From contig CP070695.1 of assembly GCA_020353515.1 (NCBI GenBank), positions 4,689,414 through 4,753,413 of the forward strand: a stretch of DNA of 64,000 bases, in the 5' to 3' direction. The notes under the pieces were generated by a model, which was given only the letters and a program-made list of their open reading frames with translations, had not been told where the DNA came from and made no database searches. The DNA comes from Candidatus Heimdallarchaeota archaeon. Lineage in GTDB: Archaea; Asgardarchaeota; Heimdallarchaeia; Hodarchaeales; Hodarchaeaceae. Of the stretch, positions 1-64,000 are shown one piece after another (the first letter of the stretch is position 1; each line of letters starts with the position of its first letter). Position numbers and translations under genes: made by a program.

Positions 1-1
1 T

Positions 2-973
2 GGAATATTACTATTCTTCAGTGGACGCATGACGGTCGGAATGATCATCTCTTATGTCGGATTAATCTCTAATCTGAGGTTTCCAACCTTTATATCGATC
101 TGGGTTTTTGCATTAATTAAATTGGCTGTATCGGGGGCCGAACGCTTACTTGATATAATGGAAAAAGAATCTGATATTGATGAGAATATTCATGGTGTAG
201 ATAGGACTATTGATGGTTTAATAAAGTTTGAGAACGTCTCATTTAAATACCCTGGATCGAGTAATAAGGTTTTATCTGATGTTAGTTTTGCAATAGCTCC
301 TGGACAGACAGTAGCTATCGTAGGTACAACAGGATCTGGAAAAACAACATTAACTAAATTACTTTCGCGATTGTATGATCCGGACGATGGTCAAATTCTA
401 ATTGATGGAAAAAATATCAAAGAATGGAAACTAGAGTCATTAAGAAATCAGATTTCCTATATTGAGCAAGATACCTTTTTATTTTCGGATAAAATTGCGG
501 AAAACATCTCTTTTGGCCAGACTAGTTCTCTCGAAGAAATAAAGAGAGTAGCTAAGGAAGCTCAGGCAGATACCTTCATTGAGCAGCTACCAAATGGTTA
601 TGAAAGTGAGGTTGGAGAACGCGGAGTCCAATTAAGTGGGGGACAAAGACAACGTATTGCGATAGCTAGAGCCTTTTTAACTGATCCACGAATTTTAATA
701 CTAGATGATTCAACTTCTGCTATTGATTCAGACACTGAGGACAAAATTCAAAGAGCCATGACAAAAATACTTTCTTATCGAACTACATTTCTTATTACTC
801 ATCGTCTGAGTCAGATCAGATGGGCTGATTTAATTCTTGTAATGAAGAAAGGAGAAATTATTGCAAAAGGAACTCATGAAAAGCTTATGAAAACGTCTGA
901 GGAGTATCGGAAAATTTTTGTCAAAAGATTCGATCTAGATGAGAGAGTATTGCTGGAGGAGGCGGTAGTTTAA
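2..973 (+). CDS. ABC exporter, fused permease/ATPase (5' truncated by window edge)
   Basis: Frame open from position 2; Walker A GTTGSGKT, signature LSGGQ, Walker B ILILDD (D instead of catalytic E, degenerate site), H-loop ITHR. Confidence 0.93.
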   Translation, partial: GILLFFSGRMTVGMIISYVGLISNLRFPTFISIWVFALIKLAVSGAERLLDIMEKESDIDENIHGVDRTIDGLIKFENVSFKYPGSSNKVLSDVSFAIAPGQTVAIVGTTGSGKTTLTKLLSRLYDPDDGQILIDGKNIKEWKLESLRNQISYIEQDTFLFSDKIAENISFGQTSSLEEIKRVAKEAQADTFIEQLPNGYESEVGERGVQLSGGQRQRIAIARAFLTDPRILILDDSTSAIDSDTEDKIQRAMTKILSYRTTFLITHRLSQIRWADLILVMKKGEIIAKGTHEKLMKTSEEYRKIFVKRFDLDERVLLEEAVV

Positions 974-2862
974 TGGGATTCGGGATTGGATTAGGTGCTG
1001 AGGAATATGATAGAATCTATAAAGATCGCGACTTAGTAAAGCGAGTTTTACAGTATTTCTCTCCATATAAAACCATTATGATTTTAGTGATAACATTCAT
1101 ATTTTTACAAAGCATAGTGAATTCCTTGATTCCAATTATCTCCAGGGAAGCAATTAATAGACTTGAAGTGACAACAGGCATTGTAGAACAACAGCTATAT
1201 GTCTTATTTTTAATAATCATCACTCTGATTTTGAATTCTCTTGGGTGGGTGTTTAATTATATTAGACAATCTTATAGTGCTCAAGTAATCGGCGACGTTG
1301 TTCTTAATTTACGTCGAGACGTTAACTCTGCTGTTTTAAATCACGATATGTCTTTTTTTGACAGGTATCCCTCAGGAAAGGTCGTTTCAAGAATCAACAC
1401 AGACTCCCGAGACTTTGGTCAAACAGCGAATCAGTTGATGATGACGAGTTCCTCTCTCCTTCTCGTTCTTATCATGTTTGGAGTTATGTTCAGTATAAAT
1501 GCCTTTCTGACACTTGTGGTTCTCTCTTTAGTTCCTTTTATCTTTCTCATCACATTATCTTTCAGAAAAATGGCACGAAGATTAACTTTATTAGGACAGC
1601 GGGCACTTGCAGTGGTAAATGCTTTTGTACAAGAATCTTTTTCAGGTATTCAAATAGCAAAGACTTTTCGGCAGGAAGATAAATTATTCAATAAATTTAA
1701 GGATGTTAATCAACAATCTTATATTGTCAATAGAAAAAGAGCATATTTGTTTAACTTTCTATTTCCTGCTTTAAGCACCATTCAAGGAATTGCCTTAGCT
1801 CTTCTCATCATCATGGGAGGTACCGCAACACTTAGTGGTGACCTTAAAGCAGGTGATTTTTTTCTCTTTTTGCAAAGTTTACAGCTTTTCTTTTTTCCAC
1901 TTTTCACGATTGCTTCTTTTTGGCCAAGTTTTCAGTCAGGTTTAGCTGCTTCAGAACGTATATTTGCATTAATCGACACACCACCTGTTGTTATTCAAGA
2001 AAAGAATATAATTCCAGAAAAGATAGATGGAGAAATTACATTTACCAATTTAGGATTCTCATATATTAAAGGAAAAGATGTTTTAGATCAAAATAATAGT
2101 ATAGAAGATGAAGTGGAAGGAAAATCCATTAGTACCAAAGTTTTTGACGGATTCTCTCTTAATATTAAACCAGGTGAATCACTAGCAATAGTTGGACATA
2201 CGGGGGCTGGAAAATCTAGTTTAGCGAAGTTACTTGCACGATTCTATGAATTTCAAGATGGTGAAATCCTTATAGATGGTGTGAGTATCCGTGATTATGA
2301 CCTTAAAGCATACAGAAAGCACATTGGAATTATTCATCAAGTCCCCTTCTTATGGGGAGATACTCTGGAGAATAATGTAAAATATGGGAAACCCGATACT
2401 ACACGGGAGGAAGTACTCTGGGCTTTAGAACAAGCTGGAGGAGCAAGTTGGGTTGAGGATTTACCACAGGGCCTTGAAACAAACATCCGAGAAAGGGGAG
2501 CTCTACTCTCAATGGGACAACGTCAACTTGTAGCTTTAGCACGAGTATTATTGGAAAATCCATCAGTCCTAGTTTTGGATGAAGCAACTGCTTCTGTAGA
2601 TCCATTCACAGAAACAAGAATTCAAGAAGCCCTTGAAAAGACGATAAAAGGAAGAACTAGCATCATCATTGCTCATCGTTTATGGACTGTAAGGCATGTG
2701 GATCGTATAATTGTATTAGACCACGGAAAAATTGTTGAAGAAGGGAATCATGATGAATTAATGCAATTAGGAGGGCATTATGCCAATCTCTATGACACAT
2801 ATTTCCGTCATCAATCATTTGAATATATTGAAAAGGTAAAAGAATTCAAAAACCTAAATTGA
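973..2862 (+). CDS. ABC exporter, fused permease/ATPase (heterodimer partner)
   Basis: N-terminal TM domain, GHTGAGKS, LSMGQ, VLDE, IAHR; TAATG overlap with upstream ABC gene. Confidence 0.95.
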   Translation: MGFGIGLGAEEYDRIYKDRDLVKRVLQYFSPYKTIMILVITFIFLQSIVNSLIPIISREAINRLEVTTGIVEQQLYVLFLIIITLILNSLGWVFNYIRQSYSAQVIGDVVLNLRRDVNSAVLNHDMSFFDRYPSGKVVSRINTDSRDFGQTANQLMMTSSSLLLVLIMFGVMFSINAFLTLVVLSLVPFIFLITLSFRKMARRLTLLGQRALAVVNAFVQESFSGIQIAKTFRQEDKLFNKFKDVNQQSYIVNRKRAYLFNFLFPALSTIQGIALALLIIMGGTATLSGDLKAGDFFLFLQSLQLFFFPLFTIASFWPSFQSGLAASERIFALIDTPPVVIQEKNIIPEKIDGEITFTNLGFSYIKGKDVLDQNNSIEDEVEGKSISTKVFDGFSLNIKPGESLAIVGHTGAGKSSLAKLLARFYEFQDGEILIDGVSIRDYDLKAYRKHIGIIHQVPFLWGDTLENNVKYGKPDTTREEVLWALEQAGGASWVEDLPQGLETNIRERGALLSMGQRQLVALARVLLENPSVLVLDEATASVDPFTETRIQEALEKTIKGRTSIIIAHRLWTVRHVDRIIVLDHGKIVEEGNHDELMQLGGHYANLYDTYFRHQSFEYIEKVKEFKNLN

Positions 2863-2876
2863 TAGAATATTTTCAT

Positions 2877-3995
2877 TCAACCAGAAGTTGGCTTTGATAT
2901 TCTCATAGCGAAGACAAATCCACCAAGATTAAGAAGTGTGGCGATTGATGCAACGATCATAATGTCAGTATAACCTCCTCCTACTGATGTAATAATTAAT
3001 GCAATAAAAGAACCGATAAGACTCGCAATAGGTAAAATGCTGGTAATTATCCCTGCAGCTGTTGATTTGTCAAAGAGACTTTTTTCTATGGAAAATCTCA
3101 ATGTTCCAACGTAAAGGAGCGCCCAGGATAATCCAAGAATGATTTGTAATGGAATAATTCCCCAGAAACTTTGGGGGATCGTAAACGAAATGAAGCTAAT
3201 ACTGGAAAATATTAATCCTAATGTTACCATTCTTTGACTATCCATCTTGTCAGTGAACTTCGTCATAATGATTACTTGTGTCCCTGCATTAGTGAATTGG
3301 ATAAATCCAACCCAGAAAGTGTTAGCCCCCAACTCCTCTATTAAAAATAAGGACCAAAATACCCATATTGCTGATGCAAAGCTATGTCTTATTACTAAGG
3401 CCAGGTATATCTCTTTTCGGTCCCAAAAGACGGATAGTACGGAATCTTTATATTTTTGGGAGTCAGATTTCTCTTCTTTGAGAGTAAATGCAATAAAAGC
3501 TGCCACAATGAACGCAAATGAAGCAAAAACAAATATTCCCTCAATCCAGAATAAACCTATTACTCCACTGATAAGAACTCCTATAGCCCATCCTAAAGAA
3601 CCGTATGCAGAGAAGTTTCCAATCTTGTCTCCTTTATCTGAAACTAATGCAACCAGAGCTGGAGCAAACATTCCTAATCCGATACCACTGAGGGCTCTAA
3701 AAAGAATGAACTCGAACTTATAGGGAATAATTTGACCTATTATGGTGACTGCGGCTGCAACTGAACCAATTATGACGAATATTTTCCTTACACCAATCAG
3801 GTCTGAGAGTCTTCCAGATAGAACCCCACAGCTAAAAGCAACAATGCCATAGAGAAGTGCAGCGAAAGCGATTTCAGGATCAGATAGACCAATTTGATGA
3901 CCCCAGTACGGGATATATGTAAATACTGAGAGTGTAGCTAAGTTTGCAAGAAACTGGATGATACCCTCTTTGGACAACATAAATAAACAAATCAC
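2877..3995 (-). CDS. MFS transporter
   Basis: About 12 hydrophobic segments, motif A GRLSDLIGVRK. Confidence 0.88.
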   Translation of the reverse strand: MICLFMLSKEGIIQFLANLATLSVFTYIPYWGHQIGLSDPEIAFAALLYGIVAFSCGVLSGRLSDLIGVRKIFVIIGSVAAAVTIIGQIIPYKFEFILFRALSGIGLGMFAPALVALVSDKGDKIGNFSAYGSLGWAIGVLISGVIGLFWIEGIFVFASFAFIVAAFIAFTLKEEKSDSQKYKDSVLSVFWDRKEIYLALVIRHSFASAIWVFWSLFLIEELGANTFWVGFIQFTNAGTQVIIMTKFTDKMDSQRMVTLGLIFSSISFISFTIPQSFWGIIPLQIILGLSWALLYVGTLRFSIEKSLFDKSTAAGIITSILPIASLIGSFIALIITSVGGGYTDIMIVASIATLLNLGGFVFAMRISKPTSG

Positions 3996-4148
3996 TGGAA
4001 TTTTTATGTAGAATCTGAAAAGTTATTCTTAGGAATTTTTGATAAAAACTGATATAAGATTGAAATAGATCATTTTATAATTAATACGTATTAGGAAAAT
4101 TGATTATTATCCTCTTTCTATTTTAGATTCGATGGACATTGAAGAAAT

Positions 4149-4883
4149 ATGGTAGTGGACAAAGGATACGAAAAATCTGCTCATTTATATGACATATTCG
4201 ATAACAAAGATAATATCACCTTTTTTCTTAAGTATGGGGAAGAGGCTGAGACGATATTAGATATCGGTGCTGGTACTGGAAGAATTGCAATTCCCTTAGC
4301 TGAAAGGGGAGTCAAAATTGTCTGTATTGAACCATCTCCTTCAATGCGAAAGGAATTTCTCAAGAAACTTCAGAATCGACCAGAGCTTGAGGATAGAATT
4401 ACTTTGGTTGCAGGGGATGTTCAAACTTTTAGATTGGCAGAAATTTTTTCCGTGGTATTTCTATCTGGTAGTTTTGACCATATCCCTAACAGGGACAGAA
4501 TCATATCGTTTCAGAATATTAATCGGCACTTAAAACCTAATGGGAAGCTTATTTTTGATATTCATATTGGTAATATGAAAGATTCTCCGTTATTGTTAGT
4601 TGATACAGTCAAAAGGAAAAACTATGAGTATAAACGATTCATTGGAACTAAAATTCTTCCAGATAATATGATAGATGTATTACTTGTCTTTGAAACGTAC
4701 AAACAAGGAAAATTAATTGAAAAAATTGAACAACGGTCATCAGCTTTTACTACAACCCAAACCAAAGTTCACCAATTATTAGAGGAGACAAACTTCATAA
4801 TTCAGAAAGAATATTCTGATTATCACTATTCACCCTTTTACAAGGGAGATTCACTTCTGATAATAGAAGCTATCAAAAATTAA
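4149..4883 (+). CDS. Class I SAM-dependent (small-molecule) methyltransferase
   Basis: ILDIGAGTGR motif I, IEPS motif II, HLKPNGKLIFD. Confidence 0.9.
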   Translation: MVVDKGYEKSAHLYDIFDNKDNITFFLKYGEEAETILDIGAGTGRIAIPLAERGVKIVCIEPSPSMRKEFLKKLQNRPELEDRITLVAGDVQTFRLAEIFSVVFLSGSFDHIPNRDRIISFQNINRHLKPNGKLIFDIHIGNMKDSPLLLVDTVKRKNYEYKRFIGTKILPDNMIDVLLVFETYKQGKLIEKIEQRSSAFTTTQTKVHQLLEETNFIIQKEYSDYHYSPFYKGDSLLIIEAIKN

Positions 4884-4887
4884 TTTC

Positions 4888-5381
4888 TTAAATTATAGGG
4901 CTGTTTAAGATTTCCTCAAATCCAGGTAATCGCCAGTCATCACTATGAAATCCCGTTGGAACATAAAGGATACTAAGAATACTCTTGTTGCCAATATTAA
5001 TCCTTTTTAAATTAATGTACTGCAATTTTTCAGCGTTTTTGATCTAGTAGAGAAAGTGGGAACATCTAAATAATATTCATCTATTAAAAAGTCAGGAAAA
5101 TACTCACGATTACCTGTTACGTAATAAACAGGTTTTCCAAGATCGTTAAAGACATTTAAGGTCTTGATAGAGGATTCAATTGATAAGTCAAGAGCTTGAT
5201 CCATTTTTGCGGAATAAAACATTTGGATTTTTTCTTCAACAGAGCGTGAAATGAGTGCATTTACGAAAATCGGTTCACTGGTATCGAAATATTCAGAAAA
5301 ATCGCCAACTAATAAGTACATTTCAGCAGAAGGAACTTCTCTAGGTTCACCATGTAAATCCCCAAAAATTCAGACTTTCAT
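4888..5381 (-). pseudogene. Metallophosphoesterase (calcineurin-like) pseudogene
   Basis: ATG 5381 reads MKV*IFGDLHG...LLVGDF...YVTGNRE; in-frame TGA at 5370-5372; apparent frameshift near 5035-5045 with another frame continuing QYINLKRINIGNKSIL to a stop at 4888; too short for a full fold. Confidence 0.75.
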
Positions 5382-5398
5382 TGCATCATCTGAGAGAA

Positions 5399-6109
5399 TT
5401 ATTCGATAGTGAAATAGAGTCTTCTATTATTTTTTCCTTTATTAACTAGTTTTTTAATGCTTATTTTCCCAATTTCCTTTAACGCTTGGATGTGACACCC
5501 ACCATCAGGTTGACGGTCAAAGTTTTTTATATCAACAATTCGAAGATTCTTGATACCTTTTGGAATCCCCATTGCAAGTTTTACCAGATCAGGATCTTTT
5601 TCCACTTCTGATCGCGTGAGATAATATACTTCCACAGGATGATTCTCTTGGATTATTTTGTTACTCTTCTCCACCTGCTCTTCTATCAATGACCGATCGA
5701 AGTGTTCAAGATTAAAATCGATCCGACCTTGCTCTGTGGATGCGATATCGTTACCTGTGATTTTGGCACCGAGATTCTTATAGAATGCACCACTTAGAAC
5801 GTGAGCACAAGTGTGATACCTCATCAATTTATAGCGTCTTTCCCAATCCAGTGTACATGAGACTTTATCTCCAACTTGAAGCCCTTCTTTATCAACTTCA
5901 TGAGAAATATCGCTTCCAAACTTCCCAACATATACTACATTAAAAACCTCAGATCCTCTTGTGAGGGTTCCCACATCGTTTGCTATCCCCCCAGATTTAG
6001 GATAGAACGCGGTTTGATTTAAAACTACATATTTACCATCCTTTACAGAAACTACTTCAGCCTCAAATTCTTTTAACAGCATATCATCTAAATAAAGTGC
6101 TTTAGACAT
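5399..6109 (-). CDS. alaXM: Alanyl-tRNA editing protein AlaX-M
   Basis: LYLDD...VVLNQTAFYPKSGG, HTCAH and DGGCH Zn motifs, KGKNNRR. Confidence 0.92.
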   Translation of the reverse strand: MSKALYLDDMLLKEFEAEVVSVKDGKYVVLNQTAFYPKSGGIANDVGTLTRGSEVFNVVYVGKFGSDISHEVDKEGLQVGDKVSCTLDWERRYKLMRYHTCAHVLSGAFYKNLGAKITGNDIASTEQGRIDFNLEHFDRSLIEEQVEKSNKIIQENHPVEVYYLTRSEVEKDPDLVKLAMGIPKGIKNLRIVDIKNFDRQPDGGCHIQALKEIGKISIKKLVNKGKNNRRLYFTIE

Positions 6110-6164
6110 TTTTCTTTCCCAAAATGCATGAAGTTATTTTTTTCTAATATCAGTTTTCCCTGAA

Positions 6165-6686
6165 TTATGAATCCTTTCTTAGATGGAAATGAGTAAGACC
6201 TGGACATTCAGTAGATAGAGTATATGTACAATCTTGACATTCAAGCCACATGTTTTTTGATCGGATTCGATTTATTCCTATACCTAAATACAATCCAACT
6301 CCTAATATTAATTGAATTAATCCAATCAACACATGTGGAGCTTTGACTATGGAAGTTAAACCAAAAGCAACCCCAGCACCTAGCAATAATCGAAACAAGA
6401 ATCGAATATACTTGTCTTCAGAAGAAAATACTGGAATTTTCATCAAACGAAAAATGGTTGGGAGAAACATCGCTGCGCTGATACAGACTAAAGTGAACCA
6501 ATCAAGTTGAAACGCTCTCACAATCAAGATGATTAAACCACCGATTAATACTCCACTATAAAAACCTGTACATCCTAAACAAAGAAATAATCCTCCAACA
6601 GAGAAAGTGTGGGATCTGAATTGCCCACATATTGGATGGTGGGCTAAGGAAAGTTTCACAAATCCCTTCAATTGCTCTAGGTTCAT
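6165..6686 (-). CDS. DUF2085-like Cys/His membrane protein
   Basis: HHP..C..RSH..LCLGCTG followed by TM helices and C-terminal CxxC...C. Confidence 0.6.
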   Translation of the reverse strand: MNLEQLKGFVKLSLAHHPICGQFRSHTFSVGGLFLCLGCTGFYSGVLIGGLIILIVRAFQLDWFTLVCISAAMFLPTIFRLMKIPVFSSEDKYIRFLFRLLLGAGVAFGLTSIVKAPHVLIGLIQLILGVGLYLGIGINRIRSKNMWLECQDCTYTLSTECPGLTHFHLRKDS

Positions 6687-7051
6687 GAAGTTACCCTAAA
6701 AACATTATTAAATAGGTTAATAACCAGAAATGATCTGCTTTTGAATGATATTTCATTCGTTTTAATGATTATTATTGTAATTTATCATGGTATATCTCTA
6801 TATAGTAGATTAATCCAGAAGTATCTTATCAAATAAGAGTACTTCCTCAAAGCACATCTCCGAGTTAATTAATCCAAAAATAAAACAATAAACCTAATAT
6901 TTTAAGACTCGCACTTATGAATACTAATTGGTGTTTAGAACCTGAACACTTTTAGAAAAAACTGTTCAGGCTCTGTACATTGCTGTTCAGAGCGTAGTTA
7001 TATAAAGGATGAATTTTTGTCTTTACTTGCAACAAAGATTGCAATAAAAAG

Positions 7052-7594
7052 GTGTTAAAAATGAGTGTTATAACAAATTCATTTTTCAAGTCAGTAACAG
7101 TAACTGTTGTTGTAGTAATCGCTTCAATCGGGTTTGCATTCATAACAAATCCAACTGCAGTGTTTATACCTCGACATCAGTTTGAATTTCAACTAACGGA
7201 TGTAGCTGATGATGTCAATGTCAGTTATCTAGATATTATTGAATATGGGTCGTATAAGCAAGGGAAGAATGTTGTTTTGTACATAGAAGTTGCAACAGAA
7301 ATTAATCACAGTACCCCAGGGCCCCATTATTGGTTGACAATTGTGGCAAAATATCCTAATGATGATACTGCTCACATTTATTGGAATGAAGTTTATAATG
7401 GTACTGAACAGAATTATCAATCCGATGTGGCTATCACTGGTAATCGTCTAGAAGTTGCTTTCTCCATTGATAAATTTATCCCGAAATCTTATATGGTCGG
7501 TATTGAAGTTCGAGCATCAGGCTTTATTTCAGAAGATTCTAGCCCCTCTGCGCGAGATAATCCCTTGAAAACGCGTTTCTTGGGAATAATCTAA
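7052..7594 (+). CDS. Hypothetical secreted/membrane-anchored protein
   Basis: N-terminal hydrophobic helix, beta-rich body (DVADDV...LDI). Confidence 0.7.
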   Translation: MLKMSVITNSFFKSVTVTVVVVIASIGFAFITNPTAVFIPRHQFEFQLTDVADDVNVSYLDIIEYGSYKQGKNVVLYIEVATEINHSTPGPHYWLTIVAKYPNDDTAHIYWNEVYNGTEQNYQSDVAITGNRLEVAFSIDKFIPKSYMVGIEVRASGFISEDSSPSARDNPLKTRFLGII

Positions 7595-7625
7595 TGCCAA
7601 CCTTCTTTTTTAGAGGTAATCAGAC

Positions 7626-8096
7626 ATGGAACAGATAGCTGAAAACGAAATGAAACTTGAGGATTTCCTTGTCAACAAACACGTTACATCGATTTTTCTA
7701 CATTTGAAGAACGAAAAGAAACCTTTGGGAGTTCGAGAAGTTCAGAGAAATCTTAATATAAGTAGCGTGGGTAGTACTCACTGGCATTTACAAAAATTAA
7801 TTGAAAATGGAGCTATCGAACAAGTTGAAGGGAATAAATATCAGCTAGTTGAAAAATATGCAAAGCTTAAGAGTATCCCATTAAGAGTGGTGATGGATCA
7901 TTATTTCGTTGGGAATAAACTTGTACCAAACATATTCTTCTTGATGTTTTTCCTGTTAAATATCTTAGTTCTCGCTATTTTAACAATAATACTTAATTTG
8001 TTGCCTATAGGATTTTTGATTTGCTTTTCTAGTACTATAGTCAGTTTAGTTGTTGTTTTTCGTTTTTATCATCATATATCAAGAAATGGATATTAG
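7626..8096 (+). CDS. Winged-HTH protein with C-terminal TM helices (membrane-bound regulator)
   Basis: GVREVQRNLNISSVGSTHWHLQKL wHTH, two C-terminal TM segments, GAGGT RBS. Confidence 0.8.
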   Translation: MEQIAENEMKLEDFLVNKHVTSIFLHLKNEKKPLGVREVQRNLNISSVGSTHWHLQKLIENGAIEQVEGNKYQLVEKYAKLKSIPLRVVMDHYFVGNKLVPNIFFLMFFLLNILVLAILTIILNLLPIGFLICFSSTIVSLVVVFRFYHHISRNGY

Positions 8097-8209
8097 AAAG
8101 GATAAACCTCTTAACCCACATCCTTTTCTTTTTTTGCCCCTTAACCTGTATTCGCTTATATGATTCTGGTTTTTATGATTGCTACTAAGAAATCAATTGT
8201 TTATTAGTG

Positions 8210-8689
8210 TTATAATTCCATATAACAGAGTAAGGAGAGAAAGAATAGTAAAATTCCCAATATTTTGAAACTTAAATTTCCCCAAAAGGAATCCCAATCT
8301 AGAAATCCTTTCACACGAAAAATCCCTATCCACACTCCACTATGATTAAAAGCGTCAACAAAAGAATGGATAAAAATTGCTCCAAAAATTGATCCAACCA
8401 ACGTAATCAGTAATGAACCTACTATCGGTATACCTTGGATGACAATCAAAAGAAATAATGGAATACCGTATAATAAATTGTGTGTTCCTTTACCTCGGTG
8501 AGGAACAATCTGATTAAATGTGATTCGTGCAATTTTTTGATCTTGATCTGGCAATCGTGAAAAAATTGGTGCGATCAAGAATGTTCCGATTCCCCACAGG
8601 ATGATTGGCGTTTTGAAGATCCCTAGCAACAGACTAACAAACCCAATCCCGAAAAAAACATGAGTCAAACCTCTCATATTAGATCCCAA
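8210..8689 (-). CDS. YdjM-like membrane metal-dependent hydrolase
   Basis: TH, LPDxD, HRGxTH, HxxxD motifs; likely start ATG 8677. Confidence 0.85.
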   Translation of the reverse strand: MGSNMRGLTHVFFGIGFVSLLLGIFKTPIILWGIGTFLIAPIFSRLPDQDQKIARITFNQIVPHRGKGTHNLLYGIPLFLLIVIQGIPIVGSLLITLVGSIFGAIFIHSFVDAFNHSGVWIGIFRVKGFLDWDSFWGNLSFKILGILLFFLSLLCYMEL

Positions 8690-8746
8690 GAATTTCTTCG
8701 AATTCTGAATTTTAGAATCTAGGTCATAATACAGTAATACTCTATT

Positions 8747-9070
8747 CTAGTATTGTCGTATCAGATTAAATACTCGTGAGATTCTATCATTCTTATCGAT
8801 ATAATGGGAATATTTTAGATGCCCTAATAATCCTGTCTTGCTGAAAAGTCCTTTATTGCACACATAACAAGAAAACTGCCCAAGGTTGCATGGTGAATGT
8901 TTTATATGGAGTCGTAAGTTTTTTATTCTAGAAAATGGCTTTCCACACCATTCACAAAGATATTCTTCTTGAGGGAGAACTTCTAAGATCATTTTTCGTT
9001 GCTTTTCACTTAATGGTTTCTGATATATTCCCTTCTTAATTGATATCGGATTGAAAAGGTTCAGCTCCAA
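8747..9070 (-). CDS. Tandem C2H2-type zinc-finger protein (5' end uncertain)
   Basis: YLCEWCGKPFSRIKNLRLHIKH and FSCYVCNKGLFSKTGLLGHLKYSH. Confidence 0.72.
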   Translation of the reverse strand: MELNLFNPISIKKGIYQKPLSEKQRKMILEVLPQEEYLCEWCGKPFSRIKNLRLHIKHSPCNLGQFSCYVCNKGLFSKTGLLGHLKYSHYIDKNDRISRVFNLIRQY

Positions 9071-9844
9071 GTTTCAGGTGTATCTAATGACGAGGCTTTA
9101 GAAGGGGAAATATCAATATCCTGTACTGTTGATGATGTAGCATTCACAAACATCTCTATCTCAGTTGGGGGTCGGAACTTTTACCCAGACTCCTGGGATT
9201 ATTCAAACGCTGAATTTCTAATTGATACAACAATCGTAAATGATGGTTTTTACACACTATCTGTCTAAGTTAGTGATGAAGTAGGGCATGAAACCGTAGA
9301 GGAATTTGAGATTGCCGTAGATAACGATGAAGCAAGCGTTAGTTCGATAGAACACAGTCCCACAGCTCCCACCCGTGATGATAAAGTGATAATAGCAGTA
9401 ACCATCACTGATGCAGTTGGAATTGATGAATCCTCAGTTACTCTTTACTGGAAACTCGCTTCTGAAGATGAATGGCAAAGTATCCCCATGACTTTGGTTG
9501 ATGAGAGAGGTGATGAGTGGGATTTCGAAGCAGTTATCCCACCCCAAGCACAAGGAGAAGAAATCATATATTATGTGACTGTTAACGACCTCAAAGGCCG
9601 ACTAAGTGAATCTGATGAGGAGCACTATTTTGTAGAGGAAGTTCCTCCTGATGTACTTGGCCCTCTAATTGGACTTGTGGCTATTCTTGGAATTATTGGA
9701 GCGCTTGTTGGATCTGGTATCTTTTTCGGACCGAAATTTCTTAAACCAATCATTCAAAAGCAGTTACAAAAAACTCAAGAAGTGAAAGTCGAGGAAAGAA
9801 AAACCCGAATTGATGATCTTTTTGATTTTGAAATTGAGGACTGA
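9044..9844 (+). pseudogene. 5'-truncated Ig-like surface protein with in-frame stop
   Basis: Frame of ORF 9386..9844 continues upstream through TAA 9266-9268 with Ig-like text (IDTTIVNDGFYTLSV*VSDEVGH..IAVDN) back to about 9044; no start or signal peptide; C-terminal TM. Confidence 0.75.
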
Positions 9845-9960
9845 TATCGAATGTTTTAATCTTCTCAATGGACATCTTTCCTCTCTTCAGACATTCCTCT
9901 ATATTTAAAGTCAGAGTACTTATGTGAGACAAAACAAGACAAAGGGCGAAAAATATCGAA

Positions 9961-11697
9961 ATGGATTCCCAAACCCGACACAGGAAAAATTTAGGCGCTT
10001 TTTATACTCCAACCCATCTAGCGAAATCACTAACACAAGCAGCCCTTAAACAGTTTCTAATTGCACAAATAAACTCTCAAACTAACTCGAAGTTTTCTTC
10101 TCTTGAAGATATCTTGAATACATCCGATTTATTAATTTTAGAGAAATTAAGAAGTACCTTAGAAAATATTAGGATACTTGACGGGTCAGCAGGGGACGGA
10201 GAATTCTTAAAAGCATGTTTGATAGCTATAATACCGCTTAAGGACAAAATTAATGATTTATTGAGCTTAGAAAAAGAAAATCCTGAAGAAGCCTTTTTTA
10301 ACATCATTCAACACAATCTTTTCGGGATGGAAATTGATTCCGAAACTACCTCTAAATGTCATAAAACCCTCGGTACGGTTATTCCCAATCTTAATCTAGC
10401 ATTTGTGAATACAATCTTACATGATAATATCATCACTGGGGACTTTTTAGAGAGTTCACATTCAGATTGGATTAAACTTCCTCCTACTTCAAAAGGGTTT
10501 GATATTATACTTGGTAATCCTCCTTGGGGAGGAAAATTAACTAAAACACAAAGAGATCATTATCAACGTAAGTATAAGCTAAAAAGTCCAAAAAGAAATC
10601 TCAATACTTTCTCGTTATTCGTTTATCAAGCCACTCGTCTGCTTAATCCAGACAATGGGATATTGGCTTATCTTCTTCCTAAAAATGTCACGCGATCCAA
10701 TCAGTATACCAATCTAAGAGAATTTCTTGTTAAGAATTTTAAAATCCTTTCTATCAATTTTCATGGACTTTTTCAAGATGTCACCCAGGAATTTATAACG
10801 ATAATTGGTTTACATAATAATGAAATTCCTCCAGAACACTTTGTTGTTATTGATGGTAAAACACATGTTCCTCAAACCTCTTATTTAACAAATATAGATT
10901 ATATCTTTTCTAAGGATTTTGATCCACAATCCACCAAATTAATCCAGCTTATCAATAAAAATTCTACCGCTTTGGACCATTTTCTGACAATTCGAAGAGG
11001 AGAAGAACTTTCTAAACGAGGTGGAATCATGTTTTGCCCCAATTGTACAGAATGGGTCCCGTTATCAAGTAGAAAACCTAGTATAATTTGTTCGATTTGT
11101 AAACAACCACTATCTCAAGGTGACTTAAAAACGAAATTTTTGATATCTAATGAACCTACGTCTCATCACACTCAACCTATTTTGACAGGAGACGATTTTG
11201 AAGCTTTTTTAATTCCTGCTACTCATTTCATTAATCCTACATTTAAATTTAGATCCAAGAAAAATCCCTCTATCTATACTTCACCCAAGATTGTAATTCA
11301 AAAAATCAAGCCTTATCTCTGTGCTGCATATGAGTCAAATAGTTATTGGACTACTCAAAATGTCTATAATTTGACGTTAAAACCTGAATACAGTGATAGC
11401 CCTGATTTACTATTCTTCTTTCTTTCCGTTCTCAATTCTTCTCTCTACCAATGGTTTTATGAGACTCAATTCAACTTAGGTTCAAGATACACAAATGCGA
11501 TATCAATTCACAATCTTAAACGTCTTCCACTCAAGAATCCTGATTTTTCTGATCCTTTGTACCACCAAATTGTGCAATTAGCTAAGAAAATTTCAAAAGG
11601 TCAATCCACAGAAGAAGATTCAATTCTGCAGCTTAACAAATTGATTCTTCGTTATTACGAGATAAGTGAGACCCTTCCGTTCTCTGATCTTCAATAG
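9961..11697 (+). CDS. N6-adenine DNA methyltransferase, gamma class (TaqI/Eco57I-like) with Zn-ribbon insert
   Basis: GAFYTP, ILDGSAGDGEF (motif I), NPPW (motif IV), TaqI_C-like KIVIQKI...VLNSSL; CPNC...CSIC. Confidence 0.9.
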   Translation: MDSQTRHRKNLGAFYTPTHLAKSLTQAALKQFLIAQINSQTNSKFSSLEDILNTSDLLILEKLRSTLENIRILDGSAGDGEFLKACLIAIIPLKDKINDLLSLEKENPEEAFFNIIQHNLFGMEIDSETTSKCHKTLGTVIPNLNLAFVNTILHDNIITGDFLESSHSDWIKLPPTSKGFDIILGNPPWGGKLTKTQRDHYQRKYKLKSPKRNLNTFSLFVYQATRLLNPDNGILAYLLPKNVTRSNQYTNLREFLVKNFKILSINFHGLFQDVTQEFITIIGLHNNEIPPEHFVVIDGKTHVPQTSYLTNIDYIFSKDFDPQSTKLIQLINKNSTALDHFLTIRRGEELSKRGGIMFCPNCTEWVPLSSRKPSIICSICKQPLSQGDLKTKFLISNEPTSHHTQPILTGDDFEAFLIPATHFINPTFKFRSKKNPSIYTSPKIVIQKIKPYLCAAYESNSYWTTQNVYNLTLKPEYSDSPDLLFFFLSVLNSSLYQWFYETQFNLGSRYTNAISIHNLKRLPLKNPDFSDPLYHQIVQLAKKISKGQSTEEDSILQLNKLILRYYEISETLPFSDLQ

Positions 11698-11713
11698 AAC
11701 ATTTAACAGAAAT

Positions 11714-12046
11714 TCATTCTTCTTTCGTTTTATACCTCTCTGGTTCTGCAAAAAAGTCAAGCGCACGAAAATAGGTATGGAATTCGGCTTGATGAATAAC
11801 TCCCTCAGGTATATAATAGCTATCTCCCTTCTGATATTTCTTGGTTTCCTCTCCTATTGTCAAAGACATCTCTCCTTCTATAACTATCCCCCACTGGGCA
11901 GAATGGTTATGTGGGGGGAGATTTCCTGGTTCTATCTCAAAAAAAGCGATTTGAAAATCTTCTCCTTGAGCAATCCAACCTTTAACACCTTCTAAAGGAA
12001 TAATTGCTTCTGGAAGAGATGTAATAATTTCTGGAAATTTTACCAC
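11714..12046 (-). CDS. Cupin domain protein
   Basis: PPHNH..QWG.VIEG and YYIPEGVIH cupin motifs. Confidence 0.9.
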   Translation of the reverse strand: MVKFPEIITSLPEAIIPLEGVKGWIAQGEDFQIAFFEIEPGNLPPHNHSAQWGIVIEGEMSLTIGEETKKYQKGDSYYIPEGVIHQAEFHTYFRALDFFAEPERYKTKEE

Positions 12047-12086
12047 TTGACTCTCCTCGTGTATTTCTTTAAGGTAACACAGTTGT

Positions 12087-13028
12087 TTATTCTGTTTTAC
12101 TCATTCTAATTTTTCTTTTAATATAATAACCTGCTTTCTGTGCTGCAACGATACCCTCTCCGACTGCCGTTCCAATTTGCTTAATACCACCTGTAACATC
12201 CCCAGCAGCATATATACCCTCAATATTTGTTTCTTGATTGTTATTAACAATTATACTACCAGAAGGATCTGTTTTTACTCCAATTAGTGTTGCGAGTTTA
12301 AAGGGGTCTTCCCCTATAGCGACAAAGAGTGCTTTTACCCGAATTTCGGAAGTCTCATCAGTGTTTTGATTTCTAATGACTAGTTTTCGTATGCTTTCAT
12401 GTTTAGTAATAACTTCATCAATCTTGCTGTTGAACATTGGTACAACTTCGTTATGCGACAAGACTTGGTTGGCAAGAGCATCATCAACATCGAGTTTTTC
12501 TTCTTCATGAATCAGAAAAACCTTTCGAGCAACGCCAGCTAAGTAGATTGCATCATGAGCAGCAGTGTTTCCACCGCCAACAAGACCAACAACTTTTCCT
12601 CGGTGTAATGGTGCATCACACATAGCACAGTAGGATAATCCTGTCCCTTCTAGTTCCCTTTCATTTGGTAATCCGAGTTTTCGACGCTTAGATCCTGTAG
12701 CGATAATTATAGCTTTTGTTTTCCAGCGATCCTTTGAAGTATTGACGATCATCTCTGCTTTGTCAATTGTTGTTACAGTATCAAGTATAATATTAGCTCC
12801 ACAATGCTCTGCTTGAGCTTTCATCTTATCCATTAATTCTGGCCCAGTTATCGATACAAATCCCGGATAATTTGCTATCTCTTTTGCTGTTAAAGCAACA
12901 CCCCCTACGGCCTCAGCTTCAAAGACAACTGTGTTTAGACCCATTCTAACCGCATATATTGCTGCAGTTAGTCCAGCTGGGCCTCCTCCGACTATTACCA
13001 AATCAGTTTCTTGAACCATCGTGATCAT
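12087..13028 (-). CDS. trxB: Thioredoxin reductase-like flavoprotein
   Basis: GGGPAG FAD motif, CAMC redox motif, GGGNTA, GIYAAGD. Confidence 0.88.
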   Translation of the reverse strand: MITMVQETDLVIVGGGPAGLTAAIYAVRMGLNTVVFEAEAVGGVALTAKEIANYPGFVSITGPELMDKMKAQAEHCGANIILDTVTTIDKAEMIVNTSKDRWKTKAIIIATGSKRRKLGLPNERELEGTGLSYCAMCDAPLHRGKVVGLVGGGNTAAHDAIYLAGVARKVFLIHEEEKLDVDDALANQVLSHNEVVPMFNSKIDEVITKHESIRKLVIRNQNTDETSEIRVKALFVAIGEDPFKLATLIGVKTDPSGSIIVNNNQETNIEGIYAAGDVTGGIKQIGTAVGEGIVAAQKAGYYIKRKIRMSKTE

Positions 13029-13159
13029 TATTCCATTTAACTATTACAGTTTAATAACATATACTTAATCAAGAAAAAAAAAACCACTTGACAGTGAAAA
13101 TCTGTAAATCAATAAAACTTTTGTTCTAAATCATTCATCGATTATTCTGTAAATTCAAA

Positions 13160-13936
13160 TTATTCTTGTAAAAACCTTTCTAAAGTGGATTGTTTTTTTG
13201 AAGGGGTAACAAGTTTTCCGAATCGTGCTTTCTGCTGGATAATTTCTTTGTATTCTTCTCTAATTTCAAATCCTACTACGTCTCGGCCTGTTTGACGTGC
13301 TGCTAATATCGTACCACCACTTCCTGAAAAAACATCACCCACAAGATCACCAGGTGAGCTAGAGGTGAGAACTAATTTTTCTAAAAGAACAATTGGTAAT
13401 TGACACGGATGTCCTTTAATTCGGTGAGGATCATTACCCCGATTATACTCTGGCCAGAAGAATACGTCTTCATCATAATGTTTCTGCTTATAGAACTGAT
13501 AATTCTTCTTATTTTTAACCAATAGAAGGATATGATAATGACTTGTAACGAATCGTCTCTTTGTATACACCCCCCACGAAAAATACCATATTGCATGGTT
13601 TAACACATGGAATTTTGATTCATCGATGGCATTCAAGATAAATTGTAAATTAGTCCATCCTGAAATAATATAAAGACTCCCATTTTCTGTTAAAGCTTCA
13701 TGACAAGATTCAATCCATGCTTTAGAAAACTGGAAATATGATTCTGGAGTGAATTTGTCTTCATATAAATCATAATCATCAGCTCCATACTCATGACTAG
13801 ATTTATTAAACGCAATTCCGAATGGAGGATCAGCAATGATTAAATCAAAGAGTCGTTCTCTTGCTTTCCATGGTAATGTTTCAAGTACATCTCCAATTAT
13901 GAGTTCGTATTTTGATTCACTTATCATTTCGAACAC
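13160..13936 (-). CDS. DNA methyltransferase, beta class (N6A/N4C), with C-terminal PIP-box-like peptide
   Basis: DPPF (motif IV) before HPCQLP and DVFSGSG (motif I); ends KKQSTLERFLQE. Confidence 0.92.
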   Translation of the reverse strand: MFEMISESKYELIIGDVLETLPWKARERLFDLIIADPPFGIAFNKSSHEYGADDYDLYEDKFTPESYFQFSKAWIESCHEALTENGSLYIISGWTNLQFILNAIDESKFHVLNHAIWYFSWGVYTKRRFVTSHYHILLLVKNKKNYQFYKQKHYDEDVFFWPEYNRGNDPHRIKGHPCQLPIVLLEKLVLTSSSPGDLVGDVFSGSGGTILAARQTGRDVVGFEIREEYKEIIQQKARFGKLVTPSKKQSTLERFLQE

Positions 13937-13937
13937 G

Positions 13938-16070
13938 TTAAGATGATGGAGCGACTAGGTCATAACACGATTCCCAAACCTCTTGTTGAGGTAGAAGATT
14001 CCCTGAATGTGTAACAACCTGATATTTAGAATCCATTTCGAGAAGTATTCCTGAATAAATTGCTAAGTAATCAAAATCTTTAACTACAATATCTGCTTTT
14101 CTGAATGTTTCAAGCCGTTCTTTGTACTGCTGTTCAAAAATATTCATGAATTCATCCAAAATAATGTGTTGGTGTTGCTTTTGAATCTTAATACGACAAA
14201 CGACAACTAAATCAAAAGCGATGGCTCTCTTTTTTTGAATGTTTAGGACATTACGAGCTTCACTCGGAATTGGATGTGTTTTAACTACCTGAAATCCAGA
14301 TCTTAAAATAACATCAGCTAGTTTGAGCCATATTCGTTTATCAGAGTGATGAAAGGTAAAAACTAATAAACCGCTAGGCTTAAGCTTCGATTTTATAACA
14401 CTAAATATCTCAACTAGTTTATCGTAGTAGTTTAAGAGCCGATCAGGACTAACAATAGCTTCATCTTCCTTCGGTGTTTCTTCTGCTACAAACCATTTGT
14501 ATTTATCTTTAAGAACTAAACGTAACCATACATAGAAAAAATCTGATAATTCTGAATAGTTTATATTATCAGCATAGGGAGGATCTGAAATGATGAGATC
14601 AATAGATAATGGAAGATCTTTGATATCTTCCGAGTCTTGGCAAAGTAATAATAATTTTTTATCAATTGATGGAAACTCTTTAGAATATTCAGAAATAGCT
14701 TTTCCATCAATTTTTCCTGAGAAAAATTTCTGTTTGACTGATCTTCCTGTTGATGAAAGACTTCGTTGATAGTTAAAAGGAGTAAGATTATATTCTTTTC
14801 CCTTCAACAGGCGACTAAGACATTTTTTCCAAGTCCCTCTTCCATATTTTGTTCCCCAAACATTATTCTCAGCAAATGTGGAGAGAGGATGAAAGTCGTG
14901 TCGGGCAAAAATCCCCTCTACTTTCTGACCTTTAGGAGAATACCTTGTAAAGACATTATTATGATTTAGAAGATTTATAAATGCCGCTAAGAACATCTCT
15001 TGATAACGAGAATCAGGAATCTCATGAATATATTGGAGGATCAATGTGAGAGTTAATAATTGACGTTCATTAAATAAATCAACCCATTTTTTGTAATTAT
15101 GGTTATGAAGGGTCTTTGTTGCTACTCCAAATGGAACCGATTCTCTTGGCCACTGAAATTTAACTGAAGAACGTATCCAATACTCTTTTGCAGCATTAAA
15201 TAGATCAAGATCAGAATTAGAAATCCCTTTTATGAATTTGAATCTGGTGGTTTTGAGAGGCGAGTCTTGATCATTTGCACAATTTTCACAAAAACCTTCG
15301 ATAGCGTATAATTTACTTTTTAAAATTTGTTGATTATTCTTTAGAGCGTCAAGTATATTGGTTGTGTCACCACACTTCGAACATTTACAGGAATTCCGTC
15401 CAATCCGATTCCCCATTAGTGGATTGAATTTAAATTGGCATTGTGGGCATTTTAGTGACGTTGGAATAGAACCTAAGTGATTAAAAACAGTAACACATGA
15501 AGGACATAATATAGAGGAAATTTCACCTTTTATGGCAACTAAGAAATCTCGAAATAGAGAAATCTGGTTATTACATGTCAAACAGGGAACCAATTTAACC
15601 CAATGTGCATATATGATGTCAGCTTGGTGGTTACATATTGGACATTTAGTTATGTACCATTTTTTGATTTGAGGTTTAATCTTCTTTTCGCAGTCTTGAA
15701 TCCATTGTTGAAGTTCCTTTAAATTCACTAGTTCAGCTTCTGTTTTTGTAATAAACCATGCAACAGGGTTAATATCTATACCAATACAATTTAAACCTAG
15801 ACGTAAACTTTCGATGACAGTAGTCCCTCCTCCCACAAAAGGATCGATCACAGTAACATTGGAAAAGTCGTGATCGTCATAGAAGTTTGCCATAAGGTCT
15901 GCAGACGGGGGTAATAACGCTCCCAAAAGTAAGGCTCGAAAAGTAGAGGAGGACCGTCTAGCAAACCATTTTGAAATTTGATAAATTGGTTTATAACTAC
16001 TTCTTTCGGGGATAGCTAGTTTGCTAACCTCATAAATAGGAAATCTTTGTTCTATCAAACGACTAGTCAT
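13938..16070 (-). CDS. DUF1156-type adenine DNA methyltransferase with multiple Zn ribbons
   Basis: KWFARR, DPFVGGG, several CxxC pairs, DLFNERQ, SDPPYADNINYSELSDFFYVWL. Confidence 0.9.
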   Translation of the reverse strand: MTSRLIEQRFPIYEVSKLAIPERSSYKPIYQISKWFARRSSSTFRALLLGALLPPSADLMANFYDDHDFSNVTVIDPFVGGGTTVIESLRLGLNCIGIDINPVAWFITKTEAELVNLKELQQWIQDCEKKIKPQIKKWYITKCPICNHQADIIYAHWVKLVPCLTCNNQISLFRDFLVAIKGEISSILCPSCVTVFNHLGSIPTSLKCPQCQFKFNPLMGNRIGRNSCKCSKCGDTTNILDALKNNQQILKSKLYAIEGFCENCANDQDSPLKTTRFKFIKGISNSDLDLFNAAKEYWIRSSVKFQWPRESVPFGVATKTLHNHNYKKWVDLFNERQLLTLTLILQYIHEIPDSRYQEMFLAAFINLLNHNNVFTRYSPKGQKVEGIFARHDFHPLSTFAENNVWGTKYGRGTWKKCLSRLLKGKEYNLTPFNYQRSLSSTGRSVKQKFFSGKIDGKAISEYSKEFPSIDKKLLLLCQDSEDIKDLPLSIDLIISDPPYADNINYSELSDFFYVWLRLVLKDKYKWFVAEETPKEDEAIVSPDRLLNYYDKLVEIFSVIKSKLKPSGLLVFTFHHSDKRIWLKLADVILRSGFQVVKTHPIPSEARNVLNIQKKRAIAFDLVVVCRIKIQKQHQHIILDEFMNIFEQQYKERLETFRKADIVVKDFDYLAIYSGILLEMDSKYQVVTHSGNLLPQQEVWESCYDLVAPSS

Positions 16071-16080
16071 TTAGGTTGAC

Positions 16081-16716
16081 CTATTGCTTAGACACGAAAT
16101 GCATTAGCTCTTCTGGAGTTTTAAAGATATAATCTGGTTGACTTGCAATAAGTTTTGATTCTTCAATGGTTCCCCAAAGGGCAGCAGCAGTTTTTATTCC
16201 AGCAGCTTTTCCAGCTATTACATCTAGAGGGCTATCCCCAATAAACAAAATTTCAGCTTTATTTAAGTTTAAAACGCTTATTATACGAAATAACGCGTCT
16301 GGATAAGGTTTTGAACGTTCTACATCATTTCCAGTTAGTACCATATCAAAAATTTGAGTAATTCCGAGTTTTTCTAAGGTCATTTGCATTGTTTTTCTTG
16401 ATTTCCCAGTAAAAATTGTTAAGTGCTGAACATGCTCTTTCATGTCATTTAATTGATCAATAGAAAAAAAACCTTTGGTAGGATGGATTGTATTATACTG
16501 ATATAAGAATTCATTCCAAGCAGGGGTCAAAACATTAGAGGGAAAAACATTTTTGAATATTTCATCACCAGGAGGTCCCCATAAAGAAATTACATCCTGT
16601 TTACTCATTTTTTTACCAAGATACTTCAAAACTACCTCTTGAAATAATCGAATAATGAGATTGGCGTTATCAACAAGTGTACCGTCCACATCAAAAACCA
16701 GACAGCTAAGTTTCAT
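16081..16716 (-). CDS. HAD-family phosphatase (PGP/PpaX-like)
   Basis: FDVDGTL, TGK, KPYPD, GDSPLD. Confidence 0.92.
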   Translation of the reverse strand: MKLSCLVFDVDGTLVDNANLIIRLFQEVVLKYLGKKMSKQDVISLWGPPGDEIFKNVFPSNVLTPAWNEFLYQYNTIHPTKGFFSIDQLNDMKEHVQHLTIFTGKSRKTMQMTLEKLGITQIFDMVLTGNDVERSKPYPDALFRIISVLNLNKAEILFIGDSPLDVIAGKAAGIKTAAALWGTIEESKLIASQPDYIFKTPEELMHFVSKQ

Positions 16717-16799
16717 AACAGAAGAACATCCATTAGGAGACTAAAAATAGGATGGTTTAAATATTTTTAAACACGAGCCCAAATGAGTAAAGATGGTTA

Positions 16800-17603
16800 G
16801 TGATGGGTGACGAACCAAAGATTGACTCCCGAAATAAGCTCAATAGCCTTACTGGACGTCAATGGATCCGTTTCACAAAATCATGGTATATAGCTGATGG
16901 AAAATCAAGTGATATTTCCCATGAAATTGACTTACATCCCGCTTCATTTCCTCCACCAATGATTCGTGAATTCATTGAATTTTTCACAAAACCGGGAGAT
17001 AGTGTCTTGGATCCGTTTTTAGGCACAGGATCAACCTTAGTTGCCTGTGATGAGTGTGGACGACAAGGAATAGGGATAGAACTTTATGAAAAATACGTGA
17101 AGACAGCACGGGCTCGTACAGACCTTCCTATTCATCAAGGTGATTCCCGAGATATTGTGAAAACTCTAATCCAAAATGGAGAGAAATTCTCTCTCTGTAT
17201 CACATCACCTCCATATTGGCGTATATTGAAGAAAAAAAAGGATTATAATCAACAAAAACGTCTTCAAAAGGGATTAGATCTTAAGTATGGGGAACATCCA
17301 AAGGATTTGGGAATGATTGAGGAGCGAGTTACTTTCCTATCAGAACTTGTCATTTTTTTCAAGTTGATCAAAGATTTATTGCTAGAACATGGACATTTAG
17401 TGATCTTTGTCCAAAATATTCGAGATAAGGGGGAAATAAATCCTCTAGCCTTTGAGTTAGCCCTTAAATTAGCAAAAGATTATAAATTCTTAGGGGAACG
17501 CATCTGGCTTCAGAATCAGAAGACTTTACGGCCATATGGGTATCCCTACTCTTTTGTACCGAACATTCACCATCATTACGCCTTAATTTTTCAAAAGCGG
17601 TAA
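16800..17603 (+). CDS. N4-cytosine-type DNA methyltransferase, alpha class
   Basis: HPASFP, VLDPFLGTG (motif I) before TSPPY (motif IV). Confidence 0.88.
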   Translation: MMGDEPKIDSRNKLNSLTGRQWIRFTKSWYIADGKSSDISHEIDLHPASFPPPMIREFIEFFTKPGDSVLDPFLGTGSTLVACDECGRQGIGIELYEKYVKTARARTDLPIHQGDSRDIVKTLIQNGEKFSLCITSPPYWRILKKKKDYNQQKRLQKGLDLKYGEHPKDLGMIEERVTFLSELVIFFKLIKDLLLEHGHLVIFVQNIRDKGEINPLAFELALKLAKDYKFLGERIWLQNQKTLRPYGYPYSFVPNIHHHYALIFQKR

Positions 17604-17635
17604 AAGGAGAGAGTTACTATTTACAAAGGAAAGAC

Positions 17636-18991
17636 ATGACAATGCAAGTAATACCTTATGGTGGGGTTAATGAGATAGGTGGAAACACGATCCTTGTTGA
17701 GACAAACAGTACAAAAATATTGTTGGATTTCGGGAAAAGTTTTAAACAAGAGGGAACCTATTTTGAAGGCTTTTTACTTCCACGTACATTCCAAGGTCTT
17801 AAAGATTTTCTTGAATTCGATATTTTACCTAGAATAAAAGGCCTCTATGCTCAAGAATATGCATTGGACAATGAATTCTCTGAACATACTGTTGATGCGT
17901 GTCTTTTATCTCATGCACATTTAGATCATTTTGGAAACTTGAATCTCATTGATAAGAGTATCCCTATCTTCATGGGGGAAACTACAGCAACAATTATTCA
18001 GTCAATCCAAGATACAACACGAACCCGCTTTGGACGGCCTTATATTTGGCAAGCAACTGCTGAAAATCCCTCTAATTTTAGAACGTTTCGGACTGGCGAC
18101 GTAATTCAACTAAAGGATTTTGAAATAACTCCCATACATGTCGACCATTCTCTACCTGGTTCTTATAGCTTTATTGTTGAAGGTCAGCAAAAAAAATTAG
18201 GATATACGGGTGATCTTCGTTTACACGGTTGGAGAGAAGATTTAACTAAGGATTTTATTGAAGTTGCAAAGCAAAAGAATCTGGATGTTCTGTTGATTGA
18301 AGGTACGAATATTAATGAAGATTTTGACATGAATGAGAGAAAAGTACAGGAAGAACTGTCACAAGCGATCACAAGGACTGATGGTTTAGCGATTGCCAAT
18401 TATAGTTTACGAGATATCGATCGTTTTCGTTCTTTCTACTTAGCTGCTAAAGAGAATGGCCGAAAACTGTTGATAAACGTTAAGCAAGCATACCTGCTTC
18501 GACTATTACAGGATGATCCTCATCTTGAGATTCCCACGTTAGATGATCCTCTTATTGAAATCTATAAACGACCTAAGAGAAAATACTACAAATGGGAAAA
18601 TTTTCTTTTTAAAAACCACTCTATGGTCGAATCGTCAGATTTTGATCAAACCGAATATATCTTTCACTGTGAGTTCTGGAACCTGACAGATCTCATTGAT
18701 ATTCAACCTCACCCTAAAAAATCTACCTATTTCTACAGTCATGGAGAGCCATTCGATGAAGAGGGAGCTATCGATTTCAGGAGACTTCAGGAATGGGTTA
18801 ACCATTTTCAATTGGATTTTAAACAATACCATGCAAGTGGCCATGCTCCCCGTAGTGATCTTAAAAGAATCGTAGAGGAAATTCAACCACAATTAGTGAT
18901 CCCAATTCATACAGAACACCCTGAAATGTACCAGGAAATCTTAGACATACCAATACTTCTTGCTACGCGAGGACGAACGATTTCAATCTAG
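17636..18991 (+). CDS. Metallo-beta-lactamase/beta-CASP nuclease (RNase J-like)
   Basis: GGVNEIGGN, SHAHLDH, HVDHS, YTGD, HASGH, PIH. Confidence 0.88.
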   Translation: MTMQVIPYGGVNEIGGNTILVETNSTKILLDFGKSFKQEGTYFEGFLLPRTFQGLKDFLEFDILPRIKGLYAQEYALDNEFSEHTVDACLLSHAHLDHFGNLNLIDKSIPIFMGETTATIIQSIQDTTRTRFGRPYIWQATAENPSNFRTFRTGDVIQLKDFEITPIHVDHSLPGSYSFIVEGQQKKLGYTGDLRLHGWREDLTKDFIEVAKQKNLDVLLIEGTNINEDFDMNERKVQEELSQAITRTDGLAIANYSLRDIDRFRSFYLAAKENGRKLLINVKQAYLLRLLQDDPHLEIPTLDDPLIEIYKRPKRKYYKWENFLFKNHSMVESSDFDQTEYIFHCEFWNLTDLIDIQPHPKKSTYFYSHGEPFDEEGAIDFRRLQEWVNHFQLDFKQYHASGHAPRSDLKRIVEEIQPQLVIPIHTEHPEMYQEILDIPILLATRGRTISI

Positions 18992-19004
18992 AATATCAAT
19001 TGAA

Positions 19005-20192
19005 CTACATAAAAAATTCAAGAAAAACTGGGATACCAACAGTCATTTGGATGAAGTCTATTAAACCAATAGTGAACGTAAATCCAAGTAGAATCATGAA
19101 TAACTTACGATCCTGGCATGGAAGAATGGTTAGACAAGCGAAAAACCACATCCAATACCATGGGAATGCAGTACTATAGATTTTAAGGAAAATTAGTAAA
19201 AGAATAAAAGGTAACCAATATATACGTTCTAATATTCCATTAAAGCTCCTCTTCATGGTTTTATCTTTCGGAAGATAACCTACCCAGAATATAACAGCTA
19301 GAATTAAAATTCCAGAAGATAAAACTGATGAAATGCTGGGATAGAATATGAAAAAGGGATTGGATGGAAGTTGGCCTGAATATTCTCCTAAATTTCCAAA
19401 TGAACTGAGGTATCTCAGTATAAAACTAGAGTAAAGAAGGGGAAATGAAAGTAGTACAATGCTGAATATCGAGGTTAAAAACCCCAGTAATGCCTGTTTA
19501 ACTAACTTCCGATCTAATATCAAGAGATAAGGAAGTACAAGAACAGAAACGTATTTCCAGTGAAATCCAATTCCAATACTCAAATAACTGACTATCTGAT
19601 ACCGATTATATAAAAATAAGGGGAGTAAGAGAAATAAGATGGTTATTGCAGTCGCTTGTCCTTCAATAGCTGAAAAAGGAATAGATAAGAGTAAGTATGA
19701 AAATGCAAATCCTTTTTCCGATAGGGTACACTCATTTTCTTCTCCTTTTCTGCTCCTTATTAAAGAATAAATAACAAAGAAATTAAATACATCAACACAC
19801 GATAAAAACCACTTTGCGATTACTGATGAAAAGGGTAAAATAGATAATCCAGCCCAGAAAAGTAATTGTATAGTAGGATAGTCATAAGTGGTGTTGGGGT
19901 AGGAATATTCCCCCGTTAGAGTATCCCTGACGTTATATAGAGGATCTATTTCCAAAGGTGTCATATCATAAACACTGAAACCATATTCCCAGAAATATTT
20001 CCCATAGAAAAGGTTTCGTTCAAAATCACTTGTTACTAAAGGAGGAATAAACAAAGCTAAAGTGAAATGAACTAAAAGGAAAAATGGAATAAGGTATTTT
20101 AATGATCCTAAATCATCTATTATAGTGAACAGATGAGAGTAACAATGATGTAACAATGATCGATTTGAGTTCTGCATAATAGAATGTTCCAA
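19005..20192 (-). CDS. Multi-pass membrane protein, GT-C (GT87-like) glycosyltransferase candidate
   Basis: SDF, YDYP in first loop, EGQ, K after TM, PWY; about 10 TM. Confidence 0.6.
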   Translation of the reverse strand: MEHSIMQNSNRSLLHHCYSHLFTIIDDLGSLKYLIPFFLLVHFTLALFIPPLVTSDFERNLFYGKYFWEYGFSVYDMTPLEIDPLYNVRDTLTGEYSYPNTTYDYPTIQLLFWAGLSILPFSSVIAKWFLSCVDVFNFFVIYSLIRSRKGEENECTLSEKGFAFSYLLLSIPFSAIEGQATAITILFLLLPLFLYNRYQIVSYLSIGIGFHWKYVSVLVLPYLLILDRKLVKQALLGFLTSIFSIVLLSFPLLYSSFILRYLSSFGNLGEYSGQLPSNPFFIFYPSISSVLSSGILILAVIFWVGYLPKDKTMKRSFNGILERIYWLPFILLLIFLKIYSTAFPWYWMWFFACLTILPCQDRKLFMILLGFTFTIGLIDFIQMTVGIPVFLEFFM

Positions 20193-20614
20193 TAATGTTT
20201 CTTGAAAGAAATAAGTACTCTCTATGTGTTATAATGCGACCCCAACAAGGGAATTTCCCATCTAAAAGTATTTATCTCACATTGTTACATTGTGTACATC
20301 TTTTGCATTATTAACTCTTTTTACTATAGAAAAACAATAACGTCCTTTTCTATGGTTAAGAATGGAAAAAAAAAGGATAATTATGATCTAAATTGTCTGT
20401 AAGAAATTAATTATATACTTAGATCTCTTTTTGTAAATATCAATCTATATTTAACCAAAAACTCTCATGATTTCAAAGCATGTTATGTGGATATAGATTA
20501 TTGTCGGATATTTCAAATTTCAAACATTTTAAAAGGTTCAATTGATACAAACCAGGTGGGTTCCTTTGAGTAAAATTTTCCTAAAGCATTCAAGTCCTAA
20601 GGAGAAATACTACC

Positions 20615-21799
20615 CTGCCTTCAATTTATGACGCTTTCAAAGAAGGGAAATCACAAGCAGCTGATTGGAAGCAATTATTCGAAGAAACACGTTCTTTAGC
20701 TGATGCTTTCAAAGATGATTTTATTTTAAAATCTCCTGATTCTTTCGTTTTAACAAGTGAGGTCCATAAATTAAGCCAAATTTTGGGTCAAATTCTGAAT
20801 GCCTCTTCCTCAAAAGATGAATTATACTCACAGCTCATAATTATCGGGCCTCAACGAAGTGGGAAGAGTACCTCTGTTCAACAGATCGCTAATGAACTCA
20901 ATAGAAATCTTGGAGAAGATTATACGCAATACAGAGCTTATGATTCTCACTTCTGGAGTTGGTGGGAGGAAGCTGATTTTAATCCTACTCAACTCTTTTT
21001 TTTTGATAATATTTACCCTATATGGAGTCATTTAACACAACAATCCCTGAAGAATCTTACTGATCGTTCAAGGCACGAAAGGATCCTCGTTGTAACGATT
21101 TTAAACTCAATAGAACATTACTGGTTACGATTTTCTCATAAAACCTCAAGAATTAAAGTCTTTGATACAGAGCCGTTTGAATATCATTATAAACGTCCTT
21201 CTCCCCCTGAAATAGAAAATATCATCAAAAAAAGGGCCGAATGTTTGGGAAAACCAAGTTTATTTTCACCAGTAGTAGTAAACGCTATACAAAAACGCTC
21301 ATTAGGATTGCCAGGGCTAGCACTTTGGCTTACTAGAAATGTGATTTTAGATCTTGAAAACCAAGAAAAAGGAGAGATAACTCCAGGATCAATACACAAA
21401 ACAGCCCAATACTTAGGATTTGACCCTGCGTTAAAAATTATTTACGAACATGATCTCCAGTCTTCACAATCTAACGATGATAAAATCTGGCCTGAATTAC
21501 AAAAAGATAATAATATAGATTCCTCACCACTCATACAATCTCTTACACAATTAAAAAGTATTACAACTTCTTGGAAACCTTTACTCGAAGAAATGCTCCT
21601 CTTAGCGTTACAAAATAATAAAATTAAGCGGTCAGATTTACAGGAACGAACTGGAATTAAGGAATCCTCCCTCACGTATCAATGTCAAAGTCTTATAAAA
21701 GAAAAAATTATCAATTATTCGAAAAAAGGGCGGGAAGTTTTCTATCAATTAAGAACTCCTGTTAAAGAAGCTTTAGAACTCACATTATTTGCTTCTTGA
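20615..21799 (+). CDS. AAA+-like ATPase with C-terminal winged HTH (Orc1/Cdc6-like architecture)
   Basis: GPQRSGKST, FFFDN, GLPG sensor region, C-terminal wHTH; frame open upstream of 20783 to CTG 20615 preceded by AGGAGA. Confidence 0.65.
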   Translation: MPSIYDAFKEGKSQAADWKQLFEETRSLADAFKDDFILKSPDSFVLTSEVHKLSQILGQILNASSSKDELYSQLIIIGPQRSGKSTSVQQIANELNRNLGEDYTQYRAYDSHFWSWWEEADFNPTQLFFFDNIYPIWSHLTQQSLKNLTDRSRHERILVVTILNSIEHYWLRFSHKTSRIKVFDTEPFEYHYKRPSPPEIENIIKKRAECLGKPSLFSPVVVNAIQKRSLGLPGLALWLTRNVILDLENQEKGEITPGSIHKTAQYLGFDPALKIIYEHDLQSSQSNDDKIWPELQKDNNIDSSPLIQSLTQLKSITTSWKPLLEEMLLLALQNNKIKRSDLQERTGIKESSLTYQCQSLIKEKIINYSKKGREVFYQLRTPVKEALELTLFAS

Positions 21800-21805
21800 T
21801 GGTTT

Positions 21806-22888
21806 TTACTCCCCATTATTTATTGTATCTTGCGCTTGTACAACAGCTGTCCCAATACGATGAATATTTCGATGTGCTGCCCGTGGAATGGCATCTAATA
21901 ACCATAAAGTTCCCTCATTGTCAAAAATAAACTCAATATCATAATCAACCTCAAAATCTCGACGCACTTTCTTCGCAAGTTGGACAAGAGTTGTAATATC
22001 TTGTTGATTCAAAGACAGGGCATTTCTTTGCTCTGGTAAATTGTCAACGACAACCGCGTGACGAGTATTAGGGGGAATATGAGAAATTTTATGTTTGTAA
22101 GAGGCAAAAGTCTCGAGCGGTTCTCCAACCTTCTGTTCATCGACAATAAAGTGATCACAATAGATACCGTTTTTCTCCTCATGTACTTGTGTCCCCCAAT
22201 TAGCTCTAATATGGAGATCTTTGACATCATTTTTTACACTTATAACTCCACAGACTTTTGCTAAAACCATTTCCTCTACAATGATTGCAATTCTGACGTT
22301 ATCTGGAGGTAAACCAGCCTGTATTAGGTCAATAAGCACATCTGCCGTAAAAGCGGATGCCCAACAACTTTTAATAACTTGTATAATATCATGAATCTCT
22401 TTAAGATGAAAGAAAACCCCTCGACCAGAACAGATATGTCTGGAGGAGTCTTCAACATGAGCAGACGTTCTGATTACAACAGAATCTGATTTAATTATAT
22501 CTAGTAACTTATAAATCTCCTCAGCAATCGGATTTGCCATTTGCATTGGCATTGGAGAACTTATTATAGTTTCTTGAATTTCTTCAGCAGTTTCCCCTGA
22601 ATTCTCTGGAGTAGCATGAGCAATTAGATGATCTATTCGTTTTGCACCTGGCATATTATTTAAAAATCGTTTAAAAATTTTAGTTGTGATTACTACTCCT
22701 TTTGGGACATTATATCCTTTTGATAGTAGACGAGAAAGTGAACAGGCTCTTTCCCCAAAAGTTTCAGCTCTGGAATAGTCAACATCAGCTAATCTTTGGA
22801 TAGGATTTGCTTCATACATTGTTAAGATCGTTCCTACAATGTGAAAAGATTCATCAAAAGACATTGAAGAGTTTTTTTTTGAATTCAA
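21806..22888 (-). CDS. Stand-alone, divergent PEP synthase/PPDK N-terminal (ATP-grasp) domain
   Basis: VPKGVVITT, IRTSAHVED, IKSCWAS, DIEF...LWLLDAIP; no phospho-His or PEP-binding domain. Confidence 0.8.
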   Translation of the reverse strand: MNSKKNSSMSFDESFHIVGTILTMYEANPIQRLADVDYSRAETFGERACSLSRLLSKGYNVPKGVVITTKIFKRFLNNMPGAKRIDHLIAHATPENSGETAEEIQETIISSPMPMQMANPIAEEIYKLLDIIKSDSVVIRTSAHVEDSSRHICSGRGVFFHLKEIHDIIQVIKSCWASAFTADVLIDLIQAGLPPDNVRIAIIVEEMVLAKVCGVISVKNDVKDLHIRANWGTQVHEEKNGIYCDHFIVDEQKVGEPLETFASYKHKISHIPPNTRHAVVVDNLPEQRNALSLNQQDITTLVQLAKKVRRDFEVDYDIEFIFDNEGTLWLLDAIPRAAHRNIHRIGTAVVQAQDTINNGE

Positions 22889-23024
22889 TCACACTATAAT
22901 GTTAGTGATGTCCAGTTTTCTTGAGAGGCTTGGAATTTATAATTCTGTCGTAATTACACAATCTAAAATAAGAAGATTCACATACTCATACATCAATATT
23001 AACTTGTTTATATTTATAAAAAAA

Positions 23025-25838
23025 TTAAGTAGGAACACTTTTTTGAATCTTGGGGGTGAAAAACCTTAACAAAAGACTATTAGTAACGACAGAAATAGAA
23101 CTCAGTGCCATAGCGGCTCCAGCAATTTCGGGAACCAGAGTGATTCCGAAAGGAATGAATAAGATGCCAGCAGCGATTGGAATTCCCACCAAATTATATA
23201 TGAAGGCCCAAAAGAGGTTCTGCTTAATTTTAGAAATGGTTTTTTTGCTTAGCTGAATACTGGCGACTACATCGCGGAGATCCTCTTTTATAAGAACAAT
23301 ATCCCCTGTTTCAATGGCCACATCTGTACCACTGCCTATAGCTATACCAATATTTGCTTGTGCTAGTGCCGGGGCATCATTTATCCCATCACCAACCATA
23401 CCAACAAATTTTCCCTTGACTTGTATTTCTTCCACAATTTTTGCTTTATTTTCTGGTAAAACTTCAGCAACGACGTTTTTGATACCTACTTGAGAAGCAA
23501 TTGCCTTCGCTGTACGTTCATTATCCCCTGTTACAAGGTATACCTCTATCCCCATCTTCTGTAATTGTACAACCACTTCTTTGCTGGTTTTTTTCAGTGG
23601 ATCAGCAATCGCAAGTAATCCGAGGAATTTGTTGTTCATTGTGGAAATGACGACAGTTTTAGCTTGGCTTTCTAATTTCTGTATATTTACTTCAAAATCA
23701 TCTAAAGATATTCCTATATTTTCAAATAATCTACGATTTCCAACAGTAATTATATCCCCATTTATTCGAGCTCGAATACCATGACCAGGAATTGCCTCAA
23801 AATCTTTGGGCTCATAGAGATCGATTCCTCTTTCTTCAGCTGTTTCAATGACAGCTTGAGCAAGAGGATGTTCAGATCCTTTTTCTGCAGAGGCTACCAA
23901 TGCCAGAATTTCATCTTCTACTTTGTCCTCCATGAGAACTATTGTATCTGTAACCTTTGGATTACCTTTCGTCAATGTACCTGTTTTATCGAATACAATT
24001 GCATCTATTTTGTGAGTACCTTCCAAAGCTTCTGCATTTTTAATAAGAATTCCTTGTTCAGCACCCTTTCCTGTGCCAACCATAATAGCAGTAGGTGTAG
24101 CTAGTCCTAGAGCACAGGGACAAGCAATTACAAGTACTGCTATCATTAGTTTAAATGGGAACACGAAACTGTTAATTTGTTGACCCCATAAAGTGGTTGG
24201 TAAAAAACCAATTAAGCCTCCGGTATACCAGAAAAAGAAGGTTAACAATGATATTACAATCACTGTTGGAACGAAACGTCCTGCTACAATATCAGCGAGT
24301 CGTTGAATCGGAGCTTTAGAAGCTTGGGCATCTTCAACAAGTTTTATGATTTGAGCTAATGCAGTGTCCGCTCCAACACGAGTAGCTTTAATGGTAAGTA
24401 ATCCATTTTTGTTGAGAGTTGCACCGATAACTTGGCTATCGATGGTTTTTTTTACAGGCATCGATTCACCAGTAATCATTGATTCATCGACAGTAGAACT
24501 TCCTTCAATAACAATTCCATCGGCAGGAATTTTCGCTCCTGGTCGAACTAATAGCAAGTCCCCAACCATTACTTCCTCGATTGGAATCTTTTCCTCTTTC
24601 CCATCACGAATTAATGTAGCTTCTTTAGCTTGTAAATCTATTAGCTTTCGAATAGCTTGAGATGTCTGTCCTTTCGCTCTTGCCTCCAAATATTTTCCTA
24701 AGAGAAGAAAAGTAATTAATAATGCAGCAGTCTCGAAAAATATTGCTTCTGGATCTTGAATTAGGATTCCAAGTATTGAATACCAAAATGCAGCATTAGT
24801 TCCTAAAAATACAAGGACATCCATGTTAAATTGTCCATGACGAAGCACTTTCACGGCACCATAATGAAATTGCCATCCTGCAACGAACATCACAGGAACG
24901 GTGAGTATCATAATTATCAAGATATGATTTGCTACTCCTGGGACCATATTTTCTGGAAAAGGTAATGGAATCGATAACCCTATCATAGGTCCCATACTAA
25001 GTATTAAAATGGGCACACTAAGGATGAGTGCCCCCAACAGTCGTAATTTTTGGAGTCGGAGCTCTCTAGCTCTTTCAAGACTTTCTTTATCTTCAGAAGT
25101 CATTCTATAAGAAGATATTTTCTTTGCTTCATACCCTACATTTTTAATAGCATCAATAATTTGATTTTCTGTAATATATCCTGGATTAAAGACTACACGA
25201 GCTTTTTCTGTTGCAAGATTGACACTTTGTTCAATAATTCCATCCTGTTTAGTCAATGCTGTTTCTATTGTATTAACGCAACTTGCACAAGTCATTCCTG
25301 AAATTGCTAGATTTACAGTATGCGAAGATCGAGATGCATCTTTAGCTCCATATCCCACGTTTTCCACTGCTGTAACTAAAGAGTCAATATTAGTTTTTCT
25401 TGGATTGTATTGAACCTGTGCTTTTTCGGTCATTAGGTTGACAGAAACGCTTTCAACCCCTTCCACCTTGTTTAGCTCATTTTCAATTGTTGAAACACAA
25501 GAAGCACATGTCATCCCTGTGATCCTTAAATTTGCTAGTTGAAGCTCAAGAGCTGGTATTTGTGTTTTAGGAATTTTTTCTATTGTATGATTGACGGCAT
25601 CTGGTGATGAGGAGGCTCGAATATCATCTACTTGCTTTATTTCCAAGGGTTCATCATCTTTTATAATTTGCATAGGTTTATTATGATGAATGGGAATATC
25701 CTGGACTCCACATTCGGGCCCCATCCAACAGACCAACCTCGTTTCATCATCAACATTTTCAATATGCATCGGTTGTTTACAATGCATTGGAACAGGTTCT
25801 GCGTAATCGCATATCTGACACTGTAACTGCTGGGGCAT
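23025..25838 (-). CDS. copA: Cu(I)-exporting P1B-1 ATPase with two HMA domains and an extra N-terminal Cys/His domain
   Basis: 2x GMTCASC, TGES, CPC, DKTGT, GDGIND, YN and MxxSS; ATG 25838 (track start 25847). Confidence 0.96.
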   Translation of the reverse strand: MPQQLQCQICDYAEPVPMHCKQPMHIENVDDETRLVCWMGPECGVQDIPIHHNKPMQIIKDDEPLEIKQVDDIRASSSPDAVNHTIEKIPKTQIPALELQLANLRITGMTCASCVSTIENELNKVEGVESVSVNLMTEKAQVQYNPRKTNIDSLVTAVENVGYGAKDASRSSHTVNLAISGMTCASCVNTIETALTKQDGIIEQSVNLATEKARVVFNPGYITENQIIDAIKNVGYEAKKISSYRMTSEDKESLERARELRLQKLRLLGALILSVPILILSMGPMIGLSIPLPFPENMVPGVANHILIIMILTVPVMFVAGWQFHYGAVKVLRHGQFNMDVLVFLGTNAAFWYSILGILIQDPEAIFFETAALLITFLLLGKYLEARAKGQTSQAIRKLIDLQAKEATLIRDGKEEKIPIEEVMVGDLLLVRPGAKIPADGIVIEGSSTVDESMITGESMPVKKTIDSQVIGATLNKNGLLTIKATRVGADTALAQIIKLVEDAQASKAPIQRLADIVAGRFVPTVIVISLLTFFFWYTGGLIGFLPTTLWGQQINSFVFPFKLMIAVLVIACPCALGLATPTAIMVGTGKGAEQGILIKNAEALEGTHKIDAIVFDKTGTLTKGNPKVTDTIVLMEDKVEDEILALVASAEKGSEHPLAQAVIETAEERGIDLYEPKDFEAIPGHGIRARINGDIITVGNRRLFENIGISLDDFEVNIQKLESQAKTVVISTMNNKFLGLLAIADPLKKTSKEVVVQLQKMGIEVYLVTGDNERTAKAIASQVGIKNVVAEVLPENKAKIVEEIQVKGKFVGMVGDGINDAPALAQANIGIAIGSGTDVAIETGDIVLIKEDLRDVVASIQLSKKTISKIKQNLFWAFIYNLVGIPIAAGILFIPFGITLVPEIAGAAMALSSISVVTNSLLLRFFTPKIQKSVPT

Positions 25839-25858
25839 AAAGATCACCTTCTCCTATG

Positions 25859-26047
25859 TTAACCTGATGGCTCAATTTGCATTGGTTTGTCGTGATGAGA
25901 GGGTAAATCTTGGACTCCACATGAAGCCCCCATCCAACAGACTAATTTCTCATTTCCATCAATCTTTTCAATATGCATTGGTTGATTGCAATGAACTGGA
26001 ACAGGTTCTGTATAATCACATATTTGACATCTTAATTGCTGGGTCAT
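25859..26047 (-). CDS. Small Cys/His/Met metal-binding protein, putative copper chaperone
   Basis: CQICDYTEPVPVHCNQPMH...LVCWMGASCG...HHDKPM, paralogous to the CopA N-terminus; 12-20 bp upstream of copA. Confidence 0.82.
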   Translation of the reverse strand: MTQQLRCQICDYTEPVPVHCNQPMHIEKIDGNEKLVCWMGASCGVQDLPSHHDKPMQIEPSG

Positions 26048-26426
26048 TAATATCATCTCACTTAAATTGATTATTTGTTATTTTACATATATTAAATTCT
26101 TCATTTTTTGAATTCAAACACTTCAATTGGTTATTAATGCTTTCTTAAGATCAAACAGGCAATATTTTCTAAATGACCTAGAGTTTCTTTAGCTTAAGGA
26201 ATTATGTACTTAAAAATTAAACCTTTGATAACTCTCTGAGAAGGGAATTATATTGAGATTAGAGTGAGGGTCTGCTTTATTTCACATTAATCTGTTAGAT
26301 GTAAAAGCCTTATGTTGTTTTTTTCGTAGTATAGTTTTAATATCCATCAATCAATATAAAATATATATATTTGGAATAAATTTCACTTTTCATAACATGG
26401 AACCTAAATAAGACAAGATTTTAACG

Positions 26427-26463
26427 AAAATTAGATGAAACCTTATCTAATTTTATCTAATTT
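26427..26463. promoter_or_regulatory. Inverted/direct repeat, candidate operator of the copper regulator
   Basis: AAAATTAGAT-N8-ATCTAATTTT perfect inverted repeat plus a second ATCTAATTT 10 bp later, in the divergent intergenic region. Confidence 0.45.
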
Positions 26464-26535
26464 ATTTTGAAAATTAGCTTTAAATTTTAAAAATTATACA
26501 ATAACACACTAAATTCAGAAGGATGATGTGATTGA

Positions 26536-27138
26536 ATGGTGAAAATTGAATTGGATAATGCCGATCTAACTATTCTAAACCGTTTAAATGAGAATGGTCG
26601 AATTACTTATTCCGAGTTAGCGAATGAGCTTAATCTTACAGTTCCTACTGTGAAATCTCGCATTGATAAGTTAACAAAAATTGGAGTTATCCATCACATT
26701 GGTGTCTATTTAAATCCACATTCATTGACAAACGAGAGTGCTGCGTTAATAAAGGTTAAAGTTGATAAAGAAGAAAAGAAAGAGTTCATTAAGTTCTTAA
26801 CTTCAGTAAATGAAGTAAGAGAGGTATTTGAAGTCTTAGATGAGTTTAATCTTATGATGATAACCCAAAATCAACCACTTAATATGCACCACATTTTGTA
26901 TGAAGAAATCAAAGCTCATTCTTACGTCAAAAACGCAGAAATCAATATACTTGTGAAGGAAGTTTTCGCGAATCCTCATCGTATTCCTAAACAGAGTCAG
27001 CTCCTAAACGTTCGGTGCGAATATTGTGGTAAACAGATAAGTGAGAGTTATGAAACCGAAAAATTTGAAGAAATTCGACACTATTTTTGTTGTACAAGCT
27101 GCTTAAGGAATTACAAGAAGTGGAGAGAGTCTCAATAA
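26536..27138 (+). CDS. copR: Lrp/AsnC regulator with C-terminal TRASH domain (CopR/CopT-type)
   Basis: N-terminal Lrp HTH, C-terminal CEYCG...YFCCTSC; divergent from copA. Confidence 0.9.
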   Translation: MVKIELDNADLTILNRLNENGRITYSELANELNLTVPTVKSRIDKLTKIGVIHHIGVYLNPHSLTNESAALIKVKVDKEEKKEFIKFLTSVNEVREVFEVLDEFNLMMITQNQPLNMHHILYEEIKAHSYVKNAEINILVKEVFANPHRIPKQSQLLNVRCEYCGKQISESYETEKFEEIRHYFCCTSCLRNYKKWRESQ

Positions 27139-27190
27139 ACCTATATCATTTCTAGGAAATTTAAACCTAGTGTATATTCCGTGATTTAAC

Positions 27191-28012
27191 TCATTTTTGG
27201 AGATACCAAGCGCACGTACAATTTCTTTGCTCTGGTAACTGAGTGATAACGTCATGAAAGATTTGTTTTAGACTTGCTGCACGAGAGTTGAAAATGTCAA
27301 GAACCTCACTGTGACTAAGTTGCTTCTGGAGGCCTGCTGCCATATTTGTCACCACAGCTAAAACGCCGTAACAAATCCCAAGTTCACGACATAAAATTGC
27401 TTCGGATGAATTGGTCATACCAACCACATCCGCTCCCATTTGTTGTAGCGCTTTAATCTCAGCTGGTGTTTCGAAACGAGGGCCCATTGTAGTTGCGTAA
27501 GTTCCTGCAGTGTGTGTATCATGATCATCCTTGAGAACTTCTGAAAGAATTTTACGAATCTCGGGACAATAGGGTTCGCTCATATCAAGATGAACAACCC
27601 CTGATTTCGTTATTCCTTTCTGAAATTCAACACTAAAGTCTCCATCAAAAAAAGTTATTGGACGGACAAAATCAATAAATTGATCAAGGAGAACATAATC
27701 TCCAGGGTTTATTAAGGGTCGTAAACTACCTACTGCACTCGTGGCAATGACTTTGGGGATAGCTAATGAATGAAGAGCATATATATTAGCCTTAAAATTG
27801 ATTTTGTGAGGAGGAATGTTATGAAGACCTCCATGCCGAGGTAAAAAGAATAGAATTTTCTCCTCGAATTCTTGTTGGTAGATAGTTACAGGTTTAGAAT
27901 CAAACGGGGTAGTAATGGAGATCTTTGACGGTTCTTCTAAGAAGTCATAAAATCCTGATCCTCCAATGATACAAAATTTATTACTTGTTTCCATACCATT
28001 AAGAGTCTCCAT
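27191..28012 (-). CDS. mtnP: 5'-methylthioadenosine / purine nucleoside phosphorylase
   Basis: IIGGSG, PRHG..H..PPH, GPRFETPAE, VGMT, VTN. Confidence 0.9.
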   Translation of the reverse strand: METLNGMETSNKFCIIGGSGFYDFLEEPSKISITTPFDSKPVTIYQQEFEEKILFFLPRHGGLHNIPPHKINFKANIYALHSLAIPKVIATSAVGSLRPLINPGDYVLLDQFIDFVRPITFFDGDFSVEFQKGITKSGVVHLDMSEPYCPEIRKILSEVLKDDHDTHTAGTYATTMGPRFETPAEIKALQQMGADVVGMTNSSEAILCRELGICYGVLAVVTNMAAGLQKQLSHSEVLDIFNSRAASLKQIFHDVITQLPEQRNCTCAWYLQK

Positions 28013-28071
28013 TACGATTTGTTGGGATGTATATTTTAGAGATAATGAATTGAATGTCTAAAATTAGTTTT

Positions 28072-29253
28072 TTACCTTTTCTTCTTCTTTCGAATTGGTA
28101 TATAAAGTATTATACTGATTATAGCTAATATTTCGAAACCATTGGTATTTTCTGCATGTTTGATGTCCGTGGGTATAACTATCTTATTGACCACTATATC
28201 AGTATAGATTCTTTCCATGTTTTTAGTGACATTTCCCCATCCACTTGGATAGAATACATTTTCTTCTAATCCCAGAGAGTGGATTCCTGGAAAATTATCC
28301 TCACTTCGGTTGAATTTTTCAAACAAGGTTAGAATGGCTTTTGTGTTATTCTTAACAACACTTGGTACTGAAGTCCGATTTGAATCAACTGTGACAACAG
28401 TATTTGTGAAACCCTCAAGAATTCCTAAGGTATTATTATTCTGCAAAGCAGAGAAAATTAAATCATAACCTTGCTTGTCCAAATCTTCTGCTAATTTCTT
28501 TGCTTTGTCAGAATCAGTCCAGCTTTCCCAGAAATAGTCTACATAATATATCGAAATATCTACTTCAGTAGTGTTGCGCAAAAAACCACTCTGAAATCCC
28601 GAAATTAGCTGCCACGAACGAGGGTCTGATTTAGGATTTGATATTTCGCTCGGCCAAGTATTTCGATAAGTACAGACCATTGCAATTTTTTCTGGTGTGG
28701 GAGATATTGTTTCCGCTGTTAAAGTTCCTGCAATGAAACCGACATGACTTTCATTGAAGCTAAAAACCGCAGCATTATCACCCAAGGTATTCCCTAAATA
28801 CGAAGGAACCTGTCCAGATAAATCGTAAAAGAGAAACTTTGTATCGGGATAACGTTCTGGTAAGTAATTAGCTTTTTTCTCACGTCTAAGCTCATAACCC
28901 ATCAGTACAACTAAGTCATATTGATCCGTTTGTGCAAGCTGATCTGCTAATTCCGTATGATTAGTCTGTGTTCCGTCGTAATAATAAGTTATAGGTGGTC
29001 TAGAGTATTTCGTAAGTGGGAATACGGTATAGTTCATATTATATGTTTGGTTGACAAGATCGAACCCATTTAAAACATCATTAATGAAAGAAGAATCGTA
29101 CAACTCTGGAGAATCCAAGATTACAGCAATATTCCTTATTGCTTGGTTACTACTAGCTGTTCCTTGTTGAGGAAGAGCAACATCAAAGCTAGTTGAGACA
29201 AAGCAAAAAAGCAGTACAATTACTAATAAAATCTTCTTGTGTTGGTATTTCAT
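28072..29253 (-). CDS. BMP/PnrA-like substrate-binding protein with C-terminal anchor
   Basis: DSSFIN, FNESHVGFIAG, GFQSG, TVDSN; signal peptide after ATG 29253; GFE+TM+basic tail. Confidence 0.72.
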   Translation of the reverse strand: MKYQHKKILLVIVLLFCFVSTSFDVALPQQGTASSNQAIRNIAVILDSPELYDSSFINDVLNGFDLVNQTYNMNYTVFPLTKYSRPPITYYYDGTQTNHTELADQLAQTDQYDLVVLMGYELRREKKANYLPERYPDTKFLFYDLSGQVPSYLGNTLGDNAAVFSFNESHVGFIAGTLTAETISPTPEKIAMVCTYRNTWPSEISNPKSDPRSWQLISGFQSGFLRNTTEVDISIYYVDYFWESWTDSDKAKKLAEDLDKQGYDLIFSALQNNNTLGILEGFTNTVVTVDSNRTSVPSVVKNNTKAILTLFEKFNRSEDNFPGIHSLGLEENVFYPSGWGNVTKNMERIYTDIVVNKIVIPTDIKHAENTNGFEILAIISIILYIPIRKKKKR

Positions 29254-29430
29254 GTGCGTGCCCCAATATGACTTAGATAGTAAGAGTGATCTTATTTTTG
29301 TTATAAAAATAATTTCTTTTGATTGTTTAGTTTTGGATTGGTAACTCATCAAATATTTGTTACTAATTCTAAATGTTTTGTTCAACAATAATATATTATG
29401 AAAAATGATTGATAAAAACTATTCATGTAA

Positions 29431-30714
29431 CTAATTAGATTTAGAGAGAATTATTTCTACTACTTGTTTCACGCCATGAGTGACGCCTTCAGTCATCATC
29501 CAACCATCGTTTCCTTTGAAACCATCGCCAATGAAAAAGAGATTGGGGATAACTGATGAATTTGATAGATCATTGCCTTGAGTGGACCAATTCACGGGCC
29601 ACTCTTTATGAAATGTATGAACACACAATTCATCCTCCTCTTTCAGTTGGGGAAATGTTTCTAGTAGTTCATCCCGTGCACGACGGGTATCATGGATGAT
29701 ATCAGAGGAATGGAAAACTTGATGAGTTAATAACAAATGCTCACCAGGTGGGGCGAGATTAGGGGAAATATTTGTTGGTTCTACTGCCCCTTTTATATAT
29801 TTATTTCCAGGAAATTGGGCCACAACCGAGGTTCTAAGAATTGGCACTTTAGATCGGTAAGCAAAACCACCACCTCGAGCAATTGGCATGGTAGGCAAAC
29901 GAAAAGGGATATGACTTCTTGATAATAATTCATTCACCTGAAAATAACCAATATTGAGGACAAAATCATTTGCATAAATTGCGAATTCTTCTTTTGTTTT
30001 TCGATCACGACAAATAGCTGATTTAATTTCAGTACCGTCAATTTCTAGTCGAACCAATTCACAGCTCTTTCGAAGAATCGAGCCTTTTTGACGAATATAT
30101 TCTACTAATCCAGTGGTAACAGCTTTACAACCTCCAATGGGAACCCCTGGTCGTCCTCTTTGGTATAACCTTCTAAAAAAGCGAAACATGCTTGCTGTGG
30201 ATATTTGGGAGATATCGATACTTAAAGCAAAACCTGTTAGTGCATTAAAGAAGTTATAAATTTGAGGATCTTCAGTCCTAGCTTCTAAAAACTCATGAAA
30301 CGATTCATTTCGACGTTCTGAATGACGTAAACTTGGAAATAATTTGCGAAAAATAAAAATCCGTTGACTCATTTTTGGAAACGCTTTCAAAATTCCCCAA
30401 AACTTTCTATGTTGAATCGGTTCGTGTTGAGGCCAATACCAAGCTGTAAAATATTCATTTTCGATGATTTTAAGAGATAAATTCAGATCCTGTAAGAGAG
30501 TCACTCCCAAAGGGCCATTACGGGAATGTGGGATCATATGAACCGCTCCAGTAGGTATTTCAAATCCATCATGTTTGATTGATGTGAATCGTCCTCCAAA
30601 AAAAGGCAGTTTTTCTACAAGAAAACTCTTCTGACCACGTTGAGCCAATAAGCTTGCTGATAATAATCCACCAATTCCTCCTCCTGCTATAAATTGATCA
30701 TAATGTTCTGTGAT
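29431..30714 (-). CDS. FAD-dependent oxidoreductase, phytoene desaturase-like
   Basis: Rossmann motif AGGGIGGL lies upstream of the track start (30648); frame open to ATC 30714; GGRFTS, TGAVHMIPH, FFIGD. Confidence 0.85.
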   Translation of the reverse strand: MTEHYDQFIAGGGIGGLLSASLLAQRGQKSFLVEKLPFFGGRFTSIKHDGFEIPTGAVHMIPHSRNGPLGVTLLQDLNLSLKIIENEYFTAWYWPQHEPIQHRKFWGILKAFPKMSQRIFIFRKLFPSLRHSERRNESFHEFLEARTEDPQIYNFFNALTGFALSIDISQISTASMFRFFRRLYQRGRPGVPIGGCKAVTTGLVEYIRQKGSILRKSCELVRLEIDGTEIKSAICRDRKTKEEFAIYANDFVLNIGYFQVNELLSRSHIPFRLPTMPIARGGGFAYRSKVPILRTSVVAQFPGNKYIKGAVEPTNISPNLAPPGEHLLLTHQVFHSSDIIHDTRRARDELLETFPQLKEEDELCVHTFHKEWPVNWSTQGNDLSNSSVIPNLFFIGDGFKGNDGWMMTEGVTHGVKQVVEIILSKSN

Positions 30715-30717
30715 ACT

Positions 30718-30897
30718 TTACCCCCCCCAATTTGTTTTTATTGCTGAGACAGGACAACTCATTATGCAAAGACCGCATTTATTACATTTTTGTAAGAATT
30801 GTGATATCCCTTCTACTCTAAAACCTCCAACAGGACAGATCATTGAGCAATATGCACAACCAACACACTTTTGAATATTAATCTCAATATTTTGCAA
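30718..30897 (-). CDS. 2x[4Fe-4S] ferredoxin (59 aa, absent from the ORF track)
   Basis: MQNIEINIQKCVGCAYCSMICPVGG...KCNKCGLCIMSCPVSAI, two CxxCxxCxxxCP motifs. Confidence 0.92.
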   Translation of the reverse strand: MQNIEINIQKCVGCAYCSMICPVGGFRVEGISQFLQKCNKCGLCIMSCPVSAIKTNWGG

Positions 30898-31071
30898 AAT
30901 TTTTCGACCATAGGTTAAATCAGGAGGTTCAGAATCAATTTTCTTTAGTTTTTCTTTCAGTCCATCACAATTCGAAAGTTTCTTAAGATATGCGCGGAGT
31001 CTTGTATATACATTGAGCTTAAAATATGATAATCAAATCTCATAAAAGAATTAATCAGAAGGGTGACCAAG

Positions 31072-31905
31072 ATGGTATCAAAACTTATGGTAGCAGGAAT
31101 CATTGTATTAATCCTAGGTGGCTTTTTATTTGTGTTATTTACTCTTTTATTCCCGATGCTTGGAATTGCACTTTATCCTTTCTATACTACAACTGGAAGT
31201 CAAGCTCGAAATGAGACCATCAGTCGAAACGACAGAGTCCAGATAGATCTGACTCCAGGTAGTCCTGGAATCCCCAGAGTTCTACTTCCATTATTGGGAG
31301 TTCAGTTAAAAGCCTCCTTCTATCTTCAAGGGGTTGGTGGTGGGTGGGAATGTGATGCAGTGCTTGTTTACAATGGTGATCAGGATATTGACATCGATGG
31401 AACAGACAGAACATTCTCTGGCAATACTGGAGGAGAGGGTGGACGAGTTTTAGCTACTATCTACACCTCTATCAATGCGGGTGCAGCATCAGCTAATTAT
31501 GACCTGTCTGTTGAAATTGACAATACTGGAGATAGTCGAATTTCCATGCTTGCCAGTCGAGTAGATATCACATATACTCTTTTTGCTCAGATCATTCCAG
31601 CACTTCTTGCCATCGCTGGTTTGGTTGTGACCATTGTGGGAGTTGTGACAAGTCGTAGACCTTCTGTACCCAAAGCAAAAGCTGCTCCTGGTGGATGGGA
31701 ACCTACATTACAATGGGGTGGTGGTGCAGCTGCGAAACAACCTAAAATGGCAATAAAGTCGACTACGGCGCAACCGAAAAAAGTCAAGAAAGTTGTTAAG
31801 AAAGCTGCTCCTGCGGGAGGAGCACAACAACCTTGTAAATTCTGTGGGAAACCAGTTCCAGCTTCAGCTTATTTCTGTCCTCATTGCTATGGAAAACTAC
31901 GTTAA
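31072..31905 (+). CDS. Two-TM membrane protein with Lys/Ala/Pro-rich linker and C-terminal Zn ribbon
   Basis: TM-ectodomain-TM, CKFCG...FCPHC. Confidence 0.8.
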   Translation: MVSKLMVAGIIVLILGGFLFVLFTLLFPMLGIALYPFYTTTGSQARNETISRNDRVQIDLTPGSPGIPRVLLPLLGVQLKASFYLQGVGGGWECDAVLVYNGDQDIDIDGTDRTFSGNTGGEGGRVLATIYTSINAGAASANYDLSVEIDNTGDSRISMLASRVDITYTLFAQIIPALLAIAGLVVTIVGVVTSRRPSVPKAKAAPGGWEPTLQWGGGAAAKQPKMAIKSTTAQPKKVKKVVKKAAPAGGAQQPCKFCGKPVPASAYFCPHCYGKLR

Positions 31906-32050
31906 ATAGCTTATAACTACAAGATCAAAAGAGAAGACGTTCGCCTTAGTTATAATTATCTAGGTTCAGGCGGACAATATCTTTTTACTTCCATATTTGT
32001 GAGACACTTTTTTCAAATATTATTGAATTCAAATAACTTGGTGAAAGAGA

Positions 32051-33223
32051 ATGAAGAAAACTATTGGTGTTCTAACAGGAGGGGGAGATTGTCCAGGACT
32101 GAATAGTGTCTTATATGGCATCCTCCTCAAAGCAATGGATAATAAACATACTGTTATTGGAATTGAGAAGGGATGGAAAGGCTATCTTCAAAACTTAACT
32201 AGAGAGCTTGAGATAACGAAATTAGATGATTTACACACCATTGGGGGCACCATACTCTATACTTCACGAACTAATCCTTATAAAGAGGCTAAAAGGATAA
32301 AGGATCCAACTGAAAGGCAGAGACAGATCGAAATAACAGCAAAAAAAATGGCTTCTCAATTTAAAACATTAGGAATTGATGCACTAATAGCAATTGGAGG
32401 TGATGACACTCTAGGAGTGGCAGCAGCAATGCATCAATATGCTGGAGCTAAAATAGTAGGTGTTCCAAAAACAATTGATAATGATCTTTCGAGTACTGAT
32501 TATACTTTTGGATTTTGGTCAGCCATACAACTTGCTTCTAACACAATGGACAATATCACAACAACTTCTCGCTCTCACCAACGTATCTTTGTTGTGGAGG
32601 TGATGGGCCGAGATGCTGGATGGTTGACTCTAGTAAGTGGGATTTCAACAGGAGCCGATATAATTCTAATACCTGAAAGACCATTTGATTTTGAAACAGA
32701 TATTGTAAATGTATTAAAAGAACGTGTACAAGCAGAACGAAAACACCATATCATTGCCTGCAGTGAAGGGGCTGTACCAACAAAAGAATCATTAAAACGA
32801 GATTTCAAGACGATTACTGCAGAAACAATTGAGAAACTCCCTAAGGATGATTTTGGAAATCCTTTACTCTCGAAATTAAATATGTCAAAAATTATCGTAC
32901 GAGAATTAAGTCTCAGAGATGATTTGAAAACATTTTTTCGAAAGTACCAGGCGGAATTTGAAGTTCGTGATGTTGTTCTTGGTCACACCATGAGAGCAGG
33001 AACACCGAGCTCTTTTGATCGCATTCTTGGTTTAAGATTAGGTGCTAAGGCAGCACAATTAGTACAAGAAGATCGTTACGGTTTAATGGTATGTCTTCAT
33101 GGAGAAAATATCGAAACAGTAACTTTGACAGCAGGAGCAAAAAAGAAACTTGTACCACTTGACTCTGATTTACTCGAGCTACGTGATTTAATAACAAGAG
33201 TTAAATGTGAGAGCAGATTATAA
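32051..33223 (+). CDS. pfp: Phosphofructokinase (PfkA family, PPi-type signature)
   Basis: TGGGDCPG, GGDDT, PKTIDND, EVMGR. Confidence 0.92.
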   Translation: MKKTIGVLTGGGDCPGLNSVLYGILLKAMDNKHTVIGIEKGWKGYLQNLTRELEITKLDDLHTIGGTILYTSRTNPYKEAKRIKDPTERQRQIEITAKKMASQFKTLGIDALIAIGGDDTLGVAAAMHQYAGAKIVGVPKTIDNDLSSTDYTFGFWSAIQLASNTMDNITTTSRSHQRIFVVEVMGRDAGWLTLVSGISTGADIILIPERPFDFETDIVNVLKERVQAERKHHIIACSEGAVPTKESLKRDFKTITAETIEKLPKDDFGNPLLSKLNMSKIIVRELSLRDDLKTFFRKYQAEFEVRDVVLGHTMRAGTPSSFDRILGLRLGAKAAQLVQEDRYGLMVCLHGENIETVTLTAGAKKKLVPLDSDLLELRDLITRVKCESRL

Positions 33224-33243
33224 TCGCGGTCTTAAGTTATTCA

Positions 33244-35094
33244 GTGGTGAACAACCACTACCTAAAGGAAGAAGACTCTTTGCAGGAGAAAGTTAGAATA
33301 AAGTCTTTAGGGCAATACTTCACTCCTGTTAATATCGTTCAACTTATGATCGATCTAATCTCGACAAACTCAAAAGCAAAAATTCTTGAACCAAGTGCTG
33401 GTAAAGGTATTTTTCTTTCACAATTAGTTAGTAAGGGATATGAGAATCTCACTGGGATAGAAATTGATCCCAATCTTGCAAAACAATCATCAATTCCGAT
33501 AAATATTGGAAATTTTTTTGATTTTCCTATTTCAAGAAAGTTTGACGTCGTTATCGGAAACCCACCATACATTCGGTGGAAGAACCTCTCACTTGACCAA
33601 CGAAAATATTTCAATTCTACATTATTCTGGCAGAAACGCATGAATGGTTTAACAGACATTCTACAACCATTTATTTTTAAAAGCGTAGATCACTTAAAAC
33701 CAGGGGGAGAATTAATTTTTATTACACCACTCTTTTGGATGCAAACTCTTCATGCTGAGCCATTAAGAAGGTTCTTATTAGAAAATGGCTCTCTAGAGGT
33801 AATTATTAATTTTCATGAAACCCGAATTTTTCCGAAAGCAAACCTTAATCTTGTGATTTTCAAATATCGAAAAGAAAAGCAAAAACAACTTCTAAAAATT
33901 ATTAACTATTGGCAAAAAGGAAAACTAAATCCTGATATTCTTGAAAATATCCGTTGGCTCCTTCATGATCCATCATCTTGGAAATCAACCGCGACAAACG
34001 ATGGCAATCTAGAATTTTTTCAGACTCATCAACCTTACAACTCATCACCTTGGCGATTTCTTCCACTTGAGACTGAAGAAAAATTATCATTGTTTGAAAA
34101 AGCATGTCAATTTTCACCAGAAATTGATGTAAATGGGCATAAAATACGTCTTTCACACCTATATTCAAAGAATGACCTCATATTAATGGAGTATCCTAAA
34201 AAAATGTGCAAAAAAATGTATTTGGATCAAAAAACTTATTTTATACCACTTTCTAAAGCTCTATTGACAGAGTATTTCACGAATAATGAAGATTTTTCAC
34301 AATCGCTCCCTCCACGCTATATACAAATTGGGGATATCGTTGAGATCGGTAATGGTATGGTGAGCGGTCTAGACAAAGCATTCCAGTTAAAATTTGACAC
34401 ACATTTGAATAAAGAAGAAAAGGAATTAATTATCCCTGTGGTAAAAGCAAAATCCATACGTCGTTTTTACGCAGAATCTTTAACCCAATATTTTCTGGTT
34501 AAACCTGACATTATTTCCACTGAAAATGATCTAAAAAGAAACTTCCCTTCCCTATATGAACAACTTCTACCGTTCCAAGACGCTTTAAGGAAAAGATATC
34601 AATATAACAGGGAAATTCCATATTGGGAATGGGTTTTCATCAGAAACTACAAACTAATGAAAGATGCAGAAGCTTTAATCTGTGTTCCTTGTAAGGATCG
34701 ATTTGACAAAAGAAAACACTTTCGATTCGCTCTGTGTGAAAAGGGTATATTTACGACACAAGATGTCACCGTTTTGGTGAAATTCAACTGGGTCAAAGAA
34801 TCCCTTGAATATATAACTGCTTTCTTAAATAGCAAGGAAGTTTTTGATTGGGTCATAAATAAAGGTCTTATAAGGGGGGGAGTCGCAGAATTTTCAGAAG
34901 AACCCTTGAAACGTATTCCATTTCGTCTAATTGATTGGAATTCTCCAACTGAATGCCAGATTCACGATAGGATTGTAGAATTAGTACAAGATATCTTTTC
35001 AACTAAAAAAGAAAATGTTTCAAAGATTTCTGAGATTAATCTGTTGGTTTCTCAGCTGATTGATCTTGGAAAAAAAAATTCTCAACAATTATAA
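33244..35094 (+). CDS. N6-adenine DNA methyltransferase, gamma class (Eco57I/TaqI-like)
   Basis: LGQYFTP, LEPSAGKG, NPPY, AFLNS. Confidence 0.92.
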   Translation: MVNNHYLKEEDSLQEKVRIKSLGQYFTPVNIVQLMIDLISTNSKAKILEPSAGKGIFLSQLVSKGYENLTGIEIDPNLAKQSSIPINIGNFFDFPISRKFDVVIGNPPYIRWKNLSLDQRKYFNSTLFWQKRMNGLTDILQPFIFKSVDHLKPGGELIFITPLFWMQTLHAEPLRRFLLENGSLEVIINFHETRIFPKANLNLVIFKYRKEKQKQLLKIINYWQKGKLNPDILENIRWLLHDPSSWKSTATNDGNLEFFQTHQPYNSSPWRFLPLETEEKLSLFEKACQFSPEIDVNGHKIRLSHLYSKNDLILMEYPKKMCKKMYLDQKTYFIPLSKALLTEYFTNNEDFSQSLPPRYIQIGDIVEIGNGMVSGLDKAFQLKFDTHLNKEEKELIIPVVKAKSIRRFYAESLTQYFLVKPDIISTENDLKRNFPSLYEQLLPFQDALRKRYQYNREIPYWEWVFIRNYKLMKDAEALICVPCKDRFDKRKHFRFALCEKGIFTTQDVTVLVKFNWVKESLEYITAFLNSKEVFDWVINKGLIRGGVAEFSEEPLKRIPFRLIDWNSPTECQIHDRIVELVQDIFSTKKENVSKISEINLLVSQLIDLGKKNSQQL

Positions 35095-35117
35095 GCGGAT
35101 TAACTAAGGGATAGTTT

Positions 35118-37259
35118 GTGACAAATATTACTATAAATCGCAGATTAAAGTCACAGAATGAGAATGTATCTAGAATTAATGAATGGATGAATAATTTTAA
35201 AGTCAATTTTAGTTTTAATACCCTACCTGCGGATTTTCATAATTTAGATGAATTCTTGTTGTCATATTTAGCAAGCTCATGGTTAATACACTTTTTTAAT
35301 AATAAAATCAGGATAAAATCATCTACAGCGATTTTTAACAAATTAAAGGATTTAACAGAAAGATATCCACAATCTTGCGATCTCTGGGAATTTATAGATA
35401 CTATTTTTAGCTTCCTTAATGAAAAAATGATATTAGATTCGCTTCTTGGTATGAAAATTCCAGAATTACGTAATTCATTGATCAATGACACTCTTGGAAC
35501 ATTATTACAAAACTGTTTAACTCAGAGTGATCGAAAAAGATTAGCTGCAAATTATACAACTCACAATTCAGCCAAGCTCCTTGTAAATACACTCGACATA
35601 CAAGAAAGTTATTCCTCAATCATTGACCCTTTTTGTGGTTCAGGAAGATTAATCTCAGCCTATTTAATGAGTCGAAATTCTAGAGGTAAATTTCCGCATA
35701 TTAGAATCCATGATTTAATGCCATCAGCAGTTCTAATCGCTTACTGTCGTCTTATTCTCATACTATCAGAGTATGATCAGGATCTTTCTTTCCTACAAGC
35801 ATCAATAGGTGATGCATTTGCTGCATTTTCAAATGAAAGGTATTCTAAAGAGTTTGGAAAATTCGATTTAGTTTTGATTAATCCCCCTTTCACGCGTACA
35901 CATCGGATAAATAAGAATCAAAGAAAAAATTTATTGGCAATTGAAGAACAGTATAGTCAATATTTAAGTGGACAGGTTGGCCTTCACATTTATGCAGTTT
36001 TGTTGGCTGATCTGTTGATGAAAGAAGATGGGGTACTAGGAGCAATTTTGCCTGCTGCTACTATTTCTTCTCAATATTCTAACGGAGTACATGAATTTTT
36101 TCTAAATAATTTTCAACTGAAGACTATAGCTTCCTCTGAGGATGAAAAAGCTTATTCTGAAGACAGTAACCTTCGAGAAATAATCCTTATCGCAAAAAGG
36201 GATAGAAGTAAAAAAGAGGAGGAAATTCAATTTTTACGAATAGACTCGCATGAAAAATCTAGATCGCAGATTTTTTCTACTCAGATAATTTCAAAAGATG
36301 TGCTAGCTAAGGAATGGAATTGGACTATATTTTTGAGGGATCCAGAGCTTCTGAAAATTCGTAATCTTCTTCTCCAATCAGGATTCATTAAAAATGGTAA
36401 GGATCTAGGCTTTGATATTGTACGGGGAGTTGAAATGTATGGTCCAGATTTTTTTTTCATACCAAATCGTAAATGGAAAATTTCTTCTGAAGAAAAGAAT
36501 AAGCTCATCCTAAAGAACAATGGTAACACCATTGAGGTTCCGAAGGAGTTCCTAGTGCGATCATTAAGAAAACCAGGAAAATATAATCAATTTATATCTC
36601 CTAAAGTGTCAGATTTTGCGTTATCCATTCCAACATCAAATATATCTCAAAAATGGATAAAAGACTACTTAGAAGTCTCAGAACAGTTTGCCTCTCCAGC
36701 TAAACGAAAATTTAGACAAGATTGGATTTCTCACATTCACAATCAAATAGAAACAAAAAAGCCTTCAGGACATATATTTTTCATTGATAAATTTGGGATC
36801 TCTTCAACAAGTATAATGAGCCATTTCTTTGAAAAAAAAATAAATTGTTCAAAGAACTTCTATGTTCTCCGAAATTGCACAGCAACGCAAGCAAAACTAC
36901 ATGCAGCTTGGCTAAATTCCACACTTTTCATTATTTTATATCTGTTATCTCGGCGTGAAATTGGAGGATCTTATGGAAGACTTCAAATAATTGATTACTT
37001 GAAGGAACCTCTATTTCTTGATTTCTCTAAATACACAGCAGAGATTAAAGCCCAGATAAACCAACAATTTGATAGAATACGCAGATTTAAACTTCCTCCA
37101 ATTCCTGAACAACTACAATTACCACAAAGAAGAGCTCTTGATAGTACAATCATACAAGGACTAAAGTTACCTAGAATAACAGAAGATTACATACAAACAA
37201 GTATATATCCTCTTTTGAAGAGAATTTTTACAAATTTAGAACGAAGAGACAACACATAA
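35118..37259 (+). CDS. N6-adenine DNA methyltransferase, gamma class, large with TRD
   Basis: ANYT, IDPFCGSG, NPPF, AWLNST; no nuclease motif recognised. Confidence 0.88.
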   Translation: MTNITINRRLKSQNENVSRINEWMNNFKVNFSFNTLPADFHNLDEFLLSYLASSWLIHFFNNKIRIKSSTAIFNKLKDLTERYPQSCDLWEFIDTIFSFLNEKMILDSLLGMKIPELRNSLINDTLGTLLQNCLTQSDRKRLAANYTTHNSAKLLVNTLDIQESYSSIIDPFCGSGRLISAYLMSRNSRGKFPHIRIHDLMPSAVLIAYCRLILILSEYDQDLSFLQASIGDAFAAFSNERYSKEFGKFDLVLINPPFTRTHRINKNQRKNLLAIEEQYSQYLSGQVGLHIYAVLLADLLMKEDGVLGAILPAATISSQYSNGVHEFFLNNFQLKTIASSEDEKAYSEDSNLREIILIAKRDRSKKEEEIQFLRIDSHEKSRSQIFSTQIISKDVLAKEWNWTIFLRDPELLKIRNLLLQSGFIKNGKDLGFDIVRGVEMYGPDFFFIPNRKWKISSEEKNKLILKNNGNTIEVPKEFLVRSLRKPGKYNQFISPKVSDFALSIPTSNISQKWIKDYLEVSEQFASPAKRKFRQDWISHIHNQIETKKPSGHIFFIDKFGISSTSIMSHFFEKKINCSKNFYVLRNCTATQAKLHAAWLNSTLFIILYLLSRREIGGSYGRLQIIDYLKEPLFLDFSKYTAEIKAQINQQFDRIRRFKLPPIPEQLQLPQRRALDSTIIQGLKLPRITEDYIQTSIYPLLKRIFTNLERRDNT

Positions 37260-37311
37260 AGACCATTGAAAAAGTAATAGAAAAATGTAGGTCTTTAGTT
37301 TTAAAAAACTA

Positions 37312-38463
37312 TTATTTAGACGATTTCCTCCATTTCCTCTTATAGAAAAGTAGAATTAGAACCCAAAATCCAGAAAAGACATCAAAGACTACTGTATCAT
37401 TTGAAGAAGTAGTTGTAGTTGTTTCAAAGGGGATATTAGTTGTCCCATTATTATGTTCCATCACTACTTTTTGAAGGGCAGCAGACACATTTAGTAAACC
37501 ATAACCAAAAATTGGATCCTTTCCAGTTGTACCTAGGTCGATACTCGTTTCATGAAGTATTGATCTAATTGTTTCAACTGATAGAGTATTATTTAATGAC
37601 AACATTAAAGCTACCGCTCCACACACTAAGGGGGCCGCAAAAGATGTTCCTGATCCAGTCTGAGGTGTCCACTTGTTTGGGTAAATCGAAGAAACATTAA
37701 ACCCAGGTGCACAAATTTCATTTTCTTCTCCAGGAGAGGAAAAAGTTGCTATTTCACGATCTTTAGTTGTTGCGGAAACTGCAATGACTTCTGAATATCT
37801 ACCAGGATAAGTAACATCATCCTGATTATTTCCAGTAACGCTAATTATTGCAATACTTTTGTTATATGCCCGTTTTACAGCTGTGTGAAATGACTCTGGA
37901 GGAACCCCATCAGCCTGAATTGACAACTGAATAATATCAGCCCCATTATTCATTGCATAATCCATTGCTTCAATAAACATATCCCAATCACCTCCACCAA
38001 ATCGATTTTGATTATCAAGAAATCTAAGAGCCATTAATCGGATGTTTGGGGCAATACCCACACTTATATGATTGTCATCATCTGCAGCTATCAATCCAGC
38101 AACAAATGTCCCATGTCTATGACCTGGAGATGGATCATTGTCATCATCACGAAAATCCCAACCAGTAATATCATCCACGTAACCATTCCCATCATCATCT
38201 TTCCCATTTTCAGCGACCTCATCAGAATTTTTCCATGATTGATTTACTAAATCAGGATGTGTGAAGTCAATTCCACTATCAATTACTGCTACAACGATAC
38301 TTGTTCTACCTTGTGTATAATTCCAAGCTTCATCTGTTCCTACATCCACAAGATTCCATTGGATATCAGGATCAAGTGAAGAAAATGTCAATTTAGGGGC
38401 TATTGGGGCTAATATTAACCCATAAATTATAATTAAGACAGGAAATAGATTATGTGTTTTCAG
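37312..38463 (-). CDS. S8 subtilisin-like secreted protease with C-terminal anchor
   Basis: VIDSG, HGT, GTSFAAP triad; signal peptide MKTHNLFPVLIIIYGLILAP appears if started at CTG 38463. Confidence 0.92.
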   Translation of the reverse strand: MKTHNLFPVLIIIYGLILAPIAPKLTFSSLDPDIQWNLVDVGTDEAWNYTQGRTSIVVAVIDSGIDFTHPDLVNQSWKNSDEVAENGKDDDGNGYVDDITGWDFRDDDNDPSPGHRHGTFVAGLIAADDDNHISVGIAPNIRLMALRFLDNQNRFGGGDWDMFIEAMDYAMNNGADIIQLSIQADGVPPESFHTAVKRAYNKSIAIISVTGNNQDDVTYPGRYSEVIAVSATTKDREIATFSSPGEENEICAPGFNVSSIYPNKWTPQTGSGTSFAAPLVCGAVALMLSLNNTLSVETIRSILHETSIDLGTTGKDPIFGYGLLNVSAALQKVVMEHNNGTTNIPFETTTTTSSNDTVVFDVFSGFWVLILLFYKRKWRKSSK

Positions 38464-38464
38464 G

Positions 38465-39817
38465 TTAAATTATCTCCATTTTAATCTCAATACCCAAAAG
38501 TTCAGCTCTATGTTTCAAGATTTCGACTCCATATTTGGGTTTTCGCAAGCTAATTACCATTTCCCAGTCATCATTTTCAAATGTTTCATGCTCAACACTA
38601 GTGAAGTCATAACAAAAAGATCTAAATTGATGGCTAGGAGAGTAAGAGCATTTAAATCGCTTTTTTGGTCGAAATTCATCGATTTCATCTATTAAAGGCT
38701 GTACATCATTGATTGCAGCAATGGGAATTATTGGAAACTCTGGAAAATGATTTTTTAAGAGCGTGAGTCGTTCATCTAAGGCTCGATCATCTAATAAGTC
38801 GATTTTATTCAGTATTATAATTCGATAGTTCTGAGGATTTATCTCATTTATTGTTTGAATCGAAATTTGAGCTTTTCGAAGCATAAATTCAGGGGCTTCG
38901 CTCCCATCTACAACGATAAAGAGGATCTCAGCGGCTAAACTTTCTTCTAATGTAGACTTAAATGAATCGATTAGAAAAGTAGGAAGATTTTCGATAAAAC
39001 CTACTGTATCAGTAATGAAGATTTTAAGATCTTCAAGTTGGAAGCTCCTAATTCGTGTATCAAGGGTTTCGAATAAGCGAGAACTCACACTCGATGAATA
39101 AGAATTTGTTATTGAATTCAGGATAGTAGATTTCCCAGCAGAAGTGTATCCAACTATACTTACATACAAACTATCATGATGATGTCGTTTGCGCGAATGA
39201 CGACGTTTTTCGCGTTGCTTACTCAGGATTTGAAGTTTCTTCCTAAGTTGTGACTCTTTTTTTGTCATTCGTGCTTCAAATTCGTTCAGAGGATTTTCTC
39301 CAGTCCCAAAAAAACCCTCACGCTCGGAATGCCACGCGCCCCCTAATCCTAAACTGTGCATCAATCGTAAGCGTTCCCTTGGATGCTCATACTTCAACTG
39401 TGCGAGTTCTATTTGGAGTTTTGATTCCTCAGTCATCGCTCGTTCTGCGAATATCTCCAAAACAAGTTCAAATTTATCTATAACTGAACATTCAAAGAAG
39501 TTCTCCAAGTTTATATGAATTTTCGGGGTAAGATGTGAACCAACTACGATTAGCTCTGTAAAATATTCCGAATCAATGCCTGCTTTAATTTCATTAAGAT
39601 GATGAGGGGAAAAGAAATATTTAGCGTTATTAGGAATTAATTCAAACTCTGTGATAACGCGATAACGAGCGGATAATAATAGATGTCTCATCTCCTCATT
39701 TAGGAATTTTTGACGCTCATCTAGAGAAAGAGGAAGTAATAGTACACACTCTTGTGATACTTGTATTGCACTTTCTGCGTCAGACTGCATAAAACCGTCA
39801 AAAACCATCTGAATCAC
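38465..39817 (-). CDS. hflX: GTPase HflX
   Basis: LEIFAERA..EESKLQIELAQL, GYTSAGKS, LFETLD, DTVGF, NKID. Confidence 0.92.
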   Translation of the reverse strand: MIQMVFDGFMQSDAESAIQVSQECVLLLPLSLDERQKFLNEEMRHLLLSARYRVITEFELIPNNAKYFFSPHHLNEIKAGIDSEYFTELIVVGSHLTPKIHINLENFFECSVIDKFELVLEIFAERAMTEESKLQIELAQLKYEHPRERLRLMHSLGLGGAWHSEREGFFGTGENPLNEFEARMTKKESQLRKKLQILSKQREKRRHSRKRHHHDSLYVSIVGYTSAGKSTILNSITNSYSSSVSSRLFETLDTRIRSFQLEDLKIFITDTVGFIENLPTFLIDSFKSTLEESLAAEILFIVVDGSEAPEFMLRKAQISIQTINEINPQNYRIIILNKIDLLDDRALDERLTLLKNHFPEFPIIPIAAINDVQPLIDEIDEFRPKKRFKCSYSPSHQFRSFCYDFTSVEHETFENDDWEMVISLRKPKYGVEILKHRAELLGIEIKMEII

Positions 39818-39950
39818 AATTAGTTTTAGAGAATATCGGTTTTTTTCATTAATGAATTAATTTTATCGATGAAATATGTTTTTAAATCTCCTATACAATT
39901 GTTAATTGTAGAAAAGAAGTCTGCTTAACAATTGAAAAAATCTGATAATT

Positions 39951-40340
39951 ATGAGTATTCAGAAAAAGAAGCGATTTAAGAAACTTGTTCAGCCTCAAGA
40001 AGTGATTGTCTGGTATATTCTTCCTGCTATTCGTCGTGAGATAACTAACTCTCTTATCGAGGATTATAACTTACCACAGAAAGAAATTGCGAAACGTTTT
40101 GGTCTCACAGAACCAGCAATTAGCCAGTATAAAAAGGGAGCACGTGGAGACATTGAACTTAGTCAAGATATTAAAAATAAAGTGAAACTGGCAGCCCGAA
40201 ACATCGCAGAGGAAGATAGCAGAGCCCCTCGCGAGGTTCAACGAGTATTAAAATATATTCAGGAAGAGGGTTTCCTTTGTGAGTTTCATAAAAAATTTGG
40301 GCTTGTTCATGAGGGCTGTGACATGTGTAAACTCGAATAA
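39951..40340 (+). CDS. Archaeal HTH transcriptional regulator (COG2522-like)
   Basis: PQE..VWYILPAIR..QKEIAKRFGLTEPAISQY, C-terminal CEFH...CDMC. Confidence 0.85.
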   Translation: MSIQKKKRFKKLVQPQEVIVWYILPAIRREITNSLIEDYNLPQKEIAKRFGLTEPAISQYKKGARGDIELSQDIKNKVKLAARNIAEEDSRAPREVQRVLKYIQEEGFLCEFHKKFGLVHEGCDMCKLE

Positions 40341-40597
40341 CGGATTTTCTTAAAAGCTATCTGCTAAGTATTTTTCAATTTACCGTTTTTTCTTTTTAAA
40401 ACATAATATATCCTCAATAAATGTCTATGGATAATATTTCTTTTTTTTTCCTCATTAATTTTTTGTCTTTGAAGCGGGATTGGGAGTTTAGGCTTAAAGT
40501 TACACATTTTTATATTTTTTACATATTATGTATTTTCTCTTTTAAATACATTCATACTATAGATAGGGTAATAATGTGTTTTTGATATATGATTGTC

Positions 40598-40611
40598 TAA
40601 ACATTTATAAA
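40598..40611 (+). promoter_or_regulatory. Candidate TATA box of tfb
   Basis: TTTATAAA at 40604-40611 with purine-rich upstream bases, about 55 bp before the start. Confidence 0.35.
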
Positions 40612-40665
40612 GGTGAATTTATCTATGATAGGTGTAATAGCTAATGTGCTCTGGAGAGTTAAATT

Positions 40666-41640
40666 GTGCTTTGTAACAAATGTAGTGAATGTAGCAGTAG
40701 TTCAATGGTTTATGATGAACCGCGTGGTGAGATCATTTGTGGTGATTGTGGTTTAGTTGCCAATAGTGTGTTTTTTAGCCATGAACCAGAGTGGCGCGCA
40801 TATAACTCTGAGGAAGAAAAAGCAAAAGTTCGTGTTGGTCTTCCCACTTCTGTTTTAAACAATCGCGAAATGAGGACTGTCATTGGAGGGAAAAGGAAGG
40901 ATTCTTATGGTAAAACTCTTGATACCGCTACTCAGGCTAAATTTTCGCGATTATCACAAATGGATGAACGAATCCAAGATAAAACCACTCGTAACCTTAA
41001 AAGTGCATTAATGGAATTAAAAAGGATTAAATCTCATCTAAACCTTTCAGATGATATTTCTGAAACAGCGGTACTTTTGTATAAACTAGCTTTGGAAAAG
41101 GATTTAATAAAAGGTCGTTCAGTCATTGGTATGATTAGTGCAGCTATATACCTCGCCTGTCGAAAGAAAAATTCTGCAATCACCTTAAAAGATACAGCTG
41201 AAAAAGCAAACATTTCTACTAAAGAACTTGGCCGTTGTATCCGCATTTTCCTTCAAAATATTAACATTAACAGTTCAACACCTGATCCTGTGGCCCTAGT
41301 TAATCGATTAGGTGAAAATTTAGGACTTACTATGTATACTCGGAAAGTTGCCATCGATATTCTTATCGAAGCACGAGAAAAACGATTAACTATGGGAAAA
41401 ATACCAATGTCGTTAGCAGCTGCAGCAATTTACATTGCTTCTATTCAAACTGGCGAGAGACGAACTCAACAACAAATTGCTACTCCAGCACGTACAACGC
41501 CTGTAACAATACGAAATCGTTTTAAAGAACTTGCAAAAGGATTAGGATTAAACGAATTTAAAGTTAAACGAGGAGCTGCTGCTAAACCAGTGATTATTCA
41601 AAACCCGACAACTTGGGTTCGTAACAAAAGACAGGACTAA
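40666..41640 (+). CDS. tfb: Transcription initiation factor IIB
   Basis: CSEC...GEIICGDCG Zn ribbon, PEWRAY B-reader, two cyclin repeats, TIRNRFKEL. Confidence 0.95.
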   Translation: MLCNKCSECSSSSMVYDEPRGEIICGDCGLVANSVFFSHEPEWRAYNSEEEKAKVRVGLPTSVLNNREMRTVIGGKRKDSYGKTLDTATQAKFSRLSQMDERIQDKTTRNLKSALMELKRIKSHLNLSDDISETAVLLYKLALEKDLIKGRSVIGMISAAIYLACRKKNSAITLKDTAEKANISTKELGRCIRIFLQNININSSTPDPVALVNRLGENLGLTMYTRKVAIDILIEAREKRLTMGKIPMSLAAAAIYIASIQTGERRTQQQIATPARTTPVTIRNRFKELAKGLGLNEFKVKRGAAAKPVIIQNPTTWVRNKRQD

Positions 41641-41721
41641 AACCGCTTTCCACAGCTATACCCAAAGCTACTGATATTGATATAGAATGGAGGAAGGAAG
41701 CTTTTCTTCTTTTTAAAAGAG

Positions 41722-42159
41722 TTATTTCTTTTCTAACAAAGTTTGAATGTCAATTATAAAGAATTGAGATTCGTTGATGAATTCTTTAATGTTAATTGCT
41801 AGGAGAGAGCGTAAACTATATTGGCCATGAATTATCTTTAAAGTATCCAATGCTGTTCGTAAGCGGCGAGAAAATTCGAACTGAGATGGTATTAAACCCC
41901 TCTCTTCTAATGAATATATATCGGTAATTCTTTGTTCATAAGCTGCCATTGGTAGGAAAAGACTAGATTCCTCCATGTGGCTTTGAAATGATGTATCACT
42001 TAATCTACCCAGTTTTTCAATTAATGCGTCTGCTGCTACTATCATACTTAGGACAATCAACTTTATTGCAAAGAGCTTATCCAATGTTGACTTCGCATTT
42101 ACGTATGTTCGGATAGAACTATTCAGATACGTATATGAATCATCAAAAACTGATGCCAA
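41722..42159 (-). CDS. Hypothetical helical protein, weakly HEPN/PaREP1-like
   Basis: All-alpha pattern, AADALI...IIHGQY; no clear Rx4-6H. Confidence 0.4.
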   Translation of the reverse strand: MASVFDDSYTYLNSSIRTYVNAKSTLDKLFAIKLIVLSMIVAADALIEKLGRLSDTSFQSHMEESSLFLPMAAYEQRITDIYSLEERGLIPSQFEFSRRLRTALDTLKIIHGQYSLRSLLAINIKEFINESQFFIIDIQTLLEKK

Positions 42160-42323
42160 AAGACTATTCCAAACCTTTTTGCTTTTTCTAATTCCTAGGA
42201 AGACAAACTAGCTAAATTCACAAACATCTGAAAGTAATCTTGACGATAAATTTCGAGTATAGGAAAAACATCATTTAACTTTTAAGGCTGTTCAAAAGCA
42301 GATTAAAAATTAACTTCTACAAT

Positions 42324-42743
42324 TTATTCCCCAATAATAGTGACATATAATTGTCGTTTTCGTGATTTCACATCCAACTCCATGAAGGCGATTTGTTGCC
42401 AAGTCCCGTGAATGAGACGTCCTTGATTAATCGGAATTGTCAGAGAAGGTCCTAATAAAGATGCTCTAACATGTGAATGACCATTGCCATCATGCCATGT
42501 CTGTTCATGGAAATAGGCTAGAGATTTAGGTGCGATACGCTCTAAGAAGTCTGGTATATCACGAATAAGACCCGGTTCAAACTCGAGAGTTATAATAGCT
42601 CCTGTTGATCCCCCAACAAAAACTGTTACAATCCCTTTGGTTATTTTAGATTGACGAACCAGACGTTCCAACTCAGATGTTATGTCCACAATTTCGGTTT
42701 CATGCGTTTCTTTTAATAGTATCTCGGATTGATAGACCGTCAT
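42324..42743 (-). CDS. yjbQ: YjbQ-family protein
   Basis: DIT, NGHSHVRASLLGPS, GTWQ, ELD. Confidence 0.92.
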   Translation of the reverse strand: MTVYQSEILLKETHETEIVDITSELERLVRQSKITKGIVTVFVGGSTGAIITLEFEPGLIRDIPDFLERIAPKSLAYFHEQTWHDGNGHSHVRASLLGPSLTIPINQGRLIHGTWQQIAFMELDVKSRKRQLYVTIIGE

Positions 42744-42860
42744 ACATTTTACCTCATTTCTGTTTGATTATTGATAATAATTTATAAATATAAGTCAAAA
42801 TATTTGGAAGAATCTAAATTAATACTCTCTTTTTTTATTTAGGGTCAATTTCTTGAATTT

Positions 42861-45299
42861 TTACTCTTCGTTGATTATTGTGACTGTGAATGATTGCCTC
42901 GTACTATACCCAAGTACATCATAAACGGTAACAACAACAAGATATTTCCCAGGATTAGAGTATTCATGAGTTATAGACGCTTGAACATTTCTCAAAACCT
43001 TCTTTCCCCTCATTTCACGATAGGAATACCACTTTGCTTCAAATTGTCCGTTCTGATGATCCCAATCTATTGCCCAAAAATCAATGAAGTTAATAAAATC
43101 ATGAGTTATTCTTATATCTATGGGTTTGCTCAGACTAAAGGCTACAATGGTTATCTTTAGCTTTCTTCCTACAACTTTTGTTTCTAATCTAACCATTGGA
43201 TTTGTCATTTCACCTTTCGGTGTATGAGAAGGAGAAAGGGAATCTGATGAATCTATCGTATTTAAAATTTCGAAGGGCATATTATTGGGGATCTTCAGAA
43301 GTCTCTTCCTTACTTCATGTATTGAATATTTACCAATGTCAACCCCTACCCACATTCTTCCCAACTTCTCTGCAACTGCAAGTGCAGTTCCAGATCCACA
43401 GAAGAAATCAGCAATTATATCCCCTTTTTCAGTAGAAATTTCTATAATTCGTGTTAAAAGAGCTTCAGAATTTTCAGTTGGATATAAAGTCTTCTTTAGT
43501 TTTTCATAACCTGCGATGTCAATCCAGAGATTGTCACTGGAATACTGTATTTCTGCTGTATCCTGGTTCTTTCTTCTCTTTTTTTTAATTGTTGATGACT
43601 TTAATTGCGCTGATTCACTGTTTTGATAAGCAAAAACTGAATCTGAATGTACTATCAAATGTGTCTGATTATAGGCTTGTTTTAATGATAAATTTTTCTT
43701 CATTCTTCGCACTAAAAACTCATTGACAAAGTTTTGAGAGCCAAAAACTTCGTCTAAAACCATTCTAGCATAATGACCAAAATGGTAATCAAAGCGCACA
43801 AAAATAAGCCCATCATCCTGAAGAAGGGATCTCATCGGTTGAATACGCTTCTTAAACCATTGTTTAAAGAATTCAATAGGATCTGGAACCTCAATGACAT
43901 TTTTATAAGCCAAGTCCTCAATCGGAAAGACAATATTCTCTCCAGCGTTAAATTCCTGCCCTTCTGATAAACCAATGGGAATTATAATTTTTTCATTTGC
44001 TCCAGTGAAAAAGGGAGGATCGATATATATTATTTTCAGTTTTTTTTGTATTTTCTGATTCAAGCACGGTAATACTTCAAAAACATCCCCTAAAATCAAC
44101 ATATTCGCCCATTCATCAGATTTTTCTTTATTAGAGCTTGAAATTTGACCTAGATACCTTTCAATTAACTTCAGTGAAAATCTATTCGTAGAAGAAAAAT
44201 CGTTTACTGTGTCAATGGCATCATTTTTGGGATAAAGAGAGAGTGGAAAATCAGGTAAAGATTCACAATTATACGCAGAAAAGAATGTTCCTTTATCCTT
44301 AAGTAATTCCATTATAAGTTTAAAGGCGTATTGATCTTCCTCTAATCCTATCCATTTCAATCTCAATTGCTCTGCAATTATTAAAGACATTCCTAGATTA
44401 GTAGATAGATCTAAAAAGAGTTCCTGCTCATTTAAACACATTCTAAGCAGTCTTGTGTAAAAATCTGAAGAACTTGTAAAATATTTATTCACCCATTGAT
44501 AGCTGCAAATATCTAGCCAGTTAGAGTCAATAATCTGTCCCTTTTTTTGGGGAACCCAGTATTCAGGATTCCCCTTCCTATTCAATCGGATCTGACCTTT
44601 TGTACATAAATCAAGAATAGCCTCCTGTTTCAATTTCCAATGAGTTCCTGGGGGAGGCGTTAAAATAATCTCCCCAATGTCTTCAAAAATAAATTTTTTA
44701 GGATTACCCTGTCCTTTAGAGACAAAAGAATGCCAATACCCACCACTTTCTTTTTCATTTAACACAGGATTAATTCGCGGATTAAGATTTTGAGAATAAA
44801 GGAGAATAAAATTGGTTCTTTCAAACACTGTAGAATTGGGGGTGTACCAAACTTTATAGGGAGAATCAATTATTATTTCATTAACAAACCGATCAGAACC
44901 AAAGATGACATCCATTCTAGATTTCAAACCTGACTTTATTGTCCCATTTACCTTGATTGCGATGAATCCCTCCTCATGTAACACTAGTTTGCACCTATCT
45001 AGCAACTGTTGAGTTTTTCTCCAGAATTCGTTATTAATTTCCTTTTTTTCAGGTAATTTGGAATATTCTTCTCTTCTTTCCATTACAATTTCTTTGATAT
45101 CTTCGACCAGCTCTATTTTTGTTGGCTGATAATACATTGATAGATCCAAAAAGATTAACCGAGGATTTAAGCTCTTAAAAAATGATTTAAGATTCTCAAG
45201 GATATTGATTTTCGATCCTAATAGAATTAACTTATTGGTATCTTCAGGATGATTATCTTCTAAATGTTTAATCTCTGTCATTGATGAAGCGTGGATCAT
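42861..45299 (-). CDS. Type III Mod-like DNA methyltransferase with tandem degenerate and active MTase domains
   Basis: C-half IYIDPPF and DFFCGSGT; N-half aligned IFLDLSM and DLSTNLGM; Mod-type C-terminal domain (FWAIDWD...VYDVLG). Confidence 0.88.
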   Translation of the reverse strand: MIHASSMTEIKHLEDNHPEDTNKLILLGSKINILENLKSFFKSLNPRLIFLDLSMYYQPTKIELVEDIKEIVMERREEYSKLPEKKEINNEFWRKTQQLLDRCKLVLHEEGFIAIKVNGTIKSGLKSRMDVIFGSDRFVNEIIIDSPYKVWYTPNSTVFERTNFILLYSQNLNPRINPVLNEKESGGYWHSFVSKGQGNPKKFIFEDIGEIILTPPPGTHWKLKQEAILDLCTKGQIRLNRKGNPEYWVPQKKGQIIDSNWLDICSYQWVNKYFTSSSDFYTRLLRMCLNEQELFLDLSTNLGMSLIIAEQLRLKWIGLEEDQYAFKLIMELLKDKGTFFSAYNCESLPDFPLSLYPKNDAIDTVNDFSSTNRFSLKLIERYLGQISSSNKEKSDEWANMLILGDVFEVLPCLNQKIQKKLKIIYIDPPFFTGANEKIIIPIGLSEGQEFNAGENIVFPIEDLAYKNVIEVPDPIEFFKQWFKKRIQPMRSLLQDDGLIFVRFDYHFGHYARMVLDEVFGSQNFVNEFLVRRMKKNLSLKQAYNQTHLIVHSDSVFAYQNSESAQLKSSTIKKKRRKNQDTAEIQYSSDNLWIDIAGYEKLKKTLYPTENSEALLTRIIEISTEKGDIIADFFCGSGTALAVAEKLGRMWVGVDIGKYSIHEVRKRLLKIPNNMPFEILNTIDSSDSLSPSHTPKGEMTNPMVRLETKVVGRKLKITIVAFSLSKPIDIRITHDFINFIDFWAIDWDHQNGQFEAKWYSYREMRGKKVLRNVQASITHEYSNPGKYLVVVTVYDVLGYSTRQSFTVTIINEE

Positions 45300-45318
45300 T
45301 GGTTAATCCAATACCAAT

Positions 45319-46599
45319 TTAATTTATTTCATCATTTATTGCCATCAAAATCCTTTTACTGCTTTTTAAATATAATGTTAAAGCTAGTGTTCCTAATAAA
45401 ATCACTAAACTGGATACTAAAAAAGCAATACGATACGCAACGACTGTTGGCTCCCCTAAGAATATCAATAGATCTGCTACAGGCCCTCCTACAATGAATC
45501 CAGCTAATCCCCACCCTGTAGCCAATGTAATGTTAAAAACAGCAAATCCTGTACCCCTTAATTCGTCAGGTAACAAATCTGCTGTATAAGCAAAAGAAAC
45601 GCTCTGTAATAAAGAAGAACATCCACCTAAAAGCGAGTAGATGATTGCGATAATGAGGAATGGCTGGTTTCCTAATAAAAAGAAAAGGAAATAACATATT
45701 CCTGCCCCAAATCCAGTAAGTACAACTATGGGGATTCTACCAATTTTATCCGAAATTCTTCCCCCAATAGGAGCAATGAGTCCTCCTGTTAAAGAAAAGA
45801 GAATAAGTAAATAACTAATAAAAGTGTTATCAAAGCTTAAGCCAGTTGGATCATTAGAATAATAGAGAAATATTTGGGTACTAGATGAAATTCCAATTAC
45901 TAATAATCCAATACATAGAATAAAAATTAAATACGAGCGGTTGGTTAATAACTCACGAATAGCCTTAGAAACTATTGTAGTTCGATCAAAATCGATCTTC
46001 TCGACTTGAGGTGAAAATTGAATAACCGTTGCACACAAGATCATCAAGATTACAACTACATAAAAGATCGTTCCTTCACTAAATCCTAGTCCATCACGAT
46101 AAAGAAGTCCGCTTAATAAGAAACCCACAATTTGTCCAATTAACCCAAATCCGTCTATAAAACCAACGAGTTGTCCACGTTGGTTTCCTTCTGTAGCCTG
46201 TGCAACAAGAAATCTTACTCCTAAATCGCTCATAGACCAAAATATTTCGAGAATTGATAAGAGAATTATCATAAGAAAAGCAGCACCAATTTTAGATCCC
46301 AATTCTAGGAGAAAATAATGTCCAATGAATGCAAGAAGGTATGTAAACGCTGCAATCAATTCTCCACGAACAACATATGGTCTAGCTAAAGAAGGACGAT
46401 CATTAAGTCGTGGACCCCAAAGCTTGAGTTGCCCAAATGTCGATCCAATTAGATTGGCAGTCCCTAGTAAGGCAGCAAGAGTGTTTGGTAACCCTAGGAA
46501 TGTTCTAAGATAGAGATAAAAGAAGGCGTAAAAGACAGCTCGTCTTAAGAATGAAATGAATTGAAAAATGCCAATTGGAAAAATAGTTCGAATACTCAA
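45319..46599 (-). CDS. MFS transporter
   Basis: 12 TM pattern, GRISDKIGR. Confidence 0.88.
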   Translation of the reverse strand: MSIRTIFPIGIFQFISFLRRAVFYAFFYLYLRTFLGLPNTLAALLGTANLIGSTFGQLKLWGPRLNDRPSLARPYVVRGELIAAFTYLLAFIGHYFLLELGSKIGAAFLMIILLSILEIFWSMSDLGVRFLVAQATEGNQRGQLVGFIDGFGLIGQIVGFLLSGLLYRDGLGFSEGTIFYVVVILMILCATVIQFSPQVEKIDFDRTTIVSKAIRELLTNRSYLIFILCIGLLVIGISSSTQIFLYYSNDPTGLSFDNTFISYLLILFSLTGGLIAPIGGRISDKIGRIPIVVLTGFGAGICYFLFFLLGNQPFLIIAIIYSLLGGCSSLLQSVSFAYTADLLPDELRGTGFAVFNITLATGWGLAGFIVGGPVADLLIFLGEPTVVAYRIAFLVSSLVILLGTLALTLYLKSSKRILMAINDEIN

Positions 46600-46726
46600 T
46601 ATGACCCCTACTATTCCAAAATAATCTAGAGGTCGTTTTTTGTATTTTTCGCTCTTTATGTAATTATCATGTTTAAATTCGCCAATAGGACTCTTTTTTG
46701 ATCTGAGGGATGTTAAAAATTAGGTT

Positions 46727-48328
46727 TTACAATATTAATGACTTCTTCTTTATCCATAATTTATAATAGATGAGTAGAATTAGTCCAATCTGAAATCCAA
46801 TAAGTGAAATTTCAGTTGTTGAAGAAGAAGTTAATGTTGGTTCTCTTGGTATACCAGATAGTATCTCTTCTATTTGTTCAACTTGAATAATTGAGTTCCA
46901 ATCTGAACTGAATGTTATTCTATAGAGTCCACCTTCAGCAAAATAATGAATTGGGTATTCAGAACCATACAAAAACTTTAAAGTAGTTTTAGCACCTATA
47001 GGGATAATTATTTGTCGGTTATGATAATAAAATCTAAAAACATCAGCAGGAAAAGGTTCTCCACTAAAAGCGTTACATCGTTTCGGAATTAATAATCCCC
47101 CACCATCTTGAGGAGAGATTCCCATGAGAAATAAAGTCATACAACCTTCAGTAGTAGCATAATCAGTGTACACAGGTTTTTCTGCGGCCAATGTAAACCT
47201 AAATGTTTCAGAATCGTACAATCCTGCCTCGGGTCTTAATAGAGCTTGCCATGCCTGGATGACTTTTTCTCCTTCAAGCATCCTTTGCATGTGAAGTTTA
47301 TTTGTTTTATTAAAATGAGCGAAATACGTATGCAATAACATCCAAGCATCAAGGGTTCCAAATAATTCCCTTCGATTTGACCCCTTACTATGAACGACAA
47401 CATTAGCTCTCCATTGATGAGAATCCCATGAATTAACTAAATATCGATTTTGCAGATCTATATAGACCCTATCCCAATTTTGAAGGGTTCCGTTTAACCT
47501 ACGGAGTTTATCAAAATTAAAAAATACTTCAATTGCATCCCATTCCCAGGTTTTCCAACTTCTTGCATAATCGTAACCATTTTTGTGTTCATTCCAATAA
47601 TAAGTATTTAGATCCAACCATTCCTGGAACGCATATTCTAAGGCTTCTTCTAGGCTTGTTTCGTTGAACAATATTGTAAAACAATTAGCAAGATTTGCTG
47701 TACTCATCCATCTTGTATTAAACAAGTCTTTAGTTGAATTAGTATCAGGATTACACTCATAAAAAGCTCTAGAATTGGTAATCCTACAGTTTCTTAATCC
47801 CTCAAAAGCTGATGTAGCATTCCATTTTTCAGTTAAATAATTCAATTCTTTGGCATATCGATAACCATATAGAGTATATTGCCTCCACATATTAAAATAA
47901 TGGTCACTTTGCGTCACTGGTAACGAATAATTCTCAAACATTGGTGTCTGGTTCAATGCCCATTTAACAACTTCATCAATCATGAGTGGAGAATAGTTCA
48001 ACAATTCTGAATATCTCTTTGTATAAATTATTCCCTGCCAATCGTTATTTGACTGGTATTTGGTTAAGATTTTTGTGAGATCTGAAACGTTTACTTTTCC
48101 AAGCACTATTCCTCTAGCAAAGACATTCATATCGGAAGTCCAATCTGTTATTGTATTCGTTGATAAAAAAATCTTATCTGCTAAAATATCTGATTTTAGC
48201 TTATATTGAGGATTAATATCCGTTTCACAATTGATCTGGGATTTTGAAATTTCAACAATGAAGGCAAATCCAACAATAAGGGTTACTGAATACAAAAAAA
48301 GGTATTGTTTTAACTTCAGTAGTTTCAT
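46727..48328 (-). CDS. Secreted, C-terminally anchored aromatic-rich protein, possible (alpha/alpha)6 glycoside hydrolase-like fold
   Basis: Signal peptide, Trp/Tyr-rich helical body (YYWNE..GY), Thr/Ser linker, GF+TM+basic tail. Confidence 0.55.
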   Translation of the reverse strand: MKLLKLKQYLFLYSVTLIVGFAFIVEISKSQINCETDINPQYKLKSDILADKIFLSTNTITDWTSDMNVFARGIVLGKVNVSDLTKILTKYQSNNDWQGIIYTKRYSELLNYSPLMIDEVVKWALNQTPMFENYSLPVTQSDHYFNMWRQYTLYGYRYAKELNYLTEKWNATSAFEGLRNCRITNSRAFYECNPDTNSTKDLFNTRWMSTANLANCFTILFNETSLEEALEYAFQEWLDLNTYYWNEHKNGYDYARSWKTWEWDAIEVFFNFDKLRRLNGTLQNWDRVYIDLQNRYLVNSWDSHQWRANVVVHSKGSNRRELFGTLDAWMLLHTYFAHFNKTNKLHMQRMLEGEKVIQAWQALLRPEAGLYDSETFRFTLAAEKPVYTDYATTEGCMTLFLMGISPQDGGGLLIPKRCNAFSGEPFPADVFRFYYHNRQIIIPIGAKTTLKFLYGSEYPIHYFAEGGLYRITFSSDWNSIIQVEQIEEILSGIPREPTLTSSSTTEISLIGFQIGLILLIYYKLWIKKKSLIL

Positions 48329-48402
48329 TTGTTAACTGACCTTAATACAGAAAGAATCTTTTTCTATCTCTTGTTATTACGTGTGTAGGGAAAATATCTG
48401 TT

Positions 48403-49476
48403 TCAAGATAAAATTGAATTAAGAGACAAATTTTTAGATTCTTTTGATTTAACGACGTTATTTAGAGATGTTTTAAAAGATAAAGCAGCCCAATAGTTAA
48501 AAATCAGTCTAAGATTTCCTGAAGTTCGTAATAGGAGCTCCAAATCATAAACTGAAGGTTGAGTTTTTTTATCCCTTAATTTCTCTAGTAGTTTTCCAAT
48601 TGTAGGCAAATCTTTCTCCATTTTATTTTTTAGCCGTTTCGGTTGATTATCGGGGAGGAGTAAAGCATCAAGGTTCTCCAATCCTCCTGATTTATTATCG
48701 ATTTCTTGAAGGATTTTGATAACTATATCTTTTTCAAATCCTTCACTAATTCTATGATGTGTTCCCCGCCATTTTGTCAAATTTCCCACTCCACGTTCAC
48801 CGCCTTTCGGTAAAAGCACCATATTTGACCCTGTGATACGCCAACGAGCAGAATCACTTCCATCGACTTTTTCTGCAAGTTTGTTGATAAGACTAGGTGC
48901 TCCTACTCCCAAAGCCCAAATTTTAACTTTTTCTAAAGCATCATACTGTCTTAGGATTGTCTTCAATTCATCGAGGACTGGAAATAATCGATTTGCGTGT
49001 CCTCCTCCTTTCCTCATCAAAGGAACAAGACGGCCAATGAAAAACCATTCAGGAAAACCCTCATTCAAGATAATTTCTCTCAATATTTCAACTCTGTCAT
49101 AAGGAACAACAGGTTGCACTTCTAAGGAGTATAGTTCTCTATAGTTTACTAAAATCTTGTCATCAGGAAAATCCAAAGTTATTTTTAGAATAGATGGATC
49201 CTGTTTAGTTATTTCTTGATATATCCTCTTCAATTCGTCTATGTCTAGATCTATCTTTTTTTTTCTATTTAATGCCGAGAAAGCACCAGAATCAAGTAAG
49301 ATTTTACCATCCCATCCAAGAGTATCATGAATCCCCTTTTTTACTACCTTTTGAAACAATCTAGGAGAACTAAAGAAGTCTATTGCGGATATCATCAATG
49401 CATCTGGTTTCAATGCCCAATCGTAAGTCCAAGGGCGAAATATCGCATTGATAGGAGTGCCAATAGCAAAGATCAT
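48403..49476 (-). CDS. TGT/DpdA-like transglycosylase paralog 1
   Basis: LLDSGAFS, ITLDFP, PVV, IGRLVP, WALGVG, GSDSARW; no Zn-binding cysteines, no PUA domain. Confidence 0.78.
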   Translation of the reverse strand: MIFAIGTPINAIFRPWTYDWALKPDALMISAIDFFSSPRLFQKVVKKGIHDTLGWDGKILLDSGAFSALNRKKKIDLDIDELKRIYQEITKQDPSILKITLDFPDDKILVNYRELYSLEVQPVVPYDRVEILREIILNEGFPEWFFIGRLVPLMRKGGGHANRLFPVLDELKTILRQYDALEKVKIWALGVGAPSLINKLAEKVDGSDSARWRITGSNMVLLPKGGERGVGNLTKWRGTHHRISEGFEKDIVIKILQEIDNKSGGLENLDALLLPDNQPKRLKNKMEKDLPTIGKLLEKLRDKKTQPSVYDLELLLRTSGNLRLIFNYWAALSFKTSLNNVVKSKESKNLSLNSILS

Positions 49477-49485
49477 TATTGTACC

Positions 49486-50010
49486 TCAAAATAGGAAATC
49501 TTCAAGGGATTTGGTTCTTGACAAATTCTCCAAGAATCGCACTAATTTTTGTTGTCCAACCCCAAGTCCACCCATATTTTCCACTATAATTTTTGTATCT
49601 ATATGAGTTTTTAAACCTTCAATAGCCTTTAAGTAGGTTTTTCCCATTAATATATAGATGTAGTCAAATTCCTCCTCTTTATTCCATCTGATTACCTCTT
49701 GGATTACCTGTGAATTATGTTTTCTAGCAAGATTTTCAGTCATTTTCAGATCATAATCTTTAATTAAATCAGTACTCCTAAGGAAGCCATATTTCGCAGA
49801 TACTATCCCTAAAAATAGGTGGGAACTCCATCTCCCCTCACGCTTAGCTTTCCTAATTACCTGAAACATTGGGCCTTTATAGGCCTCTGATGCACGTATT
49901 TCACGATTCTGTAACTCCAAGGCTTTTTTCTTACCACATGATATGATAAGTAAGACTTTTGGCTTTTTCAACAGAAGTACTCTCAAAAATAAAATATCTC
50001 TAAAGGTCAA
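49486..50010 (-). CDS. DUF6884-like protein
   Basis: LLIISCGKKK, A.EAYKGPMF, IVSAKYGFL, YDLKM, MGKTY, GLGVGQQ; real start possibly TTG 49971. Confidence 0.75.
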   Translation of the reverse strand: MTFRDILFLRVLLLKKPKVLLIISCGKKKALELQNREIRASEAYKGPMFQVIRKAKREGRWSSHLFLGIVSAKYGFLRSTDLIKDYDLKMTENLARKHNSQVIQEVIRWNKEEEFDYIYILMGKTYLKAIEGLKTHIDTKIIVENMGGLGVGQQKLVRFLENLSRTKSLEDFLF

Positions 50011-50909
50011 GATAACATTTTTTGGAGTCGTTCAGCATATTGATTACTTTTCTCATCGGCACCTGTAATTTTAATGCCTGATGGCTCTTGAACTCCTAAT
50101 TTTAGCTCTACAGCTCTTGCTATCTGTTCTTGTTCAAATACAGGGCCATTTGCTACTTCAGGTGTTGTACCAAGATCACGAAGGATTGTTACACCCACAG
50201 CATCAATAGCTATTCGATCTGTCCCTGCTAACATCACATGAGGATGTTCAAGTTTTCCTCTTGCTGGTCCTCCTTCAACAAAAGCGTCTATACCATCCAA
50301 AATCACTAATGTAGGAGTGTAAATCTGATTAATTTCAGCGATAAGTTTTCGCTGATGTGGAGAGGAATGAAGTTCACGCATGAATTCATAACCTTGTCGG
50401 GGGACAAAACCGACCGCTAATTTCAGTGAGAAAGTAAAATGTCCTCCAAATTGATGTGTTTTAAGACAGGGTAACGCAATAATAGCGTCTACACTTTGAA
50501 TGAATTTAGGAAAGAGAAAACCATTTTTCCAATTAGAATCACTCTGTTGGACTGGCTGAAACTGAATCCACTCTGAGTGAGGTAAGGAGGATAAATCTAG
50601 AATATCAAAACCTCCAATCTCTTTCTGTAGGGCAAATAATCCTTTGGTTTCCATAGTATCATGCGTATCTGCTGGGCCAGCTCGCTCTACAACAGTAATT
50701 TTCTTTACTCCACAAATCTTAAGGTGAGTGATTAATACTCGAATAATCTCAATATCTGTCGAAGCAGGGGGAGGGTCTGCTGTATTAAAATTGGGCTTAA
50801 TAGCGACTCTTTTACCTTTTAAAGCCTCAAAAAGAGACTTATAATAAGAGAAAATTATTTTCATCCCTTTGATTCTGTCATCAGTTTTAACAAGGAAGAC
50901 TTCAGTCAT
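50007..50909 (-). CDS. DUF362 family protein
   Basis: VAIKPN, LKTH...TFSLKL.VG, ILDG..EGGP, D.IAID. Confidence 0.88.
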   Translation of the reverse strand: MTEVFLVKTDDRIKGMKIIFSYYKSLFEALKGKRVAIKPNFNTADPPPASTDIEIIRVLITHLKICGVKKITVVERAGPADTHDTMETKGLFALQKEIGGFDILDLSSLPHSEWIQFQPVQQSDSNWKNGFLFPKFIQSVDAIIALPCLKTHQFGGHFTFSLKLAVGFVPRQGYEFMRELHSSPHQRKLIAEINQIYTPTLVILDGIDAFVEGGPARGKLEHPHVMLAGTDRIAIDAVGVTILRDLGTTPEVANGPVFEQEQIARAVELKLGVQEPSGIKITGADEKSNQYAERLQKMLS

Positions 50910-51036
50910 CTTAGAACCACCTGGTCTGTAAAATCTGTTATGAACACTTATCCCCTTAAATTAATAAGTTGCTAGAATTCCCTTATGAGAACTAATCATC
51001 AATATCTAGATTATTAGGTGTATCGAGGTAGTACCT

Positions 51037-51972
51037 TTGCGCTTATATTTAGGCGTTGTTCCAGGAATTTTTCCATGGTTGAAGGAGGACATTATTCACA
51101 AAAATATGACACGTATTTATGCAGGAGTTATTTTTTCATACTGGTCATTTCGAAAAAAAATCCAAAATATAATCTCGAAAGGACTTCATGATTATTTTTC
51201 TTTTGATGGACCTATTATGGTAGATTCTGGGGCTTATAGTGCCTTTAATTCTGGTGTAAATATTGACATTGACGATTATTTGTCTTTTATATCGAAAATT
51301 GATATGAAAGACGATGATACTATTGTTAATCTTGATGTGATTCAAAATCCAAGAAAGTCAAAACAGAATTGGAGATACTTAACGAATAAGTTGGATATCA
51401 ACGTTTTGCCAGTGATTCATCTACCTGAAGCAGGAAATTCATATTTCTCTGAAGATTATATAGGACTGGGTGGGATGGTGCCAGCATTCAAAATAAATCA
51501 AACTGGGAGTGTGAAAAATGTAGCTGCTTGGTTGGTTTCATTAGATCAGACCGTAAACAAAAAGTATCATGGATTTGGTGTTGGAAGTCCATATCATCAA
51601 ATTGCATTTCTTGACTTCCTTTATTCGGTAGATTGGATTGGTTGGCGAAGGAATGCAGCAGTCTGTTCATGTTACACCCCTGAAGGATCAATTTATATTC
51701 ATGAGGCTCGTAAAAAGAAAAAGAAGGGAAGAAGAATTACAGAGGAGATATTTAATCTTTATGCTCCCCCATTCATCGATTCATACGAGATGTTATATCG
51801 AGAGGGCACAGAGGGGTGGGTAAATCGTGCATTGTGGAATGTATGGTGGTTTCTACTTGCAAAAGACTATAAAGGTCAAATTGAAGTCTCTAGCTATGTT
51901 CTTTCTTTGAAAAAAACAATTCGTCAAACAGAACTGGAATATAGGACAATGGATCTTGGTCAATTCTTATGA
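51037..51972 (+). CDS. TGT/DpdA-like transglycosylase paralog 2
   Basis: MVDSGAYS, VNLDVI, LPVIH, IGLGGMVP, YHGFGVG, YSVDWIGW; no Zn site. Confidence 0.8.
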   Translation: MRLYLGVVPGIFPWLKEDIIHKNMTRIYAGVIFSYWSFRKKIQNIISKGLHDYFSFDGPIMVDSGAYSAFNSGVNIDIDDYLSFISKIDMKDDDTIVNLDVIQNPRKSKQNWRYLTNKLDINVLPVIHLPEAGNSYFSEDYIGLGGMVPAFKINQTGSVKNVAAWLVSLDQTVNKKYHGFGVGSPYHQIAFLDFLYSVDWIGWRRNAAVCSCYTPEGSIYIHEARKKKKKGRRITEEIFNLYAPPFIDSYEMLYREGTEGWVNRALWNVWWFLLAKDYKGQIEVSSYVLSLKKTIRQTELEYRTMDLGQFL

Positions 51973-52068
51973 GAGATTAAAATGAATGACAACCTTGAAA
52001 TATATTCCCAAGTATCAAGTAGTATATTTCACTTGAAACCGTCAATTAGTCTTTATCATACATCGTTA

Positions 52069-60936: not shown

Positions 60937-63546
60937 ATGAAAAGAAAAACAATCTTTGTTTTATTAGTTATATTAAGTCTTCTAGGAAGTCTTTTTTTAA
61001 TGGATGGTGTTGGAACTAATCCAACGCTTGAATTACAATCTATGAATGAACAAATATATCAAGTAAACACCATTCCTTTCAGTTGGATAGATATAGTTAG
61101 CACAGGTACTCATTTAATCTTGTCCGATGATTCTTACTCAACTGTTGTTATACCCTTCGATTTTCCTTTCTATGATGAAGCATTTACTACAGTATTAGTC
61201 AGTAGTAACGGATTTCTAACATTTAATACTAGTACTAATCCTTCGAAAACTTATGGCGATATCCCACAGAGTGAGTTCACATATCTAATTGCCTTATATT
61301 GGACTGATCTGTATCCTGACGATCTTTATGGTGGTGGGGGTGTGTATTATCAGTCCTTTGAAGATTATCTAGTCATTCAATATCATAACATCTCAACCTG
61401 TTGCAGTGGGTATTTGGCAGGTGACTTTGAAGTTGTTCTTCACTCTTCAGGAATAATTCAAATGTTTTATGCCAACATATCCACTACATTAGGTACTATT
61501 GGTGTTGATAGAGGAAATTCAGAGCAATACACAACGTATTCGATTTTTCCTCCTGTAATTGAAGCAGGTATTGAATTTTCTTCCTCTAGTGGTGTAACCA
61601 TAACTTCAGACACCTATTATGATGATACTGCTTCAAATTACAGATTAACATGGATAGCACATGGAGATATCACTGTTGATTATTATGAAGTCTTCGTGAA
61701 TGATACATCGCAAGGAACTACAACAGATCTAAACATGACCATACCAGTCTCTTCTCCAAGTAACTATAATCTCACAGTAGTACTTCATGCAACTGATCTA
61801 TCAACCTATGAAGATACTATATTTATTATTATGAAAAAACAACCAAGACAATACATGATGAATGAGATCCCGTTCAGCTGGATTAATATCAATACTACCG
61901 GTACTCATCTCGTTTTAGGTGATGACTCTTATCAAAATATCTCATTACCTTTCACCTTTCCTTTCTATAATGAGACATTTGATTCAGTCTTGGTGAGCAG
62001 CAATGGATTTCTTACTTTTTTCAAAACTGATTTGTACCCCTCTACTTTCGGAACTATCCCTCAGACTCAATACAAGTTCTTAATTGCATTATTTTGGACA
62101 GATTTAAACCCCGACGACTCGTATGGCGGTGGGGGTGTCTACTACCAATCCTTTGGTACTTACTGTGTCATCCAATATGAATACATGTCAACATGCTGCA
62201 ATGGGGATTTGGCAGGGGATTTTGAAGTCATTCTTCACTCTTCGGGATTAATTCAGATGTTTTATACCAATATGGCTATTGCTAGCGGCACTATCGGAGT
62301 TGATAAAGGAGATAACGAAAATTATACTGCTTATTCCCTTATTTCTCCTGTAGATGCGGTTGGTATCGAGTTTTTCCTACCTGGAGTAGTAATTACATCA
62401 CCGCATTTTTACCTGGAAGAAGATATTGAGTACACTATAAAATGGTCGCCAATGGGAGTATTAGATGTAATACATTACGAAATTTTAGTGAATGATATCT
62501 CGCAAGGGACTACAACAGATCTAAACATGACCATACCAGTCTCTTCTCCAAGTAACTATAATATCACAGTAGTCCTTTATACTGATTTATCATATTATTC
62601 CGATCAAATACATCTAGCAATGGTTCAACCAATAGTCACAGGATTGTATGTTGGCGCTTTTTTAAGTTATGAATTTATCAATGAGGATCCTGTAGAAGAA
62701 TATTCTTATATAATCAATACTGCGACGATCATCGAGGAACTTTCGTCATATCGTTGGTTAGTTAATCTGACAACTTTTAATTATGAAGATAAGGAATCAA
62801 AAACCCTCATTACTACATATTCTTCTCTTCGAGAACTAGATAGCGCTTTATTGAGTTCAAACGCGGAATTTTGGAGTAACGCTCATCAATTATCGATTGG
62901 TGACACATTCTTCGCAATAGGTACCATGGGAACAATTGAGGGGGAAAAAGTAATAGATCTGCCTGGAATAGGTAGTATTCCTTGTTGGAAAACTGAAGTA
63001 ATGGTTGGTGAAGGATTCGAGATAAGGGAAGCTTTTGCTTATTACTGCAAAAAAACTGGTGTTTTTATTGCGTTAGAAGCCCCAGAATTCATCAGTGGAA
63101 GACTGATTGATTTCAATTATCCTTTTGGAGATATTAATGAACGTCCGACTATTACAATAGATGAACCTAAGAGTGGAGATACCTTCGATATTAGTACTGA
63201 TACTATTGAGGTCCAAGTTACCGCATCCGATGATAAAGCTGGTTTAAAAGTTAAAATCAAATTAGATGGTGGTGATTGGCAAGATATGACTCATACTGAA
63301 GGTGACCAGTATTCTTATACCTTTACAGATCTCAGTGCGGGCAGACACACCGTCAGGGTGGTCGCGATTGACAATGAGAACCTTGAAGCTACCGATTCCA
63401 TTAGATTTACCATTGAAACAGAAGAAACATCGACATCAGAGGAAACTGAAGGAGAACTCCCTTCAATATCTCCAGGCTTTGAAGTTATTTTACCACTCAT
63501 TTGTCTATTTCCAATATTCTTCTATCGAAAGCACAGAAAAAGCTAA
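60937..63546 (+). CDS. Surface protein with duplicated NIDO-like+Ig module, Ig domain and PGF-type anchor
   Basis: Signal peptide; 2x PFxFPFY...SSNGFLTF...IALxWTDL; C-terminal PGFE+TM+RKHRKS. Confidence 0.85.
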   Translation: MKRKTIFVLLVILSLLGSLFLMDGVGTNPTLELQSMNEQIYQVNTIPFSWIDIVSTGTHLILSDDSYSTVVIPFDFPFYDEAFTTVLVSSNGFLTFNTSTNPSKTYGDIPQSEFTYLIALYWTDLYPDDLYGGGGVYYQSFEDYLVIQYHNISTCCSGYLAGDFEVVLHSSGIIQMFYANISTTLGTIGVDRGNSEQYTTYSIFPPVIEAGIEFSSSSGVTITSDTYYDDTASNYRLTWIAHGDITVDYYEVFVNDTSQGTTTDLNMTIPVSSPSNYNLTVVLHATDLSTYEDTIFIIMKKQPRQYMMNEIPFSWININTTGTHLVLGDDSYQNISLPFTFPFYNETFDSVLVSSNGFLTFFKTDLYPSTFGTIPQTQYKFLIALFWTDLNPDDSYGGGGVYYQSFGTYCVIQYEYMSTCCNGDLAGDFEVILHSSGLIQMFYTNMAIASGTIGVDKGDNENYTAYSLISPVDAVGIEFFLPGVVITSPHFYLEEDIEYTIKWSPMGVLDVIHYEILVNDISQGTTTDLNMTIPVSSPSNYNITVVLYTDLSYYSDQIHLAMVQPIVTGLYVGAFLSYEFINEDPVEEYSYIINTATIIEELSSYRWLVNLTTFNYEDKESKTLITTYSSLRELDSALLSSNAEFWSNAHQLSIGDTFFAIGTMGTIEGEKVIDLPGIGSIPCWKTEVMVGEGFEIREAFAYYCKKTGVFIALEAPEFISGRLIDFNYPFGDINERPTITIDEPKSGDTFDISTDTIEVQVTASDDKAGLKVKIKLDGGDWQDMTHTEGDQYSYTFTDLSAGRHTVRVVAIDNENLEATDSIRFTIETEETSTSEETEGELPSISPGFEVILPLICLFPIFFYRKHRKS
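61717..62562 (+). repeat. 54-bp perfect direct repeat (61717-61770 and 62509-62562)
   Basis: ACTACAACAGATCTAAACATGACCATACCAGTCTCTTCTCCAAGTAACTATAAT twice, offset 792 bp. Confidence 0.9.
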
Positions 63547-63641
63547 AAATATAGGGATTCAGGTTCTGCTAACCTGAGACAAATCTCCTCCCTTTTTCTT
63601 CAAAAATTAAAATTAAATGTTTACACTAAGGTTGATTTAAT

Positions 63642-64000
63642 ATGGCGTTTTCTGAGGAAGATGTTGAAAAAATAGCTAATATTATTACAGATTCCAAGTA
63701 TTTTATTGTTTTTACTGGTGCAGGAATTTCTACAGAATCAGGATTACCAGACTATCGGGGACCTGAAGGGGTATGGACGCTCCGAGAAAAGGGTTTAAAA
63801 CCAAAGTTACCCAGGAAACCAATGCACCTCATTGTGCCAAATCCTAGTCATTTTGCGATTTTCGATCTCTACAAGCTCGGATTTTTGAAGTATTTAATTT
63901 CCCAGAATGTTGATAATCTTCATATAAAATCTGGAATCCCTATAGAGATCCTTGCCGAGCTCCACGGTAATTCAAATAGAATGAAATGTCTTACTTGCGA
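63642..64000 (+). CDS. Sir2-family NAD-dependent deacylase, SIRT6/7 (class IV)-like; 3' truncated by window edge and absent from the ORF track
   Basis: FTGAGISTESGLPDYRGPEGVWT, SQNVDNLH, ELHGN, CxxC. Confidence 0.92.
   Translation, partial: MAFSEEDVEKIANIITDSKYFIVFTGAGISTESGLPDYRGPEGVWTLREKGLKPKLPRKPMHLIVPNPSHFAIFDLYKLGFLKYLISQNVDNLHIKSGIPIEILAELHGNSNRMKCLTC

What the first reader, a model, noticed from the sequence alone, without database searches (positions are those of the whole stretch)
13160..51972. Recurrent PIP-box-like tails on DNA-modification proteins: possible PCNA-tethered modification
Seen: the beta-class MTase ends KKQSTLERFLQE (13160-13198), closely matching the archaeal PIP consensus QxxLxxF[F/L]. 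DUF6884 ends RTKSLEDFLF (49486-49518), TGT paralog 2 ends RTMDLGQFL (51943-51972) and TGT paralog 1 ends KNLSLNSILS (48403-48435, weak). The MTase at 33244 has KALLTEYF in an insertion (34255-34278). Known: C-terminal PIP boxes dock FEN1, PolB and RNase HII on PCNA, and eukaryotic DNMT1 uses a PIP box. Inference: these enzymes ride the sliding clamp to modify newly replicated DNA, which resembles maintenance marking more than restriction. It also argues for a DNA rather than tRNA target of the TGT paralogs.
Basis: partly seen in the sequence, partly recalled or inferred. Interest (0 to 1): 0.85.

Follow-up and report, generated by a model that had tools for sequence, protein, structure and literature searches.

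The report
Clamp-docking tails on Asgard DNA-modifying enzymes
In this Asgard (Hodarchaeales) archaeon a DNA methyltransferase and two enzymes of a probable DNA base-exchange module end in short conserved peptides like those its replication proteins use to dock on the sliding clamp PCNA, so DNA marking here is probably coupled to the replication fork, although binding is untested.

Summary
All five quoted peptides are in the sequence at the stated coordinates. Three look like real short linear motifs. These are the tails of the beta-class methyltransferase (QSTLERFL), the DUF6884 protein (KSLEDFLF) and TGT-like paralog 2 (MDLGQFL).

- **Host and native motif.** The genome is an Asgard (Hodarchaeales) archaeon with one PCNA and no beta clamp. 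Terminal x-x-x-L-x-x-F-[FL] tails in it pick out FEN1, two PolB, RFC large subunit, NucS, Nre and Hel308, often without the Q.
- **Methyltransferase.** Its L-[DE]-x-[FY]-[LF] is kept in 59 of 59 orthologs behind a variable linker.
- **Other methyltransferases.** Five more PF01555 methyltransferases in the genome carry such tails (6 of 26, against 3.3% background).
- **DUF6884 and TGT2.** About 40% of orthologs keep the motif. The rest mostly lack the extension altogether.
- **Rejected or undecided.** The TGT1 tail is not conserved and is rejected. The internal KALLTEYF is undecided.

TGT2 has a TGT fold. DUF6884 is YaaA/DpdC-like, and a normal archaeosine TGT lies elsewhere in the genome. This favours a DNA target for the TGT paralogs.

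PCNA binding itself is not shown. No paper describing this was found. This scan has reported the same pattern before, on other Asgard and haloarchaeal DNA.

The parts
13160..13936 (-). Beta-class (DPPF, N6-adenine-type) DNA methyltransferase, 258 aa by ORF and 255 aa in the database. The MTase domain covers residues 31-234, followed by a roughly 24-aa linker and tail.
   Evidence: PF01555 139 bits. NCBIfam adenine-specific MTase/CcrM-like. Present in 19 of 21 genus genomes.
13169..13192 (-). QSTLERFL: canonical C-terminal PIP-box motif of the methyltransferase, 2 residues from the end.
   Evidence: L, acidic, aromatic and L/F are invariant or nearly so in 59 orthologs behind a variable linker. 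Near-identical to the A. fulgidus consensus PIP peptide KTTQSTLDSFFK (PMC4929162).
13938..16070 (-). 710-aa DUF1156-type DNA methyltransferase, directly upstream in the same operon. No PIP-like tail.
   Evidence: The adjacency is conserved in 16 of 18 genus loci.
49486..50010 (-). DUF6884 (YaaA/DpdC-like) protein with the CxxxK and SAxxG motifs. The database form is 161 aa.
   Evidence: PF21818 51.9 bits and PF03883 32.4 bits. PADLOC DpdC E=5e-4. Pfam paper PMC11701544.
49489..49512 (-). KSLEDFLF: Q-less PIP-like tail of DUF6884, at the extreme C-terminus.
   Evidence: x-S-L-x-D-F-[LM] is kept in about 40% of Asgard orthologs and is absent from distant, non-Asgard-like homologs.
51037..51972 (+). 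TGT-fold paralog 2 (311 aa), catalytic barrel only. Invariant DSG (D63), LD (D100) and SVDW (D199).
   Evidence: AF2 pLDDT 91.6. ArcTGT 1iq8 Z 25.3 and DpdA 7ui4 Z 21.0. Foldseek E 8e-10. Invariant columns.
51946..51969 (+). TMDLGQFL: Q-less PIP-like tail of TGT2, at the extreme C-terminus.
   Evidence: Close orthologs read RRLSLDQFF, LDKFF, LDxYL or LNYYF. The last 10 residues of the model have pLDDT about 51.
48403..49476 (-). TGT-like paralog 1 (357 aa). Its tail KNLSLNSILS is not a docking motif.
   Evidence: The tail is not conserved and has no aromatic pair.
50007..50909 (-). DUF362 protein between DUF6884 and TGT2. An accessory member of the module, missing in some relatives.
   Evidence: PF04015 122 bits. 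Present in L052 and absent in L053.
42861..45299 (-). 812-aa tandem beta-class methyltransferase, a conserved flank of the module. No PIP-like tail.
45319..46599 (-). MFS transporter inside the module. Present in some relatives.
52069..53409 (-). 446-aa DNA methyltransferase convergent with TGT2. No PIP-like tail.
33244..35094 (+). Eco57I/TaqI-type gamma-class DNA methyltransferase (616 aa).
34255..34278 (+). Internal KALLTEYF (residues 338-345). Conserved L-x-x-[YF]-[FLI] in a variable segment. Status undecided.

Best explanation
Three proteins of this Hodarchaeales (Asgard) genome end in short C-terminal PIP-type docking peptides that most likely bind the single PCNA. They are the small adenine-type beta-class DNA methyltransferase, the DUF6884 (DpdC/YaaA-like) protein and TGT-like paralog 2.

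Proposed mechanism (inferred): the peptide L-[DE]-x-[FY]-[FL] lies at or near the protein's C-terminal end; in the methyltransferase a variable linker of about 15 residues precedes it, while in DUF6884 and TGT2 it follows the last helix within a few residues. It inserts into the hydrophobic pocket of PCNA, as the tails of FEN1, RFC-L, PolB, NucS and Nre do. The enzymes would then be concentrated on newly replicated DNA and could restore their marks just behind the fork.

The methyltransferase is a near-core orphan-like enzyme of the genus, in an operon with a DUF1156-type methyltransferase.

DUF6884 and TGT2, with TGT1 and an 812-aa methyltransferase, form a conserved chromosomal module. The module resembles the DpdA/DpdC part of the bacterial Dpd system. 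It probably exchanges or modifies a base in DNA, not tRNA.

Shown here: the sequences, the fold, motif conservation, enrichment and synteny. Inferred: binding to PCNA, replication coupling and the chemistry of the mark.

The TGT1 tail is chance. The internal motif of the Eco57I-type methyltransferase is undecided.
For: 1. PCNA is present and there is no beta clamp.
2. A blind scan of 4267 ORF ends for Q..L..F[FL] gave 6 hits: Nre, PolB, DUF72, FEN1, this methyltransferase and one unannotated ORF. The Q-less form adds NucS, Hel308, RFC-L, an HhH-GPD glycosylase and a second PolB. The organism's real clamp clients therefore often lack Q.
3. FEN1 of 20 genus genomes always ends L-[DE]-x-F-F.
4. 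Methyltransferase: the motif is invariant in 59 orthologs of 65-100% identity while the linker varies. It is present in all 19 genus genomes that have the gene. Homologs of about 45% identity in another family stop at the domain end and lack it. Its Pfam domain ends at residue 234 of 258.
5. Two further methyltransferase families of the genome keep L-x-x-F-L tails across the genus: 10 of 12 and 13 of 13 orthologs of at least 63% identity. Six of 26 PF01555 genes have such a tail against 3.3% background (odds ratio 9, p=1.6e-4).
6. TGT2: the tail is either present with the motif or absent. Of about 39 orthologs that have the extension, 35 have L and 31 have F/Y. Close orthologs read LDQFF, like the native clients. 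The end of the model has low confidence.
7. DUF6884: x-S-L-x-D-F-[LM] occurs in 31 of 78 Asgard orthologs, while distant homologs end at the domain.
8. DNA context: DUF6884 is described as a DNA-binding, base-flipping candidate related to YaaA (PMC11701544). DpdC is DUF328/YaaA-family and acts on DNA (PMC5699537 and PMC10164549). The module is syntenic in relatives beside TFIIB, HflX and YjbQ genes.
Against: - No physical or structural evidence of binding exists.
- The window's tails end in F-L, whereas the core replisome clients of this genus end in F-F. The affinity, or even the partner, could differ.
- The TGT2 copy in this genome (MDLGQFL) has G where an acidic residue is usual.
- About 60% of DUF6884 and TGT2 orthologs lack the motif, so it is dispensable for the module.
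- In DUF6884 and TGT2 the motif follows the last helix after only a few residues, not after a long linker.
- The loose motif also occurs at the ends of alpha/beta hydrolases, GNATs, a glyoxalase and a GTPase in this genome, where it is probably just a terminal helix.
- The count within the window is not significant on its own.
Confidence: 0.68

Rival explanations
1. The tails are real conserved docking peptides, but for a hub other than PCNA. Candidates include another replisome or chromatin protein, or each other within a TGT1/TGT2/DUF6884 complex, with the C-terminal amphipathic turn packing on a partner subunit.
For: The modification enzymes use [FY]-L rather than the F-F of the core clamp clients. 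In DUF6884 and TGT2 the motif abuts the last helix. Tail presence in DUF6884 and TGT2 on the same contig is weakly correlated: both 8, neither 9, one only 9.
Against: The methyltransferase tail is almost the consensus archaeal PIP peptide. Unrelated methyltransferase families, which have no reason to share a private partner, carry the same motif. Close TGT2 orthologs read LDQFF exactly like FEN1. The correlation is not significant (p=0.12).
Confidence: 0.12
2. For DUF6884 and TGT2 the resemblance is fortuitous. The tails are drifting C-terminal extensions with no docking function, and only the methyltransferase is a clamp client.
For: The motif is missing in about 60% of orthologs. There is no Q. 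This genome's TGT2 copy is degenerate (G at the acidic position). The loose motif gives false positives. The window-level count is not significant.
Against: Where the extension exists it nearly always carries L and an aromatic pair at fixed spacing: 35 and 31 of about 39 TGT2 orthologs with an extension. Frequencies of 38-40% are more than tenfold above the 3.3% background. Two unrelated proteins of one module acquired the same motif.
Confidence: 0.15
3. The whole pattern is chance plus shared ancestry, and none of the tails is functional.
For: Relatives share sequence by descent. Short hydrophobic motifs are common.
Against: The motif is invariant while the adjacent linker is saturated with changes. 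There are independent gains in at least three methyltransferase families. It is absent from the domain-only homologs. It is enriched with p=1.6e-4.
Confidence: 0.04

Closest known systems
Archaeal C-terminal PIP-box clients of PCNA (FEN1, RFC large subunit, PolB, NucS/EndoMS, NreA/B, Hel308; review PMC4929162)
   Same: A terminal Q/x-x-x-L-x-x-aromatic-aromatic/L peptide conserved across orthologs (on a variable linker in the methyltransferase). The same motif marks these families in this very genome.
   Different: The carriers are DNA-modifying enzymes (methyltransferases, a TGT-fold enzyme, a DUF6884 protein). None is in the published archaeal client list that I could find. The second aromatic position is usually L, not F.
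Eukaryotic DNMT1-PCNA coupling (PIP box in DNMT1; from established knowledge, not tested here)
   Same: A DNA methyltransferase carrying a PCNA-docking peptide, which implies methylation at the replication fork.
   Different: DNMT1 is a C5-cytosine enzyme with an N-terminal-region PIP box. Here the enzymes are small beta-class N6A/N4C-type enzymes (PF01555) with a C-terminal motif. There is no homology of the catalytic parts, so this is an analogy, not membership.
Bacterial Dpd modification machinery DpdA/DpdB/DpdC (Salmonella Montevideo; PDB 7ui4; PMC10164549, PMC5699537)
   Same: A TGT-fold enzyme without tRNA-binding domains, paired with a YaaA/DUF328-like protein. DpdA inserts preQ0 into DNA and DpdC modifies it on DNA. 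TGT2 aligns to 7ui4 with Z 21.0.
   Different: No DpdB-like ATPase and no DpdD-K restriction genes lie in the locus. There are two divergent TGT paralogs. DUF6884 matches DpdC only weakly (E 5e-4). QueC is at best doubtful in the genome. The base inserted is unknown. A clamp-docking tail is not described for Dpd.
Haloarchaeal virus HRTV-29, which encodes a DpdA homolog and a YaaA-like protein (PMC8651126)
   Same: The archaeal pairing of a DpdA-type and a YaaA-type gene without a preQ0 pathway.
   Different: That is a viral genome. Here the module is chromosomal and vertically inherited. The paper does not mention clamp docking.
Orphan cell-cycle methyltransferases CcrM and Dam
   Same: A stand-alone adenine-type methyltransferase kept as a near-core gene. 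NCBIfam CcrM-like hit E 3.8e-27, below the family cut-off.
   Different: CcrM and Dam are not known to dock on the clamp. Timing in Caulobacter is set by transcription and proteolysis.

Membership tests
PIP-box client of PCNA | Motif Q-x-x-[LIM]-x-x-[FYW]-[FYWL] | tested here: met
   The methyltransferase (QSTLERFL) fits fully. DUF6884 and TGT2 fit except for Q, and RFC-L, NucS and Hel308 of this genome also lack Q. TGT1 does not fit.
PIP-box client of PCNA | Motif lies at a terminus outside the folded domain, in a flexible segment | tested here: met
   The methyltransferase Pfam domain ends at 234 of 258. The last 10 residues of TGT2 have pLDDT about 51 in a model of mean 91.6. The DUF6884 domain ends at 155 of 174, but its linker is short.
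PIP-box client of PCNA | Motif conserved among orthologs while flanking residues vary | tested here: met
   Methyltransferase 59/59. TGT2 and DUF6884 about 40% overall, and about 80-90% among TGT2 orthologs that carry the extension. TGT1 0/9.
PIP-box client of PCNA | Physical binding to the PCNA hydrophobic pocket / interdomain connector loop | not testable with these tools
   Needs ITC, pull-down or a co-structure.
Beta-class N6A/N4C DNA methyltransferase (PF01555) | Pfam match above the gathering score, with DPPF and FxGxG motifs | tested here: met
   139 bits against a cut-off of 26.7. IIADPPFG and VFSGSGGT are visible.
DUF6884 (PF21818) | Pfam match above the gathering score, with CxxxK and (L)SAxxG motifs | tested here: met
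   51.9 bits against a cut-off of 30. The motifs are as described in PMC11701544.
DpdC (DUF328/YaaA family) | Significant match to DpdC models | tested here: inconclusive
   PADLOC DpdC E 5e-4 over about 60 residues. PF03883 32.4 bits against a cut-off of 29.6. A superfamily relation, not shown orthology.
TGT superfamily | TIM-barrel TGT fold with the DSG aspartate and a distal nucleophile Asp | tested here: met
   1iq8 Z 25.3, rmsd 4.3, 285 residues aligned. 7ui4 Z 21.0, rmsd 3.4, 266 residues aligned. D63, D100 and D199 are invariant. The Pfam TGT match is below the cut-off (16 bits).
DpdA (DNA-guanine transglycosylase) | Closer to DpdA than to tRNA TGTs, with a DpdB partner and preQ0 supply | tested here: inconclusive
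   DpdA ties with bacterial tRNA TGTs and ranks below ArcTGT. No ParB-like gene lies in the locus. The QueC hit is only 32 bits over 65 residues.
Archaeosine tRNA-guanine transglycosylase (ArcTGT) | Match above the equivalog cut-off, with C-terminal C1/C2/PUA tRNA-binding domains | tested here: not met
   TIGR00432 30.8 bits against a cut-off of 350. The protein is 311 aa with the barrel only. A true ArcTGT lies at C1:243097 (E 4.5e-82, 654-aa frame).
DNMT1-type maintenance methyltransferase | C5-cytosine methyltransferase catalytic domain | tested here: not met
   The catalytic domain is PF01555 beta-class, not C5. The resemblance is functional only.

The most novel reading that the evidence does not exclude
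Hodarchaeales couple several kinds of DNA marking to the replication fork through PCNA. These are adenine/cytosine methylation by a set of PIP-tailed orphan methyltransferases, and a chromosomal Dpd-like base exchange by a TGT1/TGT2 pair with a DpdC-like enzyme. PCNA would take the DNA-loading role that the DpdB ATPase has in bacteria. [quoted passage not shown]
Probability: 0.3. Interest if true: 0.85.

Novelty: new variant of a known kind. Interest (0 to 1): 0.62.

Why it matters
PCNA-coupled DNA methylation is a hallmark of eukaryotic epigenetic inheritance (DNMT1). No archaeal DNA methyltransferase or DNA base-exchange enzyme appears among the described PCNA clients that I could find.

If these tails bind PCNA, Asgard archaea restore DNA marks at the fork through the same hub that eukaryotes use. 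Replication-coupled maintenance of DNA marks could then be tested in the lineage nearest to eukaryotes. A clamp tether would also be an independent argument that the enigmatic TGT-like/DUF6884 module acts on chromosomal DNA. It would point to an undescribed DNA modification in these organisms.

The tails are short and the prediction is cheap to test with peptides and recombinant PCNA.

Tried and rejected
- **Complex prediction.** PCNA (residues 1-256, 18-row alignment) was folded with the last 50 residues of TGT2 (40-row alignment). The result was no verdict: score 0.27 and 0.04 against a mark of 0.32, and controls were not run. This is neither for nor against binding.
- **TGT1 tail.** Rejected: no aromatic pair, and not conserved in 9 representatives.
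- **Window-level enrichment.** 3 of 51 genes, p=0.24. Rejected as evidence.
- **Looser regex.** A version allowing the motif up to 12 residues from the end was dropped for DUF6884, because it hits the KLVRFL of the domain's last helix.
- **Profile search of TGT2 against PDB sequences.** Only marginal hits (E 0.03). The fold search was needed.
- **PADLOC.** No defence-system assignment for TGT1, TGT2 or DUF362.
- **Second DUF6884 gene** (C1:2364312-2364797). It has no PIP-like tail.
- **Second tier of loose-motif hits.** These proved to be hydrolases, GNATs, a glyoxalase and a GTPase. The loose motif alone is therefore not diagnostic.
- **Literature.** Searches for an archaeal PCNA-binding methyltransferase or DpdA found none. 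A search for the P. furiosus RFC-L peptide I remembered found nothing, so that recollection is not used as evidence.
- **Internal KALLTEYF.** The AF2 model was too weak (mean pLDDT 66.7, 13-row alignment) to decide.

Full report
**The observation.** Translation of the five stated stretches gives exactly the quoted peptides:
- The 258-aa protein at 13160-13936 (-) ends KKQSTLERFLQE.
- The DUF6884 protein at 49486-50010 (-) ends RTKSLEDFLF.
- TGT-like paralog 2 at 51037-51972 (+) ends RTMDLGQFL.
- TGT-like paralog 1 at 48403-49476 (-) ends KNLSLNSILS.
- The 616-aa methyltransferase at 33244-35094 (+) has KALLTEYF at residues 338-345.

Pfam confirms the families. They are PF01555 (139 bits), DUF6884 (51.9 bits, plus YaaA 32.4 bits) and Eco57I/N6_Mtase/TaqI_C. 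The two TGT-like proteins match TGT only below the threshold.

**The organism.** The window lies in a single 4.94-Mb contig of 35.8% G+C. It has one PCNA and no bacterial beta clamp. Names attached to the closest homologs place it in the Hodarchaeales/Heimdall group of Asgard archaea. A PCNA-docking reading is therefore biologically possible.

**What a native docking tail looks like here.** I took 4267 non-overlapping ORFs of the genome and scanned their last residues.
- The strict form Q..L..F[FL] within 4 residues of the end occurs 6 times (0.14%). Pfam identified the hits as Nre, PolB, DUF72, FEN1, the window's methyltransferase and one unannotated ORF.
- The Q-less form L..F[FL] occurs 56 times (1.3%). 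It adds NucS, Hel308, the RFC large subunit (encoded next to PCNA), an HhH-GPD glycosylase, a second PolB, a radical-SAM/HhH protein with its DUF4130 neighbour, and another PF01555 methyltransferase.
- The organism's accepted clamp clients thus end in x-x-x-L-[DET]-x-F-F, and Q is often missing.
- FEN1 of 20 genomes of the genus always ends L-[DE]-x-F-F.
- The loose motif is not diagnostic alone. A second tier of hits are alpha/beta hydrolases, GNATs, a glyoxalase and a GTPase, where it is probably a terminal helix.
- Three hits among the window's 51 genes is not beyond chance (p=0.24).

**The methyltransferase tail.**
- The database search gave 672 homologs. Among 59 orthologs of 65-100% identity the L is 59/59, the following acidic residue 57/59, the aromatic (Y36, F23) 59/59 and the last position L/F/I 59/59. 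In the eight linker positions before the motif the commonest residue reaches only 20-40%. This is the signature of a short linear motif on a variable linker.
- The gene is present once in 19 of 21 genomes of the genus, always with the tail. Homologs of about 45% identity in another family of the class stop at the end of the catalytic domain. More distant Asgard homologs (Sigyn-, Loki-, Hel-, Hermodarchaeota) again end in forms such as TLTSFL or DLTTFL.
- The tail is nearly the A. fulgidus consensus PIP peptide KTTQSTLDSFFK used in the PCNA co-crystal (PMC4929162).
- The gene lies directly downstream of a 710-aa DUF1156-type methyltransferase in 16 of 18 genus loci. No nuclease was recognised next to it.

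**It is not alone.** The genome has about 26 PF01555 genes.
- Six end in L-x-x-[FW]-[LM] within 5 residues of the end. That is 23% against 3.3% background (odds ratio 9, p=1.6e-4).
- For two of these families I fetched genus orthologs. The tail is kept in 10 of 12 (LDNFL, LERFL, LSTFL, LTRYL...) and in 13 of 13 orthologs of at least 63% identity (LTDFM, LTDYL, ITDFF, LDNFL, LSEFL...), again behind variable linkers.
- Within the window, however, only one of the seven methyltransferase genes has such a tail.

**DUF6884 and TGT2.**
- DUF6884: 31 of 78 orthologs of at least 49% identity end in x-S-L-x-D-F-[LM]-x. The others end shortly after the domain or have degenerate tails. Distant homologs (41% identity or less) end at the domain's last helix.
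- TGT2: 25 of 65 orthologs carry the motif within 5 residues of the end. Of about 39 that have the extension at all, 35 have L, 31 have F/Y and 36 have a hydrophobic last residue. The closest orthologs read RRLSLDQFF, LDKFF and LEVFF, like FEN1. Others read LDxYL or LNYYF. This genome's copy, MDLGQFL, is among the more degenerate.
- The AF2 model of TGT2 is confident (pLDDT 91.6) except for the last 10 residues (about 51).
- On 26 contigs that carry both genes, the tail is present in both on 8, in neither on 9 and in one only on 9. This association is weak and not significant (p=0.12), and relatives are not independent.
- The motif is therefore a gained and lost appendage, far above background but not essential to the module.

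**TGT1 and the internal motif.**
- TGT1 has no aromatic pair, and its tail differs in all 9 representatives. I reject it.
- In the internal segment of the Eco57I-type enzyme, L is 14/14 and the aromatic 12/14 in genus orthologs, with variable residues around it. It falls in a stretch (residues 337-374) of pLDDT below 50, but the model as a whole is poor (mean 66.7, 13 rows). It could be an internal docking motif or a poorly modelled structural element. I leave it open at roughly one in three.

**What the TGT/DUF6884 module is.**
- TGT2 has the TGT barrel. ArcTGT 1iq8 gives Z 25.3 (rmsd 4.3, 285 aligned). The DNA preQ0 insertase DpdA 7ui4 gives Z 21.0 (rmsd 3.4, 266 aligned), tied with bacterial tRNA TGTs. 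DSG, LD and the distal Asp are invariant.
- TGT2 lacks the C-terminal tRNA-binding domains of ArcTGT. A full ArcTGT is encoded elsewhere.
- DUF6884 is described as a YaaA-related, DNA-binding, probably base-flipping protein (PMC11701544). It matches PADLOC's DpdC weakly (E 5e-4). DpdC is a DUF328/YaaA-family enzyme that converts preQ0-DNA to ADG-DNA (PMC5699537, PMC10164549). A haloarchaeal virus likewise pairs DpdA and YaaA genes (PMC8651126).
- The order 812-aa methyltransferase, (MFS), TGT1, DUF6884, (DUF362), then divergent TGT2 and another methyltransferase is conserved in two other Heimdall-group contigs, beside TFIIB, HflX and YjbQ genes.
- This supports a chromosomal, vertically inherited DNA-modification module with no recognisable nuclease and no DpdB. 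Which base is handled is unknown. The QueC hit in the genome is doubtful.

**Mechanism proposed.** The steps shown are the sequence motifs, their terminal position, their conservation, the enrichment among DNA enzymes, the folds and the synteny. The inferred steps are these:
- The tails insert into the PCNA pocket.
- The enzymes are thereby held on newly synthesised duplex.
- Marks are restored behind the fork.
- For the module, one tethered subunit (TGT2 and/or DUF6884) brings the rest, possibly as a TGT1/TGT2 heterodimer in the manner of eukaryotic QTRT1/QTRT2.

**Rivals.**
- A different hub protein or intra-complex contacts. The [FY]-L ending differs from the F-F of core clients.
- Non-functional drift for the two weaker tails.
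- Pure chance.

**Known or new.**
- The kind (PIP-box client) is textbook, and PCNA-coupled methylation is known for eukaryotic DNMT1.
- I found no paper describing an archaeal PCNA-docking DNA methyltransferase, DpdA-like or DpdC-like enzyme. The 2016 review lists none and mentions only a methyltransferase that co-purified with NucS.
- Within this scan the same pattern has been reported on other genomes: Asgard methyltransferases, a TGT, a DpdC-like enzyme, and a haloarchaeal PCNA-DUF6884-DpdA operon. My results agree with those notes but were obtained independently here.

**Verdict.** It is a new variant of a known kind, of moderate to high interest, awaiting a simple binding test.

Noticed in passing
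G000:C1:2187135-2187962; C1:2485006-2486202 and 2486218-2486829; C1:4583904-4584656; C1:4313766-4314575 (outside the window): Further proteins end in native-type PIP tails. They are DUF72 (RQMSLREFF), a radical-SAM/HhH protein (RQTSLKEFYR) with its adjacent DUF4130 partner (SSKQLDEFFHS), an HhH-GPD glycosylase, and a RadA/KaiC-like 269-aa protein (HQVPLTQFW). All are candidate PCNA clients.
   Followed up: partly
G000:C1:4069459-4070313 (L001/L022), outside the window: PCNA of this genus carries a roughly 30-residue D/E-rich C-terminal tail with conserved Trp (...DEDWDEDDE). It is only about 29% identical to PCNA of the other families of the class.
   Followed up: partly
window 13160-16716: The PIP-tailed methyltransferase lies 1 nt downstream of a 710-aa DUF1156-type methyltransferase, which follows a HAD phosphatase gene. 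The two-methyltransferase adjacency holds in 16 of 18 genus loci. No DUF499 ATPase or helicase of the usual DUF1156 systems was seen.
   Followed up: partly
whole genome G000: About 26 PF01555 DNA methyltransferase genes occur in a 4.9-Mb genome, seven methyltransferase genes of several classes in this window alone.
   Followed up: partly
homologs P0069, P0076, P0112, P0114 of the window methyltransferase: More distant homologs from unnamed metagenome contigs end in ...GRWF, ...KAQWF and ...KAWF. This is a different terminal aromatic motif after a basic stretch.
   Followed up: no
window 9386-9844 (+): A 152-aa ORF ends KTRIDDLFDFEIED. This is a weak PIP-like or acidic-aromatic tail on a protein I did not annotate.
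   Followed up: no
window 45319-46599 (-) and L052:6014-7300: An MFS transporter sits inside the TGT/DUF6884 module here and in one relative. The QueC match in the genome is weak (32 bits over 65 residues). The module may depend on an imported base.
   Followed up: no
G000:C1:2361092-2364797 (outside the window): A second DUF6884 gene (161 aa, no PIP-like tail) lies about 2 kb from another PF01555 methyltransferase (429 aa).
   Followed up: partly

What the first reader, a model, noticed from the sequence alone, without database searches (positions are those of the whole stretch)
42861..45299. Single-chain pseudo-dimeric type III Mod: dead half keeps the TRD, active half has lost it
Seen: the 812-aa protein has two collinear beta-class MTase copies. 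The N-half has destroyed motifs (DLSM for DPPF at about aa 52; DLSTNLGM for DFFCGSGT) but keeps an approximately 87-aa TRD-like segment (YWHSF...PPPGTHWK...GNPEY, about 44520-44790). The C-half has intact DPPF (44010-44021) and FxGxG but only about 28 aa, Lys/Arg-rich, at the TRD position. Known: in the EcoP15I Mod2 dimer one subunit recognises DNA and the other methylates. Inference: duplication-fusion with reciprocal loss fixed this division of labour in one chain. No res gene is adjacent.
Basis: partly seen in the sequence, partly recalled or inferred. Interest (0 to 1): 0.82.

Follow-up and report, generated by a model that had tools for sequence, protein, structure and literature searches.

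The report
Fused dead-plus-live DNA methyltransferase
One Asgard-archaeal gene joins a catalytically dead copy of a restriction-system DNA methylase that keeps the DNA-reading insert to a live copy that has lost it, so a job normally shared by two identical subunits appears to be built into a single protein that has shed its restriction partner.

Summary
The 812-aa ORF (42861-45299, minus strand) holds two PF01555 methyltransferase folds. The N copy has ruined motifs IV and I but keeps a 93-aa insert at the TRD position. The C copy has intact DPPF and FxGxG but only a 29-aa basic loop there, followed by a PKD-like tail.

New here:
- Constraint is inverted. The dead copy's TRD is the most conserved segment (69% identity), while its core is relaxed (35%). 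Ordinary Res-linked relatives show the opposite.
- All dead copies form one clade and all live copies another, apart from single-domain Mod-Res enzymes. This fits one duplication.
- Four loci keep a three-gene Type III system (dead ModA, Res, live ModB), two of them in other Asgard families. An AU test rejects a single clade of all the solitary forms, so Res loss happened more than once.
- The fused gene is not Asgard-wide. It is a syntenic core gene of one GTDB genus (19/21 genomes), with no Res relative found in this genome.

Not tested: the pseudo-dimer geometry, the target motif, and the modified base (m6A or m4C). The scan found the same family earlier in other genomes. I found no paper describing it.

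The parts
42861..45299 (-). Whole gene: 812-aa fused dead-plus-live methyltransferase (P0001)
   Evidence: ORF list and translation. About 55 full-length homologues at 34-75% identity.
44265..45278 (-). N copy (aa ~8-345): catalytically dead Mod-type methyltransferase fold
   Evidence: PF01555 36.6 bits. AF2 pLDDT 85.5. VIA Z 22.2 to 7dsu_B, 21.7 to 6k0w_B, 21.6 to 4zcf_A with 308 residues aligned. Core only 35% mean pairwise identity across the family.
45135..45146 (-). Degenerate motif IV (DLSM in place of DPPF)
   Evidence: Alignment: D-[LFIY]-[SP]-x in all homologues, with DLP[FVI] in the deeper-branching ones.
44514..44792 (-). TRD-position insert of the N copy (aa 170-262; SGGYWHSF, PPPGTHWK, GNPEYW)
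   Evidence: Present in N-type copies and in single-domain Mods, deleted in C-type copies. It is the most conserved segment of the protein: 69% identity, 52% of columns near-invariant.
44388..44411 (-). Degenerate motif I (DLSTNLGM in place of DFFCGSGT)
   Evidence: this stretch is variable and glycine-poor across the fused family.
44115..44264 (-). Linker (aa 346-395)
   Evidence: 16% mean identity and no conserved column. pLDDT below 50 at aa 357-371 and 387-395.
43245..44114 (-). C copy (aa ~396-685): active methyltransferase domain
   Evidence: PF01555 117.7 bits. VIA Z 27.3 to 6k0w_B, 25.9 to 4zcf_B, 25.2 to 7dsu_B. Core 62% identity.
44010..44021 (-). Motif IV, DPPF
   Evidence: D427, P428 and P429 are invariant in 55 sequences.
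43533..43619 (-). 29-aa Lys/Arg-rich loop at the TRD position of the C copy
   Evidence: K573, R576 and E583 are invariant.
43386..43409 (-). Motif I, DFFCGSGT (AdoMet binding)
   Evidence: D631, F632, G635, S636 and T638 are invariant.
42864..43202 (-). PKD-like beta-sandwich tail (aa ~700-812)
   Evidence: Weak PKD/PKD_4 hits below the Pfam cut-offs (E 1.7e-4 and 2.3e-4). Foldseek match to PKD1 domain 6aem_A, TM 0.80 by target. The same tail occurs in single-domain Mods and in ModA/ModB of the three-gene systems.

Best explanation
What it is: a solitary, chromosomally fixed DNA amino-methyltransferase derived from a Type III restriction-modification Mod subunit and built as a covalent pseudo-heterodimer.

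Shown:
- Two Mod-type folds lie in one chain.
- The N copy has lost the catalytic motif and the AdoMet motif but keeps the family's TRD insert under the strongest constraint in the protein.
- The C copy keeps DPPF and FxGxG but has the TRD deleted down to a 29-aa basic loop.
- The copies are joined by a disordered, unconserved ~50-aa linker and followed by a PKD-like tail.

Inferred, by analogy with EcoP15I Mod2, where ModA reads the site with its TRD and ModB methylates:
- The N copy's TRD docks in the major groove and specifies the site.
- The C copy flips and methylates the target base on one strand of an asymmetric site.
- One polypeptide therefore does the work of the Mod2 homodimer.

Origin, inferred from trees and loci: a Mod gene of a Mod-Res system duplicated. 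The copies subfunctionalised as ModA (dead reader) and ModB (live writer) flanking Res. In several lineages Res and the middle C-terminal domains were lost, and the two genes became adjacent or fused.

In this genus it is a stably inherited single-copy gene with no nuclease partner found. Its mark is therefore more likely epigenetic, housekeeping or self-protective than restrictive. The modified base (N6-adenine or N4-cytosine) cannot be told from the sequence.
For: Two PF01555 domains and internal similarity.

Motifs across 55 homologues.

Structure:
- Full model pLDDT 83.6, pTM 0.86.
- C half best matches Type III Mods, Z 25-27.
- N half best matches Type III Mods, Z about 22. 308 residues align to EcoP15I chain A over residues 78-516, a range that contains its TRD at 263-384.

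Constraint:
- Fused family: N core 35%, N TRD 69%, C core 62% identity.
- N-type copies overall: core 28%, TRD 57%.
- 51 single-domain Res-linked Mods: core 54%, TRD 38%.

Deletion exactly at the TRD in every C-type copy.

Phylogeny: N-type clade 100*, C-type clade 97*, both together against single Mods 98*.

Naturally separate forms always pair an N-type with a C-type:
- Helarchaeota-labelled 346-aa + 467-aa adjacent genes in three assemblies.
- ModA-Res-ModB in L004 and L091; A-Res in L088/L089; Res-B in L092.

The EcoP15I mechanism is quoted from PMC4490356. That paper states a single beta-class Mod subunit cannot both read the sequence and methylate the base.

No Res relative in this genome. 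Conserved synteny and 19/21 presence in the genus.
Against: - pTM 0.86 only says the arrangement is predicted with confidence.
- There is no biochemical or methylome evidence.
- Many TRD residues that are invariant here (GYW, PPxGxH[WF]K, PxYWV) are also conserved in single-domain Mods from many phyla. They may be scaffold rather than base-reading residues.
- The C copy keeps a conserved basic loop and the PKD tail, either of which could contribute to binding or recognition.
- Some N-type relatives retain an FxGxG-like motif (P0057, P0265, P0145), so AdoMet binding by the dead copy is not excluded everywhere.
- The substrate (DNA rather than RNA) is inferred from family membership only.
Confidence: 0.72

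Rival explanations
1. The dead N copy is only a structural or allosteric partner, in the way METTL14 supports METTL3. Sequence specificity would reside in the C copy's basic loop and/or the PKD-like tail, and the conserved N-half insert would serve folding or protein contacts.
For: The conserved TRD residues are shared with single-domain Mods of presumably different specificities. The C-half loop has invariant K573, R576 and E583, and the tail has conserved residues. PKD-tailed small methyltransferases with their own short TRD exist without any N-type partner (L095, L096).
Against: The insert is the most constrained segment of the whole protein while the rest of the N copy is relaxed. It sits at the TRD position, and the N half aligns to EcoP15I chain A over a range that includes the TRD. 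In EcoP15I the methylating subunit makes few base contacts.
Confidence: 0.12
2. It is not solitary. It still serves a restriction or defence system whose nuclease is unlinked or unrecognised, for example an unrelated helicase-nuclease elsewhere or an unannotated neighbour.
For: The relatives are bona fide Mod-Res and ModA-Res-ModB systems. The genome carries about 25 PF01555 genes and other modification genes. Several neighbours have no Pfam match (orf145, orf533).
Against: No relative of the family's Res was found in the complete contig, and none lies within 10 kb in 19 syntenic loci. The middle C-terminal region present in all Res-linked forms is missing from the fused and split forms. Stable vertical synteny beside housekeeping genes is unlike a mobile defence island.
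Confidence: 0.07
3. The substrate is not double-stranded genomic DNA. The enzyme could be an RNA or single-stranded-DNA methyltransferase, or sequence-unspecific, recruited from a Mod scaffold.
For: Class-beta enzymes include RNA writers and the unspecific M.EcoGII (PMC7544214). The fixed, highly conserved reader would fit one invariant cellular target.
Against: The closest sequence and structure relatives are all DNA Mod subunits. MT-A70-type enzymes match much less well, Z about 13. Sister forms are wired to a DNA restriction helicase-nuclease.
Confidence: 0.05
4. The N half is a decaying remnant with no function, that is, a fusion to a pseudogenised duplicate.
For: The catalytic and cofactor motifs are destroyed, and N-type branches are about twice as long as C-type branches.
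Against: The open frame is kept in all 19 genus members and in deeper lineages. 48 of the 93 TRD columns are at least 90% conserved. The fold is predicted with confidence. An N-type gene persists wherever a C-type gene is found in a complete locus.
Confidence: 0.02

Closest known systems
EcoP15I Mod2 and other Type III Mod homodimers (PDB 4ZCF, 6K0W, 7DSU)
   Same: Beta-class motif order with the TRD inserted between the two halves of the fold. They are the best structural and sequence matches for both halves and PADLOC MTase_III models are among the top hits (best E 1.7e-55). Division of labour between a reading subunit and a methylating subunit is documented for EcoP15I. Close relatives of this gene sit directly beside a Res gene.
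   Different: Here the two subunits are different and joined in one chain. There is no Res. The TRD is about 93 aa, against 122 aa and two lobes in EcoP15I. The C-terminal domain is a PKD-like sandwich rather than EcoP15I's alpha/beta CTD. The middle C-terminal region of Res-linked relatives is absent.
Three-gene ModA-Res-ModB systems found here (L004, L088/L089, L091 = G127, L092 = G143)
   Same: The same N-type (DLPF or ELPY, degenerate motif I, full TRD) and C-type (DPPF, FxGSG, TRD deleted) copies. They fall in the same clades as the two halves of the fused protein.
   Different: The copies are separate genes flanking a ResIII helicase-nuclease. Each keeps its own middle region and PKD-like tail. 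They are presumably restriction-competent. I found no description of such heteromeric Type III systems in the held literature.
Eukaryotic active/inactive class-beta pairs: METTL3-METTL14 and ciliate MTA1-MTA9
   Same: An active subunit is paired with a paralogue whose motif IV has eroded (PMC7544214). The logic of a catalytic subunit with a non-catalytic partner is the same.
   Different: Those are separate chains of the MT-A70 family. The structural match is much weaker (Z about 13 against 22-27) and there is no MT-A70 Pfam hit. Recognition there relies on other domains or subunits. The evidence points to convergence, not ancestry.
CcrM and small class-beta homodimers (M.MboIIA, M.BceJIV, M.RsrI)
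   Same: The same catalytic fold (Z 20-24). Dimer-dependent recognition has been proposed for the whole class.
   Different: They are homodimers of fully active subunits, with a short TRD or an extra C-terminal domain, and no dead copy.

Membership tests
Class-beta DNA amino-methyltransferase (Pfam PF01555 N6_N4_Mtase) | Profile match above the curated cut-off | tested here: met
   C half 117.7 bits and N half 36.6 bits, against a cut-off of 26.7.
Class-beta DNA amino-methyltransferase (Pfam PF01555 N6_N4_Mtase) | Motif order IV ... TRD ... I, with (D/N/S)PP(Y/F/W) and FxGxG | tested here: met
   Met by the C half: DPPF at aa 427-430 and FCGSG within DFFCGSGT at aa 631-638, invariant in 55 sequences. 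The N half has the same order, but both motifs are destroyed (DLSM, DLSTNLGM).
Class-beta DNA amino-methyltransferase (Pfam PF01555 N6_N4_Mtase) | Rossmann-like methyltransferase fold | tested here: met
   VIA Z 20-27 for the C half and 18-22 for the N half against solved class-beta enzymes.
Type III R-M Mod subunit | Closest sequence and structure relatives are Mod subunits | tested here: met
   Top PDB sequence hits are 6k0w, 4zcf and 7dsu. Top VIA hits for both halves are the same three entries. PADLOC MTase_III E 1.7e-55.
Type III R-M Mod subunit | A cognate res gene (SF2 helicase plus PD-(D/E)xK nuclease) in the same operon | tested here: not met
   None in the window neighbourhood. None within 10 kb in 19 syntenic loci. 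No relative of the family's Res in the 4.94-Mb genome with the L004 Res as query. The feature is met in single-domain and three-gene relatives.
Type III R-M Mod subunit | Functions as a Mod2 homodimer of identical, fully equipped subunits | not testable with these tools
   The sequence shows two unlike copies in one chain. The oligomeric state and packing could not be examined because no model coordinates were available.
Type III R-M Mod subunit | One polypeptide carries both a TRD and an active catalytic site | tested here: not met
   The TRD is only in the dead N copy and the active site only in the TRD-less C copy.
MT-A70 family (METTL3/METTL14, MTA1/MTA9) | MT-A70 profile match or closest structural kinship | tested here: not met
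   No MT-A70 family among the Pfam hits at E 0.01. VIA Z about 13 for these complexes, against 22-27 for Mods.
Tandem double methyltransferases of asymmetric-site (Type IIS-like) systems | Both fused domains are catalytically competent | tested here: not met
   The N copy lacks motifs IV and I in all 55 homologues. A true tandem of two active PKD-tailed methylases was seen elsewhere (L096).

The most novel reading that the evidence does not exclude
This is a natural monomeric class-beta DNA methyltransferase. The dimer requirement of the class is met within one chain by a dead reader copy and a live writer copy. It arose repeatedly from a previously undescribed heteromeric Type III restriction system (ModA reader, Res, ModB writer). 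In one Hodarchaeales-like genus it has been domesticated as a core gene that writes a single, genus-wide fixed DNA mark. That would be a prokaryotic, independently evolved counterpart of the METTL3-METTL14 and MTA1-MTA9 design.
Probability: 0.55. Interest if true: 0.78.

Novelty: new variant of a known kind. Interest (0 to 1): 0.7.

Why it matters
Class-beta methyltransferases are thought to need a dimer because one subunit cannot both read the site and reach the base (PMC4490356, PMC7544214). This family would be a natural experiment that hard-wires that asymmetry.

- Reader and writer functions sit on separable, differently constrained modules. The division of labour therefore becomes directly testable by truncation, TRD swap and split-gene complementation.
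- The series of forms (single Mod-Res, ModA-Res-ModB, adjacent genes, fused gene) documents subfunctionalisation of a restriction enzyme's methylase and its repeated conversion into a solitary methylase.
- It shows that active/dead methyltransferase pairing, known from eukaryotic m6A writers, also evolved in archaea. I see no evidence of direct ancestry.
- A single-chain reader-writer scaffold may also be useful for engineering specificity.

Tried and rejected
1. "Asgard-wide housekeeping gene". The NCBI labels on the hits (Thor-, Hermod-, Heimdall-, Hod-, Promethearchaeota) suggested this. In a GTDB sample of 400 genomes of the phylum, the full-length form occurs only in the window's own genus (19/21), apart from one divergent fused form, G282. 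Those labelled records map to that same genus. Rejected.

2. Res elsewhere in the genome. Nothing was found with the L004 Res as query. A family-level ResIII scan was not run because generic helicases would match.

3. Kinship with MT-A70 (METTL3/14). Only Z about 13 and no Pfam hit. I treat the resemblance as convergence.

4. The 440-490-aa proteins that matched the C half plus tail (P0258, P0257) were examined as possible stand-alone C-type enzymes. They are ordinary active methylases with their own short TRD and the canonical YPTQKPE motif. L096 is a tandem of two active ones. They are not evidence that a TRD-less copy works alone.

5. The middle C-terminal region of Res-linked forms (P0123 aa 345-600) was searched against PDB sequences and Pfam. 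There were no significant matches, so its equivalence to the Res-contacting CTD of EcoP15I stays a guess.

6. DPPF as an indicator of adenine specificity. Rejected, because characterised m4C Type III Mods also carry DPPY/F (PMC8259958).

7. A functional link to the adjacent DpdA-like module. In most genus members the upstream gene abuts or overlaps the methylase gene. However, the link is absent from fused, split and three-gene relatives outside the genus. G065 keeps the module without the methylase. In this window two genes are inserted between them. The link is not supported.

8. The Atabeyarchaeia/Freyarchaeia methylome paper and the archaeal REBASE survey give no motif for this family.

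9. Superposing the model on the EcoP15I dimer was not possible because coordinates are not exposed.
Full report
**The gene.** Window 42861-45299 (minus strand) is one 812-aa ORF. Pfam finds the class-beta DNA methylase family PF01555 twice, both times above its cut-off. The C half (aa 422-661) scores 117.7 bits and the N half (aa 84-330) 36.6 bits. A weak PKD-like signal lies at the C-terminus. The halves align to each other in collinear blocks (BLASTP E 6e-8 and 3e-4). The neighbours include TFIIB, so the organism is an archaeon.

- N half: DLSM (aa 52-55) stands where the C half has DPPF (aa 427-430, nt 44010-44021).
- N half: DLSTNLGM (aa 297-304) stands where the C half has DFFCGSGT (aa 631-638).
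- The N half carries a 93-aa insert (aa 170-262) at the TRD position.
- The C half has only a 29-aa Lys/Arg-rich loop there (aa 561-589).

An alignment with relatives shows a clean deletion of about 75 aa at exactly this place in the C copy.

**Fold.** AlphaFold2 with a 55-sequence alignment gives pLDDT 83.6 and pTM 0.86. The only long disordered stretch is the linker between the halves.
- The C half matches Type III Mod subunits best: 6k0w_B Z 27.3, EcoP15I 4zcf_B Z 25.9, 7dsu_B Z 25.2.
- The N half, modelled alone (pLDDT 85.5), is also a Mod-type methyltransferase: 7dsu_B Z 22.2, 6k0w_B Z 21.7, EcoP15I 4zcf_A Z 21.6.
- For 4zcf_A, 308 residues align over chain residues 78-516. That range contains the EcoP15I TRD at 263-384, with limits taken from PMC4490356.
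- MT-A70 enzymes (METTL3, MTA1) reach only Z about 13.

The refutation condition "the N half does not adopt a methyltransferase fold" therefore fails. I could not obtain model coordinates, so the packing of the two halves against the EcoP15I ModA/ModB dimer is not tested.

**Homologues and constraint.** About 55 full-length homologues (745-867 aa, 34-75% identity) share the architecture. In all of them the N copy has D-[LFIY]-[SP]-x in place of DPPF and a glycine-poor stretch in place of FxGxG. The C copy has invariant D427, P428, P429 and G635, S636.

Mean pairwise identity by segment:

| Segment | Identity | Columns at least 90% conserved |
|---|---|---|
| N core | 35% | 11% |
| N TRD | 69% | 52% (highest in the protein) |
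| Linker | 16% | 0% |
| C core | 62% | 41% |
| C loop | 50% | 21% |
| PKD tail | 34% | 11% |

In 51 ordinary single-domain relatives the order is the usual one for restriction enzymes: core 54%, TRD 38%. In N-type copies it is inverted: core 28%, TRD 57%. Selection on the dead copy has moved from chemistry to the reading insert, as division of labour predicts. One caveat applies. Many of the invariant TRD residues are also conserved in single-domain Mods of many phyla, so part of this constraint may be structural.

**Relatives and origin.** A scan of species-representative genomes with ORF-level annotation shows the non-Asgard relatives, from Thermoplasmata and many bacterial phyla. They are 610-760-aa single-domain Mods with DPPF, the same TRD, FxGxG, a middle region and the PKD-like tail. 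In most of these loci a Res gene lies beside the Mod, usually directly downstream.

Intermediates exist.
- L004 encodes ModA, Res and ModB. ModA (583 aa) has DLPF, a degenerate motif I, a full TRD and its own tail. Res (858 aa) has ResIII plus endonuclease domains. ModB (600 aa) has DPPF and FGGSGT, with the TRD deleted.
- The same order occurs in G127, an Asgard genome of another family (L091).
- Partial copies occur on truncated contigs: L088/L089 (A-Res, with Res 48% identical to the L004 Res) and L092 (Res-B).
- Three Helarchaeota-labelled assemblies carry the solitary split form, a 346-aa N-type gene directly followed by a 467-aa C-type gene.

**Phylogeny.** A tree of 87 domains puts all N-type copies in one clade (100*) and all C-type copies in another (97*). 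The two together are separated from the single Mods (98*), which fits a single duplication. N-type branches are about twice as long as C-type branches. On a concatenated N+C tree the three-gene system of G127 is sister to a fused form (99*). An AU test rejects a single clade of all solitary forms (delta lnL 107.7, p 4e-50). The group was named after the tree was seen, and the tree came from a quick search. So reciprocal loss preceded fusion, and Res loss happened more than once. Because the gene order is A-Res-B, one deletion from the ModA tail into the start of ModB would give the fused gene. This last step is my inference.

**Distribution.** NCBI labels suggested an Asgard-wide gene, but a GTDB-based sample of 400 genomes of the phylum says otherwise.
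- The full-length form is in 19 of the 21 other genomes of the window's own genus. The two without it are about 70% complete one-contig genomes.
- Outside the genus there are three weaker hits. G127 and G143 are ModB genes of three-gene systems, and G282 is a divergent fused form.
- The labelled records, including Candidatus Hodarchaeum mangrovi, map to this one genus.
- Within the genus the locus is strictly syntenic: orf174, orf357, [MFS], methylase, YjbQ/UPF0047, orf145, then a convergent TFB paralogue.
- The TFB is 76-94% identical where the methylase is 43-68%.
- The genome has no relative of the family's Res.
- The fused and split forms lack the middle C-terminal region that all Res-linked forms keep.

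**Mechanism.** PMC4490356 shows that in EcoP15I Mod2 one protomer (ModA) reads CAGCAG with its TRD while the other (ModB) flips and methylates the adenine. It also states that one class-beta subunit cannot geometrically do both. The most likely reading here is that the N copy reads and the C copy writes, within one chain, on one strand of an asymmetric site. The base is undetermined, because characterised m4C Type III Mods also carry DPPY/F.

**Rivals.** I considered four: the N copy as a mere scaffold, a hidden nuclease partner, a non-DNA substrate, and a decaying remnant. They are weighed in the Rival explanations section. The last is effectively excluded by the conservation pattern.

**Known or new.** The held literature describes homodimeric Mods and eukaryotic active/dead pairs. 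I found no dead-plus-live Mod pair, fused or separate. The archaeal REBASE survey lists two Type III Mods and no Res for its single Asgard genome, without comment. This scan has already found and followed up the same family in other genomes with the same conclusion. I class it as a new variant of a known kind.

Noticed in passing
window 48403-53409: Directly upstream lies a conserved module. It holds orf357 (DSGAF motif, weak TGT/DpdA-type hits in Pfam, PHROGs and NCBIfam; nearest Atlas clusters are viral TGT/DpdA), DUF6884/DpdC-like orf174, DUF362, a second DpdA-like gene (51037-51972, +) and a 446-aa PF01555-related protein. In most genus members orf357 abuts or overlaps the methylase start. 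G065 keeps the module without the methylase. This was already reported as e1-5541938.
   Followed up: partly
window 40666-41640 (+) and loci L005-L024: A specific TFB (TFIIB) paralogue, 76-94% identical across the genus, lies convergent 1-2 kb downstream of the methylase in most genus members examined. The genome has at least one other TFB at 53% identity.
   Followed up: partly
window 45319-48328 (-): An MFS transporter (45319-46599) and a 533-aa ORF with no family match (46727-48328) sit between orf357 and the methylase here. MFS is present only in the subclade nearest the window. orf533 was not seen in the closest relative examined in full (L005).
   Followed up: partly
L004:1892-8036; L091:8271-14519; L088:4342-8043; L092:901-3172: Three-gene Type III systems with a dead, TRD-bearing ModA and a live, TRD-less ModB flanking Res. 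L004 also has an Mrr-like gene downstream. No description was found in the held literature.
   Followed up: partly
L096:3718-6685; L095:2176-3495: A broader family of small (439-492 aa) active class-beta methylases shares the PKD-like tail (DYWAIDW...). L096 has two active ones in tandem. The tail therefore predates the Type III-like branch.
   Followed up: partly
window 13235-17624: A cluster of further PF01555 matches (about 13235-13846, 14277-14603, 15765-15860 on the minus strand; 16836-17108 and 17190-17624 on the plus strand, the last with an in-frame stop). The genome has 37 PF01555 matches in all, roughly 25 genes.
   Followed up: no
L061:265-4375; L075:9695-14090: Bacterial loci with two adjacent full-length Mod genes (Muribaculaceae with Res downstream; Patescibacteria). 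I did not check whether one copy is dead.
   Followed up: no
L005-L024 record titles compared with G057-G077: Records labelled Thor-, Hermod-, Heimdall-, Hod- and Promethearchaeota in NCBI all belong to one GTDB genus. Taxon labels on these MAGs should not be used to infer distribution.
   Followed up: yes
L097:5681-7738 (G079, sister family): A 685-aa single-domain, fully active Mod of the same family, with TRD and PKD tail. No Res was seen in the remaining 5.9 kb of the contig. It may be a solitary single Mod in the sister family.
   Followed up: partly
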